A DNA stretch of 64,000 nucleotides. Source: a virus (taxonomy: Duplodnaviria; Caudoviricetes). Under the pieces are notes generated by a model. The model saw only the letters and a program-made list of their open reading frames with translations, was not told the origin of the DNA and ran no database searches. The stretch lies in IMG/VR virus record IMGVR_UViG_3300028920_000023; one strand, 5' to 3'. The position numbers were made by a program, and so were the translations under genes. Below are positions 1 to 64,000 of the stretch, piece by piece. Positions within the stretch are counted from its first letter, which is position 1, and each line of letters begins with the position of its first letter.

Positions 1-182
1 TAGCAAGAAACTGGATACAAAACGTCCAACTCCGCATACTCCCAGAGAACTACTTCGATAACGAACGCTTCCTAGGCGACTTCGAAATCTCCGAGCTATG
101 CCCCTGACGACGAGAAAACCACCCAAAACAGGGTGGTTAGGGACAAACCAGGAGGAAAACACATGCGCTAAAGGAGAAAAAC

Positions 183-374
183 ATGCTCGCAGACAAAAAA
201 GACAGAGACAAACTAGCCAAACTGCTCAACCAAATACAAGCAACACCACAAACAGTAGAGCAACTAGGCTACAAAATCACAGAGACACACCACACTCTGT
301 GCAGAGTTGAAGACAACCAAGGCCACCACGCCTACTGGCTAGGCGGCAAAGAATGGCGAACAGTCTTCAACTAA
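183..374 (+). CDS. hypothetical protein (63 aa)
   Basis: AAAGGAG RBS 5 nt before ATG. Confidence 0.55.
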   Translation: MLADKKDRDKLAKLLNQIQATPQTVEQLGYKITETHHTLCRVEDNQGHHAYWLGGKEWRTVFN

Positions 375-514
375 CCTTCCTCACAGGAAACACGTCACAC
401 AAAGCCACACGCCACAACACGAATACGCAGGACGGGGACATCCCCGTCCAAACACACGGGCAGGGATGTCCCCCGCCCAAACACATACGGGCAAAAGCCC
501 AAAGGAGACAGACC

Positions 515-874
515 ATGCAAGAACGAATCACAGAACTCGTCGAGAACAACGGCCTGAGCCAGGAGCAAGCAACAATCGTCGCCAAGGCTGAAGAGACCCA
601 GGCCAAGAAAGCCCAGAAGGCCCTGGAAAAGGTGAGCAAATACCCACACGCCATCATCAACACCCTCACCCACGACCCAGTGGCCAAAAAGAACAAAGTG
701 CAGATCGAGTGCGTCGAGTGCGGCGACACCACACGCTGGGTCTACACCTCGGACCTCTTCCAAGTTCGTCACTGCACAGAGTGTGGCAAGAAGGCCAAGG
801 CCGAGAAGGCCAAGCAGAAGGCAGCCGAAACCAAGGCAGCCCTCGAAGCCTACCGCGCAAGCCTGAAGGACTAA
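515..874 (+). CDS. hypothetical Zn-finger protein
   Basis: AAAGGAG RBS; CVEC...CTEC cysteine pairs; Lys/Ala-rich helical tail. Confidence 0.75.
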   Translation: MQERITELVENNGLSQEQATIVAKAEETQAKKAQKALEKVSKYPHAIINTLTHDPVAKKNKVQIECVECGDTTRWVYTSDLFQVRHCTECGKKAKAEKAKQKAAETKAALEAYRASLKD

Positions 875-876
875 AC

Positions 877-916
877 CTGACGAGGTACGAATCCCTTTCC
901 CTAGTGGAAAGGGAAG
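877..916 (+). repeat. hammerhead-core-like element, type B (T-A closing pair)
   Basis: CTGACGA-G GTA C-GAA-TCCCTTTCC ctagt GGAAAGGGA-A-G; 2 nt after upstream stop. Confidence 0.85.
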
Positions 917-938
917 AAACCAAACAAGGAGAACAAAA

Positions 939-1256
939 ATGGTCGAATACAAATTCACCAACGTCAAATTCCACGTCGACGAAGAAAACATCATCATCTG
1001 CGACCTGGAATTCGTCAACGAACACGGACACCCACTCAAACGCTGCGAGAACGTCCTCTTCCAAGTCGGAAGAGAAGGCATCCTAACCGACGGGGAGATA
1101 GGCGTTCGAGATGACGAGGAAGGGCCGTACATGGAACGCGCTCGAGAGAAGTACGGCAAGAACTATCCAGGTTGGGATGTTTACAACAAAGAGGATTTCG
1201 AGAGGGCTTACCTCACATGGTGCAATGAAGGCAACGATAACGAGGTTCCATTCTAA
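939..1256 (+). CDS. hypothetical protein (105 aa)
   Basis: AAGGAG RBS; acidic VPF C-terminus. Confidence 0.75.
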   Translation: MVEYKFTNVKFHVDEENIIICDLEFVNEHGHPLKRCENVLFQVGREGILTDGEIGVRDDEEGPYMERAREKYGKNYPGWDVYNKEDFERAYLTWCNEGNDNEVPF

Positions 1257-1345
1257 CCGAATCCTCAATAGCAAGAGCTGCCAAATGAGATCCTTCGGGA
1301 ACCGGGTTAGAATATTTCAATACAGCAAGAGCTGCCAAATGAGAC

Positions 1346-1386
1346 CTGACGAGGTACGAATCCCCTTTCCACTAGGGAAAGGGAAG
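1346..1386 (+). repeat. hammerhead-core-like element, type B
   Basis: CTGACGAG GTA CGAA TCCCCTTTCC acta GGGAAAGGGA AG. Confidence 0.85.
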
Positions 1387-1407
1387 AAACCAAACAAGGG
1401 AGGTAAC

Positions 1408-1644
1408 ATGGAAAAATTGACTGATGAGGAGCTGGAAGTGGTCCAGGATTATTTTCTGGATAGTGATGTTACTTCTGTTGTCTGGATTGAGGCTCATGAT
1501 GATGTTCGGATTGTTAAGCAGACGGTTGAGGAGGTCATTCGTGGAGTGAGGGAGAACAAGTTGGTGTCTGCTTATTTTAAGCTCAAGGGTGAGTCTATGG
1601 ATTGGTGGGTTGAGGCTTTGGAGAAGAGCTTGAGGGGTGTTTGA
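1408..1644 (+). CDS. hypothetical protein (78 aa)
   Basis: GGAGG RBS; codon third positions strongly G/T-biased. Confidence 0.7.
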   Translation: MEKLTDEELEVVQDYFLDSDVTSVVWIEAHDDVRIVKQTVEEVIRGVRENKLVSAYFKLKGESMDWWVEALEKSLRGV

Positions 1645-1670
1645 GTTTGGTCCGAAGGACAGGGCGAATT

Positions 1671-1710
1671 CTGATGAGTTTCGAATCTCTTTCCTGAGTG
1701 GAAAGGGATG
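1671..1710 (+). repeat. hammerhead-core-like element, type B
   Basis: CTGATGAG TTT CGAA TCTCTTTCC tgagt GGAAAGGGA TG. Confidence 0.85.
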
Positions 1711-2084
1711 TTCTTTAGAGGGGTTCTTGGGTAATTCTTACCTGGTGTTTGGAGGGAGGAATTATTCCTATTTTGTTGATATTACGCTGTGTGTATTTCT
1801 ACACAGTGTGCGCGATGTTTGGCTTGTTGTTTAATTGTATCGTATATGTCAAGGGGATATAAGTTCGATACCCCCTTCGAGGTATTTTTGTGGCCAGTCA
1901 ATATATGCGCGAGGGCAACGAAGTATAAATCGGTCCCCCTCTTCTTTTGTGTTTGGAGGGGTGTTGTTGATGGGGTAGTGTTCTCGAGTTGTGGATCAAG
2001 AGTTGACCGAGAGATGTTTTTCTGTTTTTGTTCTACGTGGAACGTGTTTCTGTTTAGCAGGTGCGGCCCATTTCCACACAGGAA

Positions 2085-2125
2085 ATGATGAGGCTTTGGT
2101 TGAAACAGAGGGGTTTTTCTTTGTT
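2085..2125 (+). repeat. degenerate hammerhead-core-like element, type A
   Basis: ATGATGAG GCTTTGGT TGAAACAGAG...CTTTGTT. Confidence 0.6.
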
Positions 2126-2163
2126 TGTGTTGTTTGGGGTTTGATCTGTGTTTTTCTTGTTCT

Positions 2164-2204
2164 CTGATGAGGTGTCGAATCCTTTTCCTGTGTGGAGGGG
2201 GATG
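2164..2204 (+). repeat. hammerhead-core-like element, type B
   Basis: CTGATGAG GTGT CGAA TCCTTTTCC tgtgt GGAGGGGGA TG. Confidence 0.85.
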
Positions 2205-2236
2205 TTTTTCTGTTTTCCTGTTTAGAGGAGGTGGTG

Positions 2237-2720
2237 ATGGGCGAAACAAAAGCAACAGATACAGGTGTAGTGGCTTGTGTCTGGGAAGGAGACGAAAAGG
2301 GGATTTTCCCTGTCTTCGTCGTCGAGGACGCTAGGGGAGTGTGTGAACATTTCCTAAGTTTTGGGCGAACAGAAACCGGCGGGGTGGTTTTATCTCTCCT
2401 ACTTGGTGCAGAAAGGAAAAGGAAGATATGCTATTGGTCTCTTCCCCAACCTGCCGGAGGACGTCGGTACTTTGCTCTTTCGGCCCTTGGTTTTCTTGGG
2501 CCGGGATATGGGGCATGGGCTGACGTCTTTTGTGTTTGCGAATACTTATGGGGAGATCGAAGAACAGGGGGGAGTGAGGGTTGGGTTTCTAGATGTTAGG
2601 GATTTTGATGCGGGTGAGTTTAGCAGGGGCGGTTTATTTTCGCCGTATGCGATCGATGGGGTGAATGTTTCTTTGGATGAGCGTTATCGACGTTACCTCC
2701 GGAGGCTGTTGGGGGTGTAA
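2237..2720 (+). pseudogene. frameshifted paralog of 17468-18079
   Basis: Two overlapping ORFs (2192-2599, 2361-2720) match consecutive parts of the 17468 protein (CVWxGxExGIxP; YAIGLFPNL); removing one T from TTTT at 2359-2362 joins them. Confidence 0.7.
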
Positions 2721-2888
2721 CGGCGGGAGGGTATCAAGACAGAGGTCATTAATTCGTTGTTGGGTGATTATCAGCTGGAGGTTGATGGGAGCAAAAGGAG
2801 AGGGTTTGATCCTTTTGCTCCTTCGAGGTATGATCTTGATTCTGCGGTGGCTACGGCGGAGGAGCTTGGTTATTGTTAGTCGTGGGGC

Positions 2889-2928
2889 CTGATGAGTTTC
2901 GAATCCTTTTCCTGGGTGGAGGGGGATG
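2889..2928 (+). repeat. hammerhead-core-like element, type B
   Basis: CTGATGAG TTT CGAA TCCTTTTCC tgggt GGAGGGGGA TG. Confidence 0.85.
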
Positions 2929-2950
2929 TGTTTTCTTGAGTGGAAAGGGG

Positions 2951-2985
2951 GTGGTGAGTTTCGGATCCTCTCGAGTGGAGGGATG
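2951..2985 (+). repeat. degenerate hammerhead-core-like element, type B
   Basis: GTGGTGAG TTT CGGA TCCTCTC gagt GGAGGGA TG. Confidence 0.55.
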
Positions 2986-3005
2986 TTTTTCTTTGTGTTT
3001 TTCTG

Positions 3006-3251
3006 TTGTTATTTGGGGTCTGTGATTGGGGGAGTGAGCAATGCCGAGTTTTGATATTGTTTCTTGGATTCAGTCGAATACGGAGATTGTGGATAAGTTG
3101 CAGGCTGAGGGGTTATGAAGCGATTACTGATGGGTATGTGAAGCGTTGGGTTGAGTCGAATCGTGAGGTTTGGGATGAGGATGAGTCGGATTTTGATAGT
3201 TATGAGGAGGAGGTTGTTAGTAGTCTTAGGGATCATTTCGGGCAGGGTTAG
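3006..3251 (+). CDS. hypothetical protein, start uncertain
   Basis: C-terminal half is protein-like and acidic; N-terminus doubtful. Confidence 0.4.
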   Translation: MLFGVCDWGSEQCRVLILFLGFSRIRRLWISCRLRGYEAITDGYVKRWVESNREVWDEDESDFDSYEEEVVSSLRDHFGQG

Positions 3252-3261
3252 GTTGTGGGTT

Positions 3262-3304
3262 CTGATGAGGCTTTGGCCGAAACAGAGGGGTGTTTTTCTC
3301 TGTT
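3262..3304 (+). repeat. hammerhead-core-like element, type A (A-T closing pair, GTT triplet)
   Basis: CTGATGA-GGC TTTG GCC-GAA-ACAGAG...CTCTGT-T. Confidence 0.85.
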
Positions 3305-3349
3305 TGTGTTTGGTGTTTTTCTGTTGTTAGCTTTAGTGAGGGGGTGGGT

Positions 3350-3670
3350 ATGTCTGTTGTTTCTGTTGATGTTGGGTTGGTTCCTCAGCGGAAGGTTGTG
3401 GGTGATGATGTGGAGTTGGAGGTGGTTGTTTATTTGTGTTCGGATGATGTGGAGGATGTGGATACTGTGCCGCTTGTTGATTGTTTTGATGATGAGTGTT
3501 GTGTTCCTGCCCTATCGATTCCGGGTTTGGGTGAGGGGGAGTCGTGGGCTGTTGTGGGGGAGGGTGAGGTGTCGACGGTTTATCCGGGGAACCGTCATTG
3601 GTTTTTGTTTAATAGGTTTCCGAAGAATATGGGGGAGGCTTGGAAAGTGGTTGAGAATTATTTGTTTTGA
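3350..3670 (+). CDS. hypothetical protein (106 aa)
   Basis: G-rich RBS; lies between two repeat elements. Confidence 0.65.
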   Translation: MSVVSVDVGLVPQRKVVGDDVELEVVVYLCSDDVEDVDTVPLVDCFDDECCVPALSIPGLGEGESWAVVGEGEVSTVYPGNRHWFLFNRFPKNMGEAWKVVENYLF

Positions 3671-3680
3671 GTGTGTTTTC

Positions 3681-3719
3681 CTGATGAGTGTCGAATCCTT
3701 TCCTGGGTGGAAAGGGATG
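3681..3719 (+). repeat. hammerhead-core-like element, type B
   Basis: CTGATGAG TGT CGAA TCCTTTCC tgggt GGAAAGGGA TG. Confidence 0.85.
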
Positions 3720-3887
3720 TTTTTCTTGTTGGAGGTTGTTGGTTTTGTTAATCTCGGGTTCGGGATCTGAAAGGAGCGTTTTGAGTGCGGTATTCAATCG
3801 GGACTTGTAAGACTGCCCCAAGACAGAGATCATTTTAGTAAGACTCGACCCTGTGAATTTGTCCAGCAAAACATTCAGATTAGGTTC

Positions 3888-3927
3888 CTGATGAGTGTCG
3901 AATCCTTTTCCTGGGTGGAAAGGGATG
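3888..3927 (+). repeat. hammerhead-core-like element, type B
   Basis: CTGATGAG TGT CGAA TCCTTTTCC tgggt GGAAAGGGA TG. Confidence 0.85.
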
Positions 3928-3977
3928 TTACTCCAAATCTATTTTGGGGCACACATTGTGCACGGAAAGGAGAACTG

Positions 3978-4257
3978 ATGAATGACAACAATTACTGCAG
4001 TCAGTGTGGTCGGACGACCAGACACAGTGTGTCCGGGATCATCTACACTTGCGAAAGATGTGGAGTCCGGCGGTTCCGCATACCAAATAGACGGCCCTGG
4101 GATAATAAGGACTGTAAATCTTTTTTGCCCAAAGTGCAAAACTTGCACAAGGCATGATATTAAGACGGCTAAAGAGAGAGCCTGTACTGTTTGTGGGCAC
4201 CGGCTGTTTACTAGAGGGACTGGTCGGGTGAGTCAGAGGATTTTTATTCGTTTGTAG
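3978..4257 (+). pseudogene. double zinc-ribbon protein, frameshifted
   Basis: CSQC..TRH..CERC in one frame and CPKC..TRH..CTVC in the next; joined by deleting one T of T6 at 4121-4126. Confidence 0.6.
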
Positions 4258-4742
4258 TTCTTCCTTTTGTTTTTTCCGCTTTTTTCTTTTTCTTTTTCTT
4301 TTTCTTTTTCTTTTACTGCTTCTGTGTGTCAGGGGTGGGGTGGTGTGTGTTTATGGGGAATTCGATTGGAGAGGAGTGTGTGTGTGAGTTTGGCTTTTTT
4401 GCTTGCGTCTTTGGCGTTGCCTCCTGTGCGTCAGCCGTTGGTTGCGGGGGTGCGTCATCGGGCGTCTAAGAAGCTTCGGAGGGTTAGGAAGCGGCAGCGT
4501 CAGAATAGAAAGAGAGGTAGAAGAAGATGAGGGGTTCGGTTACGCCGGCGAAACGGACTAGGGAGGGTGTTAGGGTTTTTTTGTGGGATAATCCTGAGTT
4601 GAGGAGGGCTTGGAGGGAGGCTTGTCAGAGGGAGCGTAAGGAGTGTCAGGTTGAGCGGGCTTGGCGGGGGAAGAAGTCTTGAGTGTGGGTGTGGTTACTT
4701 ACGTTTTTTTTCTTTGGCGGGGTAGGGTGGTGTGGTTGTTTT

Positions 4743-4785
4743 CTGATGAGGCTTTGGCCGAAACAGAGGAGGGTGTTTCTCTGTT
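4743..4785 (+). repeat. hammerhead-core-like element, type A
   Basis: CTGATGAGGCTTTGGCCGAAACAGAGGAGGGTGTTTCTCTGTT. Confidence 0.85.
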
Positions 4786-4825
4786 TGTGTTGGACAGGTA
4801 ACCGTTCTGGGAGGGAGGAAGGAAC

Positions 4826-5263
4826 ATGCCGGAAGAGAGTAAATTCGAGATAGGTCAGCGTGTGAGCCATAAGGGCTGTCCGGGGACGCTCGAGGGTTTC
4901 CGTACGGACGCGCCTGGTGGTTTCCGTTCGGGTGTGCCTGGGGATGCGCCTGTGGCGATTGTCAGGTGGGATGACGGGAAGACGGGTGATGTTGTGTTGG
5001 GTGAGTTGAAGCCAAGGCCGTATCCTTATGATTATGTGGTTAAGGTTGTGGCTGTGAATGGTGTGAGTCGTTGTGTTATCTACACGGACGATACGGCGTT
5101 TGGGTTTAAGGATGAGGAGGAGGCTTTCGCCAGAGCCAGGGAACTTGCCAAGAAGTATGTTGGGGAACTTGGGGGCGTGTTGCTCGGGCTTACCGTTCGG
5201 TTCGGGGGTGTGTTTGATAGTGATAATCTCTTTTTTAGGGTAGAGGTTATTCCGGTTCCTTGA
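4826..5263 (+). CDS. hypothetical protein, possible SH3-like N-terminus
   Basis: GGAGG RBS; KFEIGQRVSH...IVRWDDG pattern. Confidence 0.75.
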   Translation: MPEESKFEIGQRVSHKGCPGTLEGFRTDAPGGFRSGVPGDAPVAIVRWDDGKTGDVVLGELKPRPYPYDYVVKVVAVNGVSRCVIYTDDTAFGFKDEEEAFARARELAKKYVGELGGVLLGLTVRFGGVFDSDNLFFRVEVIPVP

Positions 5264-5297
5264 TGAGTTTCGGGTTTCTTCTTTTGTGGAGGGGTTG
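5260..5297 (+). repeat. degenerate hammerhead-core-like element, type B
   Basis: TTGATGAG TTT CGGG...; its TGA is the stop of 4826-5263. Confidence 0.5.
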
Positions 5298-5466
5298 TGT
5301 TGGTTTCGTTTTGGTGCTTTGGTTGTTTTGGGAGGGGGTTGTGATGTGTGAGCCTTAGTTGTGGGGTTTTTGGTGTTTTTTGTGTGTTCTTTTGGCTTCT
5401 TGGTATTTTGGGAGGGGGGTTGTGATGTGTGAGCCGTGATGTTGCGAATCAATAGGGGGAATGCGA

Positions 5467-5509
5467 CTGATGAGGCTTTGGCCGAAACAGAGGAGGGTGT
5501 TTCTCTGTT
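5467..5509 (+). repeat. hammerhead-core-like element, type A
   Basis: Same 43-mer as 4743; flanks can form a bulged, G-U-rich stem I. Confidence 0.85.
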
Positions 5510-5539
5510 TGTGTTTTCCTGTGAGGAAGGGGGTTTGTG

Positions 5540-6145
5540 ATGTCGATTGCTGATTTTGATGTTCGATATCGTTTTGTGCCGAAGGATCAGCTGGTGCGGT
5601 TGGATGCGGATGTGGGGTCTTTTGAGGTTAGGGAGCAGCTCACGAGGGCTGTGGCTTGTGGTTTTGGTACGTTTCGGGTGGTGGGGTTGGCTGTTCCGGA
5701 GTTTGATGGGGAGATGAGTGCGGAGTTGCGTGCTCGGTTGGATGCGGGTTTTTGGGTTGTTGAGGAAGGTGATGTGTTGTATGATCGGACTTTTGTGGCT
5801 GTGTTGTTTGAGCCTAAGTGTTTGGTGTTTGTGCCTTTTGGTAGGGATGGGGTGGCTGGGGATTCGGGGTTTTTTCCTTCTTCGGAGGATCTTGGTTCGG
5901 TGTATCGTGAGGGGATGAGTTTTGAGGAGATGCTTGCTGTTCCTGCGTATTTGCAGGGCGATGGTGTTCCGCTTACTCCTGAGGAGGTGGCTGGTTTTTG
6001 GGTGTTGGAGCGGGATAAGCTGGAGACGATGCTTGGTGTTTGTCCTGATGATCTTGATGATGATGGTGCTGTGTATGCGGCGAATTGTGGTCTGAAGACG
6101 GGTATTGCTCATGCTGCTGTGCGGATTGTGGAGCGTCCTGTCTGA
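5540..6145 (+). CDS. hypothetical protein (~201 aa)
   Basis: Long ORF between two type A elements. Confidence 0.75.
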   Translation: MSIADFDVRYRFVPKDQLVRLDADVGSFEVREQLTRAVACGFGTFRVVGLAVPEFDGEMSAELRARLDAGFWVVEEGDVLYDRTFVAVLFEPKCLVFVPFGRDGVAGDSGFFPSSEDLGSVYREGMSFEEMLAVPAYLQGDGVPLTPEEVAGFWVLERDKLETMLGVCPDDLDDDGAVYAANCGLKTGIAHAAVRIVERPV

Positions 6146-6155
6146 GTTGGGTAGG

Positions 6156-6198
6156 CTGATGAGGCTTTGGCCGAAACAGAGGAGGGTGTTTCTCTGTT
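6156..6198 (+). repeat. hammerhead-core-like element, type A
   Basis: Same 43-mer as 4743. Confidence 0.85.
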
Positions 6199-6237
6199 TG
6201 TGTTTTCTTGGGAACGGGAAGTGTTTTGGAGGAAATA

Positions 6238-6756
6238 ATGATGTATGAGGTTACGATGTTTGAGAGCAGTATTGAGGCTGCGGTGACTCGTCGGGATAAG
6301 GATTTGGAAACGGCGATTCTTGCGGCTCATAATGAGTTGATGAGGCGGCACCAGGGTGATGATTCGTGTAGGCTGAATCGTTATTGTGGGGCTTGGTCGA
6401 AGCCATCTAATCCCGAGGAGCGGCATAATCTTAGTGGGTCTGAGCCGGATTTTAGTGAGGGGGTTGTGTTGATTTGGTGTTTTGACCGGATGACGGTTGT
6501 GGAGGGTGTTGCCAGGAAGATTTTGGACAGGTCGGTTGTGTTTGTGGTGATTTCTGATCAGGAAGGTGATTTGGATGCTAGGGAGTTTGGTGGTTTGGGG
6601 GAGGCTTTGGTTTATTTTAATGAGATGCGTGAGGTGTTTGGTCTTACTGTTGGTGATTGCGGGCATGATCCTGGTTTGGTGACTGAGGAGTGGTTGGCTT
6701 CGTATAATTTGATGGCTGATGATGGGGAGGCGCGTGTTTGCTTGAGGTCTAGGTGA
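6238..6756 (+). CDS. hypothetical protein (172 aa)
   Basis: GGAGG RBS; between two type A elements. Confidence 0.75.
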   Translation: MMYEVTMFESSIEAAVTRRDKDLETAILAAHNELMRRHQGDDSCRLNRYCGAWSKPSNPEERHNLSGSEPDFSEGVVLIWCFDRMTVVEGVARKILDRSVVFVVISDQEGDLDAREFGGLGEALVYFNEMREVFGLTVGDCGHDPGLVTEEWLASYNLMADDGEARVCLRSR

Positions 6757-6765
6757 GGGGTTGTG

Positions 6766-6808
6766 CTGATGAGGCTTTGGCCGAAACAGAGGAGGGTTTT
6801 TCTCTGTT
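6766..6808 (+). repeat. hammerhead-core-like element, type A
   Basis: One loop substitution relative to 4743. Confidence 0.85.
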
Positions 6809-6906
6809 TGTGTTGTTTGTGTTGTTTGTGTTGTTTTTGTTTTGTGGAAGGAGGTTTTCATGTCTACAGGTTGTTAGGAAGGGGAGTGGTGATGTTCTTG
6901 GTGATT

Positions 6907-6949
6907 GTTATGAGGCTTTGGCCGAAACAGAGGAGGGTGTTTCTCTGTT
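6907..6949 (+). repeat. degenerate hammerhead-core-like element, type A
   Basis: GTTATGAG GCTTTGGC CGAAACAGAG...CTCTGTT. Confidence 0.75.
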
Positions 6950-6985
6950 TGGTTTGTACGTGGTTCTCGATTCGGAGGTGGGATT

Positions 6986-7186
6986 ATGACGAGCTTTGAT
7001 GGAAGGACGTGGATTCAGCAGACTGGGGCTGTGCTTCGGTTGGGGCGGGATGGCAATATGCGTCCTGCTGGTAAAAACCAGGCCAGGCGGGCTATTCGCC
7101 GCTTGGGTGGTCAGGAGCGTGCTGAGATGTGTAGGTTGTGCTTGGCGCGGGCGCTGCGGTTTGCTTTTCCTGGGAGGAAATGTTGA
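6986..7186 (+). CDS. hypothetical Arg-rich protein (66 aa)
   Basis: GGAGGT RBS; stop lies inside the next repeat element. Confidence 0.55.
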   Translation: MTSFDGRTWIQQTGAVLRLGRDGNMRPAGKNQARRAIRRLGGQERAEMCRLCLARALRFAFPGRKC

Positions 7187-7224
7187 GGCTTTGGCCGAAA
7201 TAGAGGGATGTTTTTCTCTCTGTT
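7180..7224 (+). repeat. degenerate hammerhead-core-like element, type A
   Basis: ATGTTGAG GCTTTGGC CGAAATAGAG...CTCTGTT. Confidence 0.7.
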
Positions 7225-7259
7225 TGTGTTTCTGAGTTGTTTGTGGAAAGGAGGTGGGT

Positions 7260-7605
7260 ATGGCTGGGCGGGTTCTGGAGGATGGTTTCGAGATTGGTGA
7301 TCTTAAGGATGAGTTTGGGGCGGAGGCGCTGGAGTGATCTTAAGGATGAGTTTGGGGCGGAGGCGCTGGAGAAGTTGGAGTTGATGGATCCTGCTAGCCT
7401 CAAGACGTCGAAGATTCAGAAGCAGAAGGTTGAGGGTGTTGGGCGTGTTGAGTGCTGGGTGGATGCGTGCTCGGTGGATGCGGATATGGGCCATGTTCGT
7501 TTCTGGCGTCTTCTCGATGTTGTCGATGGGGAGGGGGTTCCGGTTGTTCTTGAGGAGGATTATGGTGAGGGTTTGCTTTTTTATGGGCGGAATTACACTC
7601 TCTGA
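7260..7605 (+). pseudogene. hypothetical gene disrupted by a 37-bp tandem duplication
   Basis: AAGGAGGT RBS + ATG at 7260; exact duplication (units start at 7297 and 7334) creates an in-frame TGA. Confidence 0.65.
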
Positions 7606-7641
7606 TGAGTTTCGAATCCTTTTCCTTCGTGGAGGGGGATG
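7602..7641 (+). repeat. hammerhead-core-like element, type B
   Basis: CTGATGAG TTT CGAA TCCTTTTCC ttcgt GGAGGGGGA TG; its TGA is the upstream stop. Confidence 0.85.
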
Positions 7642-7665
7642 TTAACCTTAACAAAGGAGGTGGTG

Positions 7666-8028
7666 ATGGCGAAGGGTGAAGAGAACAAGAAGGACAGTCT
7701 CTTGCGTGCTTACGATGAGTTTTGTGAATTGCTTGATAAAATTCAGGATGGCGAGGGGAGGATTCTCGAGGACGAAGAGAAGAATGCTCTTCTTGGATTG
7801 TTGATGAACAGTGGAGACAAGGAGTTGGCGTGTGTTGGTTTGTTGATTGGTTCTTTGGATAAGGTGAGGTTGTCTTCTTCTGGGGGTGTTTGGTCGATAG
7901 GTCTCGGCGTTCTGGGCGATTTTGATGTTGTTTTGTCGTTCAGAGAGTCCGAGCATGATGAGCTGGGTCGTGGCGATGAGAAGAGTGGCGATCCAAAGGA
8001 TAAAACAGTTCTTAGGAAAAACAATTGA
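7666..8028 (+). CDS. hypothetical protein (120 aa)
   Basis: AAGGAGGT RBS. Confidence 0.65.
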   Translation: MAKGEENKKDSLLRAYDEFCELLDKIQDGEGRILEDEEKNALLGLLMNSGDKELACVGLLIGSLDKVRLSSSGGVWSIGLGVLGDFDVVLSFRESEHDELGRGDEKSGDPKDKTVLRKNN

Positions 8029-8200
8029 GGGCAGATATGAGCAAGGGCTCCTTCACATCTGTTGCAATGGCGAACAGATGTCAAGTGTTACTGTGTCCGA
8101 TTCCGAAGGATCCAGAAAAATCTTCGAGGGTATTCTCGGAGCTATTGACAAGATAAAAGTTTCCGATATAGACTTTACCAATAACCAACCAAAATCCTAG
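7976..8200 (+). CDS. hypothetical protein (74 aa)
   Basis: Protein-like ORF overlapping the previous gene by about 50 nt; weak RBS. Confidence 0.45.
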   Translation: MRRVAIQRIKQFLGKTIEGRYEQGLLHICCNGEQMSSVTVSDSEGSRKIFEGILGAIDKIKVSDIDFTNNQPKS

Positions 8201-8295
8201 GGGGTGTCATGGAGCATTTTTTCGTTTGCGAGGGGCCGTGTATTTGTCATCAGACGATCGAAACCCTCCGCCACGAAAGGTGCTGGTGAGGAATC

Positions 8296-8335
8296 CTGAT
8301 GAGTTTCGAATCCTTCTCCTGACTGGAGGGGGAAG
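8296..8335 (+). repeat. hammerhead-core-like element, type B
   Basis: CTGATGAG TTT CGAA TCCTTCTCC tgact GGAGGGGGA AG. Confidence 0.85.
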
Positions 8336-8386
8336 TGTTTTCCTTGTTGGAAATTGGTTGGTTTGTTAACCTCGGGAGGATTTGGT

Positions 8387-8674
8387 ATGACCAGGATCTA
8401 CAGAGTGACGGAGGAGGAGAAGGAGATTTTGGTGGCTTTGCGCCGGAAGGGTGAGAAGTGTAGCCAGATGATCGCTCGTCTCACCGCAGCGATTGCCGAA
8501 CTTGATTCGGTTCCTCCTAAACCTATTCGGGCCGTTAGTCATCGGTTCGATTTTGAGCGATCTGAACTTGAGACTATCAAAGCAAAGGCCGAGGAGCTTG
8601 AGACCACCGTGATCCATTTGCTCATTTACACGGCACGACAATTGGTGGAAAAGGAAAAGGCCGGCAAGCTCTGA
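8387..8674 (+). CDS. possible ribbon-helix-helix DNA-binding protein
   Basis: GGAGG RBS; C-terminal strand-helix-helix pattern (RFDF..ELETIKAKAEELETTVIHLL). Confidence 0.6.
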   Translation: MTRIYRVTEEEKEILVALRRKGEKCSQMIARLTAAIAELDSVPPKPIRAVSHRFDFERSELETIKAKAEELETTVIHLLIYTARQLVEKEKAGKL

Positions 8675-8691
8675 TATTTGTTCACGTTCCT

Positions 8692-8731
8692 CTGATGAGT
8701 TTCGAATCCTTTTCCTTCGTGGAGGGGGAAG
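8692..8731 (+). repeat. hammerhead-core-like element, type B
   Basis: Near-identical to the 7602 copy, including the 3' leader to the RBS. Confidence 0.85.
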
Positions 8732-8755
8732 TTACCCTAACAAAGGAGGACATTG

Positions 8756-8992
8756 ATGATGCGATGGAAGATGCTGCCCCGAAATAAAAGGAAGTCGATC
8801 AGGAAGAAGTTTAGCGAGAAGGTTAATGCGCTGATCCACTATCTGGAGTCGTACGTCGGGGACAACTACGCAGGGAATTCCTCTGTGAGTCAGTTGAATA
8901 ATGTCTGGGGCAAGTTCAACGACTGTTGTCCTTTGGACTTCGATGGTATTGGTGATGAGAGTAGGAATCAAGATGGCGGGAAGTTACCCTAA
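8756..8992 (+). CDS. hypothetical protein (78 aa)
   Basis: AAGGAGG RBS. Confidence 0.6.
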   Translation: MMRWKMLPRNKRKSIRKKFSEKVNALIHYLESYVGDNYAGNSSVSQLNNVWGKFNDCCPLDFDGIGDESRNQDGGKLP

Positions 8993-9032
8993 CAAAGACG
9001 ATGAGGACGATGAGGACGATGAGGACTGAATC

Positions 9033-9071
9033 CTGACGAGTTCGAATCCTTCTCCTAAATGGAGGAGGAAG
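9033..9071 (+). repeat. hammerhead-core-like element, type B
   Basis: CTGACGAG TT CGAA TCCTTCTCC taaat GGAGGAGGA AG; 3' tail shared with the 8296 copy. Confidence 0.85.
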
Positions 9072-9157
9072 TGTTTTCCTTGTTGGAAATTGGCTGGTTT
9101 TGTTAACCCTCGGGAAGATTACCGAGAAATGAAGAACCCGTTTTGAAAGGAGAGGCG

Positions 9158-9448
9158 ATGAACACCAAGAGCGTCGAGTTTGGGATTTTGATCCAGGGCT
9201 GCACTTACAGGGACCTTCGTGCCGTCCTGCCGCTGAGCAAGGACGGAGATCCTTGTTTGGCATGTGAAGATCATGTGGTTGAGTCTGCAAATGAAGATGG
9301 TCCTGAGCACTATGTTAGTTTCGGTGTCTTGCAGCATGGCGCTGAGGTTCCTGTTGTTGGTCCTAATGTTGAGTATTGGACCAATGCGATTAAGTCTGGT
9401 GTGAAGGGGGCTAGGGCCAAGTTTGCTATTCTTGAGGTTTGGCGGTGA
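9158..9448 (+). CDS. hypothetical protein (96 aa)
   Basis: AAAGGAG RBS. Confidence 0.7.
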   Translation: MNTKSVEFGILIQGCTYRDLRAVLPLSKDGDPCLACEDHVVESANEDGPEHYVSFGVLQHGAEVPVVGPNVEYWTNAIKSGVKGARAKFAILEVWR

Positions 9449-9664
9449 TTTAGGGGTTTTTATTTGTGTTTTTCTGTTTGGTGTGGGTGGTTGGTGTTTG
9501 TTTTTATATGCTTTGTGTGGGGGGTTTGTATTTGTTCTTATATTCTTGATTGAGGGAGTTGTTTGACAAGGGGTTTCTTTAGGCTGACAAGTATTTGTGT
9601 GGGGGCAGGGGGATACGACTGCACTGGGTGTTTTTTGACTGGAAACCTTGCTGAGGAGGTTGTG

Positions 9665-9886
9665 ATGTTTGTGATTACTGGTCGAGATGGTTCTGGCAAG
9701 ACTTGGTATTGGCGGAAGTGGACTGGGGCCTGCAGCAGTGGCCATCCGAAATGGGTGGAGCGGTTCTCTCCTAAGTGCATCTACGCACAACGGAAGGTCG
9801 CCGAGAAGACTGCGGCAGGGAGTGCGGTCATTAACGCATTTCGCAAGGGAGATCCGGTCCCTTTATCCGATGTTAGAGTGCTTTGA
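9665..9886 (+). CDS. hypothetical protein (73 aa)
   Basis: GAGGAGGT RBS. Confidence 0.6.
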   Translation: MFVITGRDGSGKTWYWRKWTGACSSGHPKWVERFSPKCIYAQRKVAEKTAAGSAVINAFRKGDPVPLSDVRVL

Positions 9887-9893
9887 TCCTGTT

Positions 9894-9980
9894 ATGACAG
9901 CAAATCCGAAAAAGAGGCAGAAGGTGCAGAAGATAGCCAGCAGAGACCTCATTTTGGGCAAGCGTCTGCTGGACCTCTAG
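9894..9980 (+). CDS. small basic protein ending in RLLDL
   Basis: Short ORF, start uncertain; carries the C-terminal tag shared by six other ORFs. Confidence 0.45.
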   Translation: MTANPKKRQKVQKIASRDLILGKRLLDL

Positions 9981-10056
9981 AGAGGAGGATGTGGCTGAGT
10001 ACTGTGGTTTGATGCGGAGGCGGAAACGGTCGAACGAGAGGATACGGAGGAGCATT

Positions 10057-10386
10057 ATGCTTATTTGGGATAGCGAAAGTGAGAATGATCAACCTACACC
10101 GATCGAGGAAGATCGGTTTTACCGGTCTCTGGGTGAGGATAATGGCGTCTTAATTGTGGACAGTTGTGAGACGTCTGATTCACGAACGACGGTTTTGTTG
10201 TTTGTGGGTCCGAATTCCAAGGAGAATTGGACTAAGTGGAATGAGTTTGCCCGCCTCATCCGCCTCATTGCAGATGAGGAAGTCGTTACCGAATGGCCGG
10301 ATGAGGAGTTGGATCTGGACGATATAAGCAAGTGCCTCAAGAAGTGTTTTGACCCACCAACCCAACCATCTTGTGCGTGCACATGA
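10057..10386 (+). CDS. hypothetical protein (109 aa)
   Basis: GGAGGAG RBS. Confidence 0.65.
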   Translation: MLIWDSESENDQPTPIEEDRFYRSLGEDNGVLIVDSCETSDSRTTVLLFVGPNSKENWTKWNEFARLIRLIADEEVVTEWPDEELDLDDISKCLKKCFDPPTQPSCACT

Positions 10387-10439
10387 AACACGTTGCATTT
10401 GTCAAGCATTAAACTAATCCCAGGAAAGGAATTCGCGCC

Positions 10440-10610
10440 ATGAAAAAAGATATCAGGATTGGAATGCAGGTTAGTTGGTCCATTTGTCACGGAAAAAGGA
10501 TTTTGAAAGGCACCGTAGTCGGCGTGAACCTAGGACGTAAATGGGATATGCTTACCGTGAAATTGCCTAACGGTGTTCTTATCACGGTTCCGGACTACGA
10601 ATGCAGATAG
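10440..10610 (+). CDS. small KOW/SH3-like protein (56 aa, not in the ORF track)
   Basis: Manual translation MKKDIRIGMQVSWSICHGKRILKGTVVGVNLGRKWDMLTVKLPNGVLITVPDYECR; AAAGGA upstream. Confidence 0.6.
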   Translation: MKKDIRIGMQVSWSICHGKRILKGTVVGVNLGRKWDMLTVKLPNGVLITVPDYECR

Positions 10611-10647
10611 TTTCGCGCAACTAAATTCGGCAAAGGAAATAACCACC

Positions 10648-10791
10648 ATGGTTTCGATGACTGTCGTGCTGTTCTGCAATGGGACAGAGAAGAAAATTGG
10701 TCATCAGCTCGATGCGAAATCTCTACCTATCTTGAACAACTTGAGAAAGAACGCAAAGAACTGGCCTGAGGAAGCTCGGGTTATCTGGTGA
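10648..10791 (+). CDS. hypothetical protein (47 aa)
   Basis: AAAGGA RBS; stop lies inside the next repeat element. Confidence 0.5.
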   Translation: MVSMTVVLFCNGTEKKIGHQLDAKSLPILNNLRKNAKNWPEEARVIW

Positions 10792-10825
10792 GGCTGGCCG
10801 AAACAGAGAGATGTTCTTCTCTGTT
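10785..10825 (+). repeat. hammerhead-core-like element, type A variant
   Basis: CTGGTGA-GGC TG GCC-GAA-ACAGAGA...TCTCTGT-T. Confidence 0.8.
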
Positions 10826-10859
10826 TGTGTTGTCTGTTTTTCTTTAAGGAGGGTTAGTG

Positions 10860-11174
10860 ATGAGTGAGAAGAGTGGTGACTATAAAGCAAGTTTTCTTGT
10901 GGTTGAACGAGATGATGCCATCTTGATTCCGGAAGATTCGGTTCCCGGATTTACTTCAGTCCTGTTGGAATTTGGGGACGGGGTCACACTCGGACAAATC
11001 GAAGAAAGCGATGTAGTTCTTTTGGAGAACCAAAACACACTCAGATTCGAACGATGCACTCCCGGTGACTGGGACAGCAAATACACGCAGTGGGAAAGAG
11101 CCGGATGGGATCCGATAGGGTTCGAGTCAGTAAGGCTGTACTCGACTTACGAGGAATATCAAAAGATTTGTTGA
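10860..11174 (+). CDS. hypothetical protein (104 aa)
   Basis: AAGGAGG RBS. Confidence 0.7.
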   Translation: MSEKSGDYKASFLVVERDDAILIPEDSVPGFTSVLLEFGDGVTLGQIEESDVVLLENQNTLRFERCTPGDWDSKYTQWERAGWDPIGFESVRLYSTYEEYQKIC

Positions 11175-11241
11175 CGGGTCGTGGAGGGCATTGCCAGGAA
11201 GGATTACTGTTTTCCAATGATTCTTGCGAAAGGAGCTGTTC

Positions 11242-11727
11242 ATGTCTACAGATTATGAGTCTTCTGCAGTTCACGGTTTTTGGCTAGATGTTGAAGACCT
11301 TGGGTCTCTAAAGAAGATCCGGGAAGAGAAGAGCCATATGGAGCCCCGCTACGACCCAAAGACCGGCGAGAAGAGGGAAGTAAAGGTCATCGACGTACAC
11401 GGGGGAGATTTCTATTTTCTAGACGGCATCTGGTGCGAGACGCCCTATGACCTGGCAGAAGCGATCCGAAGTAAGCTGCGCCAGTATCGCACCAGACCAA
11501 CAACGGCCCCGCACGCCCCAGCCGATGACCCCGATGTCCACATCCACCAGGAAAAGGACGGCAGCATAACAGCTCTCGTCATTGGCTACGAGATCAGCCA
11601 CAAGCCACTACAAGAGATACAACTCACAGATGCAAAATTGAAGTCTTGTTTGCCTCGTGTTCAGGAGTTGCTATCTGGTGTCGATTTGGGGTTGACAGGA
11701 GTACATCCGACGTTGCTTGTTGGGTGA
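11242..11727 (+). CDS. hypothetical protein (161 aa)
   Basis: AAAGGAG RBS. Confidence 0.7.
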   Translation: MSTDYESSAVHGFWLDVEDLGSLKKIREEKSHMEPRYDPKTGEKREVKVIDVHGGDFYFLDGIWCETPYDLAEAIRSKLRQYRTRPTTAPHAPADDPDVHIHQEKDGSITALVIGYEISHKPLQEIQLTDAKLKSCLPRVQELLSGVDLGLTGVHPTLLVG

Positions 11728-11857
11728 GTCTTTTGGTCCGTCAAGGAGGACAGCATGAGCGACTTAAAGATCTTTAACGGTCTAGCCTGTCCTGACCCCA
11801 ATGTGGACCTTGCTGGTGCCGTGAAACGTTCGCTAAATGGTGAAAGCTAGTTCTATT

Positions 11858-11900
11858 CTGAAGAGGCTCCTGCCGAAACCGAGAATTACACTTCTCTGTT
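11858..11900 (+). repeat. hammerhead-core-like element, type A variant
   Basis: CTGAAGA-GGC TCCT GCC-GAA-ACCGAGAA ttacac TTCTCTGT-T; loop and stem sequence changed, pairing kept. Confidence 0.8.
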
Positions 11901-11974
11901 ATTCCTGCATTACCTGATTCCATGCCAGACACAACACTGGCTAGACGGAACTTCCATACCACAAAGGAGAAAAC

Positions 11975-13039
11975 ATGAACAACACACAACTACTAGAGAA
12001 GCTCAATAAAACCGGCAAACTAACCCAAAAACAAATGGAAAAACTAGCCAGACACATGACAAGGGCATCCAGGGAAAGGCAGCTAGAAGCCATAAGGCAA
12101 TGTGGATACGCTCTCTGCTTTATCGAAAACCCAACAGAAGAAATAGAACTAGAAGCCGTAAAACAAAACGGCTACGCTATCGACTATATCAAGAACCCAA
12201 CAGAAGAAGTACAACTAGAAGCCGTAAAACAAAACGGCGGAGCTGTCAAGTTTATTGACAACCCATCCGAGACTGTCCAGTTAGAGGCAGTAAAGCAAAA
12301 CGGAGAAGCCATCAGACGTATCGAAAGCCCATCCAAGGAAGTGCAGCTAGAAGCCGTAAAACAAAACGGATTCGCTATCCAGTATATCGATAACCCATCC
12401 AGAGAAGTCCAGCTAGAAGCCGTAAAACAAAATGGCTACGCTCTCCAACATATCACTATCCCATCTAGGGAAGTACAGCTAGCGGCAATAAAACAAGCCG
12501 GAGGTGCTATCCGATACCTTGAGAACCCAACAGAAGAAATACAACTAGAAGCAGTAAAGAAAGCTGGCACAACCATCAGACATATCAAAAACCCAACAGA
12601 AGAAATACAACTAGAAGCAGTAAAACAAAACGGCGGAGCTGTCAGGTTCATCAAGAACCCAACACAAGAAATACAACTAACAGCAGTAAAACAAACTGGA
12701 ATGGCCATCGAGCATATCGAAAACCCAACAGAAGAAATAAAACTAGCAGCCGTAAAACAAGACGGAAATGTTATCCGGTATATCGAAAACCCAACCAAAG
12801 AAGTACAGCTAGAAGCCGTAAAACAAAACTGCGCAGCAATCCGGCATATTAGGAGCCCCACAGGAGATCTGGAAGTATTATCCCTAATGCTCAGGCTTAA
12901 TGGCGATTACGACATGGCACACAGAACAGCCAAAACCCTATACGAAGACATGAGCAAAGACGACCGAGAAAAACTCAAGGACAGCCTAACCAGATCCAGA
13001 AGCGCATTGGCTGGCGGTGGCCGCACACTGGACATCTGA
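11975..13039 (+). CDS. DUF4116-like 24-aa repeat protein
   Basis: About 11 tandem NPTEEIQLEAVKQNGxAIxxIx repeats; ends RTLDI. Confidence 0.85.
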   Translation: MNNTQLLEKLNKTGKLTQKQMEKLARHMTRASRERQLEAIRQCGYALCFIENPTEEIELEAVKQNGYAIDYIKNPTEEVQLEAVKQNGGAVKFIDNPSETVQLEAVKQNGEAIRRIESPSKEVQLEAVKQNGFAIQYIDNPSREVQLEAVKQNGYALQHITIPSREVQLAAIKQAGGAIRYLENPTEEIQLEAVKKAGTTIRHIKNPTEEIQLEAVKQNGGAVRFIKNPTQEIQLTAVKQTGMAIEHIENPTEEIKLAAVKQDGNVIRYIENPTKEVQLEAVKQNCAAIRHIRSPTGDLEVLSLMLRLNGDYDMAHRTAKTLYEDMSKDDREKLKDSLTRSRSALAGGGRTLDI

Positions 13040-13094
13040 CGCTAGACAGACCCGCTACGGTAGCTGGAACTTTCCAAACCACAAAGGAGAAAAC

Positions 13095-14456
13095 ATGAAC
13101 AACACACAACTACTAGAGAAGCTCAATAAAACCGGCAAACTAACCCAAAAACAAATGGAAAAACTAGCCAGATATGTAGTAAAGGAAGATAAGTACGGGT
13201 TAGTAAAGGTATGGAGTGAGGAATTCCAGCTGGCTGTAATTAACAGATCTGGTTATGTTATCCGATATATCGAGAACCCTTCTATGGAAGTACAATTGGC
13301 AGCCGTAAAACAAAACGGCTACGCTATCGAGCACATCGAGAACCCAACAGAAGAAATCCAACTAGAAGCTGTAAAACAAAACAGATCTGGTTATGTTATC
13401 CGATATATCGAGAACCCTTCTATGGAAGTACAATTGGCAGCCGTAAAACAAAACGGCTACGCTATCGAGCACATCAGGAACCCAACAGAAGAAATGAAAC
13501 TAGCAGCAGTAAAACAAAACGGACGAGCCATCAGGTACATCAAAAACCCAACAGAAGAAATGAAGCTAGCAGCCGTAAAACAAAACGGCTACGCTATCAA
13601 GTATATCAAGAACCCTTCTATGGAAGTACAATTGGCAGCAGTACGAGAAAACGGACTCACTATCAAGTACATCAAGAACCCAACAGAAGAAATCCAGATG
13701 GCAGCAGTAAAACAAGACGAAGAAGCCATCAAGCATATCAAGAACCCAACAGAAGAAGTACAGCTAGAAGCCGTAAAACAAGACGGAGAAGCCATCGAGT
13801 ATATCAAGAACCCAACAGAAGAAATGAAACTAACAGCAGTAAAACAAAACGGACGAGCCATCAGGTACATCAAAAACCCAACAGAAGAAGTGAAGCTAGA
13901 AGCCGTAAAACAAAACAGCTACGCTATCGACTATATCAAGAACCCAACAGAAGAAATGAAGCTAGCAGCCGTAAAACAAAACGGCTATGCTATCAAGCAT
14001 ATCGAGAACCCATCCATAGAAGTACAACTGGCAGCCGTAAAACAAGACGGAGAAGCCATCGGGTACATCAAAAACCCAACAGAAGAAATCCAGATGGCAG
14101 CCGTAAAGCAAGACGGCTACGCTATCGAGTACATCGAAAAACCAGCCAGAGAAGCACAACTAGCGGCCGTAAAACAAGCTGGCGAAATTATCAAGTATAT
14201 CAAGAACCCAACCAAAGAAGTACAACTAGAAGCCGTAAAACAAGACTGCATAGCAATCCGACACATAAAAGAACCATCCGAAGAAATAACAATCTTATCC
14301 CTAATGCTCAGGCTCAATGGCGATTACGACATAGTGCACAGAACAGCCAAAACCCTATACGAAGACATGAGTAAAAACGACCGAGAAAAACTCAGGGACA
14401 GTCTGATCAGATCCAGAAGTGTATTGGCTGGTGGTGGTCGCGCACTGGACATCTGA
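13095..14456 (+). CDS. DUF4116-like 24-aa repeat protein, paralog of 11975
   Basis: Same repeat; 95 nt (RBS + N-terminus) identical to the paralog; ends RALDI. Confidence 0.85.
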   Translation: MNNTQLLEKLNKTGKLTQKQMEKLARYVVKEDKYGLVKVWSEEFQLAVINRSGYVIRYIENPSMEVQLAAVKQNGYAIEHIENPTEEIQLEAVKQNRSGYVIRYIENPSMEVQLAAVKQNGYAIEHIRNPTEEMKLAAVKQNGRAIRYIKNPTEEMKLAAVKQNGYAIKYIKNPSMEVQLAAVRENGLTIKYIKNPTEEIQMAAVKQDEEAIKHIKNPTEEVQLEAVKQDGEAIEYIKNPTEEMKLTAVKQNGRAIRYIKNPTEEVKLEAVKQNSYAIDYIKNPTEEMKLAAVKQNGYAIKHIENPSIEVQLAAVKQDGEAIGYIKNPTEEIQMAAVKQDGYAIEYIEKPAREAQLAAVKQAGEIIKYIKNPTKEVQLEAVKQDCIAIRHIKEPSEEITILSLMLRLNGDYDIVHRTAKTLYEDMSKNDREKLRDSLIRSRSVLAGGGRALDI

Positions 14457-14474
14457 CAAGAACAGGAGGGAGAA

Positions 14475-14732
14475 ATGAATTTGGTGTTCGTGGACAAACA
14501 CATCGATTTGGTTAGGTGTGGGGATTTGGTGTTGTGCGAAGATGGTGTCGTGCGGACCGTGTGCCCCAGAGACATTCGCCGTTGTTCTTTCATGGGGGTA
14601 ACCTTGTGGGGCGATTCGTATCGCCTTGGCACAAGACCCGTCAAGGTCGCGTTACCTCGTAACCCCTGTAGTGAGGTAGAATCTTATGAAGACAATCTTG
14701 AAATCTGTCGAGGAAGTACGAGACTTCCTTGA
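14475..14732 (+). CDS. small phage hypothetical protein
   Basis: GGAGG RBS; GD...RTVC...FMGxTLxGDSY motif that I recall from other phage proteins. Confidence 0.65.
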   Translation: MNLVFVDKHIDLVRCGDLVLCEDGVVRTVCPRDIRRCSFMGVTLWGDSYRLGTRPVKVALPRNPCSEVESYEDNLEICRGSTRLP

Positions 14733-14880
14733 AGAGGCCACTACCGAACACATAATGGCCAATGACCTCGACATTGAGATCACAACATTCGAATCAGAAG
14801 GCATTCTTTCTGGAAACGAAGGTCTTGTCATCAGAAGCAAAGACAGGGAATGGCAGATCTCTATCGTGAGATCTGCCTAA
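14686..14880 (+). CDS. hypothetical protein (64 aa)
   Basis: TFE..GIL..N.GLVIR pattern; overlaps the previous ORF. Confidence 0.6.
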   Translation: MKTILKSVEEVRDFLEEATTEHIMANDLDIEITTFESEGILSGNEGLVIRSKDREWQISIVRSA

Positions 14881-14930
14881 CTTTCGCCGACACGCAGACA
14901 CGATACAACATGACACAAAAAGGATAACAC

Positions 14931-15485
14931 ATGAAAAACGCAAAACAAGACCTTAGAGGACTAATCGCAGCACTAGGACAAAGTTATCTCAGCGACTCCG
15001 AATTTAACCAAGAACTGACAGACCTCGTGTCCATAGCAAAAAGCGACTTCGACAGCGACGGAACACCAGCCAAATTATGCGTAATCTGCGACGAGGAAGA
15101 CGGGAAATCAAAATACCTAATCCTACTAAGCGACGAAGCCCTGCAGGACCGCTACAACGCACTTCACTCAATCGGAGCGAAATTCTACCAAGACAAAACA
15201 CGACCAATAGCGATTTTCATGATAAGCGAAGCCTGGACATCTCCATCAACGAGCCTACCACCCAGCAAAGCCCCAGATCGGAAAGAAATACTCTCTGTGT
15301 TTGGATGCACGATCGACCTACGATCGAATATGGCCAGTATCGAAATAAAAAGAAACCCAGACCAACTGGGCGAAGAAAACATCACCCTTTACGACGACAA
15401 CACGAAATGTCAAACAAACTTATTATCACAGTTCTTCAGAGGATATATAGAAGAACTGATAAACATAACCAGAGAATCAAATTAG
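14931..15485 (+). CDS. hypothetical protein (184 aa)
   Basis: AAAGGA RBS; long ORF. Confidence 0.75.
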   Translation: MKNAKQDLRGLIAALGQSYLSDSEFNQELTDLVSIAKSDFDSDGTPAKLCVICDEEDGKSKYLILLSDEALQDRYNALHSIGAKFYQDKTRPIAIFMISEAWTSPSTSLPPSKAPDRKEILSVFGCTIDLRSNMASIEIKRNPDQLGEENITLYDDNTKCQTNLLSQFFRGYIEELINITRESN

Positions 15486-15880
15486 GCTCTTCGCAAAAGA
15501 CCCTCTATATTGGCCAACTCCTTATCCGACAACAACTCTTTAATATCCTCACCATCGGACACAGAACCAACAGTATTGCCGTCCTTGTCCGTGATCCTGA
15601 CATTGTCTTGATTTTCATCATACGCTATGACATGATAGATATTCGGAACGTACCTGGGGGTCTCGTTTGGGTCATGCGTGGCATATTGTTCCTCGGCCTC
15701 CAGGTAGACCACGACATGATCAACATTGATGAAATTACCGTCTTTGGTCTCAAGATAACCGTCCGGAATATCGAGCTCGTATTCGTCCAGGGTCGTATCT
15801 AACTCCTCATTGAATATGCCTAATTCTCCGGGTCTAAGCTCTTCGTCGAGTAAATTAGCGATTTGCTTTGGTGTCTGCAT
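15482..15880 (-). CDS. hypothetical acidic protein (132 aa)
   Basis: Convergent with 14931; protein-like composition. Confidence 0.7.
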   Translation of the reverse strand: MQTPKQIANLLDEELRPGELGIFNEELDTTLDEYELDIPDGYLETKDGNFINVDHVVVYLEAEEQYATHDPNETPRYVPNIYHVIAYDENQDNVRITDKDGNTVGSVSDGEDIKELLSDKELANIEGLLRRA

Positions 15881-15992
15881 TGTTTTATCCCGTTGTTTTT
15901 CCTATTTTTGGACAGGACGCCATACAAAGCCAGGAGCCACAACCAGTTCCGCCACGGGTAGCAGCCGGTACAACGATACAAAGGAGACTAAC

Positions 15993-16688
15993 ATGGATCT
16001 AAGTAAGGAGCTTGTTGCAAAGCTCAGGGAAATCTTCGCAACAACGCCAGACGTCAAAATAGTCATAGGAGAAGAGAGGATCTGTGTCAAAAGACCAGGT
16101 ACGATCCTTGACTACAGAGCAGATGGCTACATCAGGCTCCTATTTAGAGGCAGAGGAACTGCCTATAGAGAAGACAGATCGAGGTATATCGAACACGACC
16201 TAAGAAACCTATCTGCGGTCGAAGCAGCAGCTCTTATCTGCGATGATCCGCCCGTGCAAGACATGATATCAAGCTTTAAGGAACACACCTACACGGAGAA
16301 AAAAGAAATACCGAAGATCCTAATAAAACCAGCCACCTCATACGAACTGCGCAATGGTTTCGTGTACGCCCCAAAAAGACATGTCCTCGCAATATACGAG
16401 ATCAGGCTGGTCGGTCACAAAAAAGGCTCAAAGTACTTCGTCGACCCGAAAGTGCCGGGAACAGAGATCCTCTACCAGATACACTGTGCGAACGAAGAAA
16501 ACGCTTTGTTCACGTTCGTAACAGACGCCAAATCCTATGTCATGCCCTGCACCGACAAGATGTTCTCCACGTTAGACCGCCCAAAGCCATCAGCGGATCT
16601 TCACCAGATCAACGAACTGGACCTAGAACTGATCAGGTTCGCCATCGATAACATGGCCATAGGTTGTTTGGATACAAACAGAACCTGA
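15993..16688 (+). CDS. hypothetical protein, tandem paralog 1
   Basis: AAAGGAG RBS; aligns with 16703-17449. Confidence 0.8.
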   Translation: MDLSKELVAKLREIFATTPDVKIVIGEERICVKRPGTILDYRADGYIRLLFRGRGTAYREDRSRYIEHDLRNLSAVEAAALICDDPPVQDMISSFKEHTYTEKKEIPKILIKPATSYELRNGFVYAPKRHVLAIYEIRLVGHKKGSKYFVDPKVPGTEILYQIHCANEENALFTFVTDAKSYVMPCTDKMFSTLDRPKPSADLHQINELDLELIRFAIDNMAIGCLDTNRT

Positions 16689-16702
16689 TAAAGGAGACCG
16701 AA

Positions 16703-17449
16703 ATGAAGATCATCAGTCGAGAAATCATAAACGAGGCCAAAAACCTCTTCAGCGCCGACCAAGACACCAAAATAGCTGTAAAGAACCGCGAGTACAAAGT
16801 CAGACTTTCTGGAGGAATCAAAACTGTCAGAGAATACGAAATCCGCATCAAACGACCCGGAACGATCCTCGAAATCAGTGAAAGTAACAACAATTGCTTG
16901 GTCAGACTAATGTTTAGAACCGACAAAGGCGGCTATCGTGTAGACAAGACAATCGTACTAGAAACAAAACTGTTTAAAAACAAACCGGCAAAAACAGTCA
17001 TCTTCGGATCACCGAACGTCCAAAATCTCATATCAAGATTCAGGGAACACACCTACACCCCCAGAAAAATACAGAAGATCCTCATCAAACCCGCCGGCAA
17101 ATGCAGACTCATCCAAGGCTTTGCCTTCATACCAGAACAACAAATCTCGCAGATCCTTCGGATAACAGTTGTAGGATATAAAGAAGGCTCCAAACACTTC
17201 GTAGATCCGAAAGTTCCAAACACCACAGTCCTCTATCAGATCGAATGCGTAAACAATCTTGGTGCGAAATTCAAATTCGTAACAGATGCCAAATCCTACG
17301 TCATACCCTGCACCGAGAGAATGCTAACAGCTGATACCTCACCAAAGGACTCTGTGGACCTAAACGAAATCAACGAACTAGACCTAGAACTCATCAAGTT
17401 CGCCGTCGATAACATGGCCATAGGTTGTTTGGATACAAACAGAACCTGA
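16703..17449 (+). CDS. hypothetical protein, tandem paralog 2
   Basis: AAAGGAG RBS; last 44 nt identical to paralog 1. Confidence 0.8.
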   Translation: MKIISREIINEAKNLFSADQDTKIAVKNREYKVRLSGGIKTVREYEIRIKRPGTILEISESNNNCLVRLMFRTDKGGYRVDKTIVLETKLFKNKPAKTVIFGSPNVQNLISRFREHTYTPRKIQKILIKPAGKCRLIQGFAFIPEQQISQILRITVVGYKEGSKHFVDPKVPNTTVLYQIECVNNLGAKFKFVTDAKSYVIPCTERMLTADTSPKDSVDLNEINELDLELIKFAVDNMAIGCLDTNRT

Positions 17450-17467
17450 CCAACAAAGGAGATAAAG

Positions 17468-18079
17468 ATGTCCAAATTGCTAGTCGTCAGCTACGTACCC
17501 GGTTTAGACCTGGATGAACCCAAATTCCTCAACGCAAAACCAGAAGAAATCAAGAAACACCTACCAGAAATGCCAGACGCGAACATCGAAGGCTGCGTCT
17601 GGTTTGGAACCGAAGAACAAGGAATAATGCCCGGCTTTATAATAGAAAAAGCCGAAGAAGTACGAAACCACATAACCAGATGGTCAGAAAACAAACCAAA
17701 AGAATATTTCTATGTCTCCTACTACCATGACCAAGAAAACTACGCCATAGGACTGTTCCCAAACCTCGAAGCCTCCAAAGAAAGAAACCGATTAGCTTAC
17801 AAAATACTGCACATGAAAGATCTGCCGGACGATACAGAATATGTATTCCTGTTCGTACCCTGGTTGTTCCTAAGTCCCAAGCCGGGACAATTCCCAATGG
17901 TCGTAAAAGAAATCGAGAAAAAGAAGAAATTAAGCGTAGCATTCGTTGAGAAAAGCACATTCGACCCACAACACCCAGAAAAGATGACCTATTACACAAT
18001 AGACGACATCGAGATCAGCCTCGACGGATACTACATACAACACATCAAAAACGAACTGGAACGGATGAACAGGAGTTAG
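17468..18079 (+). CDS. hypothetical protein (203 aa), intact paralog of 2237-2720
   Basis: AAAGGAG RBS; shared YAIGLFPNL. Confidence 0.8.
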   Translation: MSKLLVVSYVPGLDLDEPKFLNAKPEEIKKHLPEMPDANIEGCVWFGTEEQGIMPGFIIEKAEEVRNHITRWSENKPKEYFYVSYYHDQENYAIGLFPNLEASKERNRLAYKILHMKDLPDDTEYVFLFVPWLFLSPKPGQFPMVVKEIEKKKKLSVAFVEKSTFDPQHPEKMTYYTIDDIEISLDGYYIQHIKNELERMNRS

Positions 18080-18114
18080 GGGAATTCGAAGTAGGGCGCG
18101 AAAGGGGAGAACAA

Positions 18115-19359
18115 ATGCGTAAATATATGCTCGTATTTCTGTTAACACCATCTTTGCTCCTAGCCTCATCAAGGTTATGGGACGCCAAAGAAGAAGCCAA
18201 CATCGTAAGGAAAGATTACACAGGGAAAGAAGTCACGATAGCTGTCATCGGCACGCGAATAACCGATGACGGCACCAACTTTCAAAACAGAATAATACAC
18301 ACAGAACTGATAGCAGACACAGAAAGATCAGACCACGAAACCCATGTGGCATCAATCATAGCCAGCAACGGTGTCCATTACGGAATAGCCCCAGACTCCA
18401 AAATCATATCAGTCGTAATCTATGGAGATCCAAGCACAGAGAACATCCTGAAAGCCCTAAATTGGATCGCTGACAACAAAGAAAACTTTAGTATCGACAT
18501 AATAAACTTCAGTTCCGCATTCCGGGAAACCCCCTATGAGACCACCAAAAAACCCGGAATGTTATCCTTAACACTAGAAAGATTAAAAAAACTAGGCATC
18601 TTAATTATCTGTTCAAGCGGTAACAAACCAATCGACAGTATGGCTTACCCAGCATACGACCCGTCAGTGGTATCTGTGGCTGGGTACGACAAAGGAAACA
18701 CCATCTCCTCGTTCAGTTATAGTTCGATTTTCGCACCCGGCAACATCCTAGCAGCAAGCCACGAAGCCCCCTGGTCAGCCATCCGAAGAGACGGCTCATC
18801 TATGGCCGCTCCCGTAGTCACAGGAGCTTGCGCAAGATACATCGAAGCATATCGCAAGAACTACGGAACAACACCAAGCCCAGACAAAGTACAAAACATA
18901 ATCTTCGCGACAGCAAGAAGCGAATTCCTAAATGATGGCAAACTGCTCAGAAGGCTGCTCGATGCAGACAAGATGCTAGCCGAATTCCCAACATCGAACT
19001 ACGGAGAACTAACAGTACACACATCAAGATCCCGCACGAAAATCAGAAGAGCATCTATAATGCTCAAAGCAAGATACGAAGGCGAATTGACACTCCCTTT
19101 CACACTGGAATCCGGCCACTTCAGATACCGAGTAACTTCCTGGGAACAGAAAAAACCTGTTAAACTCAGAAAAACCAAAAGAACCATCAGACTCAAAATA
19201 AGGTGGCCCGAAGCATTCGTGTGGAAAAATCTGATCGGACAATCCGTCAAAATAATCCTCGATAAAGAAGTGAGGACATCACGCAAAGATGACCGCCACA
19301 ATACGAGCAGAAAGGAGGACGACCGGTGCAAACAACCGAAGAAATACAGGAGACAATAG
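18115..19359 (+). CDS. subtilisin-like (S8) protease homolog with signal peptide
   Basis: HETHVAS, SSGN and GSSMAAPVVTG motifs; hydrophobic N-terminus; the catalytic Asp position reads AVIGT. Confidence 0.85.
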   Translation: MRKYMLVFLLTPSLLLASSRLWDAKEEANIVRKDYTGKEVTIAVIGTRITDDGTNFQNRIIHTELIADTERSDHETHVASIIASNGVHYGIAPDSKIISVVIYGDPSTENILKALNWIADNKENFSIDIINFSSAFRETPYETTKKPGMLSLTLERLKKLGILIICSSGNKPIDSMAYPAYDPSVVSVAGYDKGNTISSFSYSSIFAPGNILAASHEAPWSAIRRDGSSMAAPVVTGACARYIEAYRKNYGTTPSPDKVQNIIFATARSEFLNDGKLLRRLLDADKMLAEFPTSNYGELTVHTSRSRTKIRRASIMLKARYEGELTLPFTLESGHFRYRVTSWEQKKPVKLRKTKRTIRLKIRWPEAFVWKNLIGQSVKIILDKEVRTSRKDDRHNTSRKEDDRCKQPKKYRRQ

Positions 19360-20003
19360 CCCTGTGGGGCGACAAATATCACAACGCAACCATCTCCAGG
19401 AAAGTCATAGAATTCAAAATACTCCTCACATCCTTCGAACTTATGATACCACAACGCGCAAACTCGCCTTGGGTCCTCGCAGCAGACGGAAAAACGCTAC
19501 TACGGACCAATAAAACAGGCAGAGCACTGCTGGGCATCGTCGAACACAAAGCAATCAAACGAGCCAAAGAAGACGAACTAAAGACCTTAGAGACCCACCT
19601 AAACAAAGCCAGAGACTATGGGTGGTGGGACGCGCTTCTCCTGAGAATGGTCCAAAACAGGCTATATCGCGGGAACGTGTATAGGGGGATCAACGCAGAG
19701 GAACGAATCAATAACACCCTCAAAATTCACGTAAGACAAGGCTATCGCTTTTTGCTAACCTTCAGAAAAAAGGACGTATATCTTGAGCTGTCCTTGGGCA
19801 GTCGTGACAACAGATACACAATAGGAACCACACAGATCTACAAAATAGATATCACAGACCCGAAATTCGACATCTACGACGCAGCAGAAATACTCGCAGA
19901 ACAAATAACCGAACTCCGTCAGAAAATAAACAACCAAATAAGCTTATTAAACGACTTCTGTGTCAGCGAGATGATCAAAATAGGACCAGATACCCCAAGT
20001 TAA
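19326..20003 (+). CDS. hypothetical protein (225 aa)
   Basis: AAAGGAGG RBS + GTG. Confidence 0.7.
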   Translation: MQTTEEIQETIALWGDKYHNATISRKVIEFKILLTSFELMIPQRANSPWVLAADGKTLLRTNKTGRALLGIVEHKAIKRAKEDELKTLETHLNKARDYGWWDALLLRMVQNRLYRGNVYRGINAEERINNTLKIHVRQGYRFLLTFRKKDVYLELSLGSRDNRYTIGTTQIYKIDITDPKFDIYDAAEILAEQITELRQKINNQISLLNDFCVSEMIKIGPDTPS

Positions 20004-20044
20004 ATTTCATACCTCGCCAGATACCACAAACAGGAGGAGGCAGA

Positions 20045-20374
20045 ATGCACAGAGTGACGCCCGAAAACAGCGGAGCAAGCCAAACCGCATGCAACATCAT
20101 AAACAGAATCCTACAAACCGACGGCATGAAGAGCATACCGACGGAAGACGGATACCCAGAATACCTAGCCAGGGTAACCGACGAAGAAATAGCTCTCGGT
20201 AAAGCCCTAGAAGGAACAAGACGAAGTTTGGCCGAAACCAAACTTCGTCGGCTAAAAGAAGAAAAACCCGGAAGCAAAACCAACCTCTACGCAGACGGAA
20301 CCCTGTGGTACGCACTCACAGAATCCGACAAAGACGTCCTCACCAAAAACGGAACACAGCTCAAGGAGGAATAA
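20045..20374 (+). CDS. hypothetical protein (109 aa)
   Basis: GGAGGAGG RBS. Confidence 0.7.
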   Translation: MHRVTPENSGASQTACNIINRILQTDGMKSIPTEDGYPEYLARVTDEEIALGKALEGTRRSLAETKLRRLKEEKPGSKTNLYADGTLWYALTESDKDVLTKNGTQLKEE

Positions 20375-20718
20375 TGCTACAATTCAACGAAGCATCGAAA
20401 AAAGCATACGACGAAGTAAGGGAATTCATAAGCACACTGCCCGAGGAAGAAGGCAAAAAACTCCTCACAAACTTCCAAGAAAAACTCGACTACCTAGGCA
20501 CATACGCCTGTGACAAGGAAAACCCACACAAAACACGCTGCGACATCCACACCGACTTCGCAGACCTATCATTTTCCTTCGCTATGCACAAGAAAAACGA
20601 GATAGGCGAATACGAATACTGGTTCAATGGTGGTCTGGTCTACCATGGCCCACACAAAACCAAAGATCCCTTGTCCGTCTGTATCGGCAGGGAAGATGGC
20701 TGGTCGATCCATACCTAG
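20374..20718 (+). CDS. DUF4120-like protein
   Basis: DFA.LSF.F...GGLVYHG...GWSIHT C-terminal signature. Confidence 0.75.
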   Translation: MLQFNEASKKAYDEVREFISTLPEEEGKKLLTNFQEKLDYLGTYACDKENPHKTRCDIHTDFADLSFSFAMHKKNEIGEYEYWFNGGLVYHGPHKTKDPLSVCIGREDGWSIHT

Positions 20719-20761
20719 AAGTCTGGTCGATACCTAAACACAAACCCTAAAGGAGAAAAAG

Positions 20762-21121
20762 ATGAGTCACAAAGTTTCGATGAAAGTCAAGATGGAAGAC
20801 CGAGACTGCCTCAAAACAGTCTGTGAACGACTTGGGGTCTCCTACCAAGAAGGAAAGCACAGCGTGCGTTTCTATTCGCAGACCGTGAATACCGAGTTCA
20901 GCTTCCAACTCGAAGGATGGAAATACCCCTGCGCACTGACCGAAGAAGGGGTCGAATTCGACAACTACAACGGATCCTGGGGCAAACCCCAACAACTACA
21001 CAAATTCAATCAAGAATACTGCAAGGAAGTAGCCGAGCAAGAACTCAATGCCCAGGGGATGTACCTCCAGGAAACAGAAGTCGAAGCCGACGGAAGCCTG
21101 ACCCTAATCTACGAAGGCTAG
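20762..21121 (+). CDS. DUF1257 (Ycf35-like) protein
   Basis: MSHxVxMKVKMxDxxCL..CERLG start; F..EY.K..A...L...G pattern. Confidence 0.75.
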   Translation: MSHKVSMKVKMEDRDCLKTVCERLGVSYQEGKHSVRFYSQTVNTEFSFQLEGWKYPCALTEEGVEFDNYNGSWGKPQQLHKFNQEYCKEVAEQELNAQGMYLQETEVEADGSLTLIYEG

Positions 21122-21129
21122 GAGAAGAC

Positions 21130-21531
21130 ATGCAACAACTGATCATCTTGCGAGGGTTGCCAGGATCGGGAAAGAGCACCCTCGCAGAGAAAATAGCAGG
21201 ACAGAAAAACGCAATAATCTGCTCTACAGACGACTTCTGGCTCTGCAACGACGGCGAATATCGCTTCGAATCCGACAGACTCAAAGAAGCACACGAATGG
21301 TGCCAAAACAAAGCCAGAAAAGCCCTGAAAGAAGGAAAAACAGTCATCATCGACAACTGCAATGTCCTCAGGGCACACATGCAACCATACGAAGAAATGG
21401 CGGAAAATGCCGAGATCGTATACCTCACCTCGCCATTAAATGATAAAGACGCAGAATTCCTGTACTATAACTCGAAGCACCCAGTGCCGCTCGATAAGAT
21501 AAAAGACATGAAGAGGGACTGGGAAGAATGA
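21130..21531 (+). CDS. P-loop kinase (AAA_33 / polynucleotide-kinase-like)
   Basis: LIILRGLPGSGKST Walker A; STDDF; VIIDN. Confidence 0.85.
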   Translation: MQQLIILRGLPGSGKSTLAEKIAGQKNAIICSTDDFWLCNDGEYRFESDRLKEAHEWCQNKARKALKEGKTVIIDNCNVLRAHMQPYEEMAENAEIVYLTSPLNDKDAEFLYYNSKHPVPLDKIKDMKRDWEE

Positions 21532-22196
21532 ACATCCAAGAACTGAAGACCAAAGGATGGGTCAGCATAGACGGAAGAGACCAACTATTCGCAAACCGAC
21601 AGCGCATCGCCCACATGGCCCGTAGCCTCGGAAAGAAATACTGGACATGCGTTATACGCGAGACACTTTACGGCGGTATAGGCAACAAAGAAGAACAACT
21701 CGGAGAGATCTACAAAGAAATCTCCTTCAGAGAAAAACTATCCGGAATCAAAAGCTTCCTCAAGACAATATCTGACATAGGATCAAAATACCACAAATTC
21801 AACAAAAAACACTTCAAATACTGCTCAGTGGATGAACTATTGTATAAACAAGGAAAAGCATTCAAACCAGGGAAATTACCACAAACAATAACCCTACAAA
21901 AACCAAGAGAATGCTTTAAGAATTGTCTATTGCTTGCCTCGGCCATGCCTCAATACAGATACGCCGAGGGTTACGCTATGAATCAGATTCCCCTCGCCCA
22001 CGCTTGGCTGGTGGACAAGGAGGGTCTGGCCATAGACCCAACATGGCCAGAACCGAGCGAAGCTTATTTTGGTATCACAATAGACACGGAGTACGCAGTC
22101 TCGGCCTCTCTTAAGAGAGGTAAGGCCGGATGTTTGGATGATCCGGAAAATGCTTGGCCACTCTTGCGCCATGGTGTTTCTGTTATCAACGTCTGA
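21528..22196 (+). CDS. hypothetical protein with possible Cys-His-Asp (transglutaminase/papain-like) triad
   Basis: ECFKN...EGYA...HAW...IDPTW. Confidence 0.7.
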   Translation: MNIQELKTKGWVSIDGRDQLFANRQRIAHMARSLGKKYWTCVIRETLYGGIGNKEEQLGEIYKEISFREKLSGIKSFLKTISDIGSKYHKFNKKHFKYCSVDELLYKQGKAFKPGKLPQTITLQKPRECFKNCLLLASAMPQYRYAEGYAMNQIPLAHAWLVDKEGLAIDPTWPEPSEAYFGITIDTEYAVSASLKRGKAGCLDDPENAWPLLRHGVSVINV

Positions 22197-22359
22197 TACC
22201 TCCGATCTTTCCTTAAAGTCAATCCGAAGTTCCACGCACAGCGAGCAGCAGGGTCGTCGTGGCAAGATACGCGCCACGACACGCGCATACGGGGAGGATG
22301 CGTCCCCACGCACTTGGGCATTGCGCCCAAAGCGATACACCCTAAGAAAGGAGACACAC

Positions 22360-23562
22360 ATGCATATTTCGCAGTTGAAAGAGGCTATTCTGTTATGCCG
22401 AGAAGCCGGAATCACACCCTGGGTCTGGGGCCACAGAGGACTAGGCAAAAGCAGCCTGGTCAAACAAATCGCCCAATCATACGGAATCGGCTTCCGAGAC
22501 TTCCGTTGCAGCCAAATCGAACACAGCGACCTGCGCGGCCTACCAGACCGCAGCGAGGGAGTAACGAAATACTTCCCACCAGACGAACTCCCCAGGGAGA
22601 TCGACAAAGACGAAGCACTACGCAGACTCGGGGCACAGCACAAAAACCCCCCGGACGAGGAGATAGCCGAACAAGCTAGGAAGATGGTCAGGGAAAACAA
22701 CAACGGCATCATCCTGCTTGATGAGCTGAACCGAGCAGAAGATGACGTGATCCAGGCCAGCTTCCAGCTCGTGCTCGACCGCAGAATCGGAAACTATGAA
22801 CTCCCAGACGGCTGGAGTGTGGTGGTCGCAGGCAATTACCCAGAGGGATACACCACAAACAACTTCGACGACCCAGCCTTTTTGGATCGTTTCTGTCACC
22901 TGGAGCTCACAATCGGTGACGAATACATCGCCGAGTGGGCGTCATATATGCGGAATTACGGCTCCTCGGCCAGGATCATGCAGTTCATCGGTTCGAACAC
23001 GAACCACCTCTGCGGCGATGTCAAAGGCAACCTCAACTTCACAATACAACCCAGCCCGAGAAGCTGGGAAATGCTGGCCAAAGTCGAAGAACACTCCGGT
23101 GACCACAGCCCAGAGGTCGTGCACCAGGTGCGTGTGGGGCTCATCGGAGCTGCCCTTGCACAGCATTATAAGCAATTCTCGTGTAAGGTCGATCCCAAGG
23201 ACGTTATCAACAACGGAACAGGGCAACTCCAGAAGCATAATCTGGACCGAACAGAGACTCAGGGTCTGATGTTCGGCATCCTGAGCCACCTGTCAAATTC
23301 CAAAATCTCACCAAAACAGCGCAACAACGTCCTCGATTTCATGCGCCATCTGGCGAAGAACAAAGAGAGGGATCTGGCTGCGGTGTTCGGCATCCAGCTC
23401 ATCCGGGACGAGGTTAAGGACCAAAGCGCCGTCGGTGCAGTCTTATCAAATCCGAACGTAGCAAAGCTCCTGGCCAGCGGAAAGAAATCTGGCTGGGTAC
23501 CCGCAATCGTGGCTGACAAGGAGTTGACCGCGCTAGTAAGCAAAGCAGCCTGGGGGCAATAA
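22360..23562 (+). CDS. MoxR-type AAA+ ATPase
   Basis: GHRGLGKS Walker A; DLRGLP; ILLDELNRA Walker B; AGN; DPAFLDRF. Confidence 0.9.
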   Translation: MHISQLKEAILLCREAGITPWVWGHRGLGKSSLVKQIAQSYGIGFRDFRCSQIEHSDLRGLPDRSEGVTKYFPPDELPREIDKDEALRRLGAQHKNPPDEEIAEQARKMVRENNNGIILLDELNRAEDDVIQASFQLVLDRRIGNYELPDGWSVVVAGNYPEGYTTNNFDDPAFLDRFCHLELTIGDEYIAEWASYMRNYGSSARIMQFIGSNTNHLCGDVKGNLNFTIQPSPRSWEMLAKVEEHSGDHSPEVVHQVRVGLIGAALAQHYKQFSCKVDPKDVINNGTGQLQKHNLDRTETQGLMFGILSHLSNSKISPKQRNNVLDFMRHLAKNKERDLAAVFGIQLIRDEVKDQSAVGAVLSNPNVAKLLASGKKSGWVPAIVADKELTALVSKAAWGQ

Positions 23563-23563
23563 A

Positions 23564-24886
23564 ATGACAAAAGAGCTTACACATGATCTGCTCATGGGGG
23601 CAAGGGGGAGGCTTCTAGCTCGCTTCCCCTGGTATGGGATCTTCGCATCCCAGATGCTCTTCAAAGAGAGCAAACATTTACCGGCCCCAATGGGCGTAAA
23701 CATCGGCCATAAGGGAATCAACTGCTACTGGAATCCAGAACTGCTGGATCAATACAATATAGACCAGATTATCTGTATCATCCAGCACGAAATCGATCAC
23801 GTAGTCCGTCTTCACTGCGTCCGGTCCTACACCAGACAGAGAACGGCCTGGAACATCGCAGCAGACGCTATCGTGAACGGCAGAAAGAACAGACCGAACA
23901 TCACCGGAAGGAAAAACAAGGACGGCCTTCCCGAAAATTGTATCTGGTATGAGCACGAAGAGGATAACCTCACCACAGAGGAATATTACAAGTGGCTGAA
24001 GGAAACACTCGTTTTCTGCCCCTGTTGTGGTGATCCGGTAGGCCGAAAGAACCAGAACCAAGACGGCCAAGGAGGAGGAGGAGGAGGAGGAGGAGGACAG
24101 GACGGCCAAGAAGCCCAGGACGGCCAAGGAGGAGGACAGGACGGCCAAGAAGACCAGGACGGCCAAGGAGGAGGACAGGACGGCCAAGGGTGCCCGGTCT
24201 GTGGCTCCGGCAGAAGCCCATCCTCTGATGGCAGCAGATTGACCGACGACCACGACTGCTGGGGCGGCACGACAGTCAGCGAGGACCAAGCCAGACAGAT
24301 GGTCGCCACGGCTGCAACAAACTCCTCAAATCAAGCCGGATACACTCCGGGGCATCTTGTGCAAGCCATCGGAGAGTTATTAGAGAGCAAAGTCAACTGG
24401 CAAGCCTTGCTCAGGAAAATCATCGGTCGGAAATGCGGAGCAAAACGCAAGACCTACAGCCGCACCAACCGAAGAACAAAAGCATTCGGAACCAGGGGCG
24501 TCAGTACGCACGGCAGCGACCTACTGGTCGTAGCTGTGGACACTTCAGGCTCCGTAGATGATAAAATGCTGCACCAATTCTTCAGCGAGGTTGAGGCAGT
24601 ATCTCAGCGCTTCAGGATTATGTTGGTGCAGTTTGATCACGAAATACAGTCCGTGGGCACATACCGGAAAGGCGACTGGAAGAAGATTAAAGCCCATGGC
24701 CGTGGGGGCACCTGCTTCATTAACCTCTTCGAGGGTCTAGAGGAACGTAACCTCGTGGGCAAGTTCCATATCGTCTTGACGGATGGCGAAGCTTGTTTCG
24801 GGGACGAGCGTCCCTACCCAGTGCTTTGGGCGATCGATGGAGGTGTGGTCCCCCCATGGGGCCAATACATCAAGGTTGAACCATGA
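23564..24886 (+). CDS. DUF2201-type metallopeptidase + vWA domain protein
   Basis: HEIDH (HEXXH); Gly/Gln/Asp linker; VDTSGS MIDAS; TDG. Confidence 0.9.
   Translation: MTKELTHDLLMGARGRLLARFPWYGIFASQMLFKESKHLPAPMGVNIGHKGINCYWNPELLDQYNIDQIICIIQHEIDHVVRLHCVRSYTRQRTAWNIAADAIVNGRKNRPNITGRKNKDGLPENCIWYEHEEDNLTTEEYYKWLKETLVFCPCCGDPVGRKNQNQDGQGGGGGGGGGQDGQEAQDGQGGGQDGQEDQDGQGGGQDGQGCPVCGSGRSPSSDGSRLTDDHDCWGGTTVSEDQARQMVATAATNSSNQAGYTPGHLVQAIGELLESKVNWQALLRKIIGRKCGAKRKTYSRTNRRTKAFGTRGVSTHGSDLLVVAVDTSGSVDDKMLHQFFSEVEAVSQRFRIMLVQFDHEIQSVGTYRKGDWKKIKAHGRGGTCFINLFEGLEERNLVGKFHIVLTDGEACFGDERPYPVLWAIDGGVVPPWGQYIKVEP
24061..24190 (+). repeat. in-frame tandem repeats encoding a GQ/GG/QD linker
   Basis: Repeated CAGGACGGCCAAG(G/A)AG units and a GGA run. 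Confidence 0.9.
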
Positions 24887-25080
24887 TTGGAGGAGACGTG
24901 AAAAAGAAAACTGAAGCTAGGAGGCAGTTAGGTCAGCTTACCAGGGCTGAACTTATTGCTCGCTGCCTCCAAGCTGAGGAAAATCTGGATTACGAGCGGC
25001 GTAAAGTCTCTCATCGTTGTATCGATGCGCCTTGTCGTGAATGCGATGAGGCCCATAAGAAGGAATGGGGCACAGCCTAA
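24883..25080 (+). CDS. small His/Cys Zn-binding protein
   Basis: H.C.DAPC..C.EAH.K.W motif also at the N-terminus of 26293. Confidence 0.65.
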   Translation: MIGGDVKKKTEARRQLGQLTRAELIARCLQAEENLDYERRKVSHRCIDAPCRECDEAHKKEWGTA

Positions 25081-25131
25081 CCTCGACGGAGGCAGTCACA
25101 ATAGCGGAAGAAACCGCAGAAGGAGGGAAAT

Positions 25132-25317
25132 ATGTCCGAGGTGATAAAGGATGCAAGCGGAAGACCAATTGGCAAAATCGTTACCGAGGTGGACGGAACA
25201 ATAAAGGTTTACGACGATTTGGGCTTGCCAAAAGGCAAAGTCACCGAAGATGGGACTTTCGATGATCTTGGCATCAAGATTAGCTCAGCTCAGGTTCCCG
25301 GTTTGCTTCTAGACTGA
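25132..25317 (+). CDS. hypothetical protein (61 aa) with D..G..G repeats
   Basis: GGAGGG RBS; stop lies inside the next repeat element. Confidence 0.7.
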   Translation: MSEVIKDASGRPIGKIVTEVDGTIKVYDDLGLPKGKVTEDGTFDDLGIKISSAQVPGLLLD

Positions 25318-25351
25318 TGAGCACGAAGCAGAAGGCTTCGTGCTTTCTGCC
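25314..25351 (+). repeat. hammerhead-core-like element, G-C closing variant
   Basis: CTGATGA-G CA C-GAA-GCAGAAGGC ttcgt GCTTTCTGC-C; possible bulged stem I (TTCT-A-GA / TC-AGAA). Confidence 0.8.
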
Positions 25352-25368
25352 TCAGAAAGGAGATCAAC

Positions 25369-25557
25369 ATGACAACAGAAGAAATCCTGGATGTCCTGGC
25401 CCAAGAACTGGGCGAATTGGAGGAATCCGAGCTGGAGAAAAGAGAAATGCTAGATCTGATGATTCACGACAGGCACAAGATTTCGGATCTAGACGAGACG
25501 CATATTAGTCAGATGCGCTTAGAGGACGAGTTCATTTTTGGAGGAGATTGTTCATGA
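25369..25557 (+). CDS. hypothetical acidic protein (62 aa)
   Basis: AAAGGAG RBS. Confidence 0.65.
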   Translation: MTTEEILDVLAQELGELEESELEKREMLDLMIHDRHKISDLDETHISQMRLEDEFIFGGDCS

Positions 25558-25796
25558 AGTACGTGATCACGCAGACGCAGGGAATCAAGCATGTTCTCCT
25601 CTGTTCCGATATCGTTTCTCATGCCGACCTTGCGAAGGGCCACGGAGAGGTTGTTTCTGCGGGAATGGTGGACGTCTATGCTACGGATGGCGAGATTCTG
25701 GTTTCGGTTTACGGAAAGTCCGTAACTCTAAAGACTGAGCCACGTTGGGGCGATGACGAGTTAATCAAAAAGCATCTTACTCCAGAAGTCTATTGA
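25554..25796 (+). CDS. hypothetical protein (80 aa)
   Basis: GGAG RBS; ATGA overlap with the previous stop. Confidence 0.7.
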   Translation: MKYVITQTQGIKHVLLCSDIVSHADLAKGHGEVVSAGMVDVYATDGEILVSVYGKSVTLKTEPRWGDDELIKKHLTPEVY

Positions 25797-25836
25797 TGTA
25801 GTGGGGTTTTGTGCGGGAACCAAGGGGAGCAACAAA

Positions 25837-26007
25837 ATGCTAAATGGAACAAGACTACAGGAAGATTATGTCTTGGCGATGAGGACCTTTCATGAGCGCC
25901 ACCGATCCAAGAAGTTCCGGATCAGAGCGAGACAATGCCTGAAAATCGCTAGACATTTGAAGAAGAAATATGCGGCTAATCCAATGAGCAGGGAGATCAA
26001 AGCATGA
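25837..26007 (+). CDS. hypothetical basic protein (56 aa)
   Basis: GGGGAG RBS. Confidence 0.5.
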   Translation: MLNGTRLQEDYVLAMRTFHERHRSKKFRIRARQCLKIARHLKKKYAANPMSREIKA

Positions 26008-26237
26008 TCATAGAATGCGTCTATGATGACCACACCAGTTACTTCGAGCTGGATGACAGCCACGCCAAACAGCTCCTGGGTGTGTCAGACGCCAACACAG
26101 CAAACGACATAATCACAACCAACGGCAATTCTACAGGCATCTCCTCGGATCTGGATGTAGATGTCGTGCTGGTTTGTGGCTTTGGGTTCGATAAAGCTGA
26201 ATTCCACGAATCAATACGGGAAGCTATGGATCAGTAG
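26004..26237 (+). CDS. hypothetical protein (77 aa)
   Basis: GGGAG RBS; ATGA overlap. Confidence 0.6.
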   Translation: MIIECVYDDHTSYFELDDSHAKQLLGVSDANTANDIITTNGNSTGISSDLDVDVVLVCGFGFDKAEFHESIREAMDQ

Positions 26238-26292
26238 AGTTCGTCTCTGAACGAACCTGACAAGACCTATCTCGCCTAAGGAAGGAGGGAAA

Positions 26293-27117
26293 ATGAACCA
26301 AGAAGAATTAGCCAAGAGAATCAAGAGAACAACGAAAACTGCTCTCAAGCAGCACATAATGGACCTCGGAGAAAAATTAGCCTACCTAGAACGTAAAGTC
26401 GCACATGGCTGTGCCGACGCCCCCTGTGATCTCTGCGAAGAAGCACATAGGAAAGATTGGCCTTGTTGTCGTGTAATCTACTGTCCACAAGAACCAAACG
26501 CAAAGACAGCTATAATCAGATTATCCTTCAAGAAGATCAAATTCAATGGAAGAACGGGTTCCGAGCACTACTGCACCGACCTAGACGAGATAATCGATTA
26601 TCTCCACTCCAAAGACATCTTGCCTCCCGAGGATTTGCCCCCACCAAATGCTCAAAAGTTACTGGAGCTGATACAGGCTGGTTATCTGAGGCACCACACT
26701 CCAAGTAGTTGGAAAAAAGCAATATTCAGCGATCCAAGATTAGCATATAATTACGTCTGTGAGGTCATTGAGGGGCGCTGGCCAGAAGCAGAAAAAACAA
26801 TAAGCAAAGACCCAGAATACGCATATTTATACGCCAGCGAGATTATTAGAGGACGCTGGCCAGAAGCAGAAAAAACAATAGCCCAAGACCCAGAACACGC
26901 GTACCATTACGCCCGTGATATTATCGAAGGACGCTGGCCAGAAGCAGAAAAAACAATAAGCAAAGACCCAGAATACGCGTATTTATACGCATGTGAGGTT
27001 ATTAAAGGACGCTGGCCAGAAGCAGAGAAAACAATAAGGCGCGTATTCTGGGTCTTTGCTTTATATGATGAGCATGTCATCAAGGGACGCAAACATGAAT
27101 CCATCTTTGGCAGCTGA
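26293..27117 (+). CDS. 26-aa helical repeat protein with N-terminal Zn-binding motif
   Basis: Four GRWPEAEKTIxxDPxxAYxYAxxII repeats. Confidence 0.8.
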   Translation: MNQEELAKRIKRTTKTALKQHIMDLGEKLAYLERKVAHGCADAPCDLCEEAHRKDWPCCRVIYCPQEPNAKTAIIRLSFKKIKFNGRTGSEHYCTDLDEIIDYLHSKDILPPEDLPPPNAQKLLELIQAGYLRHHTPSSWKKAIFSDPRLAYNYVCEVIEGRWPEAEKTISKDPEYAYLYASEIIRGRWPEAEKTIAQDPEHAYHYARDIIEGRWPEAEKTISKDPEYAYLYACEVIKGRWPEAEKTIRRVFWVFALYDEHVIKGRKHESIFGS

Positions 27118-27204
27118 CACAACCCGCGCAGCACAAGGTCGCGAGAATAACGTGTGCAGCATGCGACAAGCTCCTGTCTCCCTTGGGCGCATGCCGGCTT
27201 TGCC

Positions 27205-27242
27205 CTGACGAGGTAGCGAATAACTGGCTCTCGCCAGTTAAG
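27205..27242 (+). repeat. hammerhead-core-like element, type B with unrelated stem III sequence
   Basis: CTGACGA-G GTAG C-GAA-TAACTGGC tctc GCCAGTTA-A-G. Confidence 0.85.
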
Positions 27243-27290
27243 GGATGGGCATTCGATGCCTAAGAACAAAACCGACAAAAGGAGCTGAAA

Positions 27291-27659
27291 ATGACAGACA
27301 GACTCAAACAAGCCAAGCAAATCAAAACCGGAAAATACCCAGCCGCACTACGCGACGCAGTGCACAAACTGACAGGAGGTAATAAAAACCACATCTACCC
27401 TCCCCGTATGGGCAACATCAAATGCCCAGGAATCTTATACAGGGATTTTCCGATCTCATTCAGAATTTACTTCACCAAAACCGAAGTCTGCGGAGAACTA
27501 GATCTCGGTCAACCTTCCGAGAGAATACTCTTCCACCAATACGATATCGCAAACCCATCCTTCACATTCGAGTTAGAAGCCGAAGAAATCAAAAAGAAAA
27601 TAGACAAACTATCAGAAGGCCTAACAAAAGCAATCAACACCCTCAAGAGACATCACTAG
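27291..27659 (+). CDS. hypothetical protein (122 aa)
   Basis: AAAGGAG RBS. Confidence 0.7.
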   Translation: MTDRLKQAKQIKTGKYPAALRDAVHKLTGGNKNHIYPPRMGNIKCPGILYRDFPISFRIYFTKTEVCGELDLGQPSERILFHQYDIANPSFTFELEAEEIKKKIDKLSEGLTKAINTLKRHH

Positions 27660-27915
27660 CATCTTTACCTTTCGGCTTGACCGTATTCATATAAAAAGAA
27701 GCCATACCCCTTACGGAAGCATCACCACTATCCATAGCTTTCTTCGCACAAGCAAGACACGGTCCCTTAAAACCATTTCTCTTACAATACTCCGTAAACC
27801 GGCCCTTCTCCAATTCTTTAGGCCAATCCTCATGCAACGAATCATTAATATCCTCGTTACATGTGAGAGCTATGTCGGAAGCGACGTTCTTCTGTTCTTC
27901 AGTTAATTTCTTCAT
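27643..27915 (-). CDS. hypothetical protein (90 aa) with CxxC
   Basis: GGGAG RBS on the - strand. Confidence 0.6.
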   Translation of the reverse strand: MKKLTEEQKNVASDIALTCNEDINDSLHEDWPKELEKGRFTEYCKRNGFKGPCLACAKKAMDSGDASVRGMASFYMNTVKPKGKDASDVS

Positions 27916-27947
27916 TTTTCATTCTCCCATTTATATTTGGAGGCATA

Positions 27948-28349
27948 ATGCAATACAAGACAATCACCCCAGAAGACTTTGACTTTGAAGCACATAAACA
28001 AGCAGATAAACTGGCCAGAGACTGCGATCTCTACGTGCTGAGTTATTTCGGCCTGCACACTGTGGTCTTGGAACAAAACAACGTAATAGCAGCACTATGG
28101 ATCGGCACATCCGGCAACGACTACGAATTCGTGATCTGCGTCCAGGACCAACACCGCAGACAGGGAATCTGCTCGAAGCTATCCAAAACAGCAATCCAAG
28201 AATACAAAGAAGCCTACGAAGAAGCCGGTATGCATATGAGATTAGAGGTAGTCAACAAACACCTCGTCGATATGTTGATCAGGGAGGGGTTTGTGGTGAA
28301 AGAAGAACTTCACGATAGGACCATTATGGTCCAACCAAAGGAGGACTAA
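27948..28349 (+). CDS. GNAT-family acetyltransferase
   Basis: ICVQDQHRRQGI acetyl-CoA-binding motif A. Confidence 0.75.
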   Translation: MQYKTITPEDFDFEAHKQADKLARDCDLYVLSYFGLHTVVLEQNNVIAALWIGTSGNDYEFVICVQDQHRRQGICSKLSKTAIQEYKEAYEEAGMHMRLEVVNKHLVDMLIREGFVVKEELHDRTIMVQPKED

Positions 28350-28804
28350 TGGACATAGGAAGCCCAGAATTCGAAAACTTCGTCTTCTGTAAAACCATAT
28401 GGCGCAATATCCTCCACCACTATAGGGAGAGCCTTGACAGAAAGAAAGCCGTCGAGCAATGTATCAAGATGGCCAATGACGCTCACGAAGACGGCTTCAT
28501 AACAGAAAGCCAGAAAGAAACCATACTCGCCAAAATAAAGGACTGGGAATTTATGACCTTCGAGCAATTCAAGGAACAGTACGAAACAGGACTCGAGCAA
28601 ATCCTGTACGAAGTGTACACAAAAGCCCGAGAACACTTCAAAGAATGCCCAGGGGACTTTTGTGTACAGCACATCGGAGAAACCAGCATCGTGTTCGGAA
28701 GTACAAACCGGTTGATCTGGTCAATCCATAACGGGTTCGTAGTGGACATGAGTTACTGCACCGAAACATTCATCGACCACGCCAAGAAGATCAAAAGGAG
28801 ATGA
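28349..28804 (+). CDS. hypothetical protein (151 aa)
   Basis: GGAGGA RBS. Confidence 0.7.
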   Translation: MDIGSPEFENFVFCKTIWRNILHHYRESLDRKKAVEQCIKMANDAHEDGFITESQKETILAKIKDWEFMTFEQFKEQYETGLEQILYEVYTKAREHFKECPGDFCVQHIGETSIVFGSTNRLIWSIHNGFVVDMSYCTETFIDHAKKIKRR

Positions 28805-28805
28805 C

Positions 28806-29003
28806 ATGGCCAAATGTGCTACATGCGGTAAAGAAATGCCAGACGAACGACTAGAATACGGCCTCACGCACTGCAGCAACTGCACCAACCAAACCAAAGC
28901 ATACGGCGTGATGGAATACGGCCACAAAACAGCAGGAGTACTGATCATCACCGACGAAAGCGGATACCACGAACTACGAAAAACCGCCAGTCAGAGGAGA
29001 TGA
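28806..29003 (+). CDS. DksA/TraR-like C4 zinc-finger protein
   Basis: CATCGKEMPDERL...CSNC. Confidence 0.7.
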   Translation: MAKCATCGKEMPDERLEYGLTHCSNCTNQTKAYGVMEYGHKTAGVLIITDESGYHELRKTASQRR

Positions 29004-29004
29004 C

Positions 29005-29406
29005 ATGGACCAAGCACAAGAAATAACCAAAATCCTAATCCAATCTGGCATACTGAAACACAAGCACATCCTGCAGACCATAGAGACAGCAAGCAAATCA
29101 AACGAAATTGCAGGAACAAAAGTCGCTCACCTCCTCGGCTTCCATCAACTCGAATCGAAAGGCCCAGACCTAACAAGAAACATGGCAGAACTTCTAGAGA
29201 TACAACTTCTGGAAGAAGGAATCTATCCGGAAGAAATCGAAGAAACTTTGACCGGGCACCAGCGGATCAAAATAGGGAACAAAGACGTTGAAATCAGCCC
29301 CTATTATATGGATGGGGAAAAGAAATATGTCTACGTGATTATCAACAACGAACAATCCTTCGTAATGCCAGCAATACCAAAAATGCTGGCCCGCTACTTG
29401 TCCTGA
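29005..29406 (+). CDS. hypothetical protein (133 aa)
   Basis: GAGGAG RBS. Confidence 0.7.
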   Translation: MDQAQEITKILIQSGILKHKHILQTIETASKSNEIAGTKVAHLLGFHQLESKGPDLTRNMAELLEIQLLEEGIYPEEIEETLTGHQRIKIGNKDVEISPYYMDGEKKYVYVIINNEQSFVMPAIPKMLARYLS

Positions 29407-29423
29407 AGGGACCATAAGCCGAC

Positions 29424-29711
29424 GTGAGCACTTTCATCATTAGCAACAAAGACGATGATCGCACCTGGATCTGTCAAAATATCAATGATCTGGTCAAGGA
29501 CTTATGGGGGAAGGATCTCGATAACTGGGCAATTTATCTCGTACACAAAGGACAGGTACGCGAAATCGTCTTGAAATCTCGCAATCTGCATCTTGTTCTA
29601 GAACAATTAGACGAGGCTGTGGTTACAGCCGCTCTAGAAAACAAAGGACAAAAAGATAGCCTCGATAAATCAAGAGCAGCTATCATCAACAGCCGCATAC
29701 TGGACCTCTAG
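29424..29711 (+). CDS. hypothetical protein ending in RILDL
   Basis: GTG start; C-terminal tag. Confidence 0.65.
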   Translation: MSTFIISNKDDDRTWICQNINDLVKDLWGKDLDNWAIYLVHKGQVREIVLKSRNLHLVLEQLDEAVVTAALENKGQKDSLDKSRAAIINSRILDL

Positions 29712-29720
29712 GAGAAACAA

Positions 29721-30134
29721 ATGCAATTCAAGATACTCAAAAGATCGGTACGACCGCACGAAGAACTTAAACTAATCGAAGCAGATAACCCTGAGCAGGC
29801 AAAACAGAGGGCGCTCTGCGGAGATGGCAGAACAGTGAAGGAAGAAACCCTACCCTCACACACAACAGTATACTTCGAACACGAACGGGGCAAAATCATC
29901 GACCCCAAACACATCAACGACCTATGGGAAGCCCTACACGAAGCAGATACAGCATTCGCCTGTATCGCAATCTGCGATAAACAGGGTGGGAAATTGGTCC
30001 TCACGCCACAAGCAGAAAAGGCGTTTCTAGAAGCGCGAGAGAAAGTACAGGACGCTATTGCTGCAGTGAGACCCAACGGGATGTACGCCCTAGCGGTAGA
30101 GAACGCAAGAAAAATACGTAAGCAAACCCAATAA
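29721..30134 (+). CDS. hypothetical protein (137 aa)
   Basis: AGGAG RBS. Confidence 0.7.
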   Translation: MQFKILKRSVRPHEELKLIEADNPEQAKQRALCGDGRTVKEETLPSHTTVYFEHERGKIIDPKHINDLWEALHEADTAFACIAICDKQGGKLVLTPQAEKAFLEAREKVQDAIAAVRPNGMYALAVENARKIRKQTQ

Positions 30135-30144
30135 CGGAGGAAAC

Positions 30145-30333
30145 ATGGCCAAAGCAACTCGACGAAATCTCTGGAAAGCAGCGGAACGAATTATCAAAAG
30201 AGATAAAGAATTAATCAATCAAGTAGGACAAGGCAAAACCGGAGACGAACTGATCTTAGAAGTCGCAAACCACATCAGAGCACGCACCGGAAAATACCTA
30301 CACCTGCCGCCTTTGGTTAAGCCACCAGTATAA
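30145..30333 (+). CDS. hypothetical protein (62 aa)
   Basis: GGAGG RBS. Confidence 0.6.
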   Translation: MAKATRRNLWKAAERIIKRDKELINQVGQGKTGDELILEVANHIRARTGKYLHLPPLVKPPV

Positions 30334-30361
30334 TCTTTCTAGGCGGTAAGCGCCACGATTG

Positions 30362-30422
30362 AGCGCGGGCGGGGCGTATCCGCACCCGCCCACGGGCGCT
30401 GCTTGCCGCCCCGTAAGCGACG
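30362..30422 (+). repeat. GC-rich leader element (family C)
   Basis: GCTTGC-N6-GTAAGC-GACG hairpin, similar to the - strand copies at 34.7, 34.9 and 39.3 kb. Confidence 0.6.
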
Positions 30423-30427
30423 CGCCG

Positions 30428-30479
30428 CCCGCCACCGGCACCCGCCACCGGCACCCGCCACCGGCACCCGCCACCGGCA
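30428..30479 (+). repeat. 4 exact tandem copies of the 13-mer CCCGCCACCGGCA
   Basis: Read directly from the sequence. Confidence 0.95.
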
Positions 30480-30553
30480 GGGCACCACCAAGGACACCGG
30501 GCCAAGCTACGCGCCACAATACGGGCACGACCAGCACAAAAGGAGACAAGGAC

Positions 30554-31621
30554 ATGCTAAAAGCCCTCAACATACTGGCCAAAGAACTCGGCATCAAAAA
30601 ACAAAGCGGAACAGGAGCAATAACCTACGGAGACCTCTTCATAAAATCCAACCCATACCCGGACAAAATGGAATTACAACTAACGACAATACACAGAGCA
30701 CTCTGGTGCGACGGGAACTACATCAAATACGTGTTGAACCCAACAGAAGAACAAAAAAGACAAGCGATACTATCAAACTCTATGGCGATTCGCTTCATCA
30801 AAGACATTTCGGAAGATCTCATTGAGCTGGCCCTGGGGCTCTCCACAAACGGAGATGTGCTCAAATTCATCCCACAATATACAGAAGACCAGGGACAAGA
30901 TCTAGTCATGAGACAATCCGAGCGCAGAATCTTCACAGCGCTAAGAAAAAACGGATCAGCAATCAAACACGTAAAAGAACCAACCAAAGCAATGAAACTA
31001 ACCGCAGTAGCCAGATCCAAAGGCGCTCTAAAATGGATCAAAGACCTCGACCCAGAAATAATCAGAGAGGCAATATCGAACGGAGCAAGCCTAAAGCTGG
31101 TCCCCCCGGAACAAAGAACTCTCGATATGTGTTATATCGCCTCACGCAAAGCATACCTGACGTTGCCGTTGAACGAGCATATACCAACAGAACACAGACT
31201 GAAAGTCCTCGAATTCATCCTAGAACGACAACCATACATCCAGGGCAAATTGACCGACAAAGCCCGTGTTGTTCTCTCGATTGCCCTGTCTAGAAGTTCG
31301 GGCCAGAGTCTCTATCATATAAGAGACTACATAAAGCAAATGCTCCCCCGGATGGGGAATCCAACAGACAAACAGATGGAAGCTATAGAACGCTATATCA
31401 TGGCATATCAAGACCATTACGACCCCTGTTGCTGGACTGTCTTAGCCAGAATAGGAGTAGACAGCGCAAAAATCGCCCTAGACCTGAAAGACACCGGTCT
31501 TAATATGCTCGTGACCGGGACCATGGTCCAAGTTGACCTAAACGAGCCCAACCCCGAAGTTGACCCCGTCGAGATTTTGTTGAACTACATCAGAACAGCC
31601 AGAAAGGAGAAAACAACTTAA
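30554..31621 (+). CDS. protein with degenerate DUF4116-like repeats
   Basis: AAAGGAG RBS; NPTEEQ..AI..N..AIRFI and KNGSAIKHVKEPT repeats. Confidence 0.75.
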   Translation: MLKALNILAKELGIKKQSGTGAITYGDLFIKSNPYPDKMELQLTTIHRALWCDGNYIKYVLNPTEEQKRQAILSNSMAIRFIKDISEDLIELALGLSTNGDVLKFIPQYTEDQGQDLVMRQSERRIFTALRKNGSAIKHVKEPTKAMKLTAVARSKGALKWIKDLDPEIIREAISNGASLKLVPPEQRTLDMCYIASRKAYLTLPLNEHIPTEHRLKVLEFILERQPYIQGKLTDKARVVLSIALSRSSGQSLYHIRDYIKQMLPRMGNPTDKQMEAIERYIMAYQDHYDPCCWTVLARIGVDSAKIALDLKDTGLNMLVTGTMVQVDLNEPNPEVDPVEILLNYIRTARKEKTT

Positions 31622-31665
31622 ACAAGAATGCTAGACAGGTAGAACAACCAAAAAGGAGAGAAAGC

Positions 31666-31857
31666 ATGGCCAAAATAATCGTCAAGATCAATAAAGAAGG
31701 AACCAAGACAACCGCCAAAGTGGAGGGAGTCTACGGAAGCGGTTGTCAGGACCTGACCAAAGCCCTAGAGGATCGACTGGGCATGGTCGAAGAGGATCAA
31801 GAAACAGAAGATATGTACCTCGACCAAGCGACCGAAACACAAGAATTAGGTCTGTGA
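31666..31857 (+). CDS. DUF2997-like protein
   Basis: IIVKI..G.....VEG..G..C..LT..LE..LG. Confidence 0.75.
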   Translation: MAKIIVKINKEGTKTTAKVEGVYGSGCQDLTKALEDRLGMVEEDQETEDMYLDQATETQELGL

Positions 31858-31895
31858 TATACTCCGTAAGCTCGGGACACACCCGAAAAATAGTA

Positions 31896-32171
31896 ATGAA
31901 CGACACCTTCGGGCACCTTGCGCCCGAAGAGAGAAGGAAATATCACGGCACAATAGTAGCTGCCCTGGGGTGCTTTGGCTACACAGCCTGTATCGAATGC
32001 AAATTCCCCGGACTGCCTTCATCGCCATGGTTCTATAGCGACCTGCAAGAATTCCTCCCCAAAATCCTTAAGAAAGAAGGGATTGTTCGCTGGGAGGGAT
32101 ATTATTTCAAGTACAAAAACGGGAACCACCGATTCTCAGGAAAAGCGAAGGAAATCATACTTCCTGCCTAA
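31896..32171 (+). CDS. hypothetical protein (91 aa)
   Basis: Protein-like ORF; weak RBS. Confidence 0.55.
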   Translation: MNDTFGHLAPEERRKYHGTIVAALGCFGYTACIECKFPGLPSSPWFYSDLQEFLPKILKKEGIVRWEGYYFKYKNGNHRFSGKAKEIILPA

Positions 32172-32249
32172 CCCGGAAAGGAGACAACATGGTCGGATCT
32201 GACCTGTTCAGGAGGTGTGATGACCGGCTGCACCCAAAAAGGAGATAAG

Positions 32250-32546
32250 ATGACAGACAAACGGCTAACCACAGCCCTGGTAAAACACATGCTCACCCAG
32301 GAATTTAGCGACAATGGGACCTGGGGCGGCAACAGAACAGAAGCGATCTACCTAATCGCCTCCTTGCCAAAGGAGCAAAAGGACCGCTTCTACATCTCGT
32401 TTCTCATCAAATTCGGGCAGAAACTCCGAGAGGTTCTAGACGACAGAGAAATGAGTCTCGCTAGCCCCGAAGACATCGAGAAAGCCAAAGAGGCATTCTC
32501 TCAGCATAACCCAAAATTCACCGGTAGGTTTCTACTGCCGTCATAA
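32250..32546 (+). CDS. hypothetical protein (98 aa)
   Basis: AAAGGAG RBS. Confidence 0.65.
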   Translation: MTDKRLTTALVKHMLTQEFSDNGTWGGNRTEAIYLIASLPKEQKDRFYISFLIKFGQKLREVLDDREMSLASPEDIEKAKEAFSQHNPKFTGRFLLPS

Positions 32547-32593
32547 CACTTTGCATCACTCTGATTCCTAGATAGGACACGTCAGGAGGAACA

Positions 32594-32854
32594 ATGAAAA
32601 AGATCATCAAAATCAGCCCGGACGGGAAGAATATCTCCTACGTCCACGACGACAGACTAACCGGAATGATGAAACACGGCGAAGCCAAGATAACCAGAGC
32701 CTCGCACGTCGAGCCAACCCCAGACAACAAATGGACAGCAGACCTCAGCCCAGTAAAAGGACCAATCCTAGGTCCATACAACACGAGAACTGGAGCACTG
32801 GAAGCCGAGATAAACTGGCTCAACAACAACGGACTAGGCGAATCCGAGAACTGA
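32594..32854 (+). CDS. conserved hypothetical protein (RASHVEP family)
   Basis: RASHVEP...W.ADLSPV.GP.LGP...R..AL.AE..WL motif, which I recall beside DUF1257/DUF2997/AAA genes. Confidence 0.8.
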   Translation: MKKIIKISPDGKNISYVHDDRLTGMMKHGEAKITRASHVEPTPDNKWTADLSPVKGPILGPYNTRTGALEAEINWLNNNGLGESEN

Positions 32855-32889
32855 AGAGAAACGAATCAGCAGAGCACGTCTCTGCTGAA
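32851..32889 (+). repeat. hammerhead-core-like element, type B
   Basis: CTGAAGA-G AAA C-GAA-TCAGCAGAG cacgt CTCTGCTGA-A; its TGA is the upstream stop. Confidence 0.85.
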
Positions 32890-33029
32890 CAAACCACGAA
32901 AGGAGAAAAGACATGAGCGCTGACAGGCGAAAACGACAAAGGGAAAAGGACCAATAACCCTTTTTCTTTGTCGTTGCTAAAACCTACTGGCCCCAAAAGT
33001 ATCCAGACATAAATTAACAGGAACAAAAA

Positions 33030-33734
33030 ATGCTCGTAAGAATCACCAACCAATGCAACATGCAATGCGGACACTGCATGGTAGAAGCAACACCACAAGG
33101 CAAACACATGACAGAAGAAACATTCATACAAACCCTCCTCTTCATCCAGAAAGGACCAACCCCAATAGTCCTGATCAGCGGCGGAGAACCAACACAACAC
33201 CCGCAGATAACAGAATTTCTAGAACAGACCAAAAAAGCACAACTAACACCACTACTATTAAGCAACGGTCAATTCCTACACCAAAACCCAGAACTAAGAG
33301 AAAAAATACTGTCCCTAGTACACAGCGTACAGGTAACAAACGACCCGAGATACTACCCAGAACACGTGCCAGACTACGACCACCCAAAAGTCACAATCGT
33401 AAGAAAACTGCTCCAGCTATCACCACACGGCAGACAAAAAGGAAAACCAACAAACCGAACAGCACCAGAATGCTACAACCTTAGGACGTTAATAAAACAC
33501 GGATACAGCTTCGACCAAGCCAAAATCACCCTGATGTCCAAAATGAAATTCTGCACCCCAAGCATAAACATCAACGGAACAATCGTAGCCGGAGAAGCAC
33601 CCTCCTGCGCCGCCATAGGGCACATAACAGACGACCCCACCACCATAACGAAAAATGTGCGGGAATTGGATTGTGATAATTGCGGGCTTTCTAAGAATCT
33701 TCCTGAAGAATTGCGCAAGGCTGGTGGTTATTGA
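33030..33734 (+). CDS. radical SAM protein with C-terminal Cys-rich (Twitch/SPASM-like) part
   Basis: CNMQCGHC (CxxxCxxC); SGGEPT; further cysteines. Confidence 0.9.
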   Translation: MLVRITNQCNMQCGHCMVEATPQGKHMTEETFIQTLLFIQKGPTPIVLISGGEPTQHPQITEFLEQTKKAQLTPLLLSNGQFLHQNPELREKILSLVHSVQVTNDPRYYPEHVPDYDHPKVTIVRKLLQLSPHGRQKGKPTNRTAPECYNLRTLIKHGYSFDQAKITLMSKMKFCTPSININGTIVAGEAPSCAAIGHITDDPTTITKNVRELDCDNCGLSKNLPEELRKAGGY

Positions 33735-34432
33735 CAATATTTACTGTGGAAAGAAGGTTCGGGCGGAAAGAAGGTTTCGACTGGAACAAACAACCCAGGT
33801 TCAGACTCACTTGGAACAAGCAACCCAGGTCTAAACTTCGCAATAAAATCAAAAACCTTCGCCCTACAATTCTTACCAAACTCAGGATCACATATCGGCA
33901 AGAATATATCTAAAGTACTGGGCCTAACAGGTGTCTTGTGCGAGGGAACCCTAACCATACCATCTTTGTATAACAAACAAAAGTTAAAATCACCTACACG
34001 TAACCAAACCTGTAAATCAAGATTACAATTCAGATCGGACACAACCTCCATACCAGTAGATTCATTAATCAACTTCTCAACCATATTAAAGACATCAACA
34101 CGATCACTAAGAACCTCAGGCAAATATTCACGAACACAATCCCTAAAAGAATAAATAAACCCAGGATCTAGAGAATCCAGCTCAACACCACCAACAGTAA
34201 CAACATCACCATCTGCATAAAAAACCAAATTAGAATCCAGTCTAGCTTCGTAAACAGCGTCTATCGTACATCCTATAACGAACGACGAATGCCCATCACA
34301 ACTGATAACACTACCCCCAGGCAGTTTTCGACAGACAATATCAGACTTAATACCAAAGAAAGGGCGAACATCCGTCCTGTAGGCCTGCCACAGAGCGCGT
34401 GAAATTTTGTTCTCTACGCCCATAGTGAACAT
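33728..34432 (-). CDS. hypothetical protein (234 aa)
   Basis: Long ORF convergent with the radical SAM gene. Confidence 0.7.
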   Translation of the reverse strand: MFTMGVENKISRALWQAYRTDVRPFFGIKSDIVCRKLPGGSVISCDGHSSFVIGCTIDAVYEARLDSNLVFYADGDVVTVGGVELDSLDPGFIYSFRDCVREYLPEVLSDRVDVFNMVEKLINESTGMEVVSDLNCNLDLQVWLRVGDFNFCLLYKDGMVRVPSHKTPVRPSTLDIFLPICDPEFGKNCRAKVFDFIAKFRPGLLVPSESEPGLFVPVETFFPPEPSFHSKYCQ

Positions 34433-34436
34433 ATGT

Positions 34437-34631
34437 TTACAGTAGCGCTCTTACGAAACAGTCTTTTGCCTCTAGGAGTTTTCTTAGACCTGCGTTTTTT
34501 TCTGCGCAGTCTGGTAGTTCTTCGTCCATTTTTGTGGCTAATTCGCAGATTGGTTTGCTTGTTTTCTGTAGTTTTTCTGGCAGGTGTTCGTACTCGAAGT
34601 ATTTCATGATTGGATTGATCGTTTTGTTCAT
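34437..34631 (-). CDS. small conserved phage protein, Acb2/Tad1-hairpin-like
   Basis: YFEYEHLP...LRKLLEAKDCFVRA; AAAGGAG RBS. Confidence 0.75.
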   Translation of the reverse strand: MNKTINPIMKYFEYEHLPEKLQKTSKPICELATKMDEELPDCAEKNAGLRKLLEAKDCFVRALL

Positions 34632-34710
34632 TTTTTCTCCTTTGGGTTATTTACTATCACCCACAAACCAGAACACAACCGCGCCACCACCAGCACGCGC
34701 CGCCACCACC

Positions 34711-34798
34711 CCCGTCGCTTGCAGACGAGCAAACGGACGGCACTCCTGCACCGGCACGGTATGCCGGTACCGCCACCGCCGCGCTCGGTCGTCATCAA
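34711..34798 (-). repeat. GC-rich leader element (family C), copy 1
   Basis: Imperfect direct repeat of 34874-34961 (period 163 nt). Confidence 0.85.
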
Positions 34799-34873
34799 GG
34801 GGCCAGAGAAAGACATCTTGGTACCGAAATGAAGGCCGACCGCCACCGGCGCGTCTGCCGCACCACCGCCGCC

Positions 34874-34961
34874 CCCGTCGCTTGCAGACGAGCAAGCGGA
34901 CGCGCCTCCCGGACGGGCACGGTATGCCGGTACCGGCACCGGCGCACTCGGTCGTCATCAA
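34874..34961 (-). repeat. GC-rich leader element (family C), copy 2
   Basis: CCCGTCGCTTGCAGACGAGCAAGCGGACG...; palindrome TGCCGGTACCGGCA. Confidence 0.85.
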
Positions 34962-35851
34962 GACGGCGTAGTAAAATTATTCGAGCCAAGCCAATTCGGA
35001 TCAAGATACGGAGTAACATAACCGATCAGGCCAATGCCATACTTCGCAGCAACCGATCTCCTATATTCAAGATCGGAGAATTGGAACATCTTCTTCGGTT
35101 CCTGAACCAATCGGCCATCATGCACCACAACATTCCCGGATTTCGGAGAGCCAAGCTCCTTCAACATATCAAGATTACCGGGGCTAACATCGTCCCTACC
35201 ATCAGTCGAATCGCGACGATCCAAAGGCATAGCAGCTCCACACTTCGTGCAAAAACATTCCATCTGCTCTACATAATCCTTGGGAGTGCGTTTCCACCAG
35301 CCGGGTTCTATCGGCCACCCCCTAACACCCATTAGAGCGCCAAAAGCGGCCGCTACTTCACAAAAATAAGCACCATTCGGTGTGATAGACGCACTCCAAG
35401 TATTCTGAACCCAACAATGATCTATCCAATACCACATTAGGTCCTTATCTTTGGCAACCTCGTCGGAGGCTACCAAAAGAGGAGCATGCATGATACCAGG
35501 TTTACTATGGTCATTCAGATAGATCGCGTTAAAGGTCTGGACGATAATCTCTCTGTAATGTTCTTTTCCTTTGGGGAGGGTGGTCCAGAGACCCATCCTA
35601 GATCGGTCCACCTTAGATCGTATATGCTCGCATATTTCTCCGAATTTGGGATGAAGGAGTGGTTCTCCTCCGGTTATCCCTATTCTGTTTGGTGCTTCTA
35701 TGACGCTATCTAGCGCATCTGCGAATTGATCTAGGTCCATCACGAATGGATGTTTGTGATGCCCGACTAGCCTCGTGCAGTTTGAACACCTATACAAGCA
35801 ATTGTTCGTTATTTCGATCTGGATGATATCCAGATCCGCTATACATTTCAT
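34958..35851 (-). CDS. radical SAM protein
   Basis: ITNNCLYRCSNC; GITGGEPLLHP. Confidence 0.9.
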   Translation of the reverse strand: MKCIADLDIIQIEITNNCLYRCSNCTRLVGHHKHPFVMDLDQFADALDSVIEAPNRIGITGGEPLLHPKFGEICEHIRSKVDRSRMGLWTTLPKGKEHYREIIVQTFNAIYLNDHSKPGIMHAPLLVASDEVAKDKDLMWYWIDHCWVQNTWSASITPNGAYFCEVAAAFGALMGVRGWPIEPGWWKRTPKDYVEQMECFCTKCGAAMPLDRRDSTDGRDDVSPGNLDMLKELGSPKSGNVVVHDGRLVQEPKKMFQFSDLEYRRSVAAKYGIGLIGYVTPYLDPNWLGSNNFTTPS

Positions 35852-35866
35852 GTTTCGCCTAGCGAA

Positions 35867-36157
35867 CTAGAGTGAGCCGACCGGCGGAAGCCCTATTTTC
35901 TGGGCAGCTATTTCGACTTCCTTAGCTGCCTCTTCCGTAGCTCCCTTCAGATCCAAAAGAGCGTGTCGGATTCTCTGTATATCGCCTGTTTTGGCATTCT
36001 GCAATAATTGCCTACCATTGAGTATACACCATTTGGCTAGTTTGCCTACGTCATCTAGATTGCCATCTGGTTTTCCATCCATGTCTCTTTCGGAGAGTAC
36101 GTTAGAGACCGATTCTTTAATATCGTTGTCCAGTGTGTTCAGGTCTATGTATTCCAT
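35867..36157 (-). CDS. hypothetical protein (96 aa)
   Basis: GGGAG RBS. Confidence 0.7.
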   Translation of the reverse strand: MEYIDLNTLDNDIKESVSNVLSERDMDGKPDGNLDDVGKLAKWCILNGRQLLQNAKTGDIQRIRHALLDLKGATEEAAKEVEIAAQKIGLPPVGSL

Positions 36158-36274
36158 ATTTGTCTCCCTTTCCTATATTTTTGATGAGTATCCGGATGAT
36201 ACAATCTACCCAAGGAGTACTTGTTCCTTAAGGAACTCATGCTCGATGTGCAAAAATAGGGTGGAGGACACCAT

Positions 36275-36709
36275 ATGGATATCTGTGAACTCGATACTTA
36301 CTCCTTCTGGAAACTAGGAACACCATCAGATCACAACGAACTACCGGATGCACTACCGCTAGGCACAACACCGGAAGTATTAAAGAGAATTGGATCACTT
36401 CCCGAGATATACCACTGGACAGCAGGACCCGGCAAACACAAGAAACTGGTCAGTCTCCCAATCGTAAGACTACTATGGGGAAAAGAAGGCGACTTCAAAA
36501 TAACGCTCAGAATCAAACCAGAAATATCGCCACTATTAGACAAAGACGAACGACTCGTATACAGCATAGACGTATCCAGCACAGCAGACGAAAAAGACTT
36601 CTTCCGGTTATACGTCCAACTAAGAGAACATTTCGGGGTCACACTCTTTAGCGAAATACGGCGTCAGTTCATCGAGATACAAGAATTCCGACAATGGTGT
36701 AGATCATGA
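36275..36709 (+). CDS. hypothetical protein (144 aa)
   Basis: GGAGG RBS. Confidence 0.7.
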   Translation: MDICELDTYSFWKLGTPSDHNELPDALPLGTTPEVLKRIGSLPEIYHWTAGPGKHKKLVSLPIVRLLWGKEGDFKITLRIKPEISPLLDKDERLVYSIDVSSTADEKDFFRLYVQLREHFGVTLFSEIRRQFIEIQEFRQWCRS

Positions 36710-37005
36710 GAAAAAAGAGAAAATGCATAATCGAAGGCTGCGAAGCACAACAACTAGCAAGAGGCTGGTGCAGAAGGCATTACAACGAATGGTACAGATC
36801 AGGTGATATCGACACAGAAAGAGAAAAACACAAACATTACTCAAAACGCGTCAACGAGCTGGACAGACGAAAATCACTAGAACAAGAACTCCAAGAGACA
36901 AGAGCAATCTATGACGCCGTAATAGGGACAAAAAATCGTCTGAATTGGCGCAGAAAATTATTAGAACTAGAACTAGAAGCTTCAGAAGCCGGTCTTTGCA
37001 CATGA
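36706..37005 (+). CDS. protein with C-x4-C...C-x2-H zinc module and coiled coil
   Basis: CIIEGC....ARGWCRRHY. Confidence 0.7.
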   Translation: MRKKRKCIIEGCEAQQLARGWCRRHYNEWYRSGDIDTEREKHKHYSKRVNELDRRKSLEQELQETRAIYDAVIGTKNRLNWRRKLLELELEASEAGLCT

Positions 37006-37079
37006 CCTTTCCTTCTTGGAAAGGTCCCCAGGTGGCCACCATATGGAGCCTTAGCCAGGGACGGCCCCGGCCACCTGGG
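37004..37079. terminator. two hairpins between convergent genes
   Basis: GACCTTTCC/GGAAAGGTC and CCCAGGTGGCC/GGCCACCTGGG. Confidence 0.5.
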
Positions 37080-37092
37080 CACCCAAGTCACC

Positions 37093-39051
37093 TCACTTCA
37101 ACTCTGCTTTAATAAGCTTATGCTGAATCCTAGTGACATGCTCCTTACACAAAGAACGACGAGCACTAAGAGACAAAGACTCAACATCCCTGCCCGTAAT
37201 CGGCTCATAATTCGTACTTAGATAATCAATATCGAAATCAACCTCCCCGATCTCCACCCTCTCATTCGGGCCATACGGGAAGACATCCATCACAAACTGT
37301 GCAATACTCTTCTCTTCCGGAGACAAGCCAGCATCGTCCATCATCTGCTCAAGATGCCTACGCACAATCTGCTTATTCTGGAAAATCACCTTAAACAACG
37401 AAGCGCGAACCCGATCCTCCACACGCTCATGATACTGCGTGATCCTCTGACGACTGACCGACCGCCTAGCCGAATAGCCCGTACAGCCAGTCCGAGCACA
37501 ACAACCACCCTTATGTTCAGAACGATAGGCCCCACAAGGACCAGACGGAGTATCGGAAACGCACTTCTGAATCACCTTGCCAAAATTCTCCGCAAGCCAC
37601 GACCCGGAAGTAGGAACTGGCCTAAAGTACCACTTGCCATTTTCCTCATAGACGGAACCTTGCGTAACTTCAGCAAGCCTGAGACATTCGCCTTCTGGTT
37701 GTTCCAGCGGGAAGCCGTAATAGAAGCAAAGAACGACCTCCTGCTCATAGGTGAGGTCCAGATCATTACGGACCATCTCGATCAATCGGCGTTTGTGATC
37801 TTCTTCTTCGTTCTTGTCGGATATTTCCCTCGGATCCGGCGTCTTCTTATCCATGACATCGAATTCGCGTTCTTCCGAGTCAGAGGTCTTCTCTATAGTC
37901 AGAGGATTGCCGTGGAAGTCCGGGTTAGGAGCTACAACCGAGATAACATCACCAATTGTGCGGTGCCTATCTTGGTTGTAGAACCCGAGGATGCTGGATT
38001 TGTCGTCATCGACTAAGTAATTATACCGCCACTCCAGGAAGCTGAAGAGTTCCCAGACTGTTTCGATCCCCAATTCCTCTAGCGGGAAATCCAACCGGAT
38101 GAGGTTACAATAAGCTAGCTTGTTGCCTAGTTTCTGGATATTGACCATTCGCAGATCTGAGGCTTTGGCGAGCCTGGTCTTTGCCATGGGCACTTTTGCT
38201 TTTCGTGCTTTAGTTACGAAGCCTGATGCTATTTGTTTGGCTTCTTTTATGGCTTCGCTTTGGATCTTGTCTGCTTCTTTCTTTATTTTATCGTAGGATC
38301 TCTTGTCGTGTTTCTTGAGATGTGCGGTTAGAGCTGTTAGGAATTTCTTTTGGTTTTCCCATTCACGCAGAGATCCGGATATTCTGCTGCTGATTTTGCA
38401 GTGTTCTTTTGGGTTGTGTTGCTGGTAGTGTCTGCGTACGAGGCTACCGAGTACTGTTGCGTAATTTGCGAGTTTCTGCTTTTGGACGATGTCGTCGGCG
38501 TGGCGTGTTACCCAGTCTTTGGTCAGCCACGAGGTGACTAGTTTTCTGACTTCGATTGTGCTCGGCAATCGTTCTCCGTCTTGCCTTCGGGAGATTAGTC
38601 CACTGCCTACGGAGCCTCTTCGCACTTTGGTTCTGATGTGTGTGTAGGCGTGTCCTGCGAATGGGCTTTTTCCGGCGTCTGTGCGGAGTGCTGCTATTAT
38701 GCCGATTGCGGCTTCTTGGAATGCGTCTTCGTCGACGAAGCGTTTGGTGCAGTATTTGCTGCAGTGGGTCCTTATAAAGGGTGTCATTGCTAGGATGACT
38801 TCTTCTGTTGTCCAGCCTACGAGCAGTGGTAGTTTGATATGGATTAGGGCTTCAAGTCCGTGTTGTGATAGTGAGCCTTTTTCACGGATTTTGTTTGTTT
38901 CTTCGATCCAACTGTCTATTTCGTCTTGCGTTGGTACTTGGAACTTTTGGAGTGTACTGTCTGGCGGCTCTAGTGCCGCCCAGTTCTGTAGTGCTCCTTC
39001 AGGCAGACACAGGCCTCTTAGCCTCTCGTAGAGGCTTTCTTGCTTTGTCAT
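37093..39051 (-). CDS. sigma70-like RNA polymerase sigma factor with large insertions (652 aa)
   Basis: Region 2: DAFQEAAIGII...FAGHAYTHIR; region 4: LTYEQEVVLCFYYG and VSRQRITQ. Confidence 0.75.
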   Translation of the reverse strand: MTKQESLYERLRGLCLPEGALQNWAALEPPDSTLQKFQVPTQDEIDSWIEETNKIREKGSLSQHGLEALIHIKLPLLVGWTTEEVILAMTPFIRTHCSKYCTKRFVDEDAFQEAAIGIIAALRTDAGKSPFAGHAYTHIRTKVRRGSVGSGLISRRQDGERLPSTIEVRKLVTSWLTKDWVTRHADDIVQKQKLANYATVLGSLVRRHYQQHNPKEHCKISSRISGSLREWENQKKFLTALTAHLKKHDKRSYDKIKKEADKIQSEAIKEAKQIASGFVTKARKAKVPMAKTRLAKASDLRMVNIQKLGNKLAYCNLIRLDFPLEELGIETVWELFSFLEWRYNYLVDDDKSSILGFYNQDRHRTIGDVISVVAPNPDFHGNPLTIEKTSDSEEREFDVMDKKTPDPREISDKNEEEDHKRRLIEMVRNDLDLTYEQEVVLCFYYGFPLEQPEGECLRLAEVTQGSVYEENGKWYFRPVPTSGSWLAENFGKVIQKCVSDTPSGPCGAYRSEHKGGCCARTGCTGYSARRSVSRQRITQYHERVEDRVRASLFKVIFQNKQIVRRHLEQMMDDAGLSPEEKSIAQFVMDVFPYGPNERVEIGEVDFDIDYLSTNYEPITGRDVESLSLSARRSLCKEHVTRIQHKLIKAELK

Positions 39052-39090
39052 GGCGTTCCTCCCTGGCTAGGGTGCCGACGTAGCTGGCAC

Positions 39091-39119
39091 ATTGTAACAC
39101 AAAGCGATCTCCTTGTCAA
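39091..39119 (-). promoter_or_regulatory. host sigma70-type promoter for the sigma gene
   Basis: TTGACA-17 nt-TACAAT on the - strand, about 40 nt before the ATG. Confidence 0.75.
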
Positions 39120-39322
39120 GTACAGACCTGCAAGGAAGATATCTCCCGTGCAATGAACGGGGTGCACAGGTGCTACCCAGCTCATTTGCCTACTGGCGTC
39201 CAGCTCTTTTTGGCGGCCACATCATGTGGACAACGCATTAAGGGGCTGTATACGCAGTGTGTTTATCGGGTTAAAGACACCGGGAAATATGGCGGGTGGT
39301 GGCGGTGCCGCTACGGCGTATA

Positions 39323-39408
39323 CCCGTCGCTTGCAGACGAGCAAGCGGACGCGCCTCCCGGACGGGCGCGGTATGCTGGTACCGCCACCGGCGTGTTCAG
39401 TCGTGTTG
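39323..39408 (-). repeat. GC-rich leader element (family C), copy 3
   Basis: Near-identical to 34874; differences are mostly A>G and C>T on +. Confidence 0.85.
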
Positions 39409-39409
39409 C

Positions 39410-39889
39410 TTACGGACGAGCAAGACGGCTGCTTATGCGTGTTTTTCGTCTCTCGGTCACCTTGGGGTAGCCCTCGGGGTCGAAAGACCTTGCTGTTCTG
39501 AAGCCAATGACGTTCCTGTCGCCACCACGACAGAGTGCAAAGGTGTAGCCATCTTTGGTGAATAGCTGGTTTTTTCTTGCTTTATTTTGTTCGTAGACCA
39601 GCCAAATGGCTAGTCTGTCCAACAGAGTAGCTGCTGCTTTTGGTGGTGTTTGGCGTATTTCCAGTTCTTTTTCGCCAAATCTTAGCAGTCCTTTCGTGTA
39701 GGCCACTGGGGTTGTTTCGCTATTGTCATAACGGATTGTCCAGGGCGGGGGAGTTGGGGTCTTGCTTGGGATTGTGTGGTTGAGATCGATGATCATCGAT
39801 TGGCTCCGTAGGTATGCACATTGAGCAGTCAAATCCCTGTTTGTTTCATATCGCACATGAGCAGCGCTGAAACCCCCATCGAGCAGCAC
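39410..39889 (-). CDS. hypothetical protein, DUF4262-like (start uncertain)
   Basis: AYTKGL..FG..ELEI pattern. Confidence 0.5.
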   Translation of the reverse strand: MLLDGGFSAAHVRYETNRDLTAQCAYLRSQSMIIDLNHTIPSKTPTPPPWTIRYDNSETTPVAYTKGLLRFGEKELEIRQTPPKAAATLLDRLAIWLVYEQNKARKNQLFTKDGYTFALCRGGDRNVIGFRTARSFDPEGYPKVTERRKTRISSRLARP

Positions 39890-40013
39890 ATGTGCGATAA
39901 TACCTCCTATCCCAAATTATCTTTTAGTGCAGCACCTGAGACCAACACAACAGCACGTTGCAGCTGTTGCAGCTCTTACAGGACCTTTTATCACGCAAAA
40001 AACAACCAGATAA

Positions 40014-40349
40014 TTACGAATAATACCCCAAGGTCGTCAAAGCAGAAAAACCAACCAAAGACCGCTCATCCTTATCGACCTCAGTAAGGAACAAATCAAA
40101 AACAGCATCACTTTCAACCTCAGTCAACTCCATCAAACCCAGAACAACACAACCAGAATCCCTCCTAGAACCACGATAACAATACAAACGCAGAAAATCC
40201 AAATCCTTCATCTCGCGTCTAATCCTAGTAGACCAATCCTTATCACAATCATCCTCATCATAAATCACAGAAATAATCTTGTACCTAGACAAGACCTCAT
40301 CATAAATCTTACCATACTCCTGCTTAGTCAATCTAACAAGAGCCTCCAT
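40014..40349 (-). CDS. hypothetical protein (111 aa)
   Basis: GAGGAGGT RBS. Confidence 0.65.
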   Translation of the reverse strand: MEALVRLTKQEYGKIYDEVLSRYKIISVIYDEDDCDKDWSTRIRREMKDLDFLRLYCYRGSRRDSGCVVLGLMELTEVESDAVFDLFLTEVDKDERSLVGFSALTTLGYYS

Positions 40350-40759
40350 TATAACCTCCTCAACAACAAAGAGGAACAACCCGGAACACAACGCAACCTA
40401 CAAAAAGAAAGAACACTACGAACCGGGTAACCACAACAAACACCAATAACAAAATCCCTCAACTGCTTAGGAAGATACTGGTCCTTATAAGCCCAGCACA
40501 ATAAATCCGCAATATCCTCATTCTCGGGTAAAAAAGCAACACCCGTACCAATATCCCTCACCACCAAACCACAACCCTCCAAAGAAGACGGAGCAAAACG
40601 ATACAAAAGAGGCTTCTCACCAGCCAAAACAGCCGATAAACAAACCCCCAACGGCCAACGCCAACTCCGACTCCTAGGAGAAAAATTCAGAGCCCTATCA
40701 TACCAGACACACAAACCATCCGGATCAACAACATTACAATATCTCTTAACAATCATCAC
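40349..40759 (-). CDS. hypothetical protein (136 aa)
   Basis: Tightly packed co-oriented ORF. Confidence 0.6.
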   Translation of the reverse strand: MMIVKRYCNVVDPDGLCVWYDRALNFSPRSRSWRWPLGVCLSAVLAGEKPLLYRFAPSSLEGCGLVVRDIGTGVAFLPENEDIADLLCWAYKDQYLPKQLRDFVIGVCCGYPVRSVLSFCRLRCVPGCSSLLLRRL

Positions 40760-40774
40760 AATAAATTTGCCACA

Positions 40775-41236
40775 TCACGACTCAAAAAGAAGCTCAACAG
40801 AACCATCCTCCGAGACCTCCTCCGAATCAAAAACAAAACCCTGTTCCTCAAGCTGATCAATAGCAACCTGCTTAGAATACTCACGCATCAACTTATTGCA
40901 ATCCTTCTCACCATCCCCAATGTGACCCATCAAACCAAAACCACCATTATAAAAATCATAGATAACCCGAAAACCACCCTCCCCATCATCAACAAGACCA
41001 ACCTCATAAGCACCAGAAACACCCCTAACCCTCAACACATGATCACACTTACCATACTGACTAGGATCAACACCATCACGATACGCAGCATCCTCAGCAT
41101 GATAATCATTCACCCACTTACCAAACCACCTATACGTCTTTTGGCCACGGACAAGCTCCAAACCAAGCCTGTCCGCAGCACGCTCCAAACAATCCAAATC
41201 AGTCACACGAACCTTCATCGTAACAACATGACTCAT
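40775..41236 (-). CDS. DUF1257 (Ycf35-like) protein, second copy
   Basis: MSHVVTMKVRVTDLDCL..AA.RLG; Y...VA...L...GF. Confidence 0.8.
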   Translation of the reverse strand: MSHVVTMKVRVTDLDCLERAADRLGLELVRGQKTYRWFGKWVNDYHAEDAAYRDGVDPSQYGKCDHVLRVRGVSGAYEVGLVDDGEGGFRVIYDFYNGGFGLMGHIGDGEKDCNKLMREYSKQVAIDQLEEQGFVFDSEEVSEDGSVELLFES

Positions 41237-41487
41237 TCAGTCACCTCCTTAGGATCGCCAAGCGTAGCACCATCATCCAGAAAGCTCTCGGGAATTGCGA
41301 ACCTGACACCACTTAGGTGTTCTCTCATATTCTTCTCGGTCTCTTCCTTGTCCTTGACTCCACAAGCATAGCAGATATAAGCTCCGTTGCGCCCATATGG
41401 GCGCAACTCCGCAATTTTGCCGCAATAATCACACTGTTGCGGCTTTTCTCTCCCAATCACAAAAACGTCCCCAATCCTCTTGCTCAT
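41233..41487 (-). CDS. small zinc-finger protein
   Basis: CDYCG...ELRPYG..G..IC..C. Confidence 0.7.
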   Translation of the reverse strand: MSKRIGDVFVIGREKPQQCDYCGKIAELRPYGRNGAYICYACGVKDKEETEKNMREHLSGVRFAIPESFLDDGATLGDPKEVTE

Positions 41488-43454
41488 ATCATCCCCCAAA
41501 AATCAGACTCACTAATAATCTCCACACCAAGCTTCCTAGCCTTCTTAGTCTTAGACGACTCCTTAGAAGGATCAGCCTGGACAAGGAAATCAACCCCAGA
41601 AGCAACCTTATCAGACGTGGTTCCACCATTCCGCACAACCACATCCCACATCATCTTCCGAGTAAAACGCTTCCCATCCTCACCCACCTTCTCAATAGCA
41701 CCCGTAAACACAAAACACTTACCAGCAAGAGAACCACCAGAAACAACCGGTGCCTCAGGAGACTCCTCCTCCACAATCCGAACACCAGCATCCAAAAGAC
41801 CCTGATAAAGACCACGGCCAATAACACCACAAATACCCTCACAAACCGCAGTAGCCTTACGCTCACTGAAACCCTCTAAAGCAGAAAGCCTCTCCGGATC
41901 CAACGACAACATATCAACCTGCCCAATACCCTGAGAAATCATAATCTCCATCTGACGACGACCCAAGAACTGGATACCAAGCGAACCCCAAAACTCCTGA
42001 AGGGAGCAAGACTTAGACTTCTCCAATTCGGCCATAATCCTCTTAGCATTAGAACCAACCACACCATTCCCACGAGGGATCGCAGCCAAAACATCCTCAG
42101 TCAAACCATACAGATCAGCCGGAGTCCTAATACCATAATTGTCATACAAGGTCTCCAACAACGTATCACCAATATGCAAAATATTCCTCTTGGTGATCCA
42201 CGTCTTAAGAAGACGAAACTGCTTACCCTCACAGGAATCAGACATACACTTGATATGCGCCCCATCCTTCACTAGCTCAGAAAAGCAAACAGGGCAATTC
42301 GTAGGAGTAAAAATCTGCTCCCTATCCGCAGCTTCATTCGCCACACCAATAACCTTCGGAATAACATCACCAGAACGGATGACCTTGACCTCGTCCCCAA
42401 CAGCCACCCTCAGGCGCTCGATCTCCTCAAAATTGTTCAGAAGAGCACTCGTAACCGTAACTCCCCCAATATGCACAGGAGCCAAATCCGCAGTAGGAAT
42501 AATCGCCCCAGTATGCCCAACCGTAAGCTTAACACCAAGAAGCTTCGTAGTCGCCTCCATAGCCTTAAACTTAAACGCAATACCACCCTTCGGACGATTA
42601 TCGCGAACACCAAGATCCGAAAAAACATCAGAATCATTAAAAAACACAACAAGACCATCAATCTCAACATCCAAACCAGCCCTATCAGAAGCAACCTGCT
42701 GGTGAGTAGCATAGACATCATCCACAGTATGGTGGAGAACAAACCATACCACCTCAAAACCAAGCGATTGAAGAAAAACCAACTTCTCAGAATGAGAAAC
42801 GAATTCATCATCCCCAATCACATCAAACGCGATAAACGAAATACACTGCGCACGATCGCCATCACTCCTTCTGACCGTGCCATTCGCCGCATTCCTCGCG
42901 TTCGCAGCATCACCAAAATGCTTCTCAAAATCCTCCTTAAGAAGAATAGCCTCACCACGAACATGAAGATCCGAACGAATAGGAATCCTCACAGGAACAT
43001 TCTTGAACTTTCGGGCATTTCGCGTAATATCCTCACCGAAATGGCCATCACCACGAGTTATAGCCTGGACCAAAATCCCATCCTTATAAATAAGCTCTAC
43101 CGAAGAACCATCGAGCTTATGCATAACCAACAGCTCAGCCATTTCAGATTCAATACCAACATCCTTAATCCGCCTAGCATGCCACTCCCTGAACGAAGGC
43201 GTGGCATTATCCCCATCTCTTGAGCAATTATTCAAACTGCCCATAGGGATCTTATGTTCAGCCTTCGTCAGGTGATCAGCTACCGGAGCGCCCACAGACG
43301 ACAAAATGGGATGATCCGGACACTTCTCACGAACGTAATCCTTAAGCTCATCATACTCGGCATCAGACATGATACTACTGCCGGTATTGTAATAAGCTCT
43401 GTCAGCTTCCATGAGCTTAGACGTAACTTCCTTAAGTTGGTCTTTCATCGACAT
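41484..43454 (-). CDS. ligA: NAD-dependent DNA ligase
   Basis: SDAEYD; KLDG adenylation Lys; TRGDG..GEDIT; EVRGE-like HVRGE; DGLV; AFKF; OB fold; Zn finger; HhH; C-terminal BRCT. Confidence 0.95.
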   Translation of the reverse strand: MSMKDQLKEVTSKLMEADRAYYNTGSSIMSDAEYDELKDYVREKCPDHPILSSVGAPVADHLTKAEHKIPMGSLNNCSRDGDNATPSFREWHARRIKDVGIESEMAELLVMHKLDGSSVELIYKDGILVQAITRGDGHFGEDITRNARKFKNVPVRIPIRSDLHVRGEAILLKEDFEKHFGDAANARNAANGTVRRSDGDRAQCISFIAFDVIGDDEFVSHSEKLVFLQSLGFEVVWFVLHHTVDDVYATHQQVASDRAGLDVEIDGLVVFFNDSDVFSDLGVRDNRPKGGIAFKFKAMEATTKLLGVKLTVGHTGAIIPTADLAPVHIGGVTVTSALLNNFEEIERLRVAVGDEVKVIRSGDVIPKVIGVANEAADREQIFTPTNCPVCFSELVKDGAHIKCMSDSCEGKQFRLLKTWITKRNILHIGDTLLETLYDNYGIRTPADLYGLTEDVLAAIPRGNGVVGSNAKRIMAELEKSKSCSLQEFWGSLGIQFLGRRQMEIMISQGIGQVDMLSLDPERLSALEGFSERKATAVCEGICGVIGRGLYQGLLDAGVRIVEEESPEAPVVSGGSLAGKCFVFTGAIEKVGEDGKRFTRKMMWDVVVRNGGTTSDKVASGVDFLVQADPSKESSKTKKARKLGVEIISESDFWGMI

Positions 43455-43461
43455 AACTCCT

Positions 43462-44244
43462 TTAGAGATCCAAGATTCGCGAACCGATCGAAGCAAAAGC
43501 ACCCACAACCTGCCTACTGACAGAAGATTTACCCATCTTCTTTTCGACTTCCTCTACCAAATCATCACTTTTCTTCTCATCAAAATCCAAAATCCGCTTC
43601 GGATGCTGAATATTCACAGCCGAAACCCTATTAGGTCCGGAATCCAGATCGAGAACACGAGCACTCTTCGCAAAAGTATCGATCGCAATGACCTGGCGAA
43701 CGGACTCAGCCAATCTCTTAACAAAATTACGCACACCAGCAGCAAAACCCGAACTGGTCTGATAAGAGGAAGAGAAACCGAGATCAGAATCGAGATCAGA
43801 CAACGTCCTAGTCTCATTCTTGGATAAAACAAGATGAGTTCTTTCTCTAGTCCAAGAATTCATTATCTCCACATAGATATGATCTGTGGGATTATAACCA
43901 GGAAGCTCAACAAGCCTATTATCCTCAAGACGTACAAACAAAGTCCGCACAATCTTGTTCTGATGGCCGATATCATCAGCCGTCTGCTTCTCCTCCTTAT
44001 ATTGCTTATCGTCTACAAGCTGATACCTCTTCCCAGCTTTGTCTTTCGTCTTATCTGCAATTTTCTTCTGTATAAAGCGCGCAGCAGCATCATGAGTACC
44101 GAATCTCTTGGTCTGTTCAGAAATATTAGAACCAATTCTGCCCCATTTAATCTCGACAGTCGTATCGTCTATGAACTTGTAACTCCACAGCTTATTGCTG
44201 TTAGAGTCCTTGCTGATGTACCGAATCTCTTTCCCTATATCCAT
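43462..44244 (-). CDS. WGR-domain protein with three RxLD(L/F) motifs
   Basis: KLWSY...IKWGRIG; ends RILDL. Confidence 0.8.
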   Translation of the reverse strand: MDIGKEIRYISKDSNSNKLWSYKFIDDTTVEIKWGRIGSNISEQTKRFGTHDAAARFIQKKIADKTKDKAGKRYQLVDDKQYKEEKQTADDIGHQNKIVRTLFVRLEDNRLVELPGYNPTDHIYVEIMNSWTRERTHLVLSKNETRTLSDLDSDLGFSSSYQTSSGFAAGVRNFVKRLAESVRQVIAIDTFAKSARVLDLDSGPNRVSAVNIQHPKRILDFDEKKSDDLVEEVEKKMGKSSVSRQVVGAFASIGSRILDL

Positions 44245-44268
44245 TTGCTACCTCCTACTCGGGGTTAA

Positions 44269-44307
44269 TTCAGCAGAGATTACCTCTGCTGATTCGGAAC
44301 TCCTCAG
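44269..44307 (-). repeat. hammerhead-core-like element, type B
   Basis: CTGAGGA-G TTC C-GAA-TCAGCAGAG gtaat CTCTGCTGA-A; its TGA is the upstream stop. Confidence 0.85.
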
Positions 44308-45227
44308 TCTAAATCAAGCTTCCTGCCATGACCCAAGATACTCTCGCGGGCCTTGTCCAAACTGGACCTGAGATCATCAACACCCCCTGCAATCAGGTGC
44401 TCATAAGAGCCAATACGGGCTTTGATCTTGGCGATCTCCTCTAGCTTATTCTTGAGCCATTTATCACCAACATCTTTATTCCCGGAAGTGACTTCCGAGA
44501 TCTTCTTCTCCAAGTTCTCCAAAGAGGACTGGAATTCCGTAGAAGCTGCATTGCCTACAACTTCCTGAGCGTGGGCCACATTCGGCATCGGGAAGAAAGA
44601 CAGATAATTGCCCCCACCCAAAGTGCCCAAGAATTCGGCCAAATTCCGCACAGTCTGCTCGTAAGCAGCAGGCACGAAATACACACAGCCTTGATCCCGC
44701 AAGGACACGATATCCGCGTTCTCTCGAAGAATCGATTTGATATATCGCGTCACATCAGAAGAAGAATACGTAACTTTCTGAGCACCAAATTCCTCAACGA
44801 CCCGATCTTTGATCTCGGAAACCGAGCAAGTGACAGCAGCCGAGAAATCCTTCGTCTCACGATAACGCTGCTTATCCACCAAGAAACTGGCTTCCCGACT
44901 ATAAGACAACTCCGCCTCAGCGCCAGTACCGTTCTTCAGTTCCGCTGTGAACTGATAATTCATAAAGCGATCATCCTCATCTGCCAAACGGATAATACGC
45001 TGTTCCTCCATAGCACGAAGAGAACGAGTAAGGGCACTCCTATAATTGTGTTCCCGAGCGTATTTCTCATCAAAACCACAACTCACAAGAGCCTGTTTGA
45101 ACTCCTCTTGGGTGATGTTCACGTTCCGGACATTCCACCAGATCATATAACCAAGGATCTGGAAGTCTTGATCACCCTCAACGAACTGACCCATCAAAAG
45201 ATTCTGAGCTACTTGCGTTTCTGTCAT
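44304..45227 (-). CDS. hypothetical protein, DUF6744/DUF3150-like
   Basis: GYMIWW..., coiled-coil C-terminus, ends RKLDLD; family assignment from memory. Confidence 0.75.
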   Translation of the reverse strand: MTETQVAQNLLMGQFVEGDQDFQILGYMIWWNVRNVNITQEEFKQALVSCGFDEKYAREHNYRSALTRSLRAMEEQRIIRLADEDDRFMNYQFTAELKNGTGAEAELSYSREASFLVDKQRYRETKDFSAAVTCSVSEIKDRVVEEFGAQKVTYSSSDVTRYIKSILRENADIVSLRDQGCVYFVPAAYEQTVRNLAEFLGTLGGGNYLSFFPMPNVAHAQEVVGNAASTEFQSSLENLEKKISEVTSGNKDVGDKWLKNKLEEIAKIKARIGSYEHLIAGGVDDLRSSLDKARESILGHGRKLDLD

Positions 45228-45264
45228 AAATCCTCCTTTGGCTAGAAGCCGAACCTGAAAATCC

Positions 45265-45615
45265 CTATTTGATCACGCTATTGGGCGGAGAAACCGGCAA
45301 ATGCTCGGGATGTCTTTTTGCCAAATCCCTCAGAGCATCAGAAACCATCTGGTTAAAATACCCAGAATTGGCAACGAAATCATAGGAGGAGATATACGAG
45401 CAATTGCCCAGATAAGACGTCTCCTCATCAACGACCCTGTTACGGTCCTTAAGCTGAGCAGTAACCGTGGCTGTACACCAGCCCCACCCGCCCTTAGCGA
45501 TTTTCATCACCTTGCGGACTGCTTCAGCATAACCTTCACAGGAACTTGTTCTTCTCTCGGATTGCTCCGGAGTCTCATGTTCCTTCACATTGTCGACTAC
45601 GATCACAAGTTTCAT
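45265..45615 (-). CDS. hypothetical protein (116 aa)
   Basis: AAAGGAG RBS. Confidence 0.7.
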   Translation of the reverse strand: MKLVIVVDNVKEHETPEQSERRTSSCEGYAEAVRKVMKIAKGGWGWCTATVTAQLKDRNRVVDEETSYLGNCSYISSYDFVANSGYFNQMVSDALRDLAKRHPEHLPVSPPNSVIK

Positions 45616-45634
45616 GGCTTCTCCTTTGGTCAAT

Positions 45635-45675
45635 AGGAGGGCAAGGACTTCTTGCCCTCCTTCCCAAATCGTCCG
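45635..45675 (-). repeat. degenerate hammerhead-core-like element, G-C closing variant
   Basis: CGGACGA-T TTG G-GAA-GGAGGGCAAG aagtc CTTGCCCTCC-T, directly after the AAA stop. Confidence 0.55.
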
Positions 45676-47331
45676 CTACAGATCCAAAATCCGAGCGTAA
45701 TTCCTAGCCACTGTCTTCTTGACAGTCGATGCTGGGACTGCATGGGTCTTAGCCCATTCAGCCATTTTCTTGAGATTATCGGCTTGGGACTTACTCAGGG
45801 GCGTCGTGTTCTGCACCGCGTGCATAATGTGCAAAACATCCAGATCCACATCCTTTCCGGACTCGATCTTCTGATTATAGGCGGAAAGCAAAGCAGACTT
45901 AACAGCCTCCTCGATCTCCGAACCAGAGAAACCTTTAGTCGAGGAAACCAGTTCTTTCCACCCAGTGGGGTCTTTCTTCTTGAGTACCTCGGGGTCACGC
46001 CCCTTCTTCCTGATATGGATCTCCAAGATCTCCTCACGCGCCGCATCATCCGGCTGATCCACGAAGAAGATCTCATCGAACCGACCCTTTCGGGTAAGCT
46101 CAGGGGGAAGACCTTCAATGTTATTGACCGTAGCGATGATGAAGGAACTGCCGCTACGCTCCTGCATCCAGGTCAGCAACGTACCAAACACCCTCTGAGA
46201 GACGCCAGAATCACCAGAACTCTGGCCGACACCACCAAGCACCTTCTCGACCTCATCCAGCCAAACCACCGAGTCGCCAATAGCGTCGATAGTGCTCAGC
46301 GCATTCCGCATATTGTCCTCAGATGCCCCCACAAGACCCTGGAATACCTTGGCAATATCGAATCGGACCAAAGGAACCTGCATCTCCGTTGCTGCAGCCT
46401 TTGCCGACAAGCTCTTTCCACAGCCCGGAAGACCCACAAGGACAATACCTTTGGGTTTGTCCACGCCAAAAGCTGCAGCCTCTTTACTGTAGCAGAGCCT
46501 CCGACGATTGAGCCAAGCCTTAAGGACATCCAAACCACCAATATCCCGGGACAACTGCTTGATATCCCAGAATTCCAAGATACCAGACTTCTTGATAGTC
46601 TTGGCTTTCTCCTTCATAACCAGCTCAGCGATGGTCGGAACCGCCTCCTGGTCATCCGTTTTAGCCTCCTTCAGCTCCTTCAGCAGAGTGGACCGGACGA
46701 TCGCCGCCTTGGCAAAGGCATTGGACGCCTCCATCAGAGTCAAACCAACCGCAGCCTCACCAATCTTGTCATGATCGTCTTCCTTTAGATCAGAGAAACT
46801 ATCGGGCTGCTGATTGTAGATCTCCTCCTTCCACTGGGTTTTGAGCTGCTCCTGTCGGGGAAGGCTATATTCCACCAAATGCAGATCACGTTCGATCTCC
46901 GGCGGGATTTTGCGCACTGGACTAACGAGAATCAGCGAATGCTTCACACTCTTGAAGCACCTCGAGATATCCCGTAGCAACCGCAGAACCACCGGGTTAT
47001 TGAAGTGCAGATGAAGATCACGGAAGATGAAAAGCTTGCGCTTCACATCCATGTTCTTGTCGACGACAACATTCTTTGCCTCGGAATAGATCTTCCCGAG
47101 AGCATTCGCAGCCAGCATCGTCTGTTTTGCTTGCTTGTCCGAGATCCAGTCGGTGACTTTGTCTACTGGATGAAGACCCTCTGAGCAACTCCAGACCTGG
47201 AATTGTTCGCCCGTGAGGTTGTAGTAACTGGCGATTTCATGACATGCCAGTTCTGCTCGGAACTCCTCGAGGCAGTGCAGATAGATGACGGGAAATCCAG
47301 CCCGTACGTAGGGTATAAGCGATGACGACAT
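45676..47331 (-). CDS. Ycf46-like AAA+ ATPase
   Basis: FIFRDLH; GGLDVLK.WL; GLPGCGKS; VVWLDEVEK; LPPEL.RKGRFDE.FFVD; ends RILDL. Confidence 0.9.
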   Translation of the reverse strand: MSSSLIPYVRAGFPVIYLHCLEEFRAELACHEIASYYNLTGEQFQVWSCSEGLHPVDKVTDWISDKQAKQTMLAANALGKIYSEAKNVVVDKNMDVKRKLFIFRDLHLHFNNPVVLRLLRDISRCFKSVKHSLILVSPVRKIPPEIERDLHLVEYSLPRQEQLKTQWKEEIYNQQPDSFSDLKEDDHDKIGEAAVGLTLMEASNAFAKAAIVRSTLLKELKEAKTDDQEAVPTIAELVMKEKAKTIKKSGILEFWDIKQLSRDIGGLDVLKAWLNRRRLCYSKEAAAFGVDKPKGIVLVGLPGCGKSLSAKAAATEMQVPLVRFDIAKVFQGLVGASEDNMRNALSTIDAIGDSVVWLDEVEKVLGGVGQSSGDSGVSQRVFGTLLTWMQERSGSSFIIATVNNIEGLPPELTRKGRFDEIFFVDQPDDAAREEILEIHIRKKGRDPEVLKKKDPTGWKELVSSTKGFSGSEIEEAVKSALLSAYNQKIESGKDVDLDVLHIMHAVQNTTPLSKSQADNLKKMAEWAKTHAVPASTVKKTVARNYARILDL

Positions 47332-47454
47332 GTTCATCCTCCTGTGGCAAATTGGGCAGACACGCACGCGCCGCCCATACCACCATCGTGGCATGTGGCT
47401 TTGTCCGGCGTCCGTATCAGCTTGATTAAAGAAAGAAAGGTGCTTCTTTGAAAA

Positions 47455-47760
47455 CTACGAAATGTCAGACTTGTCAATGAAACGAAGCAAACCAAGATAA
47501 GAAAAACGAGACCGCACTATCTCGCTCTTGGTAAAAGACCTACAACCACACTCATAAACATCAGGCAGACTAGAAGCCGCACCAGCTACAACCTTAACGG
47601 CCTCAGGCAAAGTAAAACCCTCACCAACCTTCTTCCTAGTAACAAAATCAAGAAGCCACCTCTCAGCCCTCCTGAAAGAAGGCTGCGCATTGCAAAATAT
47701 CAAATCCAATTCTTCACCAATGACCGGGTTAATCTTCCCGATCTCTTCAATTACATCCAT
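47455..47760 (-). CDS. hypothetical protein (101 aa)
   Basis: Co-oriented ORF; start uncertain. Confidence 0.55.
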   Translation of the reverse strand: MDVIEEIGKINPVIGEELDLIFCNAQPSFRRAERWLLDFVTRKKVGEGFTLPEAVKVVAGAASSLPDVYECGCRSFTKSEIVRSRFSYLGLLRFIDKSDIS

Positions 47761-47773
47761 GACAAACCCCAAT

Positions 47774-48610
47774 CTAACTCTTACCAAGGAGAATCGGCTC
47801 CCTACTTCGCCGAATTTCCTCGTATTCGCTACTTATTGGACCAATAGAATCATTAAGATAAGCAATGATCTTATCGGCAGTTTTGAGACGTTTACCAGCA
47901 ACCACCATACTTACATCCTCGCCCCACCTCAGCGTGGCCATACGCCCACCGACATCTACTTTCGCCACAGCTACATCCCCCTCACGCTTGATGCCGGTGT
48001 AATCAGCAGCAACATAACTCTCGCTAAGATGCCTAAATATAACCTCATTGAAAAGCAACTCATACAGAAGCAACGCCCTCTCCATAAATTTAGATTTAGG
48101 AAAATTCCCCTCTTTCAACAGAGTTCTAAGGATTTCCTCTACCCTCCCACGACTATCGCCATAATAACTAGCACCAAGAATATCCGCAATAACGGACTCT
48201 CTCAGAGACTCAGAATTAGGATCAGCTAACTCATAGCTGATACCCTTATGCCGGAAACAAGCATCCTTGTAAACAAACCTGCTGGACGGGAACTCCCAGC
48301 GGCAAACGCCATGGGGATGCCGGTGCAGAACTACTTCCAACTCACCGTTACTCCCATTACTGCTTAACTTAATCTTGAAAGCACTACCGAATATATCCTT
48401 CAGGAACTTTCGGACAAGCCCCATATTGTCCCTAGCTTTGGATTTAGGGAGCTTCTGGGGTTTGGTCTTTCTCTTGCTAAGAAGCGAAATCTGATCGATA
48501 CCGACAGCCGCCCCATTCCTTGTCTTGATGTACCTATAGAGATCCATATTATCATGATCTCCAGGCACTTCGATTTCCAAGCAGACCTTGAACTTCGAGT
48601 AATTCCCCAT
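47774..48610 (-). CDS. hypothetical protein (278 aa)
   Basis: AGGAG RBS; long ORF. Confidence 0.75.
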   Translation of the reverse strand: MGNYSKFKVCLEIEVPGDHDNMDLYRYIKTRNGAAVGIDQISLLSKRKTKPQKLPKSKARDNMGLVRKFLKDIFGSAFKIKLSSNGSNGELEVVLHRHPHGVCRWEFPSSRFVYKDACFRHKGISYELADPNSESLRESVIADILGASYYGDSRGRVEEILRTLLKEGNFPKSKFMERALLLYELLFNEVIFRHLSESYVAADYTGIKREGDVAVAKVDVGGRMATLRWGEDVSMVVAGKRLKTADKIIAYLNDSIGPISSEYEEIRRSREPILLGKS

Positions 48611-48624
48611 AAAATTCTCCTATC

Positions 48625-48831
48625 TCAGATCAACTCGCCACAAACTGGACAACTACGAGGTTTGATGACTAAACCTCGTCGTTTAGCTTCAGCATTGCAG
48701 ATCTCATTCTCCTCTTCAGTGCACTCGTGCCACCTGCCACCAAACAAACACGACCACTTGTCGTGTCCAGTAGGAGAACCAACCCCAATACACACATCAA
48801 CAAGACCAAACCTCGGCAGTGAAATCCTCAT
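48625..48831 (-). CDS. small Cys-rich protein
   Basis: CPVC at the C-terminus. Confidence 0.55.
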   Translation of the reverse strand: MRISLPRFGLVDVCIGVGSPTGHDKWSCLFGGRWHECTEEENEICNAEAKRRGLVIKPRSCPVCGELI

Positions 48832-48839
48832 GTTCTCTC

Positions 48840-49487
48840 CTAAACAATATCCCGACCATCAAAACCTGAGCGCCACTTCAGTTTCAGCATGTGGCCGCTC
48901 TTCTTGGCACCAGCAGGATCGCCCAAAAGACGCCCCGTGGAGCGCTTCAGAACAATGCCCTCCGTGTACGGCAATTCCTTCTGCGCATTATAGAAATCCA
49001 AAAACCCAGAATCTACAGTTTCCGGAGTCCTCAAATTCGAAAGACCATCAATACACGGAAGAACCGCAAACCGCTCAGAAGCGCCACGATCGCCAACATA
49101 CTGGTCAGCAATATAAATCGAATCAATCAAATAGAGGCACTCGGGAAAACCAAGATCATCCGTACGGCGCTTCATCCATTCGCAAACGAGGATAGTCTTA
49201 TTCGGCAGACCCAGAGACCGCACATCGGACACCATATCGCCAGAAACCGGGATTTCCGTCGGACCACCCTTCTTCATATCTCTTCTAGAAAGGAAATATA
49301 GCCCGTTGCTCCTATCCCAGGCAGGATCACCGACACCAAGAGAGGAGATATCGTCATCGACAACGAGGTAACAACACCAGCCGTCTAGCTTCTGTTGTGC
49401 GAAGTATGTCGATTTTTGCTCGTACTCTGGGAGTTGTTCTTCTGCACCAAAAATCTCGATCGGTTTATCTGCGTACCTCCAGTTCAT
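48840..49487 (-). CDS. ATP-dependent ligase / nucleotidyltransferase catalytic domain, no OB fold
   Basis: QKLDG (motif I), CEW (III), YLID (IIIa), EGIVLK (IV), KLK (V). Confidence 0.8.
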   Translation of the reverse strand: MNWRYADKPIEIFGAEEQLPEYEQKSTYFAQQKLDGWCCYLVVDDDISSLGVGDPAWDRSNGLYFLSRRDMKKGGPTEIPVSGDMVSDVRSLGLPNKTILVCEWMKRRTDDLGFPECLYLIDSIYIADQYVGDRGASERFAVLPCIDGLSNLRTPETVDSGFLDFYNAQKELPYTEGIVLKRSTGRLLGDPAGAKKSGHMLKLKWRSGFDGRDIV

Positions 49488-49834
49488 TTTTTACTCCTTT
49501 CGACTACTTTAAATGCGAGTTCATGGGCTTCTGGTAACGGAAGCTTGACAAATTTTGCAAGGTTTTCTGGCTTCAGTGCTTTGCAGACTTGTTGTAAGAT
49601 CTGCGCACTAAAGAAATCTAGAAGAACAGCTCCTTCCTCCTCTTCCTGTTCTAATCGTTTACCAGTTACCGGGTCAACAAGTGCATATTGCTTATTTCGC
49701 ACAACCCAATCTACCGCATCAGTCCAATCCAATGTCTGCCTCCTTGTCGCTCTCTGCAGCGAGTTTCTCCCCTCTTTCCCTTGCGTCTCTATCCCTATCG
49801 GCAGTCGTGCGCCTATCCACACAAACCACATCAT
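49484..49834 (-). CDS. hypothetical protein (116 aa)
   Basis: Tightly packed co-oriented ORF. Confidence 0.6.
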   Translation of the reverse strand: MMWFVWIGARLPIGIETQGKEGRNSLQRATRRQTLDWTDAVDWVVRNKQYALVDPVTGKRLEQEEEEGAVLLDFFSAQILQQVCKALKPENLAKFVKLPLPEAHELAFKVVERSKK

Positions 49835-49843
49835 TTACCCTAA

Positions 49844-50251
49844 TCACACTAGCCCACTCTCATCCCGAGCAACCTGGATGTTGAGGTGGGGATACTTGTG
49901 AACATAAAAGCAGGCCATACCCTCGTCATGGTGAAGACCATCATGATGGCCTAGATCCTTGATGATCGAGAACGTCTCACAATGCGGGTAAACATCCACA
50001 TAACAAACACCCCTAATATTCATTACCTTAAAGCAGATACTTGGCGGGAGGCCCTTCTTGGCCTCTACGCCTGTATCTCCGATCTTGAGATCTGCATCGA
50101 AGGTTTTTAGAAGATTATAGATGGAGTGTGCCCAGCCGTCTAGGTCGCCAGGATTAATTTCTACGAAGTTGATCTCCATTTTCTCGATCAATTCCTCGAA
50201 GACGTCTCCATGGTCTGAGGGGTCTTTAACTTCTCTATGGATTATGTGCAT
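49844..50251 (-). CDS. hypothetical protein (135 aa)
   Basis: AAGGAG RBS. Confidence 0.7.
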   Translation of the reverse strand: MHIIHREVKDPSDHGDVFEELIEKMEINFVEINPGDLDGWAHSIYNLLKTFDADLKIGDTGVEAKKGLPPSICFKVMNIRGVCYVDVYPHCETFSIIKDLGHHDGLHHDEGMACFYVHKYPHLNIQVARDESGLV

Positions 50252-50295
50252 TGTTTCTCCTTCTCTCAATGTGCAAAACTACCCTGGGGGATACG

Positions 50296-50892
50296 ATGCC
50301 AAAAATCAAAAGAATCCACTTCTACCATATACCAAGGACCGGTGGACATAGCGTTTACAAGTTCTATCCCAGAATAAGAAAATTCGGCATCCAAATGCCG
50401 AATAACGGTCATACGCCATATCAGGATTACAATATTCCAAGCTTCATATTCCTAAGGAACCCAGCTATGCACTCGTTCTCAAGCTACCATTATATCCGTG
50501 AGCACAAAACACATAAGCTACATAACGAAATGCTCCGCAAGAGCTTCACCCAAATACTCAGAGAAGGACAGCCCCTAGACAGGTTCTGCGGCTTCCTAGG
50601 CAGGGGTGCAAAAACACCAAAAGAAAGATTAGAGAGAGCAAAAAGGAATATAGACAAAATCACCTTCGTAGGGTTCACAGAACGGTTCGACGAGGACATG
50701 AACATCTTCCTCCGGGATATTTTGGGCGTCCCCCTACGATACAACAGAGCCGTGGTAAATTCTAGCAACGTCTACAAAAAGAAATTAAGACCAAGCCCCA
50801 CAGACATCAAACTGCTGAAGGAACTACGCGCAGACGACTACGAACTAGTAAGATATGTAATGAAGAAAAGAAACGTAAGAATCCCACTGTAG
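50296..50892 (+). CDS. sulfotransferase family protein
   Basis: HIPRTGGHS (5'-PSB loop), FLRNP...S.Y (3'-PB), FVGFTERFDE. Confidence 0.85.
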   Translation: MPKIKRIHFYHIPRTGGHSVYKFYPRIRKFGIQMPNNGHTPYQDYNIPSFIFLRNPAMHSFSSYHYIREHKTHKLHNEMLRKSFTQILREGQPLDRFCGFLGRGAKTPKERLERAKRNIDKITFVGFTERFDEDMNIFLRDILGVPLRYNRAVVNSSNVYKKKLRPSPTDIKLLKELRADDYELVRYVMKKRNVRIPL

Positions 50893-50894
50893 AC

Positions 50895-50938
50895 GAAATG
50901 CCGACCAAAAACGGTCATTTGCCTTTGGTCGGCATTTC
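50895..50938. terminator. 15-bp hairpin between convergent genes
   Basis: GAAATGCCGACCAAA / TTTGGTCGGCATTTC. Confidence 0.6.
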
Positions 50939-50956
50939 ATCACCCCCATCAGGTCT

Positions 50957-51361
50957 TCAAGAAGCCGAAGTGGGCCAGGGCGTGGCTAAATCATCCGCTT
51001 CTAAACCATCCGCTTTCAGAATACGAGCGCGCAGTTCTATGATCTCTTCTGCGCGTTTCAAGGACATGCCTGAGTTCATCAGATCGTCTGTAGTCTTGCC
51101 GTCCAGCACCTCCACCAGAGCCCTAGCTACGGACTTCGCTTTCCACAACAAGGAGGGATCCTCCTTGCCCGCAAGTTTGAATGCCGTATCTCTGAACTCA
51201 TCACACAGATCAGACAACGTACCTGCCCCGAGATCGCGGAGCCTTATCCTGGGCCGTATCTGTTCCGGCCCTTTGCCTGTGTTGGGCACCTTCGAAGGCG
51301 TATCTATCAAAACCACGTTGGGCACTTCAAACGAGCTAAGCTTGATTGTCGTTTCTACCAT
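50957..51361 (-). CDS. hypothetical protein (134 aa)
   Basis: GGAGGAG RBS. Confidence 0.7.
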   Translation of the reverse strand: MVETTIKLSSFEVPNVVLIDTPSKVPNTGKGPEQIRPRIRLRDLGAGTLSDLCDEFRDTAFKLAGKEDPSLLWKAKSVARALVEVLDGKTTDDLMNSGMSLKRAEEIIELRARILKADGLEADDLATPWPTSAS

Positions 51362-51392
51362 CACTCCTCCTCTCTGATTACAGGCTTGTTGT

Positions 51393-52148
51393 TCAGACAC
51401 GCAAAGACGGGGTTTGTGGCTTAATCCAGGTCTTCCCGATGGCCTTGTCGGCCAGGGCTTGTACTGCGGCGTCGGTCATTCGGTCATTGTGCAAAGCATC
51501 CTTGACCTCGTGGTACTGCTTAACCGCCATGTATTCGAGGAATGTTTCCTCGGCTTTCTCCTGTAGCGTAGCGATCTCGGCCTCGAGATGTGCGATCTTC
51601 TTTTCGATCGGCGCTTTGGTCTTTGCCTTCTTCAATTCCTTCTTTGCTTCCTCCAGAAGGTATTCAGCCACAGGCAAACGCTTCCCGCCAAACGCACTCA
51701 CTACCATGGGCAGGATTTCGTCCATTTTGGCCATCGCCGCATCACTTAGCGAGATTTCTGTTTTCTGGGTGAAGTACTTCTCGAATTTGTCCCCAAAGAG
51801 TTTTTCTAGCTCTTTGGCTTGTTTCGGGTCGATTTTGCTGTATTTGTTCTGTACCACGAAAGTAAGGGGCGTGAGTTTGCCGACTTGGACCTTAACTGAA
51901 GAGAAAGCCTTTCCTTCTTTGAGGCAGAAGGCCTTCATCTCCTTGCTTGACTCCTCGCGGAGCGTCGCGGCGTTGGTCTCAGCTTTCGCTTTGGCGTTCT
52001 TTTCTTTCTCTTTGGCCTCTCGGTATTCGTTCACAGCCTCCCTGAGTTCCTCAGTATCCGGCAATTCGATGACCGGCATACTGCTCTTCTTTGCTTTCGT
52101 GTCCGCATTCTTGCTCGCAGCCTTCTTCAGCAGATTACCAATACCCAT
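51393..52148 (-). CDS. hypothetical Lys/Ala/Glu-rich protein (251 aa)
   Basis: AAAGGAG RBS. Confidence 0.8.
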   Translation of the reverse strand: MGIGNLLKKAASKNADTKAKKSSMPVIELPDTEELREAVNEYREAKEKEKNAKAKAETNAATLREESSKEMKAFCLKEGKAFSSVKVQVGKLTPLTFVVQNKYSKIDPKQAKELEKLFGDKFEKYFTQKTEISLSDAAMAKMDEILPMVVSAFGGKRLPVAEYLLEEAKKELKKAKTKAPIEKKIAHLEAEIATLQEKAEETFLEYMAVKQYHEVKDALHNDRMTDAAVQALADKAIGKTWIKPQTPSLRV

Positions 52149-52236
52149 GTTTCTCTCCTTTGTGAGCGTGGCGCGGCCCCTGTGCCGCGCCTGTGTGTTT
52201 GTTGTAGCGCCTATCTTGGTACGACGACCTTACAGC

Positions 52237-52509
52237 TTAAATCCGTCTCTGATAGATCGCAACGAACATCAAAGCCGGAACAGCAGACATAACCCATCCC
52301 TCGCCCTCGAGCCGGACCATCTCATGGCAATCATCATCTGTCGAGAAACGACCCACTCTGGTGAACTCGTGTCTCGACACCACATCGTCATCAGCCACCT
52401 TGATCACAAACGACCGGCGACTTTCGCTATAGAGAGTAAGCTCCAAACCGTGCTCACGTGCACAACCAGACATCCGGTCCACTATCGTCTTGACGAAGGT
52501 ATCTTCCAT
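52237..52509 (-). CDS. hypothetical protein (90 aa)
   Basis: Co-oriented ORF. Confidence 0.6.
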   Translation of the reverse strand: MEDTFVKTIVDRMSGCAREHGLELTLYSESRRSFVIKVADDDVVSRHEFTRVGRFSTDDDCHEMVRLEGEGWVMSAVPALMFVAIYQRRI

Positions 52510-52532
52510 ATTCTTCTATCCTTACTAAAGCA

Positions 52533-53732
52533 CTAGTTGAGAATTGCGCCAGATGCCCAATGATCCCGCGCTGTCTTACTATTTGGGTCGATGAAATCCT
52601 CGAATTCACCTAACTCCACCACCGAATTCTCCAGATCATACTCCTTGGCGATCAGATCCCCAAACACACCAGTAAACTTCCTAGCCGCATCTGGGGTCAG
52701 CTGATGCGTAGCAACCTCAGTAACGAAATTCAGCAAACGATACATATGGCAGGGCGTCGGCGTCATCCGCTGTCGCTTCTCCGAGATACTGTTGAGATCC
52801 GCGACCCCATAAAGCGCCCTGAGGTCACCCGTGAGGTTGCGGAAGTGCTTGAACAGATCAGACCTCAGAGTCTTACCAATAGTCCCTGTATCGGTCTGAC
52901 CAGTCTTCTCGGCCATCTGAGCCGAGAATGACTCATCGAAATCCTCAGGAGCTAAATTTGCGACGAGCTTGCCCACCCTGACGCACTCCGCGACGCTAGC
53001 ATGCGTCCTCTGGGAAGCATCCATCCTCTGCAGAAGGGCTGCATACCCCTCTTCGTTCTGGAAGCTCTCAAGAATCCGAATCGCGGTCCCCACCGGGTCT
53101 TCAGAACCCACTTGGATTGCAGACCTGAAGATCTTGCTATGCGCAATAACACCGTTGGTACAAACCTGACGCCAGAGGCTAAGGAAGACAGCCGGGTCGC
53201 CATAGCCGTCGATTGGTGTTTCGAGGGCAATCTTCATTGCGAAGTCATCTGGACCGATCTTCCTATTAATTCCTAGGAGATTCAGAGGTGTATGAATGGT
53301 TTGGTATTTGCCATCGCAAAAGGATGCTCTTTCCACTCCAAGGTGGTTGTAGACCGCTATTGCTTGTTCATCATACAGCATCTTGCGTCCTGGTTTGGTG
53401 ACGCCCCATAGTCTTGGGTTGTCACCTCTTTCTACACAGAGCTGTACTTGGTCATCGGTGAATCGACCTGTGTCTCCGATTCTTTGGAAGACTTCGTAGT
53501 GGTCGAAGAGACGGAACACGCTTGGACCAAATTGGAAGCGTGATCCTAGACTGATCCAGAATCGGGATGTCGGTCTAGCTTCTCGTCCGTCTGGAAGGAC
53601 GATCTTATCTGCGACCATGGACCCTGTCTTGGGGTCTCGATGCCCCAGTGCTTTGAGATCCGACACCGCTGCTTGCGGGTAATCGAATGTGGGTAGGTCT
53701 ATCAGTTGACTACTGCCTGAATCGTACGTCAA
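52533..53732 (-). CDS. DUF932-like protein
   Basis: LWRQVCTNG motif; GGAGG RBS + TTG. Confidence 0.7.
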   Translation of the reverse strand: MTYDSGSSQLIDLPTFDYPQAAVSDLKALGHRDPKTGSMVADKIVLPDGREARPTSRFWISLGSRFQFGPSVFRLFDHYEVFQRIGDTGRFTDDQVQLCVERGDNPRLWGVTKPGRKMLYDEQAIAVYNHLGVERASFCDGKYQTIHTPLNLLGINRKIGPDDFAMKIALETPIDGYGDPAVFLSLWRQVCTNGVIAHSKIFRSAIQVGSEDPVGTAIRILESFQNEEGYAALLQRMDASQRTHASVAECVRVGKLVANLAPEDFDESFSAQMAEKTGQTDTGTIGKTLRSDLFKHFRNLTGDLRALYGVADLNSISEKRQRMTPTPCHMYRLLNFVTEVATHQLTPDAARKFTGVFGDLIAKEYDLENSVVELGEFEDFIDPNSKTARDHWASGAILN

Positions 53733-53859
53733 AACCGCCTCCTCTCTGTTGGGACATTCCCCAGGAAGATCCTCCTAGGGAATACCACACACCTAGTATG
53801 GACAAAGTTAACGCTTCACCAGATTGTGCAAGTTGCCACGCCGCCTCAAAAATAAGATT

Positions 53860-54612
53860 ATGAAACTCTCAACACTAACACTAAACTACAACAGAGCCAA
53901 CAGTATAATCTCGGGAAACATCGGCCAGATTATCAAAGAATCCCTCGTCCTAGAGGGAGCTGATCTGGTCGACGCCCTAACGGAGCATTTCCCAAATCTG
54001 CCAAAAATACTAGCCAAACTAGGCATAGACGTACCAAACCTCCAAATGGTAGGACGCGGAGACAAAGGAACGGCATTCTATGACGGTAATAAGATAGTAA
54101 AAATAACAGAAGACGAAAGAGAAGCAAGAGCCTCAGCGAATATCATGGGTGTAGATGTGCCAGGAGTGAACAAAGTCTACCATGTCTCTCGCTTCGCCAA
54201 GGAGATACCATACCAAGAAGAAGGTGACGAAGAACCAATCGATACTCAATATTACCTCATTATACAAGATTACCTTAATACCAAGATCAGTAGAGCCCAG
54301 TCCAAAGCATCTGAATTAGTTGATGAATTTCTTATCGACCATCTTAGAAAAATACCATGGCCTTTCGATCCCAGGGCACTGCTGCGCCCTGTGCATAATT
54401 ACTGGTTCAGGAAAAAACACGAATCCGCAATGAGTCCAGAAGTAGACAAGTATATATTGGAGCTATTGCAGAGCATCTCGGACCTCTATGCCAGACATCA
54501 TATCAAATTCTTCGATGTCAAGGGCAATGTTGGGGTTGACGCTGACGGCCATTTGAAACTCTTCGATCTGGGCATCTCGGATTCGCCAGAAGTCAACATC
54601 CCAGTTATCTGA
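53860..54612 (+). CDS. protein-kinase-like phosphotransferase
   Basis: GRGDKG.AF Gly loop; VKIT; FFDVKGN catalytic-loop-like; KLFDLG. Confidence 0.75.
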   Translation: MKLSTLTLNYNRANSIISGNIGQIIKESLVLEGADLVDALTEHFPNLPKILAKLGIDVPNLQMVGRGDKGTAFYDGNKIVKITEDEREARASANIMGVDVPGVNKVYHVSRFAKEIPYQEEGDEEPIDTQYYLIIQDYLNTKISRAQSKASELVDEFLIDHLRKIPWPFDPRALLRPVHNYWFRKKHESAMSPEVDKYILELLQSISDLYARHHIKFFDVKGNVGVDADGHLKLFDLGISDSPEVNIPVI

Positions 54613-54994
54613 TGGTGCCCATTCTAAGATCTGATCGAATTCCCAGGATGGCCGATTTTAGATTTATTACTTCGGGGTTACAGATCCAGAACCTTTTGAT
54701 GTGTTCTGGCATGTTCATGAGGACCTCTGGGGAGTCTTCGAACATGCAGTCTATGCCTAGGTTCTGTGCTTGTTTGGCTTTCCATGTGGCGAAGTCGTCG
54801 TCTTCTTCGGGCAGGACTATGTCTGTGTAGGATATTTTGTGTTCAGCCAATAATTTTTGTATTTCTTCTTTGCTGTCGGTCCTGTATGTGATTACGTAGA
54901 CTTCTCCGCCTGATTTGATTATGGCTTCGGATAATATCGAGAAGAGTTCTGGTGCGTCGGTGATTGTTCCGTCGTAGTCGATACCTATCTTCAT
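54605..54994 (-). CDS. HAD-superfamily hydrolase (5'-nucleotidase-like)
   Basis: IGIDYDGTI (DxDGT); ITYR; MFED. Confidence 0.85.
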   Translation of the reverse strand: MKIGIDYDGTITDAPELFSILSEAIIKSGGEVYVITYRTDSKEEIQKLLAEHKISYTDIVLPEEDDDFATWKAKQAQNLGIDCMFEDSPEVLMNMPEHIKRFWICNPEVINLKSAILGIRSDLRMGTIR

Positions 54995-55053
54995 GATGTT
55001 CCTTTCTGTTCCTCGGGATAGGGAGAGGTACTAGCATCTTGCCCTATCTGCCG

Positions 55054-55461
55054 TCATTTGCTAAAAATTAGGCAATAAGATCTGCCATATTCTTCCACTG
55101 CAGAACGAAATGAGAACGGTACTATAATCCTCAGATTATCGTATTCCTCAATCTCGCTCTCCGAGAGTGAGCCGTTCTCGGTAATTTCGTCGATCTCGGC
55201 AATCTCTTCGTCTGATATAGCAATCTTAGATCGGTGCTTCTTAGAACCCAGTAGAACCTCTAGGGAGACGACTCTGACGAGCCTATAAGTGCCCCTTTTT
55301 GGCATATTTTTAAGCTTATGAATCATATCCCCCAGAGCTTCTGTAGCATATCGCCCAAGCTCGAGACTAGCACTATCAAGGAATATATCATGTTTTCTTT
55401 CTTTGTAGATCTCGAATTTAGCAGCAGATATTCGTTTTTTGATTTCCTTGATTTTCATCAA
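55054..55461 (-). CDS. hypothetical protein (135 aa)
   Basis: AGGAGG RBS. Confidence 0.7.
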   Translation of the reverse strand: MMKIKEIKKRISAAKFEIYKERKHDIFLDSASLELGRYATEALGDMIHKLKNMPKRGTYRLVRVVSLEVLLGSKKHRSKIAISDEEIAEIDEITENGSLSESEIEEYDNLRIIVPFSFRSAVEEYGRSYCLIFSK

Positions 55462-55529
55462 CCATCCTCCTAATTTTCAAACCCCGGCTCCAGCCGAGAG
55501 ACGTCCACAACGTCCCCAAGTGCTTAATC

Positions 55530-56810
55530 TCATTTGTTTACAGAACCTAACCACTGACAAACCAGATCAATGACCACCGGAAACTCACACTCCGGGTCAG
55601 AAAGGATCTCGGTCGAAGCACCAATCTCCAAAACGGCCTTAGTCTTGATATTGTCTATCTTGAAGCTGGTCCCAGAACGGTGGCTTAAAGCAAAGCATAG
55701 ATCCAAGATCTTCTGGCTTTGATCTCCACTAAGGGACCTCGGCCACTGCACCAGCGCAATCGTGCCCTTCTCATAAGCTTCTACCTTGAAGTGAACAGGA
55801 CCATAATCCAAGGTCATTCGCGTAAATTTCCCAGTAAACTGCCCATAATGTTTAGTTGATCCAAGAATTTCGGTTGCCAGACCGTATTCCGAGAGCAGCT
55901 TGTTCCCAACCGCCCTAGCCAGATCAGACGCACCTTCCTCAACTGTCATCGACTTGCCTAGCCTGGGTTTAATCTTCTCGTTGCGAATATACTTAAGCGG
56001 GTTCTTTACCAGCTTGCACAACTCCACCAGCTGGTCCTCAGTGATCCTGCCCTCTTCCTCGAAGTGATCCATGAACTGTAATGCACCTACAGACTTCTTG
56101 ACAGCAACTCTGCAATCTTCAAAGGTCGGATTCCTAAAATACCGTATTGCTAATCCAGACTTCTTTAGAGCAGCCTGTTCAAGTTCGTCTGTGCGGTTCT
56201 CTTTCCTGATCCGCTGCAGCGCGTTGTAATTCTGTTTAATCGCAGCAAGCTTGATTGCCTCTGGCGGATTCCTGATATGCTGTATAGCATAACCATTTTG
56301 CTTTACTGCCGCTAATTTGACATCTTCCGAAAGACTCTCGATACACCGTATAGCAGTGCCATCTTGCTTTACTGCCGCTAATTTGACAGCTTCCGACGGA
56401 TTCTCGATATACTGTAGAGCAGTGCCGTTTTGCTTTACTGCTGCTAATTTGACAGCTTCCGACGGATTCTCGATACGCTGTAGAGCGTCAACACATTGCT
56501 TTACTGCTGCTATTTTGACATCTTCCGAAGGATTCTCAATATGTCGTATAACGTCACCGTGTCGATTTACCGCTGCTAATTTGACAGCTTCCGAAGGATT
56601 CTCAATATGTCGTATAACGTCACCGTTTTGCTTTACCGCTGCTAATTTGACATCTTCCGAAGGATTCTCGATATACTGTATAGCGTCACCATGTCGATTT
56701 ACTGCTGCTAATTTGACAGCTTCTGACGGATTCTTAATTTCTGTTATGACATCGGATTTGGAATGCCAACTCCGGACCTTCTTTAGCTGCTCAGCTTCGG
56801 ACAGGGCCAT
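55530..56810 (-). CDS. DUF4116-like 24-aa repeat protein with unique C-terminal domain
   Basis: About 7 NPSE(A/D)VKLAAVxxxGxxIxxIE repeats. Confidence 0.85.
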   Translation of the reverse strand: MALSEAEQLKKVRSWHSKSDVITEIKNPSEAVKLAAVNRHGDAIQYIENPSEDVKLAAVKQNGDVIRHIENPSEAVKLAAVNRHGDVIRHIENPSEDVKIAAVKQCVDALQRIENPSEAVKLAAVKQNGTALQYIENPSEAVKLAAVKQDGTAIRCIESLSEDVKLAAVKQNGYAIQHIRNPPEAIKLAAIKQNYNALQRIRKENRTDELEQAALKKSGLAIRYFRNPTFEDCRVAVKKSVGALQFMDHFEEEGRITEDQLVELCKLVKNPLKYIRNEKIKPRLGKSMTVEEGASDLARAVGNKLLSEYGLATEILGSTKHYGQFTGKFTRMTLDYGPVHFKVEAYEKGTIALVQWPRSLSGDQSQKILDLCFALSHRSGTSFKIDNIKTKAVLEIGASTEILSDPECEFPVVIDLVCQWLGSVNK

Positions 56811-56836
56811 TTTGTATCTCCTCCTGTGAACACAAC

Positions 56837-58045
56837 CTATTCCTCATCGAACATATCAGCAAGTTCGCTCAGAGCAGATTTCCTCTGCTTCAGCTCCGTA
56901 CTCTGCTTAGATAGTTCCCCATCCTTATTGAGCTTCAATGCTCCTTTCTTAAACCCCTGCAGATACAGGGGTAACTCCACAGGCTTATCAAACAAATTCT
57001 CAGCCACCAACCTATTCAGACGAAGAACATCAGCACCCTCACCGATACAGCGCCATTCCCCGTCCTGAAGAAGAAACTGACAACGAGGGTTGGCTACCTT
57101 CGTATAGGTGAACCGGGTCTGCGAAGATTGCACCATCATAGCAACTTTGTCAGGGTTCTCCGGATCCTTCCGGAGAACCCGACCAGCCATCTGCGTCGTA
57201 GGGAGCTTACAACTGTCCCTAACCCATGAGGTCTGCAAATACGGCGCATCAAACCCCTCAGTCAACAGATGGATATTAGCCAGAACCTGCACCGAATCAG
57301 AGCAATGAGGTCGACCCATCCGATATTCCCTCGACCACGTCTCGTGGGCCTCGAACAGGTCATCACGCTCACTCTCCGACAATTTACCATGCATAAACGC
57401 ACAACTCACGCCACCCTTCTCGAGTATAGAGATATATTCTCGACAAAGAGCCTCATTCTGGAAATAAATAACCGAGCTTCCCCATTTCTCCGGATCCATA
57501 AGCAAAGCATCAGCTGTGGACCGAGGAGTCCACTCCGGTAGAACATACTGGTCGAATTGGCTCAGATAACCCTGGTCGATGAGGAAACGTACACCGCAGT
57601 CCTTGATGATTTTGTTATAGCCAAGCTTCACACGGTCCGTCCTAAAAGGAGTCGCCGTAAGACCTATAGAATAGGTGGAGCCAGCCAGCTCGTGTATATT
57701 GGCGCAAGAAGAAGCAGCGTCGTGCTGTGCTTCGTCTGTTAGCACCAGATCTGCCTTCGGTGGATTCTTGTCGAACATGCTTACGAACGAGATATCTCTA
57801 ACGCCGATAGACTCGTTCTCTTCCCTTGCTTGAGCTAGCAGCTTCCTGCGCATGGCGACCCAAACAAAGCGCATAGAGGGATCGTGTTGCTTGAGTTTGT
57901 ACAGGATCTTTAGAGCCATTATTGTCTTGCCGGACCCAGTTGGGCTCTCTATGAGGATAGACTTGCTGTCGCCGGAGGCGATACAGTCAAATGCTTTTTC
58001 GACTATACGCTTCTGGTATGGTCTATCCTCCAAGACTCTCGCCAT
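56837..58045 (-). CDS. SF2 (DEAD/DEAH-like, ResIII-type) helicase
   Basis: SPTGSGKT; DEAQH; GLTATP; LTEGFDAP; QMAGRVLR. Confidence 0.9.
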   Translation of the reverse strand: MARVLEDRPYQKRIVEKAFDCIASGDSKSILIESPTGSGKTIMALKILYKLKQHDPSMRFVWVAMRRKLLAQAREENESIGVRDISFVSMFDKNPPKADLVLTDEAQHDAASSCANIHELAGSTYSIGLTATPFRTDRVKLGYNKIIKDCGVRFLIDQGYLSQFDQYVLPEWTPRSTADALLMDPEKWGSSVIYFQNEALCREYISILEKGGVSCAFMHGKLSESERDDLFEAHETWSREYRMGRPHCSDSVQVLANIHLLTEGFDAPYLQTSWVRDSCKLPTTQMAGRVLRKDPENPDKVAMMVQSSQTRFTYTKVANPRCQFLLQDGEWRCIGEGADVLRLNRLVAENLFDKPVELPLYLQGFKKGALKLNKDGELSKQSTELKQRKSALSELADMFDEE

Positions 58046-58376
58046 CTGTATCCTCCTCGGCTGTTGTGGCCTTCTCGTAGTCCTCCTGCATGAGAGCCAT
58101 CAGGCGTTTGGTTCTTTGCCATATCGCGTTGAGCTCGGAATGATAGTTCCGAACCTGTAGTCTTGTTTCTTTCTTCAGGTACTTCTGGTCGGCCAGCAAC
58201 TTCTCGAATGCAGCCATGAGGTCATCAGCGTAGTTGGCCAACTCCGGCGCATCCTCGATCATCGTCTGCAGTGCTTCTTCGATTTCTTTCTTAGTTGGTT
58301 GCTCTGGCGGGATGATTTGTGTAATTCTAGCCCAGTTATCTGGTGTGCCACCAAAGCATATTCGGTTTTTGCTCAT
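58023..58376 (-). CDS. hypothetical protein (117 aa)
   Basis: AAGGAG RBS. Confidence 0.7.
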   Translation of the reverse strand: MSKNRICFGGTPDNWARITQIIPPEQPTKKEIEEALQTMIEDAPELANYADDLMAAFEKLLADQKYLKKETRLQVRNYHSELNAIWQRTKRLMALMQEDYEKATTAEEDTDGESLGG

Positions 58377-58464
58377 TGTGCGCTCCTTGCATGCATAAGA
58401 GACAGCCCATCACAGACAGGCTGTCTCTCGTATCTCCGTTGCGGATCGTGTACAGGAGTGCGTT

Positions 58465-58947
58465 TTAGTCTCCGACCGAGACCAGCTTGTAGGCCGGGGC
58501 TTTGTCGGTGGACTTGGCGAGCTTCTTGTAGAAGTATTCGCCCACGTCCTGGATCTGTCCTTTTTCCTCGCCGACCTGACGCGGGGCGTTTCCCTTGGCG
58601 CAGGAAAAGCCGTTCTTCTTCAAGAAGACGCGGCGGTGGTGGGGAGTGGTATCCAGGGGCTCGCGCAATTCGGCAGGAGCCTTGACATACTTCGAGATGG
58701 AACCGTAAAGATTGAAGGTCCGCACGATACCGTCCTCGAGTTCGGCTACGGCCTTACAGCCGCACTTCTGGTCGAAGTTGGCGTTGCGGTAGGCGATTAT
58801 CCTCTGGGGCGTGTCGGCTAATTGGGTTTTGCTCACCGTGGTCGGTCGTTTTCGACCCGGCAACAGCACCTTCACTTGCTCACCCTTGTCCTCGATGACA
58901 CGGACAAAGATATTCTTGTCTGCGAGATAGGCGTATTGCTGCTTCAT
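58465..58947 (-). CDS. hypothetical protein, SH3-like N-terminus
   Basis: GGAGG RBS; FVRVIEDKGEQVKVLL pattern. Confidence 0.75.
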   Translation of the reverse strand: MKQQYAYLADKNIFVRVIEDKGEQVKVLLPGRKRPTTVSKTQLADTPQRIIAYRNANFDQKCGCKAVAELEDGIVRTFNLYGSISKYVKAPAELREPLDTTPHHRRVFLKKNGFSCAKGNAPRQVGEEKGQIQDVGEYFYKKLAKSTDKAPAYKLVSVGD

Positions 58948-59504
58948 GGTACATCCTCCAAAAAAGAGTGAAAAAGAATCTCGTCGCCTCGCCGACGAGG
59001 TTGTATCGTCATCCTACGGTGCCGCCAGGGGGTATTCTCACTAGATCCTCATCTTAACCACCTCCACAAACCACAATGCCCAATTAGAAAACACACGCGC
59101 CAAACCACGCGCCTCTCGATACCGCCAGAGAAAAATCAAGAATAATCTACATCTCTACCCCTCCGTAAGCCATTGCGATTAAACTCATCCCGTGCGCAAA
59201 CCGCACCATCCTGCTCCGATCGTGTCGTGGCGCGCAGCTTCGTCCGGCGTCCTCTGCCGTACGGGAATGCCAGATATCCAAACGCCTTCTGCTACTAGCC
59301 AAAGCCTCCCATTTCTCTTGACCCGAGAACAAGATTTTGCTTTTCTTCGCTGGTCGTGTCATGGCGGGCGGCTCGGTACGGCGTCCTTACGTCTTGATAT
59401 GGGTATTCTTACTTCGGGTATTTCTATAAGTGTAATAAGAATTAACTACACCTTTACAGGACAGAATAAGAGGATAACAGTAGCCCCCACAGGAGATACC
59501 GGAC

Positions 59505-60224
59505 ATGCCAGACGCGATACGAGAAGGTCAATACGTCACTCTAAAGGGGCAAGACGACACTCGGCTAGAGGGCGTTTACGAGGTACTGGGTATCCCAATG
59601 GACGATGGGAAACCAAGCAAGCACGCTTTGCGAGTTAAGACCCCACATGGAACAATAATACGCATTCACAAAAGCAGAGTAGATAGCATAGCCAACCAGC
59701 CAGGAAAGGAAGAAGAAATGCCGGAAGAAACCGCAGAAGCCACAGAAGCCACAAAGCAAGAACAAACGCCAGAAATCCAGGCGGAGCCAGAAGCCAAAAC
59801 AAGTCCAAAGAAAGCAAAAAAGAAGACCAAGAAAGCCAAAGCAAAACCAGAAGCAAAACCAGAACCAGAACCCTTCGATCTCAAACAATTCGCAGTAGAA
59901 AACGGTGGAGTATTATTCAGCAAAAGATGTAACTTCGACCATAAGAAATACAAAGTGCACAGCCACTGTGTAATCGATACCAGCAAAAAAGTATTTTATT
60001 GTTTCAACACATACACCAAATCCAATGGCGTAGTAACCCTAGGGAGTAAAGCCAAACCAATGGCCTACCCCCTGAAGGGTAAGAAAATGAACAAAGTCAA
60101 AATCTGCAAGAAAACCGGCGAAAAAGAAACAATATCCTCACGTGGTACCAAGACCGCCGAAGAAATCATGATCAGCTATAAAAAGAAAGGCTACAAAGAA
60201 GCAGATCTAGCAGTCACAGCATAA
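59505..60224 (+). CDS. hypothetical protein with histone-like Lys/Ala/Pro linker
   Basis: AGGAG RBS; KKAKKKTKKAKAKPEAKPEPE. Confidence 0.8.
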   Translation: MPDAIREGQYVTLKGQDDTRLEGVYEVLGIPMDDGKPSKHALRVKTPHGTIIRIHKSRVDSIANQPGKEEEMPEETAEATEATKQEQTPEIQAEPEAKTSPKKAKKKTKKAKAKPEAKPEPEPFDLKQFAVENGGVLFSKRCNFDHKKYKVHSHCVIDTSKKVFYCFNTYTKSNGVVTLGSKAKPMAYPLKGKKMNKVKICKKTGEKETISSRGTKTAEEIMISYKKKGYKEADLAVTA

Positions 60225-60241
60225 TATTTCCTGGAAGGAAA

Positions 60242-60300
60242 GTCCCCGTGGCCTAAAGGACAAGGCAGCTGACTTGTATAATTGGGAGCCAGTTGCTTTG
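60242..60300 (+). other. tRNA-like 5' half (pseudo-tRNA)
   Basis: GTCCCCG TG GCCT aaaggaca AGGC A: acceptor 5' strand and D-arm, no T-arm. Confidence 0.45.
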
Positions 60301-60331
60301 CGTGGACTATATCTTCCAGATGATTCACCAA

Positions 60332-60409
60332 GTCCCCGTAGCTCAGCCAGGATAGAGCATCTGTCTTCTAAACAGAATGTCGAAGGTTCGAATCCTTCCG
60401 GGGATGCCA
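60332..60409 (+). tRNA. tRNA-Arg (anticodon UCU)
   Basis: Full cloverleaf: GTCCCCG/CGGGGAT acceptor, GCTC/GAGC D stem, TCTGT-CTTCTAA-ACAGA anticodon arm, GAAGG-TTCGAAT-CCTTC T arm, encoded CCA. Confidence 0.95.
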
Positions 60410-60429
60410 GTTCGAATCAAATTTAATAT

Positions 60430-60564
60430 ATGCTAGACGAAATAAAAAGATTGCAGGAAGACGGCTTATCATCTCGACAAATACAAAAGATATTGTGTAT
60501 ATCGCCAGCTAGATTAGATAAAATTAAAGAATCTGGCAAGATTAAATTTGTTATAAAATTATAA
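60430..60564 (+). CDS. small HTH peptide (44 aa, not in the ORF track)
   Basis: MLDEIKRLQEDGLSSRQIQKILCISPARLDKIKES...; AT-rich. Confidence 0.45.
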   Translation: MLDEIKRLQEDGLSSRQIQKILCISPARLDKIKESGKIKFVIKL

Positions 60565-60605
60565 AGACACAATTTACTAAAATAACAATCAGAACCTTGA
60601 TGACA

Positions 60606-60632
60606 GTCGAAGGTTCGAGTCCTGGCGGGGAT
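60606..60632 (+). repeat. imperfect duplicate of the tRNA-Arg 3' end
   Basis: 24/27 nt identical to 60379-60405. Confidence 0.75.
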
Positions 60633-60664
60633 ATGCTCCTCAAAGATACAAAGAGGAGACAAAC

Positions 60665-61033
60665 ATGCGCGACATAATCGACGAAATGCTAATCGAAATC
60701 CATAACGAAAACAAAATACTAGAAGCAACAGAAAGATTATATCCAAAACTCAAACTGCTAGAATCAACCAAAAGAATAATAACCGAAGGAAGATTATTCA
60801 AAAGATACCTAGCCTACCTCCTAACAAGATACAACGTATTCAAGAAACCAATCACCGCCATAGACATGCGCAAAGCAATAGAAAACGTCCTCAAAGCTCA
60901 ACAAGAAGGAATGGACTGGTCTGACGAAGAACTACAATCCCTAATAACAGACCACATATCAGACGAAGGAATAATCGGAAGCTTATTCCGAGAATTGAAT
61001 AAAAGAAAAATACCCTACATCCTACCAAAATGA
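60665..61033 (+). CDS. hypothetical protein (122 aa)
   Basis: GAGGAG RBS. Confidence 0.75.
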   Translation: MRDIIDEMLIEIHNENKILEATERLYPKLKLLESTKRIITEGRLFKRYLAYLLTRYNVFKKPITAIDMRKAIENVLKAQQEGMDWSDEELQSLITDHISDEGIIGSLFRELNKRKIPYILPK

Positions 61034-61407
61034 GGATTACCAAAAATACCAACCAAAACATCTAAATCCACACACTTAGGCATATAAGCACTAGGCTTCA
61101 CAACCCACCTTGGCTTAGAATGAAAAGAAGGATCATATTTAGACCTAGGAACATAATCGCTATTCGGATTATACTGCACCACCTCGGCATACCCCATATC
61201 GACATACAGGTCCACGGCTTCCTCGTACGACAAACCATGCTCATGCATAAGGATCTCAACAGCTGAAGACATCTCCTCTTCTATAATGCGGTTGGTCTCC
61301 TCGTCCGTGAGAGGACGGCAGATATGGCCACATTCAAGGACCGGGTCGTCCTTTTCAAAGCCTACTGTTTCCTTTATTTCGTCGCAGTGTTTACAATATA
61401 TCTTCAT
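61015..61407 (-). CDS. Zn-ribbon-containing hypothetical protein
   Basis: CKHC...CGH; GGAG RBS. Confidence 0.65.
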   Translation of the reverse strand: MKIYCKHCDEIKETVGFEKDDPVLECGHICRPLTDEETNRIIEEEMSSAVEILMHEHGLSYEEAVDLYVDMGYAEVVQYNPNSDYVPRSKYDPSFHSKPRWVVKPSAYMPKCVDLDVLVGIFGNPHFGRM

Positions 61408-61453
61408 TGTTGCTCCTCCAGACCCTTGGTATCGTGTCTGCACAGAGAACAAA

Positions 61454-61735
61454 TTAATTGCACTTCAGATCGCTCGGCTTCGCATTCCCTTTCCTTGGGC
61501 AATTACCCGAGGCAGCACTGACGCGATTCGGGACAATAGGCTCGGTCACAAAACCAGCCTCATTAGCGACATCACAACCGCAGCCAGTAACGAGGGCATA
61601 CTGTTCACATACCCTAGAGCCAGCTTGTATGTACTTGCTTAGAAGCAGATCATAATTTTGTTTGTTAGTGCCGCCAATGAGTGCTTTGGTGGGTCTTCTT
61701 TCGGGAAGTATCGGACAACCGGTTAGGTCTGGCAT
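61454..61735 (-). CDS. Cys-rich hypothetical protein
   Basis: AGGGAG RBS; several cysteines. Confidence 0.55.
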   Translation of the reverse strand: MPDLTGCPILPERRPTKALIGGTNKQNYDLLLSKYIQAGSRVCEQYALVTGCGCDVANEAGFVTEPIVPNRVSAASGNCPRKGNAKPSDLKCN

Positions 61736-61738
61736 CTT

Positions 61739-61912
61739 TTACTCCCTTACAATAGCTTTTTTGGGTAGTTGTTCTCTGGTTGCTTTCCAGACTCCTGTTT
61801 TTAGGAATTTGTAATAATATTCTTGTTTTAGACTTCCATCTTTGTCATATTCTGGTATACGCCACCAGGGGTGTCTTGATGTTCCTTTTGATATTTTCTC
61901 ATTCTTGCCCAT
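61739..61912 (-). CDS. hypothetical basic protein (57 aa)
   Basis: Starts 1 nt after the previous stop. Confidence 0.55.
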   Translation of the reverse strand: MGKNEKISKGTSRHPWWRIPEYDKDGSLKQEYYYKFLKTGVWKATREQLPKKAIVRE

Positions 61913-61913
61913 C

Positions 61914-62216
61914 TTAAAGCCCAGGAACAATGTCCCCGGCAGATGCTCCTGTGGCTTTCACGATCTTCCTAAGAGAATCTACCGAAGGATCTCGATGCAC
62001 ATCGTCCTTCTTGCTCTTATATCGTGAAACCGTGCTCGGATGCAGCCCAGCCTTCTGGGCTATATCTTGCTGAGTTTCCCCAGAATTGACATAAGCACGT
62101 TTGATCTTGGATATTTCATCATCTCGCACTTTTCTCTTGGTGTCTTTCACGCTTTTCCCGTCCTCTTCCTCAGAAAGAGAAACAAGACCCTGCGTATGAA
62201 GTTCATATAATTTCAT
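61914..62216 (-). CDS. XRE/Cro-like helix-turn-helix protein
   Basis: TQQDIAQKAGLHPSTVSRY...PS...L.KI. Confidence 0.85.
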   Translation of the reverse strand: MKLYELHTQGLVSLSEEEDGKSVKDTKRKVRDDEISKIKRAYVNSGETQQDIAQKAGLHPSTVSRYKSKKDDVHRDPSVDSLRKIVKATGASAGDIVPGL

Positions 62217-62300
62217 AATTGTCTCCTCACCTTATTTTTGAACCAGAAGCACCTTTTAAGAGCATATAAGAAAGATATTATATAACAAAAGGAGAACATT

Positions 62301-62753
62301 ATGGTAGCACCAAAAGAAAAACACAAAGACTGTCGGTGCCTTCGCTGCGAAAAACACGTTCAAAAAATGCTAGACGAGCATGGCTGGATAGTGGATCTCA
62401 TCAGAGATGGTGACAAACCAAACTTCCATAGCCATTATCTAGAAAGCTACCTTGGACACAAGGACATCCAATTAGTCTATCCTTTACCCGACAATCTAGT
62501 CGGCGGGATCATGCACACCGTGGTGGGCAATATCAAAAAAGGAAGGAAGTATAAAGCTGGAGATATAACCAGCAGCGTTCTAGAGGGACTGGACGTACTG
62601 TTCGTAGAAGCCACAGAAACTGGACGTACAGTTCTGAGAATTATTCTACCAGATAAAGAAGGTAGACTCAAACCTGGGGAAATCATTAGTCCATACGATA
62701 TGCAATGGGACGAGAACGTGAAAATTCCTGAGGCCTACCAGAAAATCGACTAA
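62301..62753 (+). CDS. DUF4262-like protein
   Basis: NFHSH...GH.DIQLV...LRIILPD..G; AAAGGAG RBS. Confidence 0.7.
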   Translation: MVAPKEKHKDCRCLRCEKHVQKMLDEHGWIVDLIRDGDKPNFHSHYLESYLGHKDIQLVYPLPDNLVGGIMHTVVGNIKKGRKYKAGDITSSVLEGLDVLFVEATETGRTVLRIILPDKEGRLKPGEIISPYDMQWDENVKIPEAYQKID

Positions 62754-62780
62754 GTAAATATCCTAAAAAGGAGATTTATT

Positions 62781-63230
62781 ATGTCGATGAAAGACATTCG
62801 CGTAGTCAATACCAACAGTCTACGCGGCAGAGTGAATCGTAAAGTGAACGGGCACAACACTCAGGTAGCTAGGCCAGATACGACCGTTATCCAACAACGT
62901 GGGGAACACGAGATTGGTGCTCGTGTGATCAGTTCCGAACCAAATAAGATGATGATCGGCTCGGAATGGAAATGCAAGAAAGACAAATTGGATTATCCAG
63001 AATTCTGCACGGTGATAGAGACTAATCAAAGATTCGTAATATTCGCGGTCAAAGCTGAGGTTGATTCGGATCTACCTGCTAATATCTATTCGTTTGATTC
63101 TAGATTGTTTGTCAGACTTTACGAGCCATTGAAGGAACAGAGTAATGCACGCAGATCAGCTAAACAAATTGCTACGGAAAGCTCTGAGACAGAAGGGTCT
63201 AAGGGGGATAATGAGCCTAAGGGAAGCTAG
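62781..63230 (+). CDS. hypothetical protein (149 aa)
   Basis: AAAGGAG RBS. Confidence 0.7.
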   Translation: MSMKDIRVVNTNSLRGRVNRKVNGHNTQVARPDTTVIQQRGEHEIGARVISSEPNKMMIGSEWKCKKDKLDYPEFCTVIETNQRFVIFAVKAEVDSDLPANIYSFDSRLFVRLYEPLKEQSNARRSAKQIATESSETEGSKGDNEPKGS

Positions 63231-63402
63231 ACAAATCAGAGCAGAAATATTAGAGGCCCACAAAAAGCATATCGAAAATCATAAGGTGAGTATCGAGTTC
63301 AGTCCTGTCCATAGCGTTGGGGAGAATCCCCAGTGTGATGCAGATAGGACTAAGATTATTGTTGTTCCGCTAGAGACGGATACTGTAAAGTTCAAGACTT
63401 AG
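63211..63402 (+). CDS. hypothetical protein (63 aa)
   Basis: AAGGGGG RBS + ATG at 63211. Confidence 0.5.
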   Translation: MSLREARQIRAEILEAHKKHIENHKVSIEFSPVHSVGENPQCDADRTKIIVVPLETDTVKFKT

Positions 63403-63922
63403 ATTGGTTTCTTCTAGCTATTCCAGACAGGTATGAACAAAGCCAGAAGTATCCGTCTTTGATCCATTCGGCGTCTTTGAGTGCGTCATGCGCGCCTTCT
63501 TCTTGTTTTGGTAGTTTGTCTCTGGTTATTCCGTAGGCGTTTAGTGATTGCATGAGGTCCAGGCATAATTTTGGGAAGTGTTTTGGTAGTTTGTACATGG
63601 GTCCGAATAACCAACAGAAGTTTACCCAGTCATAATCTGCGAAGTATCCCCAGAATAGTGGGTTTTCGTCTTTGCCTATGAAGTCGAGTATTTCGTCTCT
63701 TATTTGTGTTCTGGTTTTCCATTGGTCTTTTGGTGGTAGTTTGGGTAGGACTTCTCTCATTAGGAAGTTGTGTTTTTTAGCTGCTTCGTAATCGAATTCT
63801 TTGCTAACTGCGTAATATTTCTTTTTGCCGGTTTCACAGACGATCCCTATGCTTATTAGTTCTATTCTTCCTCCGGTTGCGTCTGGCATTTCGTGAAATT
63901 CGGTGTCTATGAAGTACCTCAT
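63392..63922 (-). CDS. DEDDh 3'-5' exonuclease (RNase AS / Rv2179c-like)
   Basis: YFIDTEF..ELISIGIV; YDWV..CWLFG.M..LP; HDAL.DA. Confidence 0.9.
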   Translation of the reverse strand: MRYFIDTEFHEMPDATGGRIELISIGIVCETGKKKYYAVSKEFDYEAAKKHNFLMREVLPKLPPKDQWKTRTQIRDEILDFIGKDENPLFWGYFADYDWVNFCWLFGPMYKLPKHFPKLCLDLMQSLNAYGITRDKLPKQEEGAHDALKDAEWIKDGYFWLCSYLSGIARRNQSKS

Positions 63923-64000
63923 AGTTGTCTCCGGTTTATAGATATTTACGTCGCGATAATTATTCAGTCAAATGATTCTCGATAATATCCATAATCTCGG

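Follow-up and report, generated by a model that had tools for sequence, protein, structure and literature searches.

A mosaic of G/T-rich and A/C-rich blocks in a giant phage genome and its possible origin in one-strand transition pressure

In the DNA analysed here, the freely variable codon letters of one strand are nearly all G or T across stretches of hundreds to thousands of bases before turning nearly all A or C, which raises the question of what process writes such a pattern and switches it so abruptly. The DNA comes from a giant marine-sediment phage; the stretch studied (the window) is 64 kb long and contains 58 kb of coding sequence. The initial annotation described abruptly switching blocks and left two readings of them, patchy strand-asymmetric mutation or an artefact of assembly or consensus calling.

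The mosaic and its reproducibility between assemblies

Abrupt switching was borne out by the keto skew (G+T-A-C) in 500-nt windows, by an HMM and by the states of third codon positions (p3). The 500-nt skew runs from -0.46 to +0.53, with an SD of 0.215 compared with 0.044 in shuffles. On the + strand, p3 sites fall into three states with G/T shares of 24% (58% of sites), 51% (29%) and 86% (13%), and the state changes about 45 times in the coding sequence, many times within genes; gene length does not predict the strength of the skew. Block borders were placed by the HMM on all bases and separately by p3 state in genes (Table 1), the latter with gene calls from public contigs, every one of which translates cleanly. 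Skewed blocks hold about 70% of the silent sites in the window and are mostly single-copy. The HMM recovered all four short G/T islands listed in the initial annotation.

Table 1. Map of the composition blocks and associated elements (keto, share of G+T at p3)
Feature	Position	Strand	Remarks
A/C (HMM, all bases)	1-1416; 11920-21911; 26250-33655; 39817-43952
G/T (HMM, all bases)	1417-3794; 4183-7988; 9253-9728; 38120-38975; 39554-39816
Short G/T islands (HMM)	34461-34652; 39554-39816; 54694-55029; 63467-63834
Family A repeat elements	877..9075	+	CUGAnGAG...CGAA plus hairpin; one orientation on both sides of the switch
A/C block	1..1091	+	keto 0.26; 0.04-0.08 in codons 947-1094
A/C-to-G/T switch zone	1094..1416		begins within gene 939-1256
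G/T block	1419..7980		about 22 small + strand genes, hammerhead-like elements between; keto 0.83-0.89
G/T state fading gradually to neutral	7981..11841		keto 0.5-0.88
A/C block	11844..21914		+ strand genes (DUF4116 pair, subtilase, others); keto 0.23-0.24
Mostly unskewed, G+C higher	21917..26781		AAA, DUF2201 genes
A/C block	26784..33653		+ strand genes; ends 81 nt before radical SAM stop
G/T island, 129 nt	33656..33782		covers 3' ends of two convergent genes
G/T island (p3)	34397..34602		nearly coincident with 64-aa - strand gene 34437-34631
A/C block	39854..47122		- strand genes including NAD-dependent DNA ligase
G/T patch	53385..53592		within 399-aa - strand gene 52533-53732

The leftmost A/C state extends upstream of the window, where -4139..-3139 is about 87% A+C. 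The switch zone that ends it carries one 21-nt sequence twice, identical and in direct orientation, at 1270 and 1324, and the change to G/T coincides exactly with the start codon of gene 1408-1644. In the G/T block that follows, the use of G/T at synonymous sites of + strand genes, claimed for 1.4-7.9 kb, is confirmed: four-fold sites reach 94-97% G/T in genes 3290-3670, 5537-6145 and 6241-6756, and keto at p3 is 0.96-1.00 across 5587-6109. The block is interrupted by unskewed islands (2035-2566 and 3987-4149) and decays slowly on its right, so that its left edge is sharp and its right edge fuzzy. The description of + strand genes at 12-33 kb as mostly A/C holds (keto at p3 0.23-0.27) except at 21.9-26.8 kb, which is mostly unskewed; within this stretch lie two intragenic A/C patches, 22395-22878 and 24040-24532, and the preceding A/C block has short unskewed stretches at 14396-14742 and 15578-16028. 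Further right, the ligase gene, on the minus strand of an A/C block, has 87% G/T at coding-strand p3, and three small genes at 40014-41236 have 0% T and 5-10% G at + strand four-fold sites.

Contigs from three Logan runs, which represent three samples and studies, all of marine sediment from 2019 and possibly of one campaign, cover positions 1-20000 with zero differing letters, a comparison made on contigs, which hide rare variants. Single Logan contigs span the A/C-to-G/T switch (805-4272), and depth is constant across block borders. Over 11,660 bases, a JGI contig from a different sample shows no mismatch, another Logan contig is 100% identical across 14,111 bases, and further Logan and ENA contigs are identical too. 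The concentration of the bias at position 3 also argues against random conversion of reads. The mosaic is real, and the assembly or consensus artefact is rejected, as independent assemblies carry identical blocks.

A signature that follows the DNA strand

The state of the mosaic tracks the DNA strand and not the gene, and is independent of coding strand, as the initial annotation had stated. In the A/C state, + strand p3 composition is A.39, C.36, G.16, T.09 in + genes and A.42, C.34, G.15, T.09 in - genes; the two gene orientations are likewise alike in the G/T state, and intergenic DNA is skewed in the same way as genes. The two states are mirror images, purine/pyrimidine content staying constant while keto/amino content flips. 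On the G/T-rich strand A and C are about equally depleted (A.06-.08, C.07-.15); residual A is no higher than residual C, which implies an A>G no weaker than C>T. Depletion showed no effect of the 5' or 3' neighbour: residual C after a 5' T or a 5' G is.07 and.08 in G/T patches,.15 and.17 in A/C patches. Among about 5,400 words of 4 to 6 letters the largest absolute z is about 4, with no skew step beyond chance (GGCC, z = 1.8), and no common motif is visible at state boundaries.

Position 3 is much more strongly skewed than the other two codon positions, so the skew has been filtered by selection. The reported amino-acid bias is also present: a coding strand rich in G/T goes with more V, W, C, F and G, one rich in A/C with more Q, I, T, K, H and N, and Pro barely shifts. 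The mid-gene switches announced for three genes were all located at p3, at 33654 in the radical SAM gene (33030-33734), in the 399-aa DUF932-like gene (Table 1) and in the sigma-like gene (37093..39051, minus strand), which is A/C to 37633, mixed to 38191 and G/T at 38194-38953, with coding-strand keto at p3 of 0.15 (aa 33-286), 0.46 (aa 287-472) and 0.84 (aa 473-652). Identity of the sigma-like protein to three orthologues is equal across these segments (33-35%), the patch of opposite polarity included, and this patch is therefore not a foreign insert. Both polarities occur within single messages.

Repeats that lie in different blocks were said to differ mostly by A>G and C>T. This is correct for the 34874 and 39323 copies, which over 82 nt differ by five keto-ward transitions, one amino-ward transition and one transversion. 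For the DUF4116 copies at 12-14 kb and 56 kb it is correct only among transitions (58-76 in the expected direction versus 11-20, 4:1), transversions being as many (56-80). The difference between the 877 and 2889 elements was observed only by eye and in a regex listing. Family A copies across the switch differ by directional transitions, the RNA hairpin being preserved by G·U pairs, which number 0/26 in A/C-state copies and 17/84 in G/T-state copies. A search of Rfam at E<=1 returned only a tRNA and a chance miRNA match, with no hammerhead; hammerhead-like cores are visible in the repeat listing, and the ribozyme cores are conserved.

Relatives and known systems

Syntenic relatives, with about 60% ligase identity, lack the mosaic and have only mild bias, and the window falls outside all 141 background loci, none of which show it; on these comparisons the mosaic is lineage-specific. 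A megablast of 12-32 kb against phage records gave no match, ligase searches (single sequence and alignment) of viral and metagenome contigs gave only relatives of at most 39% identity, used as background only, and a helicase look-up by exact sequence found no record. In substitutions polarised with three relatives, too noisy at about 60% identity, keto-ward changes number 20 and amino-ward changes 6 at ligase positions 1-2, and the two are balanced in less skewed genes. Conservation of the patch map in relatives (r = 0.43-0.55, holding with disjoint codon sets) was considered and rejected: after detrending r is 0.21 (p = 0.08), the correlation reflecting mostly a weak 5'-to-3' rise of coding-strand p3 G/T common to minus-strand genes and their orthologues, so that no conserved map is claimed. 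Seeding by protein-imposed skew was also rejected, positions 1-2 of the relatives and position-3 polarity in the window correlating at r = 0.12-0.17, which is not significant.

The closest known thing is GRINS, which are defined as duplications within PKS clusters that are longer than 500 bp and more than 80% identical, have a link to gene conversion, and show correlated GC and TA skews, a third-position maximum, abrupt sign changes on one strand and the same amino-acid shifts (Nivina 2021, PMC8256042). The phage resembles them in its intense correlated GC and TA skews of both signs on one strand, with abrupt changes, in the third-position maximum and in the shift between Gly, Val, Cys, Trp and Thr, His, Gln. 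Over the whole 64 kb, mean absolute GC and TA skews in 150-nt windows are 0.196 and 0.269, above the 0.15 that GRINS exceed; both skews exceed 0.15 with the same sign in 30% of windows and with opposite signs in 6%, and their Pearson r is 0.475, compared with 0.70 in GRINS. In contrast with the same-locus duplications of GRINS, the large phage blocks are single-copy and reach kilobases: when the window and the 5 kb upstream of it were compared with themselves by BLAST, no pair >500 bp reached 80%, the best being DUF4116 repeats at 64-78%.

Replication asymmetry, as in the G/T-rich leading strand of bacteria and the mitochondrial heavy strand, involves the same two transitions, is independent of gene direction and is maximal at silent sites, and the skew of vertebrate mitochondrial DNA is close in magnitude to the A/C state of the phage. 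However, polarity in these systems switches once or twice per replicon, in bacteria only at origin and terminus, and changes along smooth gradients, whereas the phage switches dozens of times in 64 kb and has patches as short as about 130 nt, with unskewed DNA in between. The two transitions moreover differ in mitochondria, where C>T on the exposed strand is expected to be much faster or more saturated than A>G, whereas here A and C are lost equally, though unequal repair of uracil and hypoxanthine could conceal such a difference. In transcription-coupled asymmetry polarity tracks the transcribed strand; in the phage it ignores the coding strand. Kataegis of the APOBEC type shares with the phage strand-coordinated blocks, sharp borders and C>T on the exposed strand, but APOBEC, AID or DddA-type clusters prefer a 5' neighbour such as TC; the phage has no neighbour preference, its A>G is as strong as its C>T, and its pattern, fixed and filtered by selection, is not that of one burst.

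The mutational reading of the initial annotation therefore stands for strand-asymmetric transitions in patches, but not for plain deamination of single-stranded DNA. Hydrolytic deamination of single-stranded DNA removes C far faster than A, and the equal depletion of A and C without context matches it poorly. Deamination could deplete both equally if uracil repair far exceeded hypoxanthine repair; no deaminase was found among Pfam hits for the genes of the window. The signature fits the outcomes of one-strand G·T mispairs better.

Candidate origins and what they would mean

We tentatively favour, at somewhat less than an even chance, the idea that the mosaic is the inherited footprint of a transition pressure on one strand, probably from uncorrected G·T mispairs in single-strand synthesis or repair. 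The pressure would act on one strand at a time, changing A to G and C to T with about equal strength, with the other strand under the same pressure in mirror-image patches; purifying selection would leave near-full effect at silent sites and a mild one in proteins and RNA elements. The mispairs would escape correction where a single strand is synthesised or repaired by itself, in leading-strand or D-loop/R-loop-primed synthesis and in gene-conversion tracts in the course of T4-like recombination-dependent replication, and local polarity would record the newly made strand at each site; the many local origins suggested previously are one possibility among several. The G/T mismatches made by DnaE-type polymerases far outnumber their C/A mismatches, and the leading strand favours C>T and A>G at similar counts (PMC6159521). 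Against this proposal, published strand asymmetries are about 2- to 4-fold, and 86-97% G/T at silent sites would need a 10- to 30-fold asymmetry. So strong a skew needs constant local polarity over very many generations, and no cis-signal fixing polarity was found among words of 4 to 6 letters or at boundaries; patches of 130-200 nt are also hard to explain by fork direction. It likewise counts against the proposal that the genes bearing on polymerase type and repair in this phage are situated beyond the window.

It is unlikely that the mosaic derives instead from a single genome-wide asymmetry of single-stranded DNA deamination, with an A/C-rich + strand as default and exposure each time the genome replicates, in the manner of vertebrate mitochondria or of rolling-circle replication, into which G/T and unskewed segments were inverted, moved or recombined from relatives of other or no polarity. 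The predominance of the A/C state agrees with this, as do islands that are whole small genes (34437-34631), the start-codon position of the first switch, the organisation of the G/T block as small cassettes between conserved elements that possibly serve recombination, and the higher G+C of the unskewed 22-26 kb, as recent arrivals might have. However, switches in intact genes cannot be inversions, the sigma-like patch has diverged from its orthologues no more than its flanks, and the array of elements and genes keeps one orientation across the switch. Donors of opposite skew would mismatch the phage at almost all silent sites and should therefore be barred from homologous recombination; none is in the databases, where the nearest relatives have about 60% ligase identity and are unskewed, and the loss of A as fully as C is unlike mitochondrial-type deamination.

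Rather less probable still is a drive at fixation, in which a phage or host enzyme of the NucS/EndoMS kind, cutting G·T and sparing A·C, would reject heteroduplexes when the transferred strand brings G or T, so that gene conversion would drive A/C alleles on that strand. EndoMS/NucS cleaves only G/T, G/G and T/T mismatches, irrespective of neighbouring bases (PMC6159521), a specificity that suits the absence of neighbour effects and the like strength of the two transitions; a fixation drive would reach silent-site extremes more easily than mutation bias, and GRINS, tied to gene conversion, occur most often in Streptomyces (PMC8256042). The genes of the window gave no Pfam hit to a NucS family, though, and the choice of transferred strand would have to be fixed for each patch. 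The population looks clonal, with no variant letter in the contigs of three runs (contigs hide rare variants), so the standing variation that such a drive needs is not seen.

Selection on RNA or translation, acting on the folding, stability or decoding of G/U-rich versus A/C-rich messages or codon endings, is very improbable and is largely refuted by the strand-following composition. A/C-rich RNA cannot self-fold and G/U-rich RNA can, the repeat hairpins testify to selection at the RNA level, and the 5'-to-3' rise in minus-strand genes and orthologues would suit it. However, + and - genes in one state make opposite codon choices, intergenic DNA is skewed as well, one message can contain both polarities, and the division into G/T- and A/C-ending codons does not match the way tRNAs split codon boxes. 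Lastly, an origin of the mosaic in faulty assembly, in allele choice or in read chemistry has next to no probability, even with samples that may share one campaign and were compared as contigs, given the identical independent contigs, single contigs across switches, steady depth, position-3 maximum, intact genes and conserved ribozyme cores.

The one-strand mispair proposal would make the mosaic and the GRINS skews products of one kind of process, which in the phage would extend over the whole genome and be independent of repeats. More doubtful is the wider claim of a genome-wide, GRINS-type transition drive through G·T mismatches made or filtered in one-strand synthesis, with the silent-site skew map as a base-resolution record of where strands start in recombination-dependent replication and in which direction they run. 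If true, the A/C-to-G/T switch at 1.1-1.4 kb beside the two 21-nt repeats would be an origin-like example. Skews of this strength create long spurious reading frames on the other strand and so distort gene calling; host prediction from codon usage, amino-acid composition and the phylogenies of these phages are distorted as well. If the skew marks the newly made or repaired strand, this phage would offer a second, much larger system in which to find the cause of the GRINS skews, and the replication and recombination of uncultured phages would become readable from sequence alone.

Extent and authenticity of the keto skew

The keto skew (G+T-A-C) of 500-nt windows ranges from -0.46 to +0.53, with an SD of 0.215 versus 0.044 in shuffles. 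Together with the third-position states, it bears out the block-wise alternation of G/T and A/C bias proposed in the initial annotation. When restricted to third codon positions, an HMM distinguishes three + strand states, with 24% G/T (58% of sites), 51% (29%) and 86% (13%). G or T occupies 94-97% of four-fold sites in genes 3290-3670, 5537-6145 and 6241-6756, while the minus-strand genes at 40014-41236, read on the + strand, lack T at such sites and carry G at just 5-10% of them. A JGI contig that covers the 5 kb upstream includes one kilobase with about 87% A+C, counting all positions. HMMs on all bases and on third positions recovered every intragenic switch and all four short G/T islands first noticed by inspection. 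The announced amino-acid shift was also found: proteins are enriched in V, W, C, F and G when the coding strand is G/T-rich, and in Q, I, T, K, H and N when it is A/C-rich.

The left edge of the large G/T block is sharp (1.09-1.42 kb) and adjoins two exact 21-nt direct repeats; the right side decays slowly across 8-11.8 kb. DNA to the left of the block is strongly A/C-rich, and this order, A/C-rich left and G/T-rich right, is the polarity of a bacterial replication origin. A second A/C-to-G/T change, at 37.6-38.2 kb, is gradual. Word and boundary searches in this window, GGCC included, found no recurring word at the switches. Along minus-strand genes (33728-58045), coding-strand third-position G/T climbs 5' to 3', gaining about 0.1 within the first 100 codons; this climb also occurs in orthologues of unskewed relatives (loci L003-L005) and is absent from the plus-strand genes of the window.

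The mosaic is not an assembly or consensus artefact, an alternative raised initially and contradicted by independent contigs. Each of three sequencing runs, which represent three samples and three studies, contains 96-98% of the 31-mers of 500-10000, and their Logan contigs show zero differing letters against window 1-20000, although all runs date from 2019 and one habitat, and contigs conceal rare variants. Single Logan contigs bridge the A/C-to-G/T switch (805-4272). A Logan contig matches the window at 100% across 14,111 bases, and comparison with a JGI contig of a different sample across 11,660 bases gave 0 mismatches and two small indels. Position 3 is far more skewed than positions 1 and 2, a pattern that neither random read conversion nor biased allele choice would produce in a population without visible variants.

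The skew belongs to the DNA strand and not to the gene. In the A/C state, + strand third positions are A.39, C.36, G.16, T.09 in + genes and A.42, C.34, G.15, T.09 in - genes; in the G/T state both gene orientations are likewise similar, and intergenic DNA is skewed in the matching direction. These equalities remove translation and transcription-coupled explanations. Read on its own G/T-rich strand, each state gives A.06-.08, C.07-.15, G.32-.38 and T.45-.49, so that the two are mirror images.

Origin of the mosaic within the lineage

Syntenic relatives (about 60% ligase identity) are only mildly biased, their ligase genes having a coding-strand third-position G/T of 0.59-0.64 versus 0.87 here, and the SD of 300-nt skew in 141 other loci (median 0.072, maximum 0.123) is far below that of the window (0.225). 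It follows that both polarities arose within this lineage. Three successive segments of the sigma-like gene have coding-strand third-position G/T of 0.15, 0.46 and 0.84, and identity to three orthologues is equal throughout (33-35% for the closer two), which rules out that its odd patch is a foreign piece. Between the DUF4116 paralogues of 12-14 kb and those of 56 kb, transitions are directional at about 4:1.

Members of a repeat family consist of CUGAnGAG, 2-4 nt, CGAA and a hairpin of 9-10 bp; in several copies a ribosome-binding site comes next. They lie before genes, in one orientation, on both sides of the switch; Rfam made no hammerhead call for the family (877-9075). None of 26 hairpin pairs is G·U in A/C-state copies, which are Watson-Crick only, versus 17 of 84 in G/T-state copies, indicating that the copies were remodelled by directional transitions under RNA-level selection. 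Five near-identical hammerhead-like cores retain A and C letters amid about 90% G+T DNA, which implies strong selection, or recent copying between cores.

The alternative is that cassettes were exchanged, or DNA relocated, under a global asymmetry. Three observations fit cassette exchange: one island matches a 64-aa gene in its entirety, a start codon marks precisely where A/C gives way to G/T at 1.4 kb, and G+C is raised in the unskewed stretch at 22-26 kb. We consider this explanation unlikely, and the lineage origin of both polarities, the sigma-like identities, the remodelled repeats and the DUF4116 transitions lead us to favour a process acting in place.

Gene content and local irregularities

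The window belongs to a contig of 354,787 bases from an uncultured giant phage of marine sediment, and its Pfam matches are the usual phage and accessory functions. For 0-54 kb, gene calls were taken from public contigs carrying identical proteins, and translation of the 99 gene models used gave no internal stop.

Features of the window (negative coordinates lie upstream)
Feature	Position	Strand	Details
Repeat family copies	-151, 877, 1346, 1671, 2164, 2889, 3681, 3888, 7602, 8296, 8692, 9033	+	ahead of many small genes
Hammerhead-like cores, five near-identical	3262, 4743, 5467, 6156, 6766	+	CUGAUGAG, stem, CGAAAC, stem
Hammerhead-like cores, weaker copies	10785, 11858		
DUF4116 repeat proteins			4; Pfam
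Subtilase			1; Pfam
AAA ATPases			2; Pfam
DUF2201 metallopeptidase/VWA protein			1; Pfam
Radical SAM proteins			2; Pfam
Sigma-like protein	37093-39051	-	652 aa; Pfam
NAD-dependent DNA ligase			1; Pfam
WGR and DUF6744 proteins; helicase			Pfam
tRNA-Arg(UCU)	60332-60409		one tRNA-Arg in window, at its right end
DUF4262 protein; Rv2179c-like 3'-5' exoribonuclease	62301-62753, 63392-63922		right end of window

Assemblies differ by small indels (4 nt at 5219, 12 nt within 3122-4772, 16 nt in the JGI contig). The second DUF4116 gene (13095-14456) encodes 453 aa here, and its counterpart on an ENA contig from this phage encodes 363 aa, the 270-nt difference sitting in the 24-aa repeat array. In all three runs, contig depth over 1-1334 is 2-3x that elsewhere and one contig per run links 931 back to 1; 492-864 has a paralogue about 3 kb upstream, 82% identical. 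Cassettes within 1-1334 may be repeated or variable in copy number. In called gene 2237-2599 position 1 is more skewed than position 3, and an overlapping second frame (2361/2574-2720) has the normal position-3 pattern, so 2237-2720 may contain a wrong call, a wrong frame or a frameshift. A 488-aa open frame without a Pfam match (4646-6112, -) runs along the A/C-rich strand, antisense to genuine small + genes. The scarcity of stop codons in skewed DNA most likely created it as a shadow frame, a trap for gene callers.

Mutational signature and relation to GRINS

Purine and pyrimidine shares stay close to those of unskewed stretches, so transitions do nearly all the work. Plain hydrolytic deamination removes C far faster than A. 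On the G/T-rich strand, the depletion of A equals or exceeds that of C, and by our own calculation (a simple forward/back transition balance) A>G has roughly 1 to 1.6 times the strength of C>T. The earlier suggestion of patchy, strand-asymmetric mutation is supported as far as directional transitions on one strand are concerned. Plain hydrolytic deamination therefore fits poorly unless uracil repair greatly exceeds hypoxanthine repair. Neighbouring bases have no influence on the residual ones, which speaks against deaminases of the TC type. The cause is very probably a transition pressure that is specific to one strand and filtered by selection.

A>G and C>T are the two changes to which a single mispair, G·T, leads. 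With DnaE-type polymerases, G/T mismatches are reported to be far more frequent than C/A ones, and the leading strand favours C>T and A>G in similar counts (PMC6159521). The pressure might come from G·T mispairs formed while one strand is synthesised or repaired, tied to recombination-dependent replication, a proposal that we make tentatively. A G·T-specific mismatch filter acting in recombination would fit the mismatch endonuclease EndoMS/NucS, which cuts G/T and spares C/A mismatches (PMC6159521). Such a filter seems improbable to us, and NucS has no match among the genes of this window.

The nearest published description is that of GRINS, the skewed duplicated regions of bacteria (PMC8256042). 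In GRINS as in the mosaic, GC and TA skews are correlated, take both signs on a single strand and change abruptly; third positions dominate, and the amino-acid shifts match. The repeats that define GRINS are lacking here, which makes the mosaic a GRINS-like skew without repeats over most of a phage genome; our literature search met no publication on a mosaic of this kind in phages. In conclusion, the mosaic is real, strong and lineage-specific, and is a repeat-free variant of a known yet unexplained type of skew.

Follow-up and report, generated by a model that had tools for sequence, protein, structure and literature searches.

Clustered hammerhead ribozymes that flank single genes have been described in prophages, where they cleave both in vitro and in vivo (PMC3088659). 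The same work includes a functional natural stem II of 1 bp and, in one case, a natural U15.1-A16.1 variant with weak cleavage (PMC3088659). High activity in vitro has been obtained with engineered miniribozymes in which stem II is cut down to a single G10.1-C11.1 pair with a 4-nt linker (PMC544870), and the title of a paper by Tabler et al. 1994, cited in PMC1995221, states that a 3-nt helix I suffices. Here, we analyzed a family of hammerhead-like elements in the DNA of a jumbo phage from marine sediment. The window, that is, the whole stretch of DNA analyzed, comprises 64,000 nucleotides.

Results

Census of the hammerhead-like elements

A strict descriptor, consisting of the core, a stem II of at least 1 bp, GAA and a perfect hairpin of at least 6 bp, yielded 19 matches, as compared with 0.15 in block-wise dinucleotide shuffles (shuffle maximum, 1), and the loose pattern CTGANGA-N3-12-GAA yielded 32 matches against 9.25 expected. 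The window contains 21 intact copies, in addition to six decayed copies and one ambiguous copy (Table 1). The elements are located in a ~15-kb array of small genes, early-type by look, and at a few other gene junctions.

An earlier, sequence-only reading had listed about 28 copies. Elements were found at all the positions concerned, but the list was not complete, since the intact copy at 104 had been overlooked, and not every entry kept its status. The copies at 2085, 2951, 5260, 6907, 7180 and 10785 carry core mutations and were classed as decayed, and that at 25314 was classed as ambiguous because a competing 11-bp hairpin is stronger than the hammerhead-like fold. The candidate at 45675 was rejected as a family member on the basis of its U4-to-G change and the absence of the 10.1-11.1 pair.

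Table 1. Hammerhead-like elements and rejected candidate in the 64,000-nt window
Class	Coordinates	Strand	Position 17	Stem I	Other features
Intact copy	104..140	+	A, 139	CCC/GGG, 3 bp	Linker CGA replaces stem II; A15.1-U16.1
Type B intact	877..916	+	A, 915	1 bp	G-GUA-C; U15.1-A16.1
Type B, core intact	1346..1386	+	A, 1385		Stem III with one mismatch or bulge
Type B intact	1671..1710	+	U, 1709		G-UUU-C
Type A decayed	2085..2126	+			C3→A, C11.1/C11.2→U; intact copy 79 nt downstream in same gap
Type B intact	2164..2204	+	U, 2203		G-GUGU-C
Type B intact	2889..2928	+	U, 2927	2 bp	
Type B decayed	2951..2985	+			C3→G, A6→G, A13→G; 62 nt past intact 2889 copy
Type A intact	3262..3305	+	U, 3304	0 bp	Stem II GGC/GCC; A15.1-U16.1
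Type B, core intact	3681..3719	+	U, 3718		Stem III with one bulged G
Type B intact	3888..3927	+	U, 3926		
Type A intact	4743..4786	+	U, 4785	0 bp	
Type B decayed	5260..5298	+			C3→U, A13→G, A14→G; shares gap with intact 5467 copy
Type A intact	5467..5510	+	U, 5509		
Type A intact	6156..6199	+	U, 6198		
Type A intact	6766..6809	+	U, 6808	Register of four G.U pairs only	
Type A decayed	6907..6950	+			C3→G, G5→U
Type A decayed	7180..7225	+			C3→A, A6→U, C15.2→U
Type B intact	7602..7641	+	U, 7640		Upstream gene stop is UGA of CUGA; start codon 23 nt downstream
Type B intact	8296..8335	+	A, 8334		
Type B intact	8692..8731	+	A, 8730		
Type B intact	9033..9071	+	A, 9070		G-UU-C
Type A decayed	10785..10826	+			A6→G; loop II shortened
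Type A-like, core intact	11858..11901	+	U, 11900		N7=A; loop II UCCU; one stem III mismatch
Ambiguous	25314..25352	+	C		Core letters; G15.1-C16.1; predicted fold is 11-bp hairpin consuming GAA
Type B architecture	27205..27242	+	A, 27241	2 bp	Unrelated stem III (UAACUGGC)
Type B architecture	32851..32890	+	A, 32889	0 bp	Stem III UCAGCAGAG; N7=A; upstream ORF stop is UGA of CUGA
Type B architecture	44268..44307	-	A, 44269		Stem III as in 32851; other N7 (G), loop II and loop III
Rejected	45628..45675	-			CGGACGA (U4→G); without G10.1-C11.1; plain GC-rich 10-bp hairpin before ribosome-binding site

The catalytic core is conserved under mutational pressure

The strand C3-U4-G5-A6-N7-G8-A9 is invariant in the 21 intact copies with the exception of N7, which takes U, C, A or G and is the only freely varying core position of the family. 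G12-A13-A14, between stems II and III, is likewise invariant, and the intact copies all keep the 10 unpaired core bases; the reading of a retained core with a free N thus stands. All 12 fixed core positions (C3-A9 minus N7, G10.1, C11.1 and G12-A14) match those of the hammerhead, and the G10.1-C11.1 pair is present in all intact copies except L191:4496 and window 104, which have unpaired linkers. Stem II comprises 3-4 bp in type A; in type B it is down to one G-C pair, which closes a loop of 2-4 nt. As previously described, the 15.1-16.1 pair is A-U in type A, U-A in all type B copies and G-C at 25314, and the A15.1-U16.1 pair of the hammerhead is present in type A, window 104, L191:3910 and L191:4496. 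None of the 21 copies has G at position 17, where only A, U or C occurs, even though the block is biased from A to G. U17 is able to pair with A14, and the CCC/GGG runs permit a shift of register in which C3 and U4 are buried.

In the G+T-rich block, which is under strong C-to-U and A-to-G pressure, none of 48 core C/A sites was changed, whereas 20 of 72 adjacent stem III sites were. N7 in this block went from C to U in 8/9 copies, and the A sites of G12-A13-A14 remained unchanged while those of the stem drift. Because the core and the stem experience the same pressure, these results indicate that the core is under selection. The mutated copies have three core changes each and mostly share their intergenic gap with an intact copy.

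These counts bear on the idea that the elements are decaying relics, that is, hammerheads copied with gene cassettes that lost stem I by recombination and are now inert, the hairpin perhaps serving as a 3' stabilizer or weak terminator. Inert relics would account for the six visibly decayed copies, for the near-identity of the type A copies, which points to recent spread, and for the U-rich tails and terminator-like scores of many hairpins in the G+T-rich block. They would not account for a core that resists the bias to which the adjacent stem yields, for the bimodal distribution of changes (0 or 3), for the persistence of the type B architecture on three unrelated stems at distant loci, or for the copies in A-rich regions that have no U tract. 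We therefore regard this explanation as improbable.

Stem III is replaced with its pairing preserved

Stem III begins directly after A14 and stops directly before position 17. The claim that the hairpin is replaced wholesale while its pairing is kept was borne out: eight unrelated stem versions were found, in which the cognate partners paired at 66/66 positions, compared with 178/426 (42%) for non-cognate partners. Among the 21 copies, the 183 stem III pairs consist of 158 Watson-Crick pairs, 25 G.U pairs and no mismatches. The sense-only G-U wobbles that had been pointed out are present, but they are not independent evidence of selection, because the local C-to-U and A-to-G bias produces them automatically. 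The copies compared are paralogues of one genome, and the elements are identical in all three DNA samples, which therefore provide no independent phylogenetic covariation; a search for diverged relatives returned none.

The type B architecture sits on three unrelated stems at distant loci, namely at 27205, at 32851/44307 and in the main group. In addition, hairpin-only cassettes that lack the core but retain the same 5' leader occur at L191:3460 and L191:3840, and the hairpin may thus be functional in its own right.

The pairing pattern also bears on a DNA-level signal, such as a promoter (including the N4-type hairpin), a recombination site or a mobile miniature element. The promoter of the N4 virion RNA polymerase requires that its hairpin form in the template DNA strand. 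The 25 sense-strand G.U pairs become C.A mismatches on that strand, affecting as many as 3 of the 9 pairs in a copy, which does not fit an N4-type promoter. The dispersed, gene-oriented repeats with G as the first base after the hairpin, and the breaks of short-read assemblies at the elements, are what a DNA signal might produce. However, the elements contain no sigma-70-like hexamer pair and have neither terminal inverted repeats nor target duplications, all copies are in the sense of transcription, unlike what is expected for a transposing element, and the stems differ freely in sequence, whereas the unpaired letters follow the fixed hammerhead pattern. A DNA-level function is thus highly improbable.

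Stem I is reduced relative to canonical hammerheads in the same array

The flanks of C3 and position 17, which form stem I in the hammerhead, generally pair very little. Stem I is 0-2 bp in 17/21 parsed copies, 3 bp in two and four G.U pairs in one, so that the short stem I noted earlier holds, with an overall range of 0-4 bp. The usual remnant is a single 2.1-1.1 pair, C-G or U.G. Conservation sets in exactly at 2.1 or C3 and stops at 1.1, and no hint of a partner RNA was found.

Two canonical type I hammerheads are located in the same array, ~2.3 kb upstream, at L191:2774-2827 and L191:3061-3114. Their minimum-free-energy fold is a three-way junction with a 5-bp stem I, a 7-bp stem II and C17. 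The 5-bp stem I is seen only in these two copies, which lie upstream of the window; intermediate copies of the array have a stem I of 3 and 2 bp, with 3 bp in window 104 and L191:3910. The canonical, intermediate and short copies therefore constitute a series of stem I reduction within the array (5, 3, 2, 1 and 0 bp). Hammerheads whose stem II is short retain a stem I of 5-7 bp in the other viral contigs that were sampled. The literature searched contained no hammerhead, natural or engineered, with a stem I below 3 bp, and we know of none; the 0-2 bp of most phage copies are, as far as we are aware, below anything tested.

Elements are placed at gene boundaries in the sense orientation

Every copy is in the sense of the flanking genes, as had been stated. 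The elements follow the upstream stop codon and precede the next start codon by 18-53 nt, with a Shine-Dalgarno sequence in most cases; the proposed stop-to-ribosome-binding-site placement applies except that the stop is sometimes inside the element. The upstream stop is the UGA within CUGA in at least four copies (7602, 32851, 44307, where a 307-aa gene ends in this way, and 5260), and possibly at 2889, 2164, 25314 and 27205. The combination of a GC-rich hairpin and an immediate U tract, characteristic of intrinsic terminators, is not a feature of the family, as U-rich tails occur only in the T-rich block and tails such as AGAAACC or AGGGAC follow the copies at 877, 1346, 27205, 32851, 44307, window 104 and L191:3910/4989.

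The constant distance to the Shine-Dalgarno sequence fits a processing or stabilizing signal, and the fold might accordingly have lost self-cleavage: the core plus hairpin would be recognized by a protein of phage or host origin (endoribonuclease, chaperone or regulator), which would either cut the element or use it to stabilize or regulate the neighboring messages. Such a protein-recognized fold would be consistent with the lack of stem I and the U15.1-A16.1 pair of type B in elements whose core is nonetheless under selection, and the 5' leader kept by the hairpin-only cassettes suggests that the hairpin works without catalysis. A protein site is not expected, however, to leave free exactly N7, loops II and III and the identity of stem III while barring G17, as ribozyme chemistry does. 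Canonical hammerheads occupy the same type of junction in the same array, and no candidate protein was identified. Recognition by a protein in place of self-cleavage is thus the less likely reading.

Comparison with Rfam models

In the comparison with Rfam that had been proposed as a check, no hammerhead model matched the elements at gathering thresholds. Hammerhead_3 weakly matched the 6156 core in another register (21 bits, E=6). Apart from this match, the only hammerhead model touching the array was RAGATH-1 (RF03152), on the canonical copy at L191:2756-2827 (19.8 bits, E=0.65), and it left the stem-I-less elements unmatched even in a relaxed scan. The negative result carries little weight, because the canonical copies also score far below threshold.

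Discussion

The elements are very probably hammerhead-derived RNAs of the sense strand. Hammerhead ancestry is well supported by the match of the core, the two canonical neighbors, the maintenance of the core under mutational pressure and a gene-boundary context like that in PMC3088659.

With a probability of about 0.5, we interpret the elements as stem-I-reduced descendants of type I hammerheads that probably still self-cleave and would thereby split the polycistronic mRNA. From the type I ancestor the elements would have retained the core and a strong stem III, together with a stem II that is reduced, while stem I shrank to 0-3 bp. Putative self-cleavage after position 17, slow or assisted by an RNA chaperone, would divide the polycistronic transcript into messages of one gene each. 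The stem III hairpin, bearing a 2',3'-cyclic phosphate, would form the end of the upstream message, and the downstream message would begin with a 5'-OH, ~8-13 nt ahead of the Shine-Dalgarno sequence in compact cassettes. Without stem I, the 3' product would not be held, which would render the cleavage irreversible and independent of the flanks. Flank independence suits cassettes in which the upstream flank is occupied by the end of a coding sequence. Type B unites three weakening changes, which counts against cleavage, as do the near-absence of stem I in most copies, the possible U17-A14 pairing and the shifted register of the CCC/GGG runs.

More tentatively, the family may represent a natural hammerhead subclass that cleaves with essentially no stem I and was selected in a phage gene array. 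If so, the ribozyme would lie wholly 5' of its cleavage site, require one downstream nucleotide and act irreversibly and independently of its flanks, and the U15.1-A16.1 pair and 1-bp stem II of type B would be co-adapted features of the stem-I-less form.

In viroid and newt hammerheads, one helix is too weak for monomeric activity, which depends on double hammerheads or on protein assistance; in these, stem III is the weak one and is rescued in dimeric transcripts. In the phage elements, by contrast, the weakness lies in stem I, and the flanking sequences provide no pairing for a dimer. RAGATH-1 shares the type I order, the single-pair stem II and the short stem III, whereas a 5-bp stem I and a 5' hairpin, along with A15.1-U16.1 and C17, characterize its model.

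The phage elements resemble the engineered minizymes and miniribozymes (McCall and Hendry; PMC544870), in which one G10.1-C11.1 pair with a linker of 4 nt, or a linker that is not paired at all, takes the place of stem-loop II. G-UUUU-C of L191:3910 is the all-RNA equivalent of the four-deoxythymidine linker in PMC544870, and the linkers of L191:4496 and window 104 are unpaired, as in some engineered minizymes. However, the engineered molecules act in trans, forming helices I and III through hybridizing arms of 6-12 nt, whereas the phage elements would act in cis, if at all, and have almost no helix I. A very short helix I is shared with the asymmetric hammerheads of Tabler et al. 1994, to judge from the title of that work; that of window 104 and L191:3910 is 3 bp.

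Clustered phage hammerheads, the 1-bp stem II and the U15.1-A16.1 pair are each already known singly; a near-absent stem I is not. The clusters of Perreault et al. 2011 (PMC3088659) are alike in having several cores per polycistronic phage unit, at gene boundaries and in the sense orientation, and in the role proposed for them, the cutting of long transcripts into gene-length messages. Those ribozymes have three helices, usually with a tertiary contact between stems I and II or a pseudoknot, and occur as 2-3 per locus (PMC3088659), whereas the phage family comprises ~27 copies, mostly with a stem I of 0-2 bp, and includes a coherent subclass in which the lack of stem I goes together with a 1-bp stem II and U15.1-A16.1.

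Hammerhead-derived elements at gene boundaries

The elements constitute a hammerhead-derived, sense-strand RNA family at gene boundaries, with a catalytic core that is under selection. The copies comprise two sequence families and some outliers. Type A reads CUGAUGA-GGC-UUUG-GCC-GAA-ACAGAGG..CUCUGU-U and type B reads CUGAYGA-G-N2-4-C-GAA-UCCUUUUCC-N5-GGARRGGGA-(A/U)-G. The 5' edge of the repeat unit is sharp, at C3 or one base earlier, and its 3' edge falls one base past the hairpin in type B and at UUGUGUU in type A. A descriptor consisting of CUGANGA, the closing pair of stem II, GAA, and an immediately adjoining perfect hairpin of at least 6 bp gave 19 matches, compared to 0.15 in block-wise dinucleotide shuffles (shuffle maximum, 1), and a loose pattern gave 32 matches against 9.25 expected. 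In a relaxed scan, an additional intact copy was found at 104, and the one-mismatch matches elsewhere were at the background level (22 per shuffle). The copies of the sequence-only reading were mostly confirmed; with the copy at 104, which it had missed, the window contains 21 intact copies, 6 decayed copies with core mutations, 1 ambiguous copy (25314), whose predicted fold is a competing 11-bp hairpin, and 1 rejected copy (45675).

In the 21 parsed copies, C3, U4, G5, A6, G8, A9, G12, A13, and A14 are invariant, the G10.1-C11.1 pair is present in 19, N7 takes all four bases, as had been noted, and position 17 is A, U, or C, never G. Both loop III and loop II vary, the latter in sequence as well as length (2-4 nt). 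Stem III comprises 158 Watson-Crick and 25 G.U pairs with 0 mismatches, and occurs in eight unrelated versions (ACACC, ACCCUCUCC, AACCACCC, UCCCUUUCC, ACAGAGGAG, GCAGAAGGC, UAACUGGC, and UCAGCAGAG). The proposed replacement of this stem with retention of pairing was borne out: across the eight versions, 66/66 positions pair with their own partner, versus 42% with the partners of other versions, as counted by a custom script because MAFFT could not align the unrelated stems. Type B is a coherent architecture, not a single repeat family; its 1-bp stem II and U15.1-A16.1 are found together on three unrelated stems (the main group, 27205, and 32851/44307). R1, a model of 11 type B copies, detects the divergent copies only weakly (44307, E=0.005; 32851, E=0.58; 27205, E=1.9).

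All of the copies are in the sense of the neighbouring genes. The placement between a stop codon and the next ribosome-binding site holds downstream, where a Shine-Dalgarno sequence and a start codon lie 18-53 nt past position 17 in most copies (23-25 nt in compact cassettes), whereas the upstream stop codon often lies inside the element: the UGA of CUGA is that stop at 7602, 32851, 44307, and 5260, and possibly at 2889, 2164, 25314, and 27205. The 5' flank thus belongs to a coding sequence, which leaves it no freedom to pair.

The 25 G.U pairs of the sense strand become C.A mismatches on the opposite strand, and thus reveal which strand folds. Judged from these sequences, the elements act as RNA, not DNA; a DNA signal is highly improbable.

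Several features of the neighbourhood are included in the Table. A sigma-70 promoter was rejected, as none of that type lies within the element, as was an intrinsic terminator, since U-rich tails are confined to places where the whole region is T-rich. The antisense ORFs under the array, the ~15-kb co-oriented run of small genes that holds most elements, are low-complexity artefacts of a T-poor strand and have no Pfam match.

Selection on the core in a biased block

The window segment 1650-9100 shows a GC skew of +0.45 to +0.50 on the coding strand, with G/T at 85% of third codon positions. Relative to copies from A-rich regions, used as the reference, the 8 intact type B copies in this block are altered at 20/72 of the stem III C/A sites and at 0/48 of the core C/A sites (C3, A6, A9, C11.1, A13, and A14), with a Fisher p of 2e-5 that is only rough because the copies share ancestry. 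N7 changed from C to U in 8/9 copies in the block. In the two decayed type B copies, the core has 3 changes each, and each of these copies has an intact neighbour in the same intergenic gap. Under the block bias, any C-to-U or A-to-G substitution in a Watson-Crick pair yields a wobble, so the sense-strand wobbles emphasized in the sequence-only reading are not by themselves proof of selection.

That the elements are inert relics with a useful hairpin is improbable when set against the unaltered core sites. The hairpin-only cassettes (Table) are either fully decayed copies or evidence for the hairpin and leader working alone.

Two gene classes show opposite third-position usage, 85-93% G/T versus 56-68% A/C (Table). 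The split tracks each gene's coding strand rather than the DNA strand, and so is not replication skew; temporal class, tRNA pool, and nuclease avoidance are possible causes.

Table. Coordinates of elements and neighbouring features (window positions unless prefixed by L191, another assembly of the same phage)
Feature	Position	Description
Canonical type I hammerheads, two, identical	L191:2774-2827, L191:3061-3114	Window -2366 to -2313, -2079 to -2026
Hairpin-only cassettes	L191:3455-3510, L191:3835-3885	GAA + CCCUUUCC hairpin + leader A-GGGRCAACAGAA(A)GGAG, without CUGANGA strand
Intermediate copy	L191:3910	G-UUUU-C, A15.1-U16.1, 3-bp stem I; between canonical copies and window
Intermediate copy	L191:4496	Unpaired linker GAAAA, 2-bp stem I; between canonical copies and window
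Type B copy	L191:4989	Between canonical copies and window
Decayed copies	2085, 2951, 5260, 6907, 7180, 10785	
G/T-rich third-position class	2234-8028 (+), 40775-44244 (-)	Small-gene block, ORF 40775-41236, NAD ligase
A/C (56-68%) third-position class	353-1644, 11975-24886 (+), 37093-39889 (-)	
Antisense ORFs	4646-6112 (-), 6109-6861 (-)	488 aa, 250 aa
Gene-start remnant	6842-6877	RBS and first five codons of gene at 11224 (11224-11259) recur, then stop; adjoins decayed element 6907
Tandem duplication	7297-7370	Perfect, 37 nt, within small gene
Tandem repeats	11983-12924	Eleven in-frame 66-nt units within DUF4116 genes (11975-13039, 13017-14456); alternative joins in short-read contigs
Long hairpin	26948-27065	Nearly perfect, ~118 nt, just upstream of 27205 element; chance-level miRNA-model match (26.9 bits, E=0.11)
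tRNA-Arg (UCU)	60332-60409	Phage tRNA
Exoribonuclease gene	63392-63922 (-)	Rv2179c-like 3'-5' exoribonuclease (Pfam PF16473, precomputed matches)

Reduction from canonical hammerheads

L191 reaches 5,140 bases upstream of the window and contains two canonical hammerheads ~2.3 and 2.0 kb before it, spaced by 287 nt and bracketing a small ORF. Each has a CCCAA/UUGGG stem I, CUGAAGA, a 7-bp stem II, GAA, a 5-bp stem III, and C17, and its minimum-free-energy fold is exactly the three-way junction. The canonical, intermediate, and window copies thus form, in one co-oriented array, a reduction series from the textbook hammerhead to a form with no stem I, in which, within one transcript unit, stem I has 5, 3, 2, 1, and 0 bp and stem II has 7, 3, 1, and 0 bp. 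In the hammerhead register, stem I is mostly just the 2.1-1.1 pair (C-G or U.G); four copies have 2 bp, two have 3 bp, and 3262, 4743, and 32851 have 0 bp. Competing folds exist, namely an A14-U17 pair and a shifted CCC/GGG register in which C3 and U4 become buried.

At gathering thresholds, Rfam returned one tRNA only, and no Rfam hammerhead model matched the reduced elements. This negative says little, because the canonical copies, too, fall well short of all Rfam hammerhead thresholds (best 19.8 bits, RAGATH-1-hammerhead).

Other architectures were considered and rejected. At E up to 10, Rfam gave a single 21-bit Hammerhead_3 match (6135-6182), whose type III register is unsupported by any other copy. 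A type III or discontinuous reading would need a partner for ACAGAG, and none occurs in the 45 nt upstream of type A copies. No conservation was seen for a stem I containing wobbles or bulges or lying in a shifted register, and shifted registers bury C3 and U4. A downstream hairpin as a closed stem I is missing from the compact cassettes, the self-complementary GUAC for maxizyme-like dimers via loop II occurs solely at 877 and 1346, and T-arm or tRNA mimicry of GUUCGAAUC lacks a T stem.

Source phage and relatives

The source is a jumbo phage from marine sediment, with one protein on a 354,787-bp contig, and the stretch occurs in three sediment metagenome runs, all of DNA, with no RNA run among those listed. 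The window genes include DUF4116 repeat proteins, an NAD-dependent ligase, AAA ATPases, and a subtilase, and the nearest named phages are just remotely similar. Two other assemblies (L191 and L192) are 99.85-100% identical to the window across the array; these and the three sediment samples carry the same sequence, with no variant within any element. In IMG/VR, the exact type A and type B strings gave 0 matches and 1 chance match, respectively. The 70 jumbo-phage loci sharing the AAA ATPase (<=44% identity) and 120 other loci showed background only, and no homologues of the array proteins were found.

Nine small viral genomes (IMG/VR contigs of ~6.2 kb: L199, L213, L228, L264, L280, L292, L298, L303, and L310) each carry two complete type I hammerheads spaced by ~4.65 kb; in these, stem II is just 1-2 bp (one or two G-C pairs), stem I is 5-7 bp, and position 17 is C.

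Discussion

We infer, with a probability of about 0.5, that the elements remain able to cleave after position 17, slowly or aided by a chaperone, and would thereby process polycistronic RNA. Without stem I, the cut would be irreversible and the element would not depend on its flanks. A protein-recognised, non-catalytic hammerhead derivative is possible but less likely. The most reduced forms provide internal evidence of a core still under selection.

Cleavage by the reduced forms would redefine the minimal natural hammerhead and explain how ribozymes persist in cassettes with coding or ever-changing flanks. It would also provide a compact, ~40-nt, 3'-side self-cleaving module that leaves the downstream RNA free of any scar, useful for gene insulation in synthetic operons. 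If cleavage does not occur, these forms would be a clear case of a ribozyme core co-opted for another RNA-level role.

Hammerheads at phage gene boundaries are known, and their helices are regarded as indispensable. Literature searches for hammerheads without stem I or hammerheads in jumbo phages returned nothing relevant. Prophage hammerheads flank single genes and cleave in vitro and in vivo, and the same study describes a natural 1-bp stem II along with a low-activity U15.1-A16.1 variant (Perreault et al., 2011; PMC3088659). Ribozymes that carry only one G10.1-C11.1 pair and a 4-nt linker are highly active (Hendry et al., 2004; PMC544870), and a 3-nt helix I is reported to be sufficient, according to the title of Tabler 1994 as cited in PMC1995221. 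In a sample of 118 other viral loci, genuine hammerheads whose stem II has 1-2 bp retain a 5-7 bp stem I and C17, and the loss of stem I in the present elements is therefore unusual.

Follow-up and report, generated by a model that had tools for sequence, protein, structure and literature searches.

In proteasome activators, a Cdc48-type ATPase and unrelated non-ATPases dock by one tail peptide into the same pockets of a receptor ring. Carriers of this HbYX/GQYL motif include Rpt/PAN, archaeal Cdc48 and PA200/Blm10, as well as mycobacterial Mpa, Bpa and Cpa. Cdc48/p97 recruits adaptors via short linear motifs (SHP, VIM and VBM on its N domain), and PUB/PUL bind the p97 C-terminal tail. Clamp-binding peptides include the bacterial QL[SD]LF motif and the T4 gp45-binding tails of gp43, gp33, and gp55. 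For the cyanobacterial and plastid genes ycf46, ycf35 (DUF1257) and DUF2997 we found no function in the literature that we searched.

The locus described here lies in a 64,000-nucleotide stretch of phage DNA, analyzed as a whole (the window). Like the HbYX/GQYL carriers, a Cdc48-type AAA+ ATPase and unrelated non-ATPases here end in one peptide on a flexible tail. Unlike HbYX/GQYL, this peptide is R-x-L-[DE]-hydrophobic without a penultimate Tyr, and far more kinds of protein carry it; no 20S proteasome gene was seen in the module, and DUF1257/DUF2997, the candidate receptor, is small. VAT, Cdc48 and p97, the nearest relatives of the ATPase with solved structures, recruit unrelated adaptors by linear motifs and have a binding site in their own C-terminal tail. 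However, the cofactor motifs of p97 differ from its own tail, whereas here the partners copy the tail of the ATPase, which suggests either a third-party site or tail mimicry. Clamp peptides are, like this tail, short, often C-terminal and present on unrelated hub binders, but the likeness between G-R-Q-L-D-L and Q-L-D-L-F is superficial: the tail has a conserved Arg instead of Gln, lacks the terminal aromatic pair, is not carried by replication enzymes and is the same in bacteria and archaea. The cyanobacterial and plastid genes belong to the same three families as the module, and cyanobacterial Ycf46 ends in a related tail (...YQRMEF) and adjoins DUF1257. In contrast to the situation in the phage, no protein besides Ycf46 ends in RMEF in the four cyanobacterial genomes checked, indicating that a multi-client role is not universal.

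Results

An earlier note on this DNA had claimed that seven ORFs share a C-terminal tag, and all seven endings are indeed present in the sequence:

45676-47331, minus strand: Ycf46-like AAA+ ATPase, 551 aa from the ATG at 47331; tail ARILDL
44304-45227, minus strand: DUF6744 protein (Pfam, E = 2e-20), 307 aa; tail GRKLDLD, the motif plus one Asp
43462-44244, minus strand: WGR-domain protein (Pfam WGR), 260 aa; terminal SRILDL, codons at 43465-43479
29424-29711, plus strand: 95-aa ORF; tail SRILDL, RILDL codons at 29694-29708
11975-13039, plus strand: DUF4116 repeat protein (Pfam, E = 2e-48), 354 aa; tail GGGRTLDI
13095-14456, plus strand: DUF4116 repeat paralog (Pfam, E = 5e-48), 453 aa; tail GGGRALDI
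9687-9980, plus strand: doubtful ORF, 28-97 aa depending on the choice of start; ends GKRLLDL

As read from the sequence, six ORFs have the strict R-x-L-D-[LI] ending, including ORF 9687-9980, whose RLLDL fits R-x-L-D-L exactly, and the seventh ends in RKLDLD with its extra Asp. The ATPase frame stays open as far as 47394, its public gene call (P0001) has 551 aa, and the RILDL codons lie at 45679-45693. Inside the WGR protein the motif recurs twice, as RVLDLD at residue 196 (43642-43659) and as RILDFD at residue 217 (43579-43596). The 95-aa ORF is a called gene in public assemblies and has no match in Pfam, PADLOC or NCBIfam. ORF 9687-9980 lies in an atypical G+T-rich stretch without a clear start or a convincing ribosome-binding site and is absent from the public gene and protein collection; its coding status is therefore doubtful.

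Pfam confirmed that the tail genes are largely unrelated, with matches to DUF4116 (two genes), WGR, DUF6744 and, for the ATPase, AAA + AAA_lid_3, and found no family for the remaining two ORFs. The codons also differ between the genes, as had been proposed: Arg is encoded by CGC, CGT, CGA, CGG or AGG, Leu by CTG, TTG or CTT, and Asp by GAC or GAT. Together the genes use all three stop codons, and the tail codons of the two DUF4116 paralogs differ at both synonymous and non-synonymous sites. This codon variation points to selection at the protein level. Among 105 non-overlapping ORFs of at least 60 aa in the window, R.LD[LI] is C-terminal in five, against 0.017 expected from its three occurrences at 18,617 internal positions of the same set (Poisson P = 1e-11, or 3e-9 with the two DUF4116 paralogs counted once). 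Under a pure composition null, the comparison suggested in the earlier note, 0.006 C-terminal occurrences are expected. These data support a short linear motif that acts at the protein level and is carried by unrelated bodies.

Homolog comparisons show that the tail is the conserved C-terminal signature of the whole Ycf46-like AAA+ family, with the form G-R-x-L-[DE]-hydrophobic. Among the best 120 of 7,181 AAA+ homologs, 48 end exactly in R.[LIVM][DE][LIVMF], 68 have this pattern no more than three residues from the end, and 94 match a looser form with the consensus S-A-G-R-Q-L-[DE]-[ILF]. The tail Arg of the ATPase (R547) is invariant in a 47-sequence alignment (A1). Residues 540-550, the tail region, are disordered in the AF2 monomer model, as a docking peptide would be; the closest solved relatives are VAT, Cdc48, and p97. 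Dedicated partner families with the tail include WGR-240, DUF6744 and membrane-anchored HhH proteins. In the WGR-240 family (240 aa), 78 of 117 full-length homologs end in ...KFAALG-x-R-x-L-[DE]-L, and 39 of the 117 have at least two motif copies; DUF6744 homologs have R-x-[LI]-[DE]-hydrophobic within three residues of the end in 40 of 69 cases and exactly at the end in 33. Orthologs retain the motif even as their protein bodies diverge. The same tail was found in bacteria, archaea and phages, and the idea of a phage-specific targeting code gives way to a family-wide ending of the ATPase and its partner families: the seven tails of this giant phage are the signature ending of a widespread protein-remodelling ATPase and its partners. 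Our literature search found no paper describing the motif.

The AAA+, DUF1257 and DUF2997 genes had been named as possible hubs, and co-occurrence in cellular loci does tie the tail to them. Of 28 cellular AAA+ genes with the tail, 27 have DUF1257 and/or DUF2997 no more than 10 kb away, versus 5 of 22 tail-less ones. These counts are uncorrected for shared ancestry; the tail-less ATPases may simply be another subfamily. This phage encodes both DUF1257 and DUF2997, candidate parts of the reader of the tail, among the following module genes, the first four without the tail:

40775-41236, minus strand: DUF1257 (Ycf35-like) protein (Pfam DUF1257), 153 aa; candidate part of the reader
20762-21121, plus strand: second DUF1257 paralog (local HMM match, Pfam DUF1257), 119 aa
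31666-31857, plus strand: DUF2997 protein (Pfam, E = 2e-11), 63 aa; candidate part of the reader
32594-32854, plus strand: 'RASHVEP' protein, 86 aa; E = 1.5e-21 to an 87-aa protein of contig L089
33030-33734, plus strand: radical-SAM enzyme (Pfam Radical_SAM + Fer4_12), 234 aa; adjoins the DUF2997 and RASHVEP genes

The DUF1257 protein at 40775-41236 was modeled with AF2 at a pLDDT of 88. Its weak match (E 0.26) to an AlphaFold DB entry named DUF2997 (228 aa) suggests a possible fusion of the two domains in certain proteins. RASHVEP homologs occur in only 8 of about 155 loci, and RASHVEP accompanies the WGR-type version of the module. The radical-SAM enzyme is a frequent but not universal companion.

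Across 80 bacterial and archaeal loci, the strict tail is present on 20 of 384 neighbours of tail-bearing AAA+ genes versus 2 of 639 beside tail-less ones, with an internal rate of the pattern of 5e-4 per position. HHH_3 proteins, which have an N-terminal membrane helix, make up most of these tail-bearing neighbours; the others are WGR and DUF3150 proteins and a rhomboid. On L089, an unrelated 531-kb contig, the AAA, WGR and a third family all bear the tail, the same three families as here, in the order AAA (GRQLDL), DUF1257, DUF2997, 195-aa protein (ARKLELD), 87-aa protein, and WGR (ARVLEL).

Related huge phages carry a lineage-specific version of the tail on up to 36 unrelated small proteins. 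In phage G001, 35-36 of 495 ORFs end in [NSD]-R-F-[ED]-I-L-D-[LI], and the AAA+ protein ends in KDLDL. The tagged ORFs fall into about 30 unrelated body clusters, and their tail codons vary. Most of their products are small (median 117 aa) and without an assigned function. The G001 relative of the DUF4116 protein at 11975-13039 (L077:16685-17800, E = 4e-77) ends in NRFEILDL, the G001-type tail. This version is retained in orthologs at 43-80% identity. Its Arg is at position -7 versus -5 in the canonical tail, a difference in spacing that may reflect a different reader. The complete phage genomes G007 and G008 encode a tail-bearing AAA+ protein, but neither DUF1257/DUF2997 nor a second tagged protein was detected in them; the ATPase tail can hence exist without this pair, unless the host supplies it.

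Discussion

Because the tail is a conserved signature of the ATPase and its partners, one docking site for all of them is the most likely explanation. We consider the chances somewhat better than even that the tail is a docking peptide that puts partners and clients on one site of an AAA+/DUF1257/DUF2997 machine. R-x-L-[DE]-hydrophobic would then be a short linear peptide on a flexible tail, usually C-terminal or followed by Asp, and the Ycf46-like (Cdc48-type) ATPase, DUF1257 and DUF2997 would form one conserved machine with a single receptor site for all tails. This site would either gather the ATPase hexamer together with its adaptors or clients or be an object of competition among them, in the manner of the C-terminal docking motif common to proteasomal ATPases and ATP-independent activators. 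The best candidate for the reader, which we put forward tentatively, is the DUF1257-DUF2997 unit; second, and rather doubtful, comes a site on the ring of the ATPase. Since bacteria, archaea and phages all share the tail, its reader is probably carried along with the module and is not a host-specific hub. An Asp follows the internal WGR copies and the DUF6744 tail (RVLDLD, RILDFD, and RKLDLD), as might be expected if the reader requires a negative charge behind the final hydrophobic position. By giving them the tail, this phage may have enrolled its DUF4116 repeat proteins and small ORFs as extra clients, and related huge phages may do the same on a far larger scale.

An unlikely alternative is that the tail is a degron or substrate tag and that its carriers are threaded and unfolded by the AAA+ ATPase or by a host protease (ClpXP, FtsH, or Tsp), which would let phage proteins be removed at set times. 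Bacteria commonly use C-terminal degrons, the sequence of the ATPase marks it as a Cdc48/VAT-type unfoldase, and the small size and lack of assigned function of most tagged G001 proteins would suit such a role. However, the tail is present on all ATPase subunits and, across phyla, on the conserved structural partners WGR-240 and DUF6744, its acidic residue at -2 is unlike the non-polar LAA-type endings of ClpX, FtsH, and Tsp, and its occurrence in the same form in archaea as in bacteria speaks against a host-specific protease. Because the ATPase bears the tail too, a shared docking site is more likely than a simple substrate tag for the AAA+ pore.

Still less probable is that the tail marks a recognition or modification site of the module-associated radical-SAM enzyme, that is, a tag for post-translational modification and not a docking peptide. 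In many cellular loci an activase-like CxxxCxxC gene of about 200 aa overlaps the end of the tail-bearing HHH_3 gene and immediately precedes the AAA+ gene, and the window has two radical-SAM genes adjoining the DUF2997 and RASHVEP genes. Yet CxxxCxxC proteins occur in only 17 of 28 tail-bearing cellular loci, none is near L089, L092, L093 or the cyanobacterial ycf46 genes, whose ATPases retain the tail, and the tail residues appear to match no known radical-SAM target motif.

We give hardly more than slight credence to the idea that the tail, as a variant of QL[SD]LF, binds the DNA sliding clamp or another general hub of the host or the phage. The AAA+ consensus G-R-Q-L-D-[LIF] resembles Q-L-[SD]-L-F, many tail-bearing partners have DNA-binding domains (HHH_3 and WGR), and the module is interleaved with an NAD-dependent DNA ligase in the window. 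However, this ligase lacks the tail, the invariant residue is Arg at -5 and not Gln, the Gln position is occupied here by I, T, A, K or L, and the tail has no counterpart of the clamp motif's second hydrophobic or aromatic residue. Archaeal contigs have the same tail as well, and the archaeal clamp, PCNA, has a different motif.

A MoxR-like ATPase and a VWA-metallopeptidase (DUF2201), encoded as a pair in the window at 22138-24886, are already disfavoured and very improbable readers, as no DUF2201 homolog was found in the tag-rich relatives G001, G002, and G006 and none was seen in the cellular loci with partner tails. Packaging into virions or export, for which targeting peptides offer a general precedent only, is just as improbable and, like the host protease, gained no support as the role of the tail: organisms without a virion, namely free-living bacteria, archaea and cyanobacteria, keep the tail on a cytoplasmic ATPase, and in the HhH proteins the tail is on that side of the membrane helix which bears positive charge and which, by the positive-inside rule, presumably faces the cytoplasm.

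Unrelated proteins of the window share a C-terminal tail

The earlier note had drawn attention to seven ORFs ending in R-x-L-D-[LI], and all seven endings were found in the window sequence where it had placed them.

Tagged ORFs of the window
9687-9980, + strand, ending GKRLLDL
11975-13039, + strand, ending GRTLDI, DUF4116 repeat paralog
13095-14456, + strand, ending GRALDI, DUF4116 repeat paralog
29424-29711, + strand, ending SRILDL, 95 aa, no family
43462-44244, - strand, ending SRILDL, WGR
44304-45227, - strand, ending GRKLDLD, DUF6744
45676-47394, - strand, ending ARILDL, AAA + AAA_lid_3

Pfam searches bore out the view that the bodies are unrelated, returning DUF4116 (the two paralogs), WGR, DUF6744 and AAA with AAA_lid_3, and no family for the two remaining ORFs. 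The codons differ as described: every motif position varies and all three stop codons are used, so that conservation lies at the protein level and no DNA repeat is involved. We likewise rejected the idea that the tag arose incidentally from a repeat or RNA motif where genes end, given this variation in codons and stops and the location of three tagged genes on the other strand. The proposal of a shared code had also called for more such endings than chance provides. Five of the 105 non-overlapping ORFs end in R.LD[LI] against 0.017 expected from the null rate of 3 occurrences at 18,617 internal positions of the same ORFs (P ~1e-11; 3e-9 with the DUF4116 paralogs counted once); these counts cover the 64-kb window only, whose genes lie on a 354,787-bp contig in the public protein collection.

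It is doubtful that the tagged ORF 9687-9980 is a real gene. It sits at the edge of a stretch (1-9700) whose plus strand shows a strong excess of G and T, with a GC skew up to 0.48 and few convincing ORFs. Public assemblies include the 95-aa ORF 29424-29711 among their called genes, and its product had no homolog in five related phage records; no DNA match to the window was found among GenBank phages. Two further DUF4116-like proteins, at 30359-31621 (+) and 55530-56810 (-), have no tail, so that the tag is found on only two of the family's four members here.

The WGR protein was also said to carry the motif internally, and its C-terminal region indeed contains two more copies, RVLDLD and RILDFD. 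In both, an Asp directly follows the motif, as in the DUF6744 ending RKLDLD. This would fit a reader, that is, a protein binding the tail, which recognises negative charge past the last hydrophobic residue.

The tail is the family ending of the ATPase

The window ATPase is a Cdc48-type, Ycf46-like protein with one active AAA domain and AAA_lid_3 (Pfam) behind a degenerate N-terminal alpha/beta domain. In its AF2 model (pLDDT 89.7) a second alpha/beta domain spans residues 1-220 and the last 12 residues are disordered. A search at E <=1e-20 yielded 7,181 homologs, and the consensus ending among the best 120 of these is S-A-G-R-Q-L-[DE]-[ILF]. Within this set of 120, R.[LIVM][DE][LIVMF] stands exactly at the end in 48 and <=3 residues from it in 68, and a looser form of the tail occurs in 94. 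All sequences of a 47-member alignment share the tail Arg (R547), and the window ending ARILDL has the family form R-x-hydrophobic-[DE]-hydrophobic. The family ranges over Verrucomicrobiota, Armatimonadota, Myxococcota, Melainabacteria, Actinomycetota, Bacillota, cyanobacteria (ending QRMEF) and several archaeal assemblies.

One ATPase subgroup (loci L003, L110, L117, L140, L142, L156, L158 and L164) ends in Y-N-N-P-F-I in place of the R-x-L-D-L tail; it keeps DUF1257/DUF2997 neighbours, and the Y-N-N-P-F-I ending is copied by no neighbour. Several homologs are ~800-1,030 aa long and still end in the tail (L018, at 116999-120103 of phage genome G006; P0070, P0077 and P0082 of the public protein collection). 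The genes of the latter three probably host inteins, because Pfam intein or homing-endonuclease families are listed for them in the collection.

Neighbouring proteins copy the ATPase tail

In the window, the tagged WGR and DUF6744 genes adjoin the ATPase gene, and the same pattern of partners with a copy of its tail recurs in L089, an unrelated 531-kb contig, and in cellular loci. The gene order in L089 is AAA (GRQLDL), DUF1257, DUF2997, a 195-aa protein (ARKLELD), an 87-aa protein and WGR (ARVLEL). The earlier note had made its idea depend on tail conservation in orthologs, and the partners agree with it. The WGR subfamily of ~240 aa, whose members came from a full HMMER search (a word-based homolog search had matched only one), ends in KFAALG-x-R-x-L-[DE]-L in 78 of 117 full-length members, and 39 of the 117 have two or more motif copies. 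Among 69 DUF6744 homologs, 40 have the motif <=3 residues from the end.

Across 80 bacterial and archaeal loci, the strict tail was found on 20 of 384 neighbours of a tail-bearing ATPase compared with 2 of 639 beside a tail-less one, the internal background in these loci being 5e-4 per position. Among the tail-bearing cellular neighbours, HHH_3 (ComEA-like) proteins that have a membrane helix at the N-terminus predominate, seven of them consecutive in one locus; the rest include WGR, DUF3150 and a rhomboid-like protein. A full NAD-dependent DNA ligase gene (41484-43508, -; adenylation, OB, HhH and BRCT domains) lies inside the window module, between the WGR and DUF1257 genes, and its product has no tail.

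Huge phages carry their own versions of the tag

The tail is retained in phage orthologs at 43-80% identity across five such phages. G006 (247 kb), the closest IMG/VR relative, encodes about six tagged proteins. In G001, a more distant huge phage of 351 kb, 35-36 of 495 ORFs end in [NSD]-R-F-[ED]-I-L-D-[LI]; their bodies form ~30 unrelated clusters, their codons and stops vary, and one is a DUF4116 protein related to those of the window (E = 4e-77). The G001 ATPase itself retains a canonical K-D-L-D-L ending. The tags are uniform inside one genome and differ between lineages. The longer huge-phage version has its Arg at -7, so its reader may be that of the canonical tail or another one. In the complete genomes of two smaller phages, G007 and G008, the tail-bearing ATPase is the sole tagged protein and neither DUF1257 nor DUF2997 was detectable; both are exceptions to the association of the tail with these two families described below.

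Several other G001 proteins (locus L076; 103538-105145, 118745-119056 and 120339-121043) have a second type of tail, acidic with aromatics (DDFEFD, DDEFDFD, DDWESNF), which may be a separate tag.

The tail differs from known hub-binding peptides

A C-terminal peptide that binds a hub is a principle known from the HbYX/GQYL, clamp-binding and p97 cofactor motifs. On sequence grounds, the tail fails the defining features of all three. The beta-clamp motif QL[SD]LF needs Gln at position 1, where the window tails have I, T, A, K or L, and Gln is common there only in the ATPase family (47/72); the clamp motif also has an aromatic pair, whereas the module tail has neither a conserved Gln nor such a pair, and the window has no clamp gene. 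HbYX/GQYL peptides have Hydrophobic-Tyr-X or Gly-Gln-Tyr-Leu at the extreme C-terminus, in contrast to the L-D-[LI] endings of the window with no penultimate Tyr; their receptor, a 20S proteasome or HslV-type peptidase ring, was not found among the window ORFs scanned with Pfam. Degrons of the ssrA or non-polar type, recognised by ClpX, FtsH or Tsp, have three non-polar last residues (for example LAA), unlike the module tails, which all have Asp or Glu at -2.

PADLOC and NCBIfam contain no model for the module; the ATPase gave only generic AAA similarity (IetA, TRIP13, CDC48) far below cut-offs, and DUF1257, DUF2997, WGR, DUF6744 and the 95-aa protein gave no match. Literature searches on ycf46, ycf35, DUF1257 and DUF2997 yielded gene-content mentions only and no functional description, and none was found for DUF6744 or for WGR with AAA+.

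Candidate readers of the tail

The reader was sought among genes that accompany the tail. DUF1257 (Ycf35-like) and/or DUF2997 lie <=10 kb from 27 of 28 tail-bearing and 5 of 22 tail-less ATPases in cellular loci with enough flanking sequence, in counts that ignore shared ancestry. The window has both alongside its ATPase, spread over ~25 kb and not adjacent.

DUF1257 and DUF2997 genes of the window (Pfam; all without tail)
40775-41236, - strand, DUF1257
20762-21121, + strand, DUF1257 paralog
31666-31857, + strand, DUF2997

DUF2997 is present in G001, G006 and a further phage genome, G002, and DUF1257 was found in G001 and G006 with a purpose-built profile. An AlphaFold DB entry named DUF2997 (228 aa) aligned weakly to the DUF1257 model (E 0.26), a hint from models that the two domains may sometimes be fused. 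The fold of DUF1257 yields no functional clue, since the searches gave no informative match: Foldseek with the model (mc546ece991d5) against the PDB returned nothing at E <=0.001, VIA-align wide reached a best Z of 3.8, the only matches in AlphaFold DB clusters were further DUF1257 entries, and no PDB sequence scored below E = 0.1 in a profile search. A complex prediction with AAA+ residues 1-535, DUF1257, DUF2997 and the WGR tail region (residues 185-260) scored 0.01 against a mark of 0.32, a value that bears neither way on binding. Across many phyla, the start of DUF1257 proteins, Met-Ser-His, is nearly invariant, with Ser2 invariant in 38 aligned sequences; this points to a functional N-terminus.

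Other candidate genes were considered as well. In cellular loci, a small activase-like radical-SAM gene is often found between a tail-bearing HhH gene, which it overlaps, and the downstream ATPase gene; just 17 of 28 tail-bearing loci have it, and the tail persists in some that lack it. The window has two radical-SAM genes beside its DUF2997/RASHVEP group; the RASHVEP protein itself (86 aa; 32594-32854) is conserved with L089 and occurs in only 8 loci.

Further genes considered
33030-33734, + strand, radical-SAM, CxxxCxxC near the N-terminus
34958-35851, - strand, radical-SAM, CxxxCxxC near the N-terminus
22138-24886, + strand, MoxR-like AAA ATPase (474 aa) directly followed by a DUF2201_N/DUF2201 protein

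We rejected the N-terminal domain of the ATPase as a reader specific to the tail, because the residues invariant in it (E22, E23, W47, D105 and R117) are equally conserved in tail-less relatives and thus lend such a role no specific support. The MoxR-like/DUF2201 pair was also rejected. Its second member is a putative metallopeptidase with a VWA-like domain and the pair is of conflict-system type. In vWA-MoxR systems with C-terminally tagged small proteins the pair is expected wherever the tag occurs, and no homolog was found in the tag-rich G001, G002 and G006.

A possible docking peptide

The ATPase is built like Cdc48/VAT, with a flexible C-terminal tail behind an active ring. Archaeal Cdc48, PAN/Rpt and mycobacterial Mpa use such a tail to attach their hexamer to a receptor ring, and the unrelated, ATP-independent PA200 and Bpa occupy the same receptor pockets with the same tail. 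By analogy with these proteasome-activator tails, R-x-L-[DE]-hydrophobic would be a putative docking peptide of the module. A single site would read it, most likely on a DUF1257-DUF2997 unit and otherwise on the ATPase ring, and DNA-binding or membrane-anchored partners, in phages together with many extra proteins, would join or compete there via the tail. As the same tail occurs in bacteria, archaea and phages, its reader would be expected to travel with the module.

In its fullest form, which we think improbable while worth stating, this reading would make the ATPase, DUF1257 and DUF2997 an unrecognised protein-processing machine, similar to an unfoldase on a receptor chamber, with R-x-L-[DE]-hydrophobic as a universal C-terminal address used by ATPase, adaptors and clients alike; huge phages would use this code to send dozens of proteins of their own, 36 of them in G001, to the machine. 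If true, this would provide a mechanism for ycf46 and ycf35, which are orphan genes of cyanobacteria and plastids.

Shared C-terminal tags on unrelated phage proteins recur without a known reader. Here the tag can be linked to a specific and very widespread machine, whose ATPase has >7,000 homologs spread over many bacterial phyla, archaea, cyanobacteria and phages. This narrows the address-label problem to a few candidate readers: DUF1257, DUF2997 or the ring of the ATPase. The link also renders the function of ycf46 and ycf35 directly testable, and supplies a simple sequence rule by which partners of the machine can be listed in any genome.

Other features of the window

The plus-strand block with the tagged DUF4116 genes also contains a subtilase (Peptidase_S8) gene encoding 414 aa (18115-19359, +), and a tRNA-Arg gene (anticodon TCT) is found at 60332-60409 (+).
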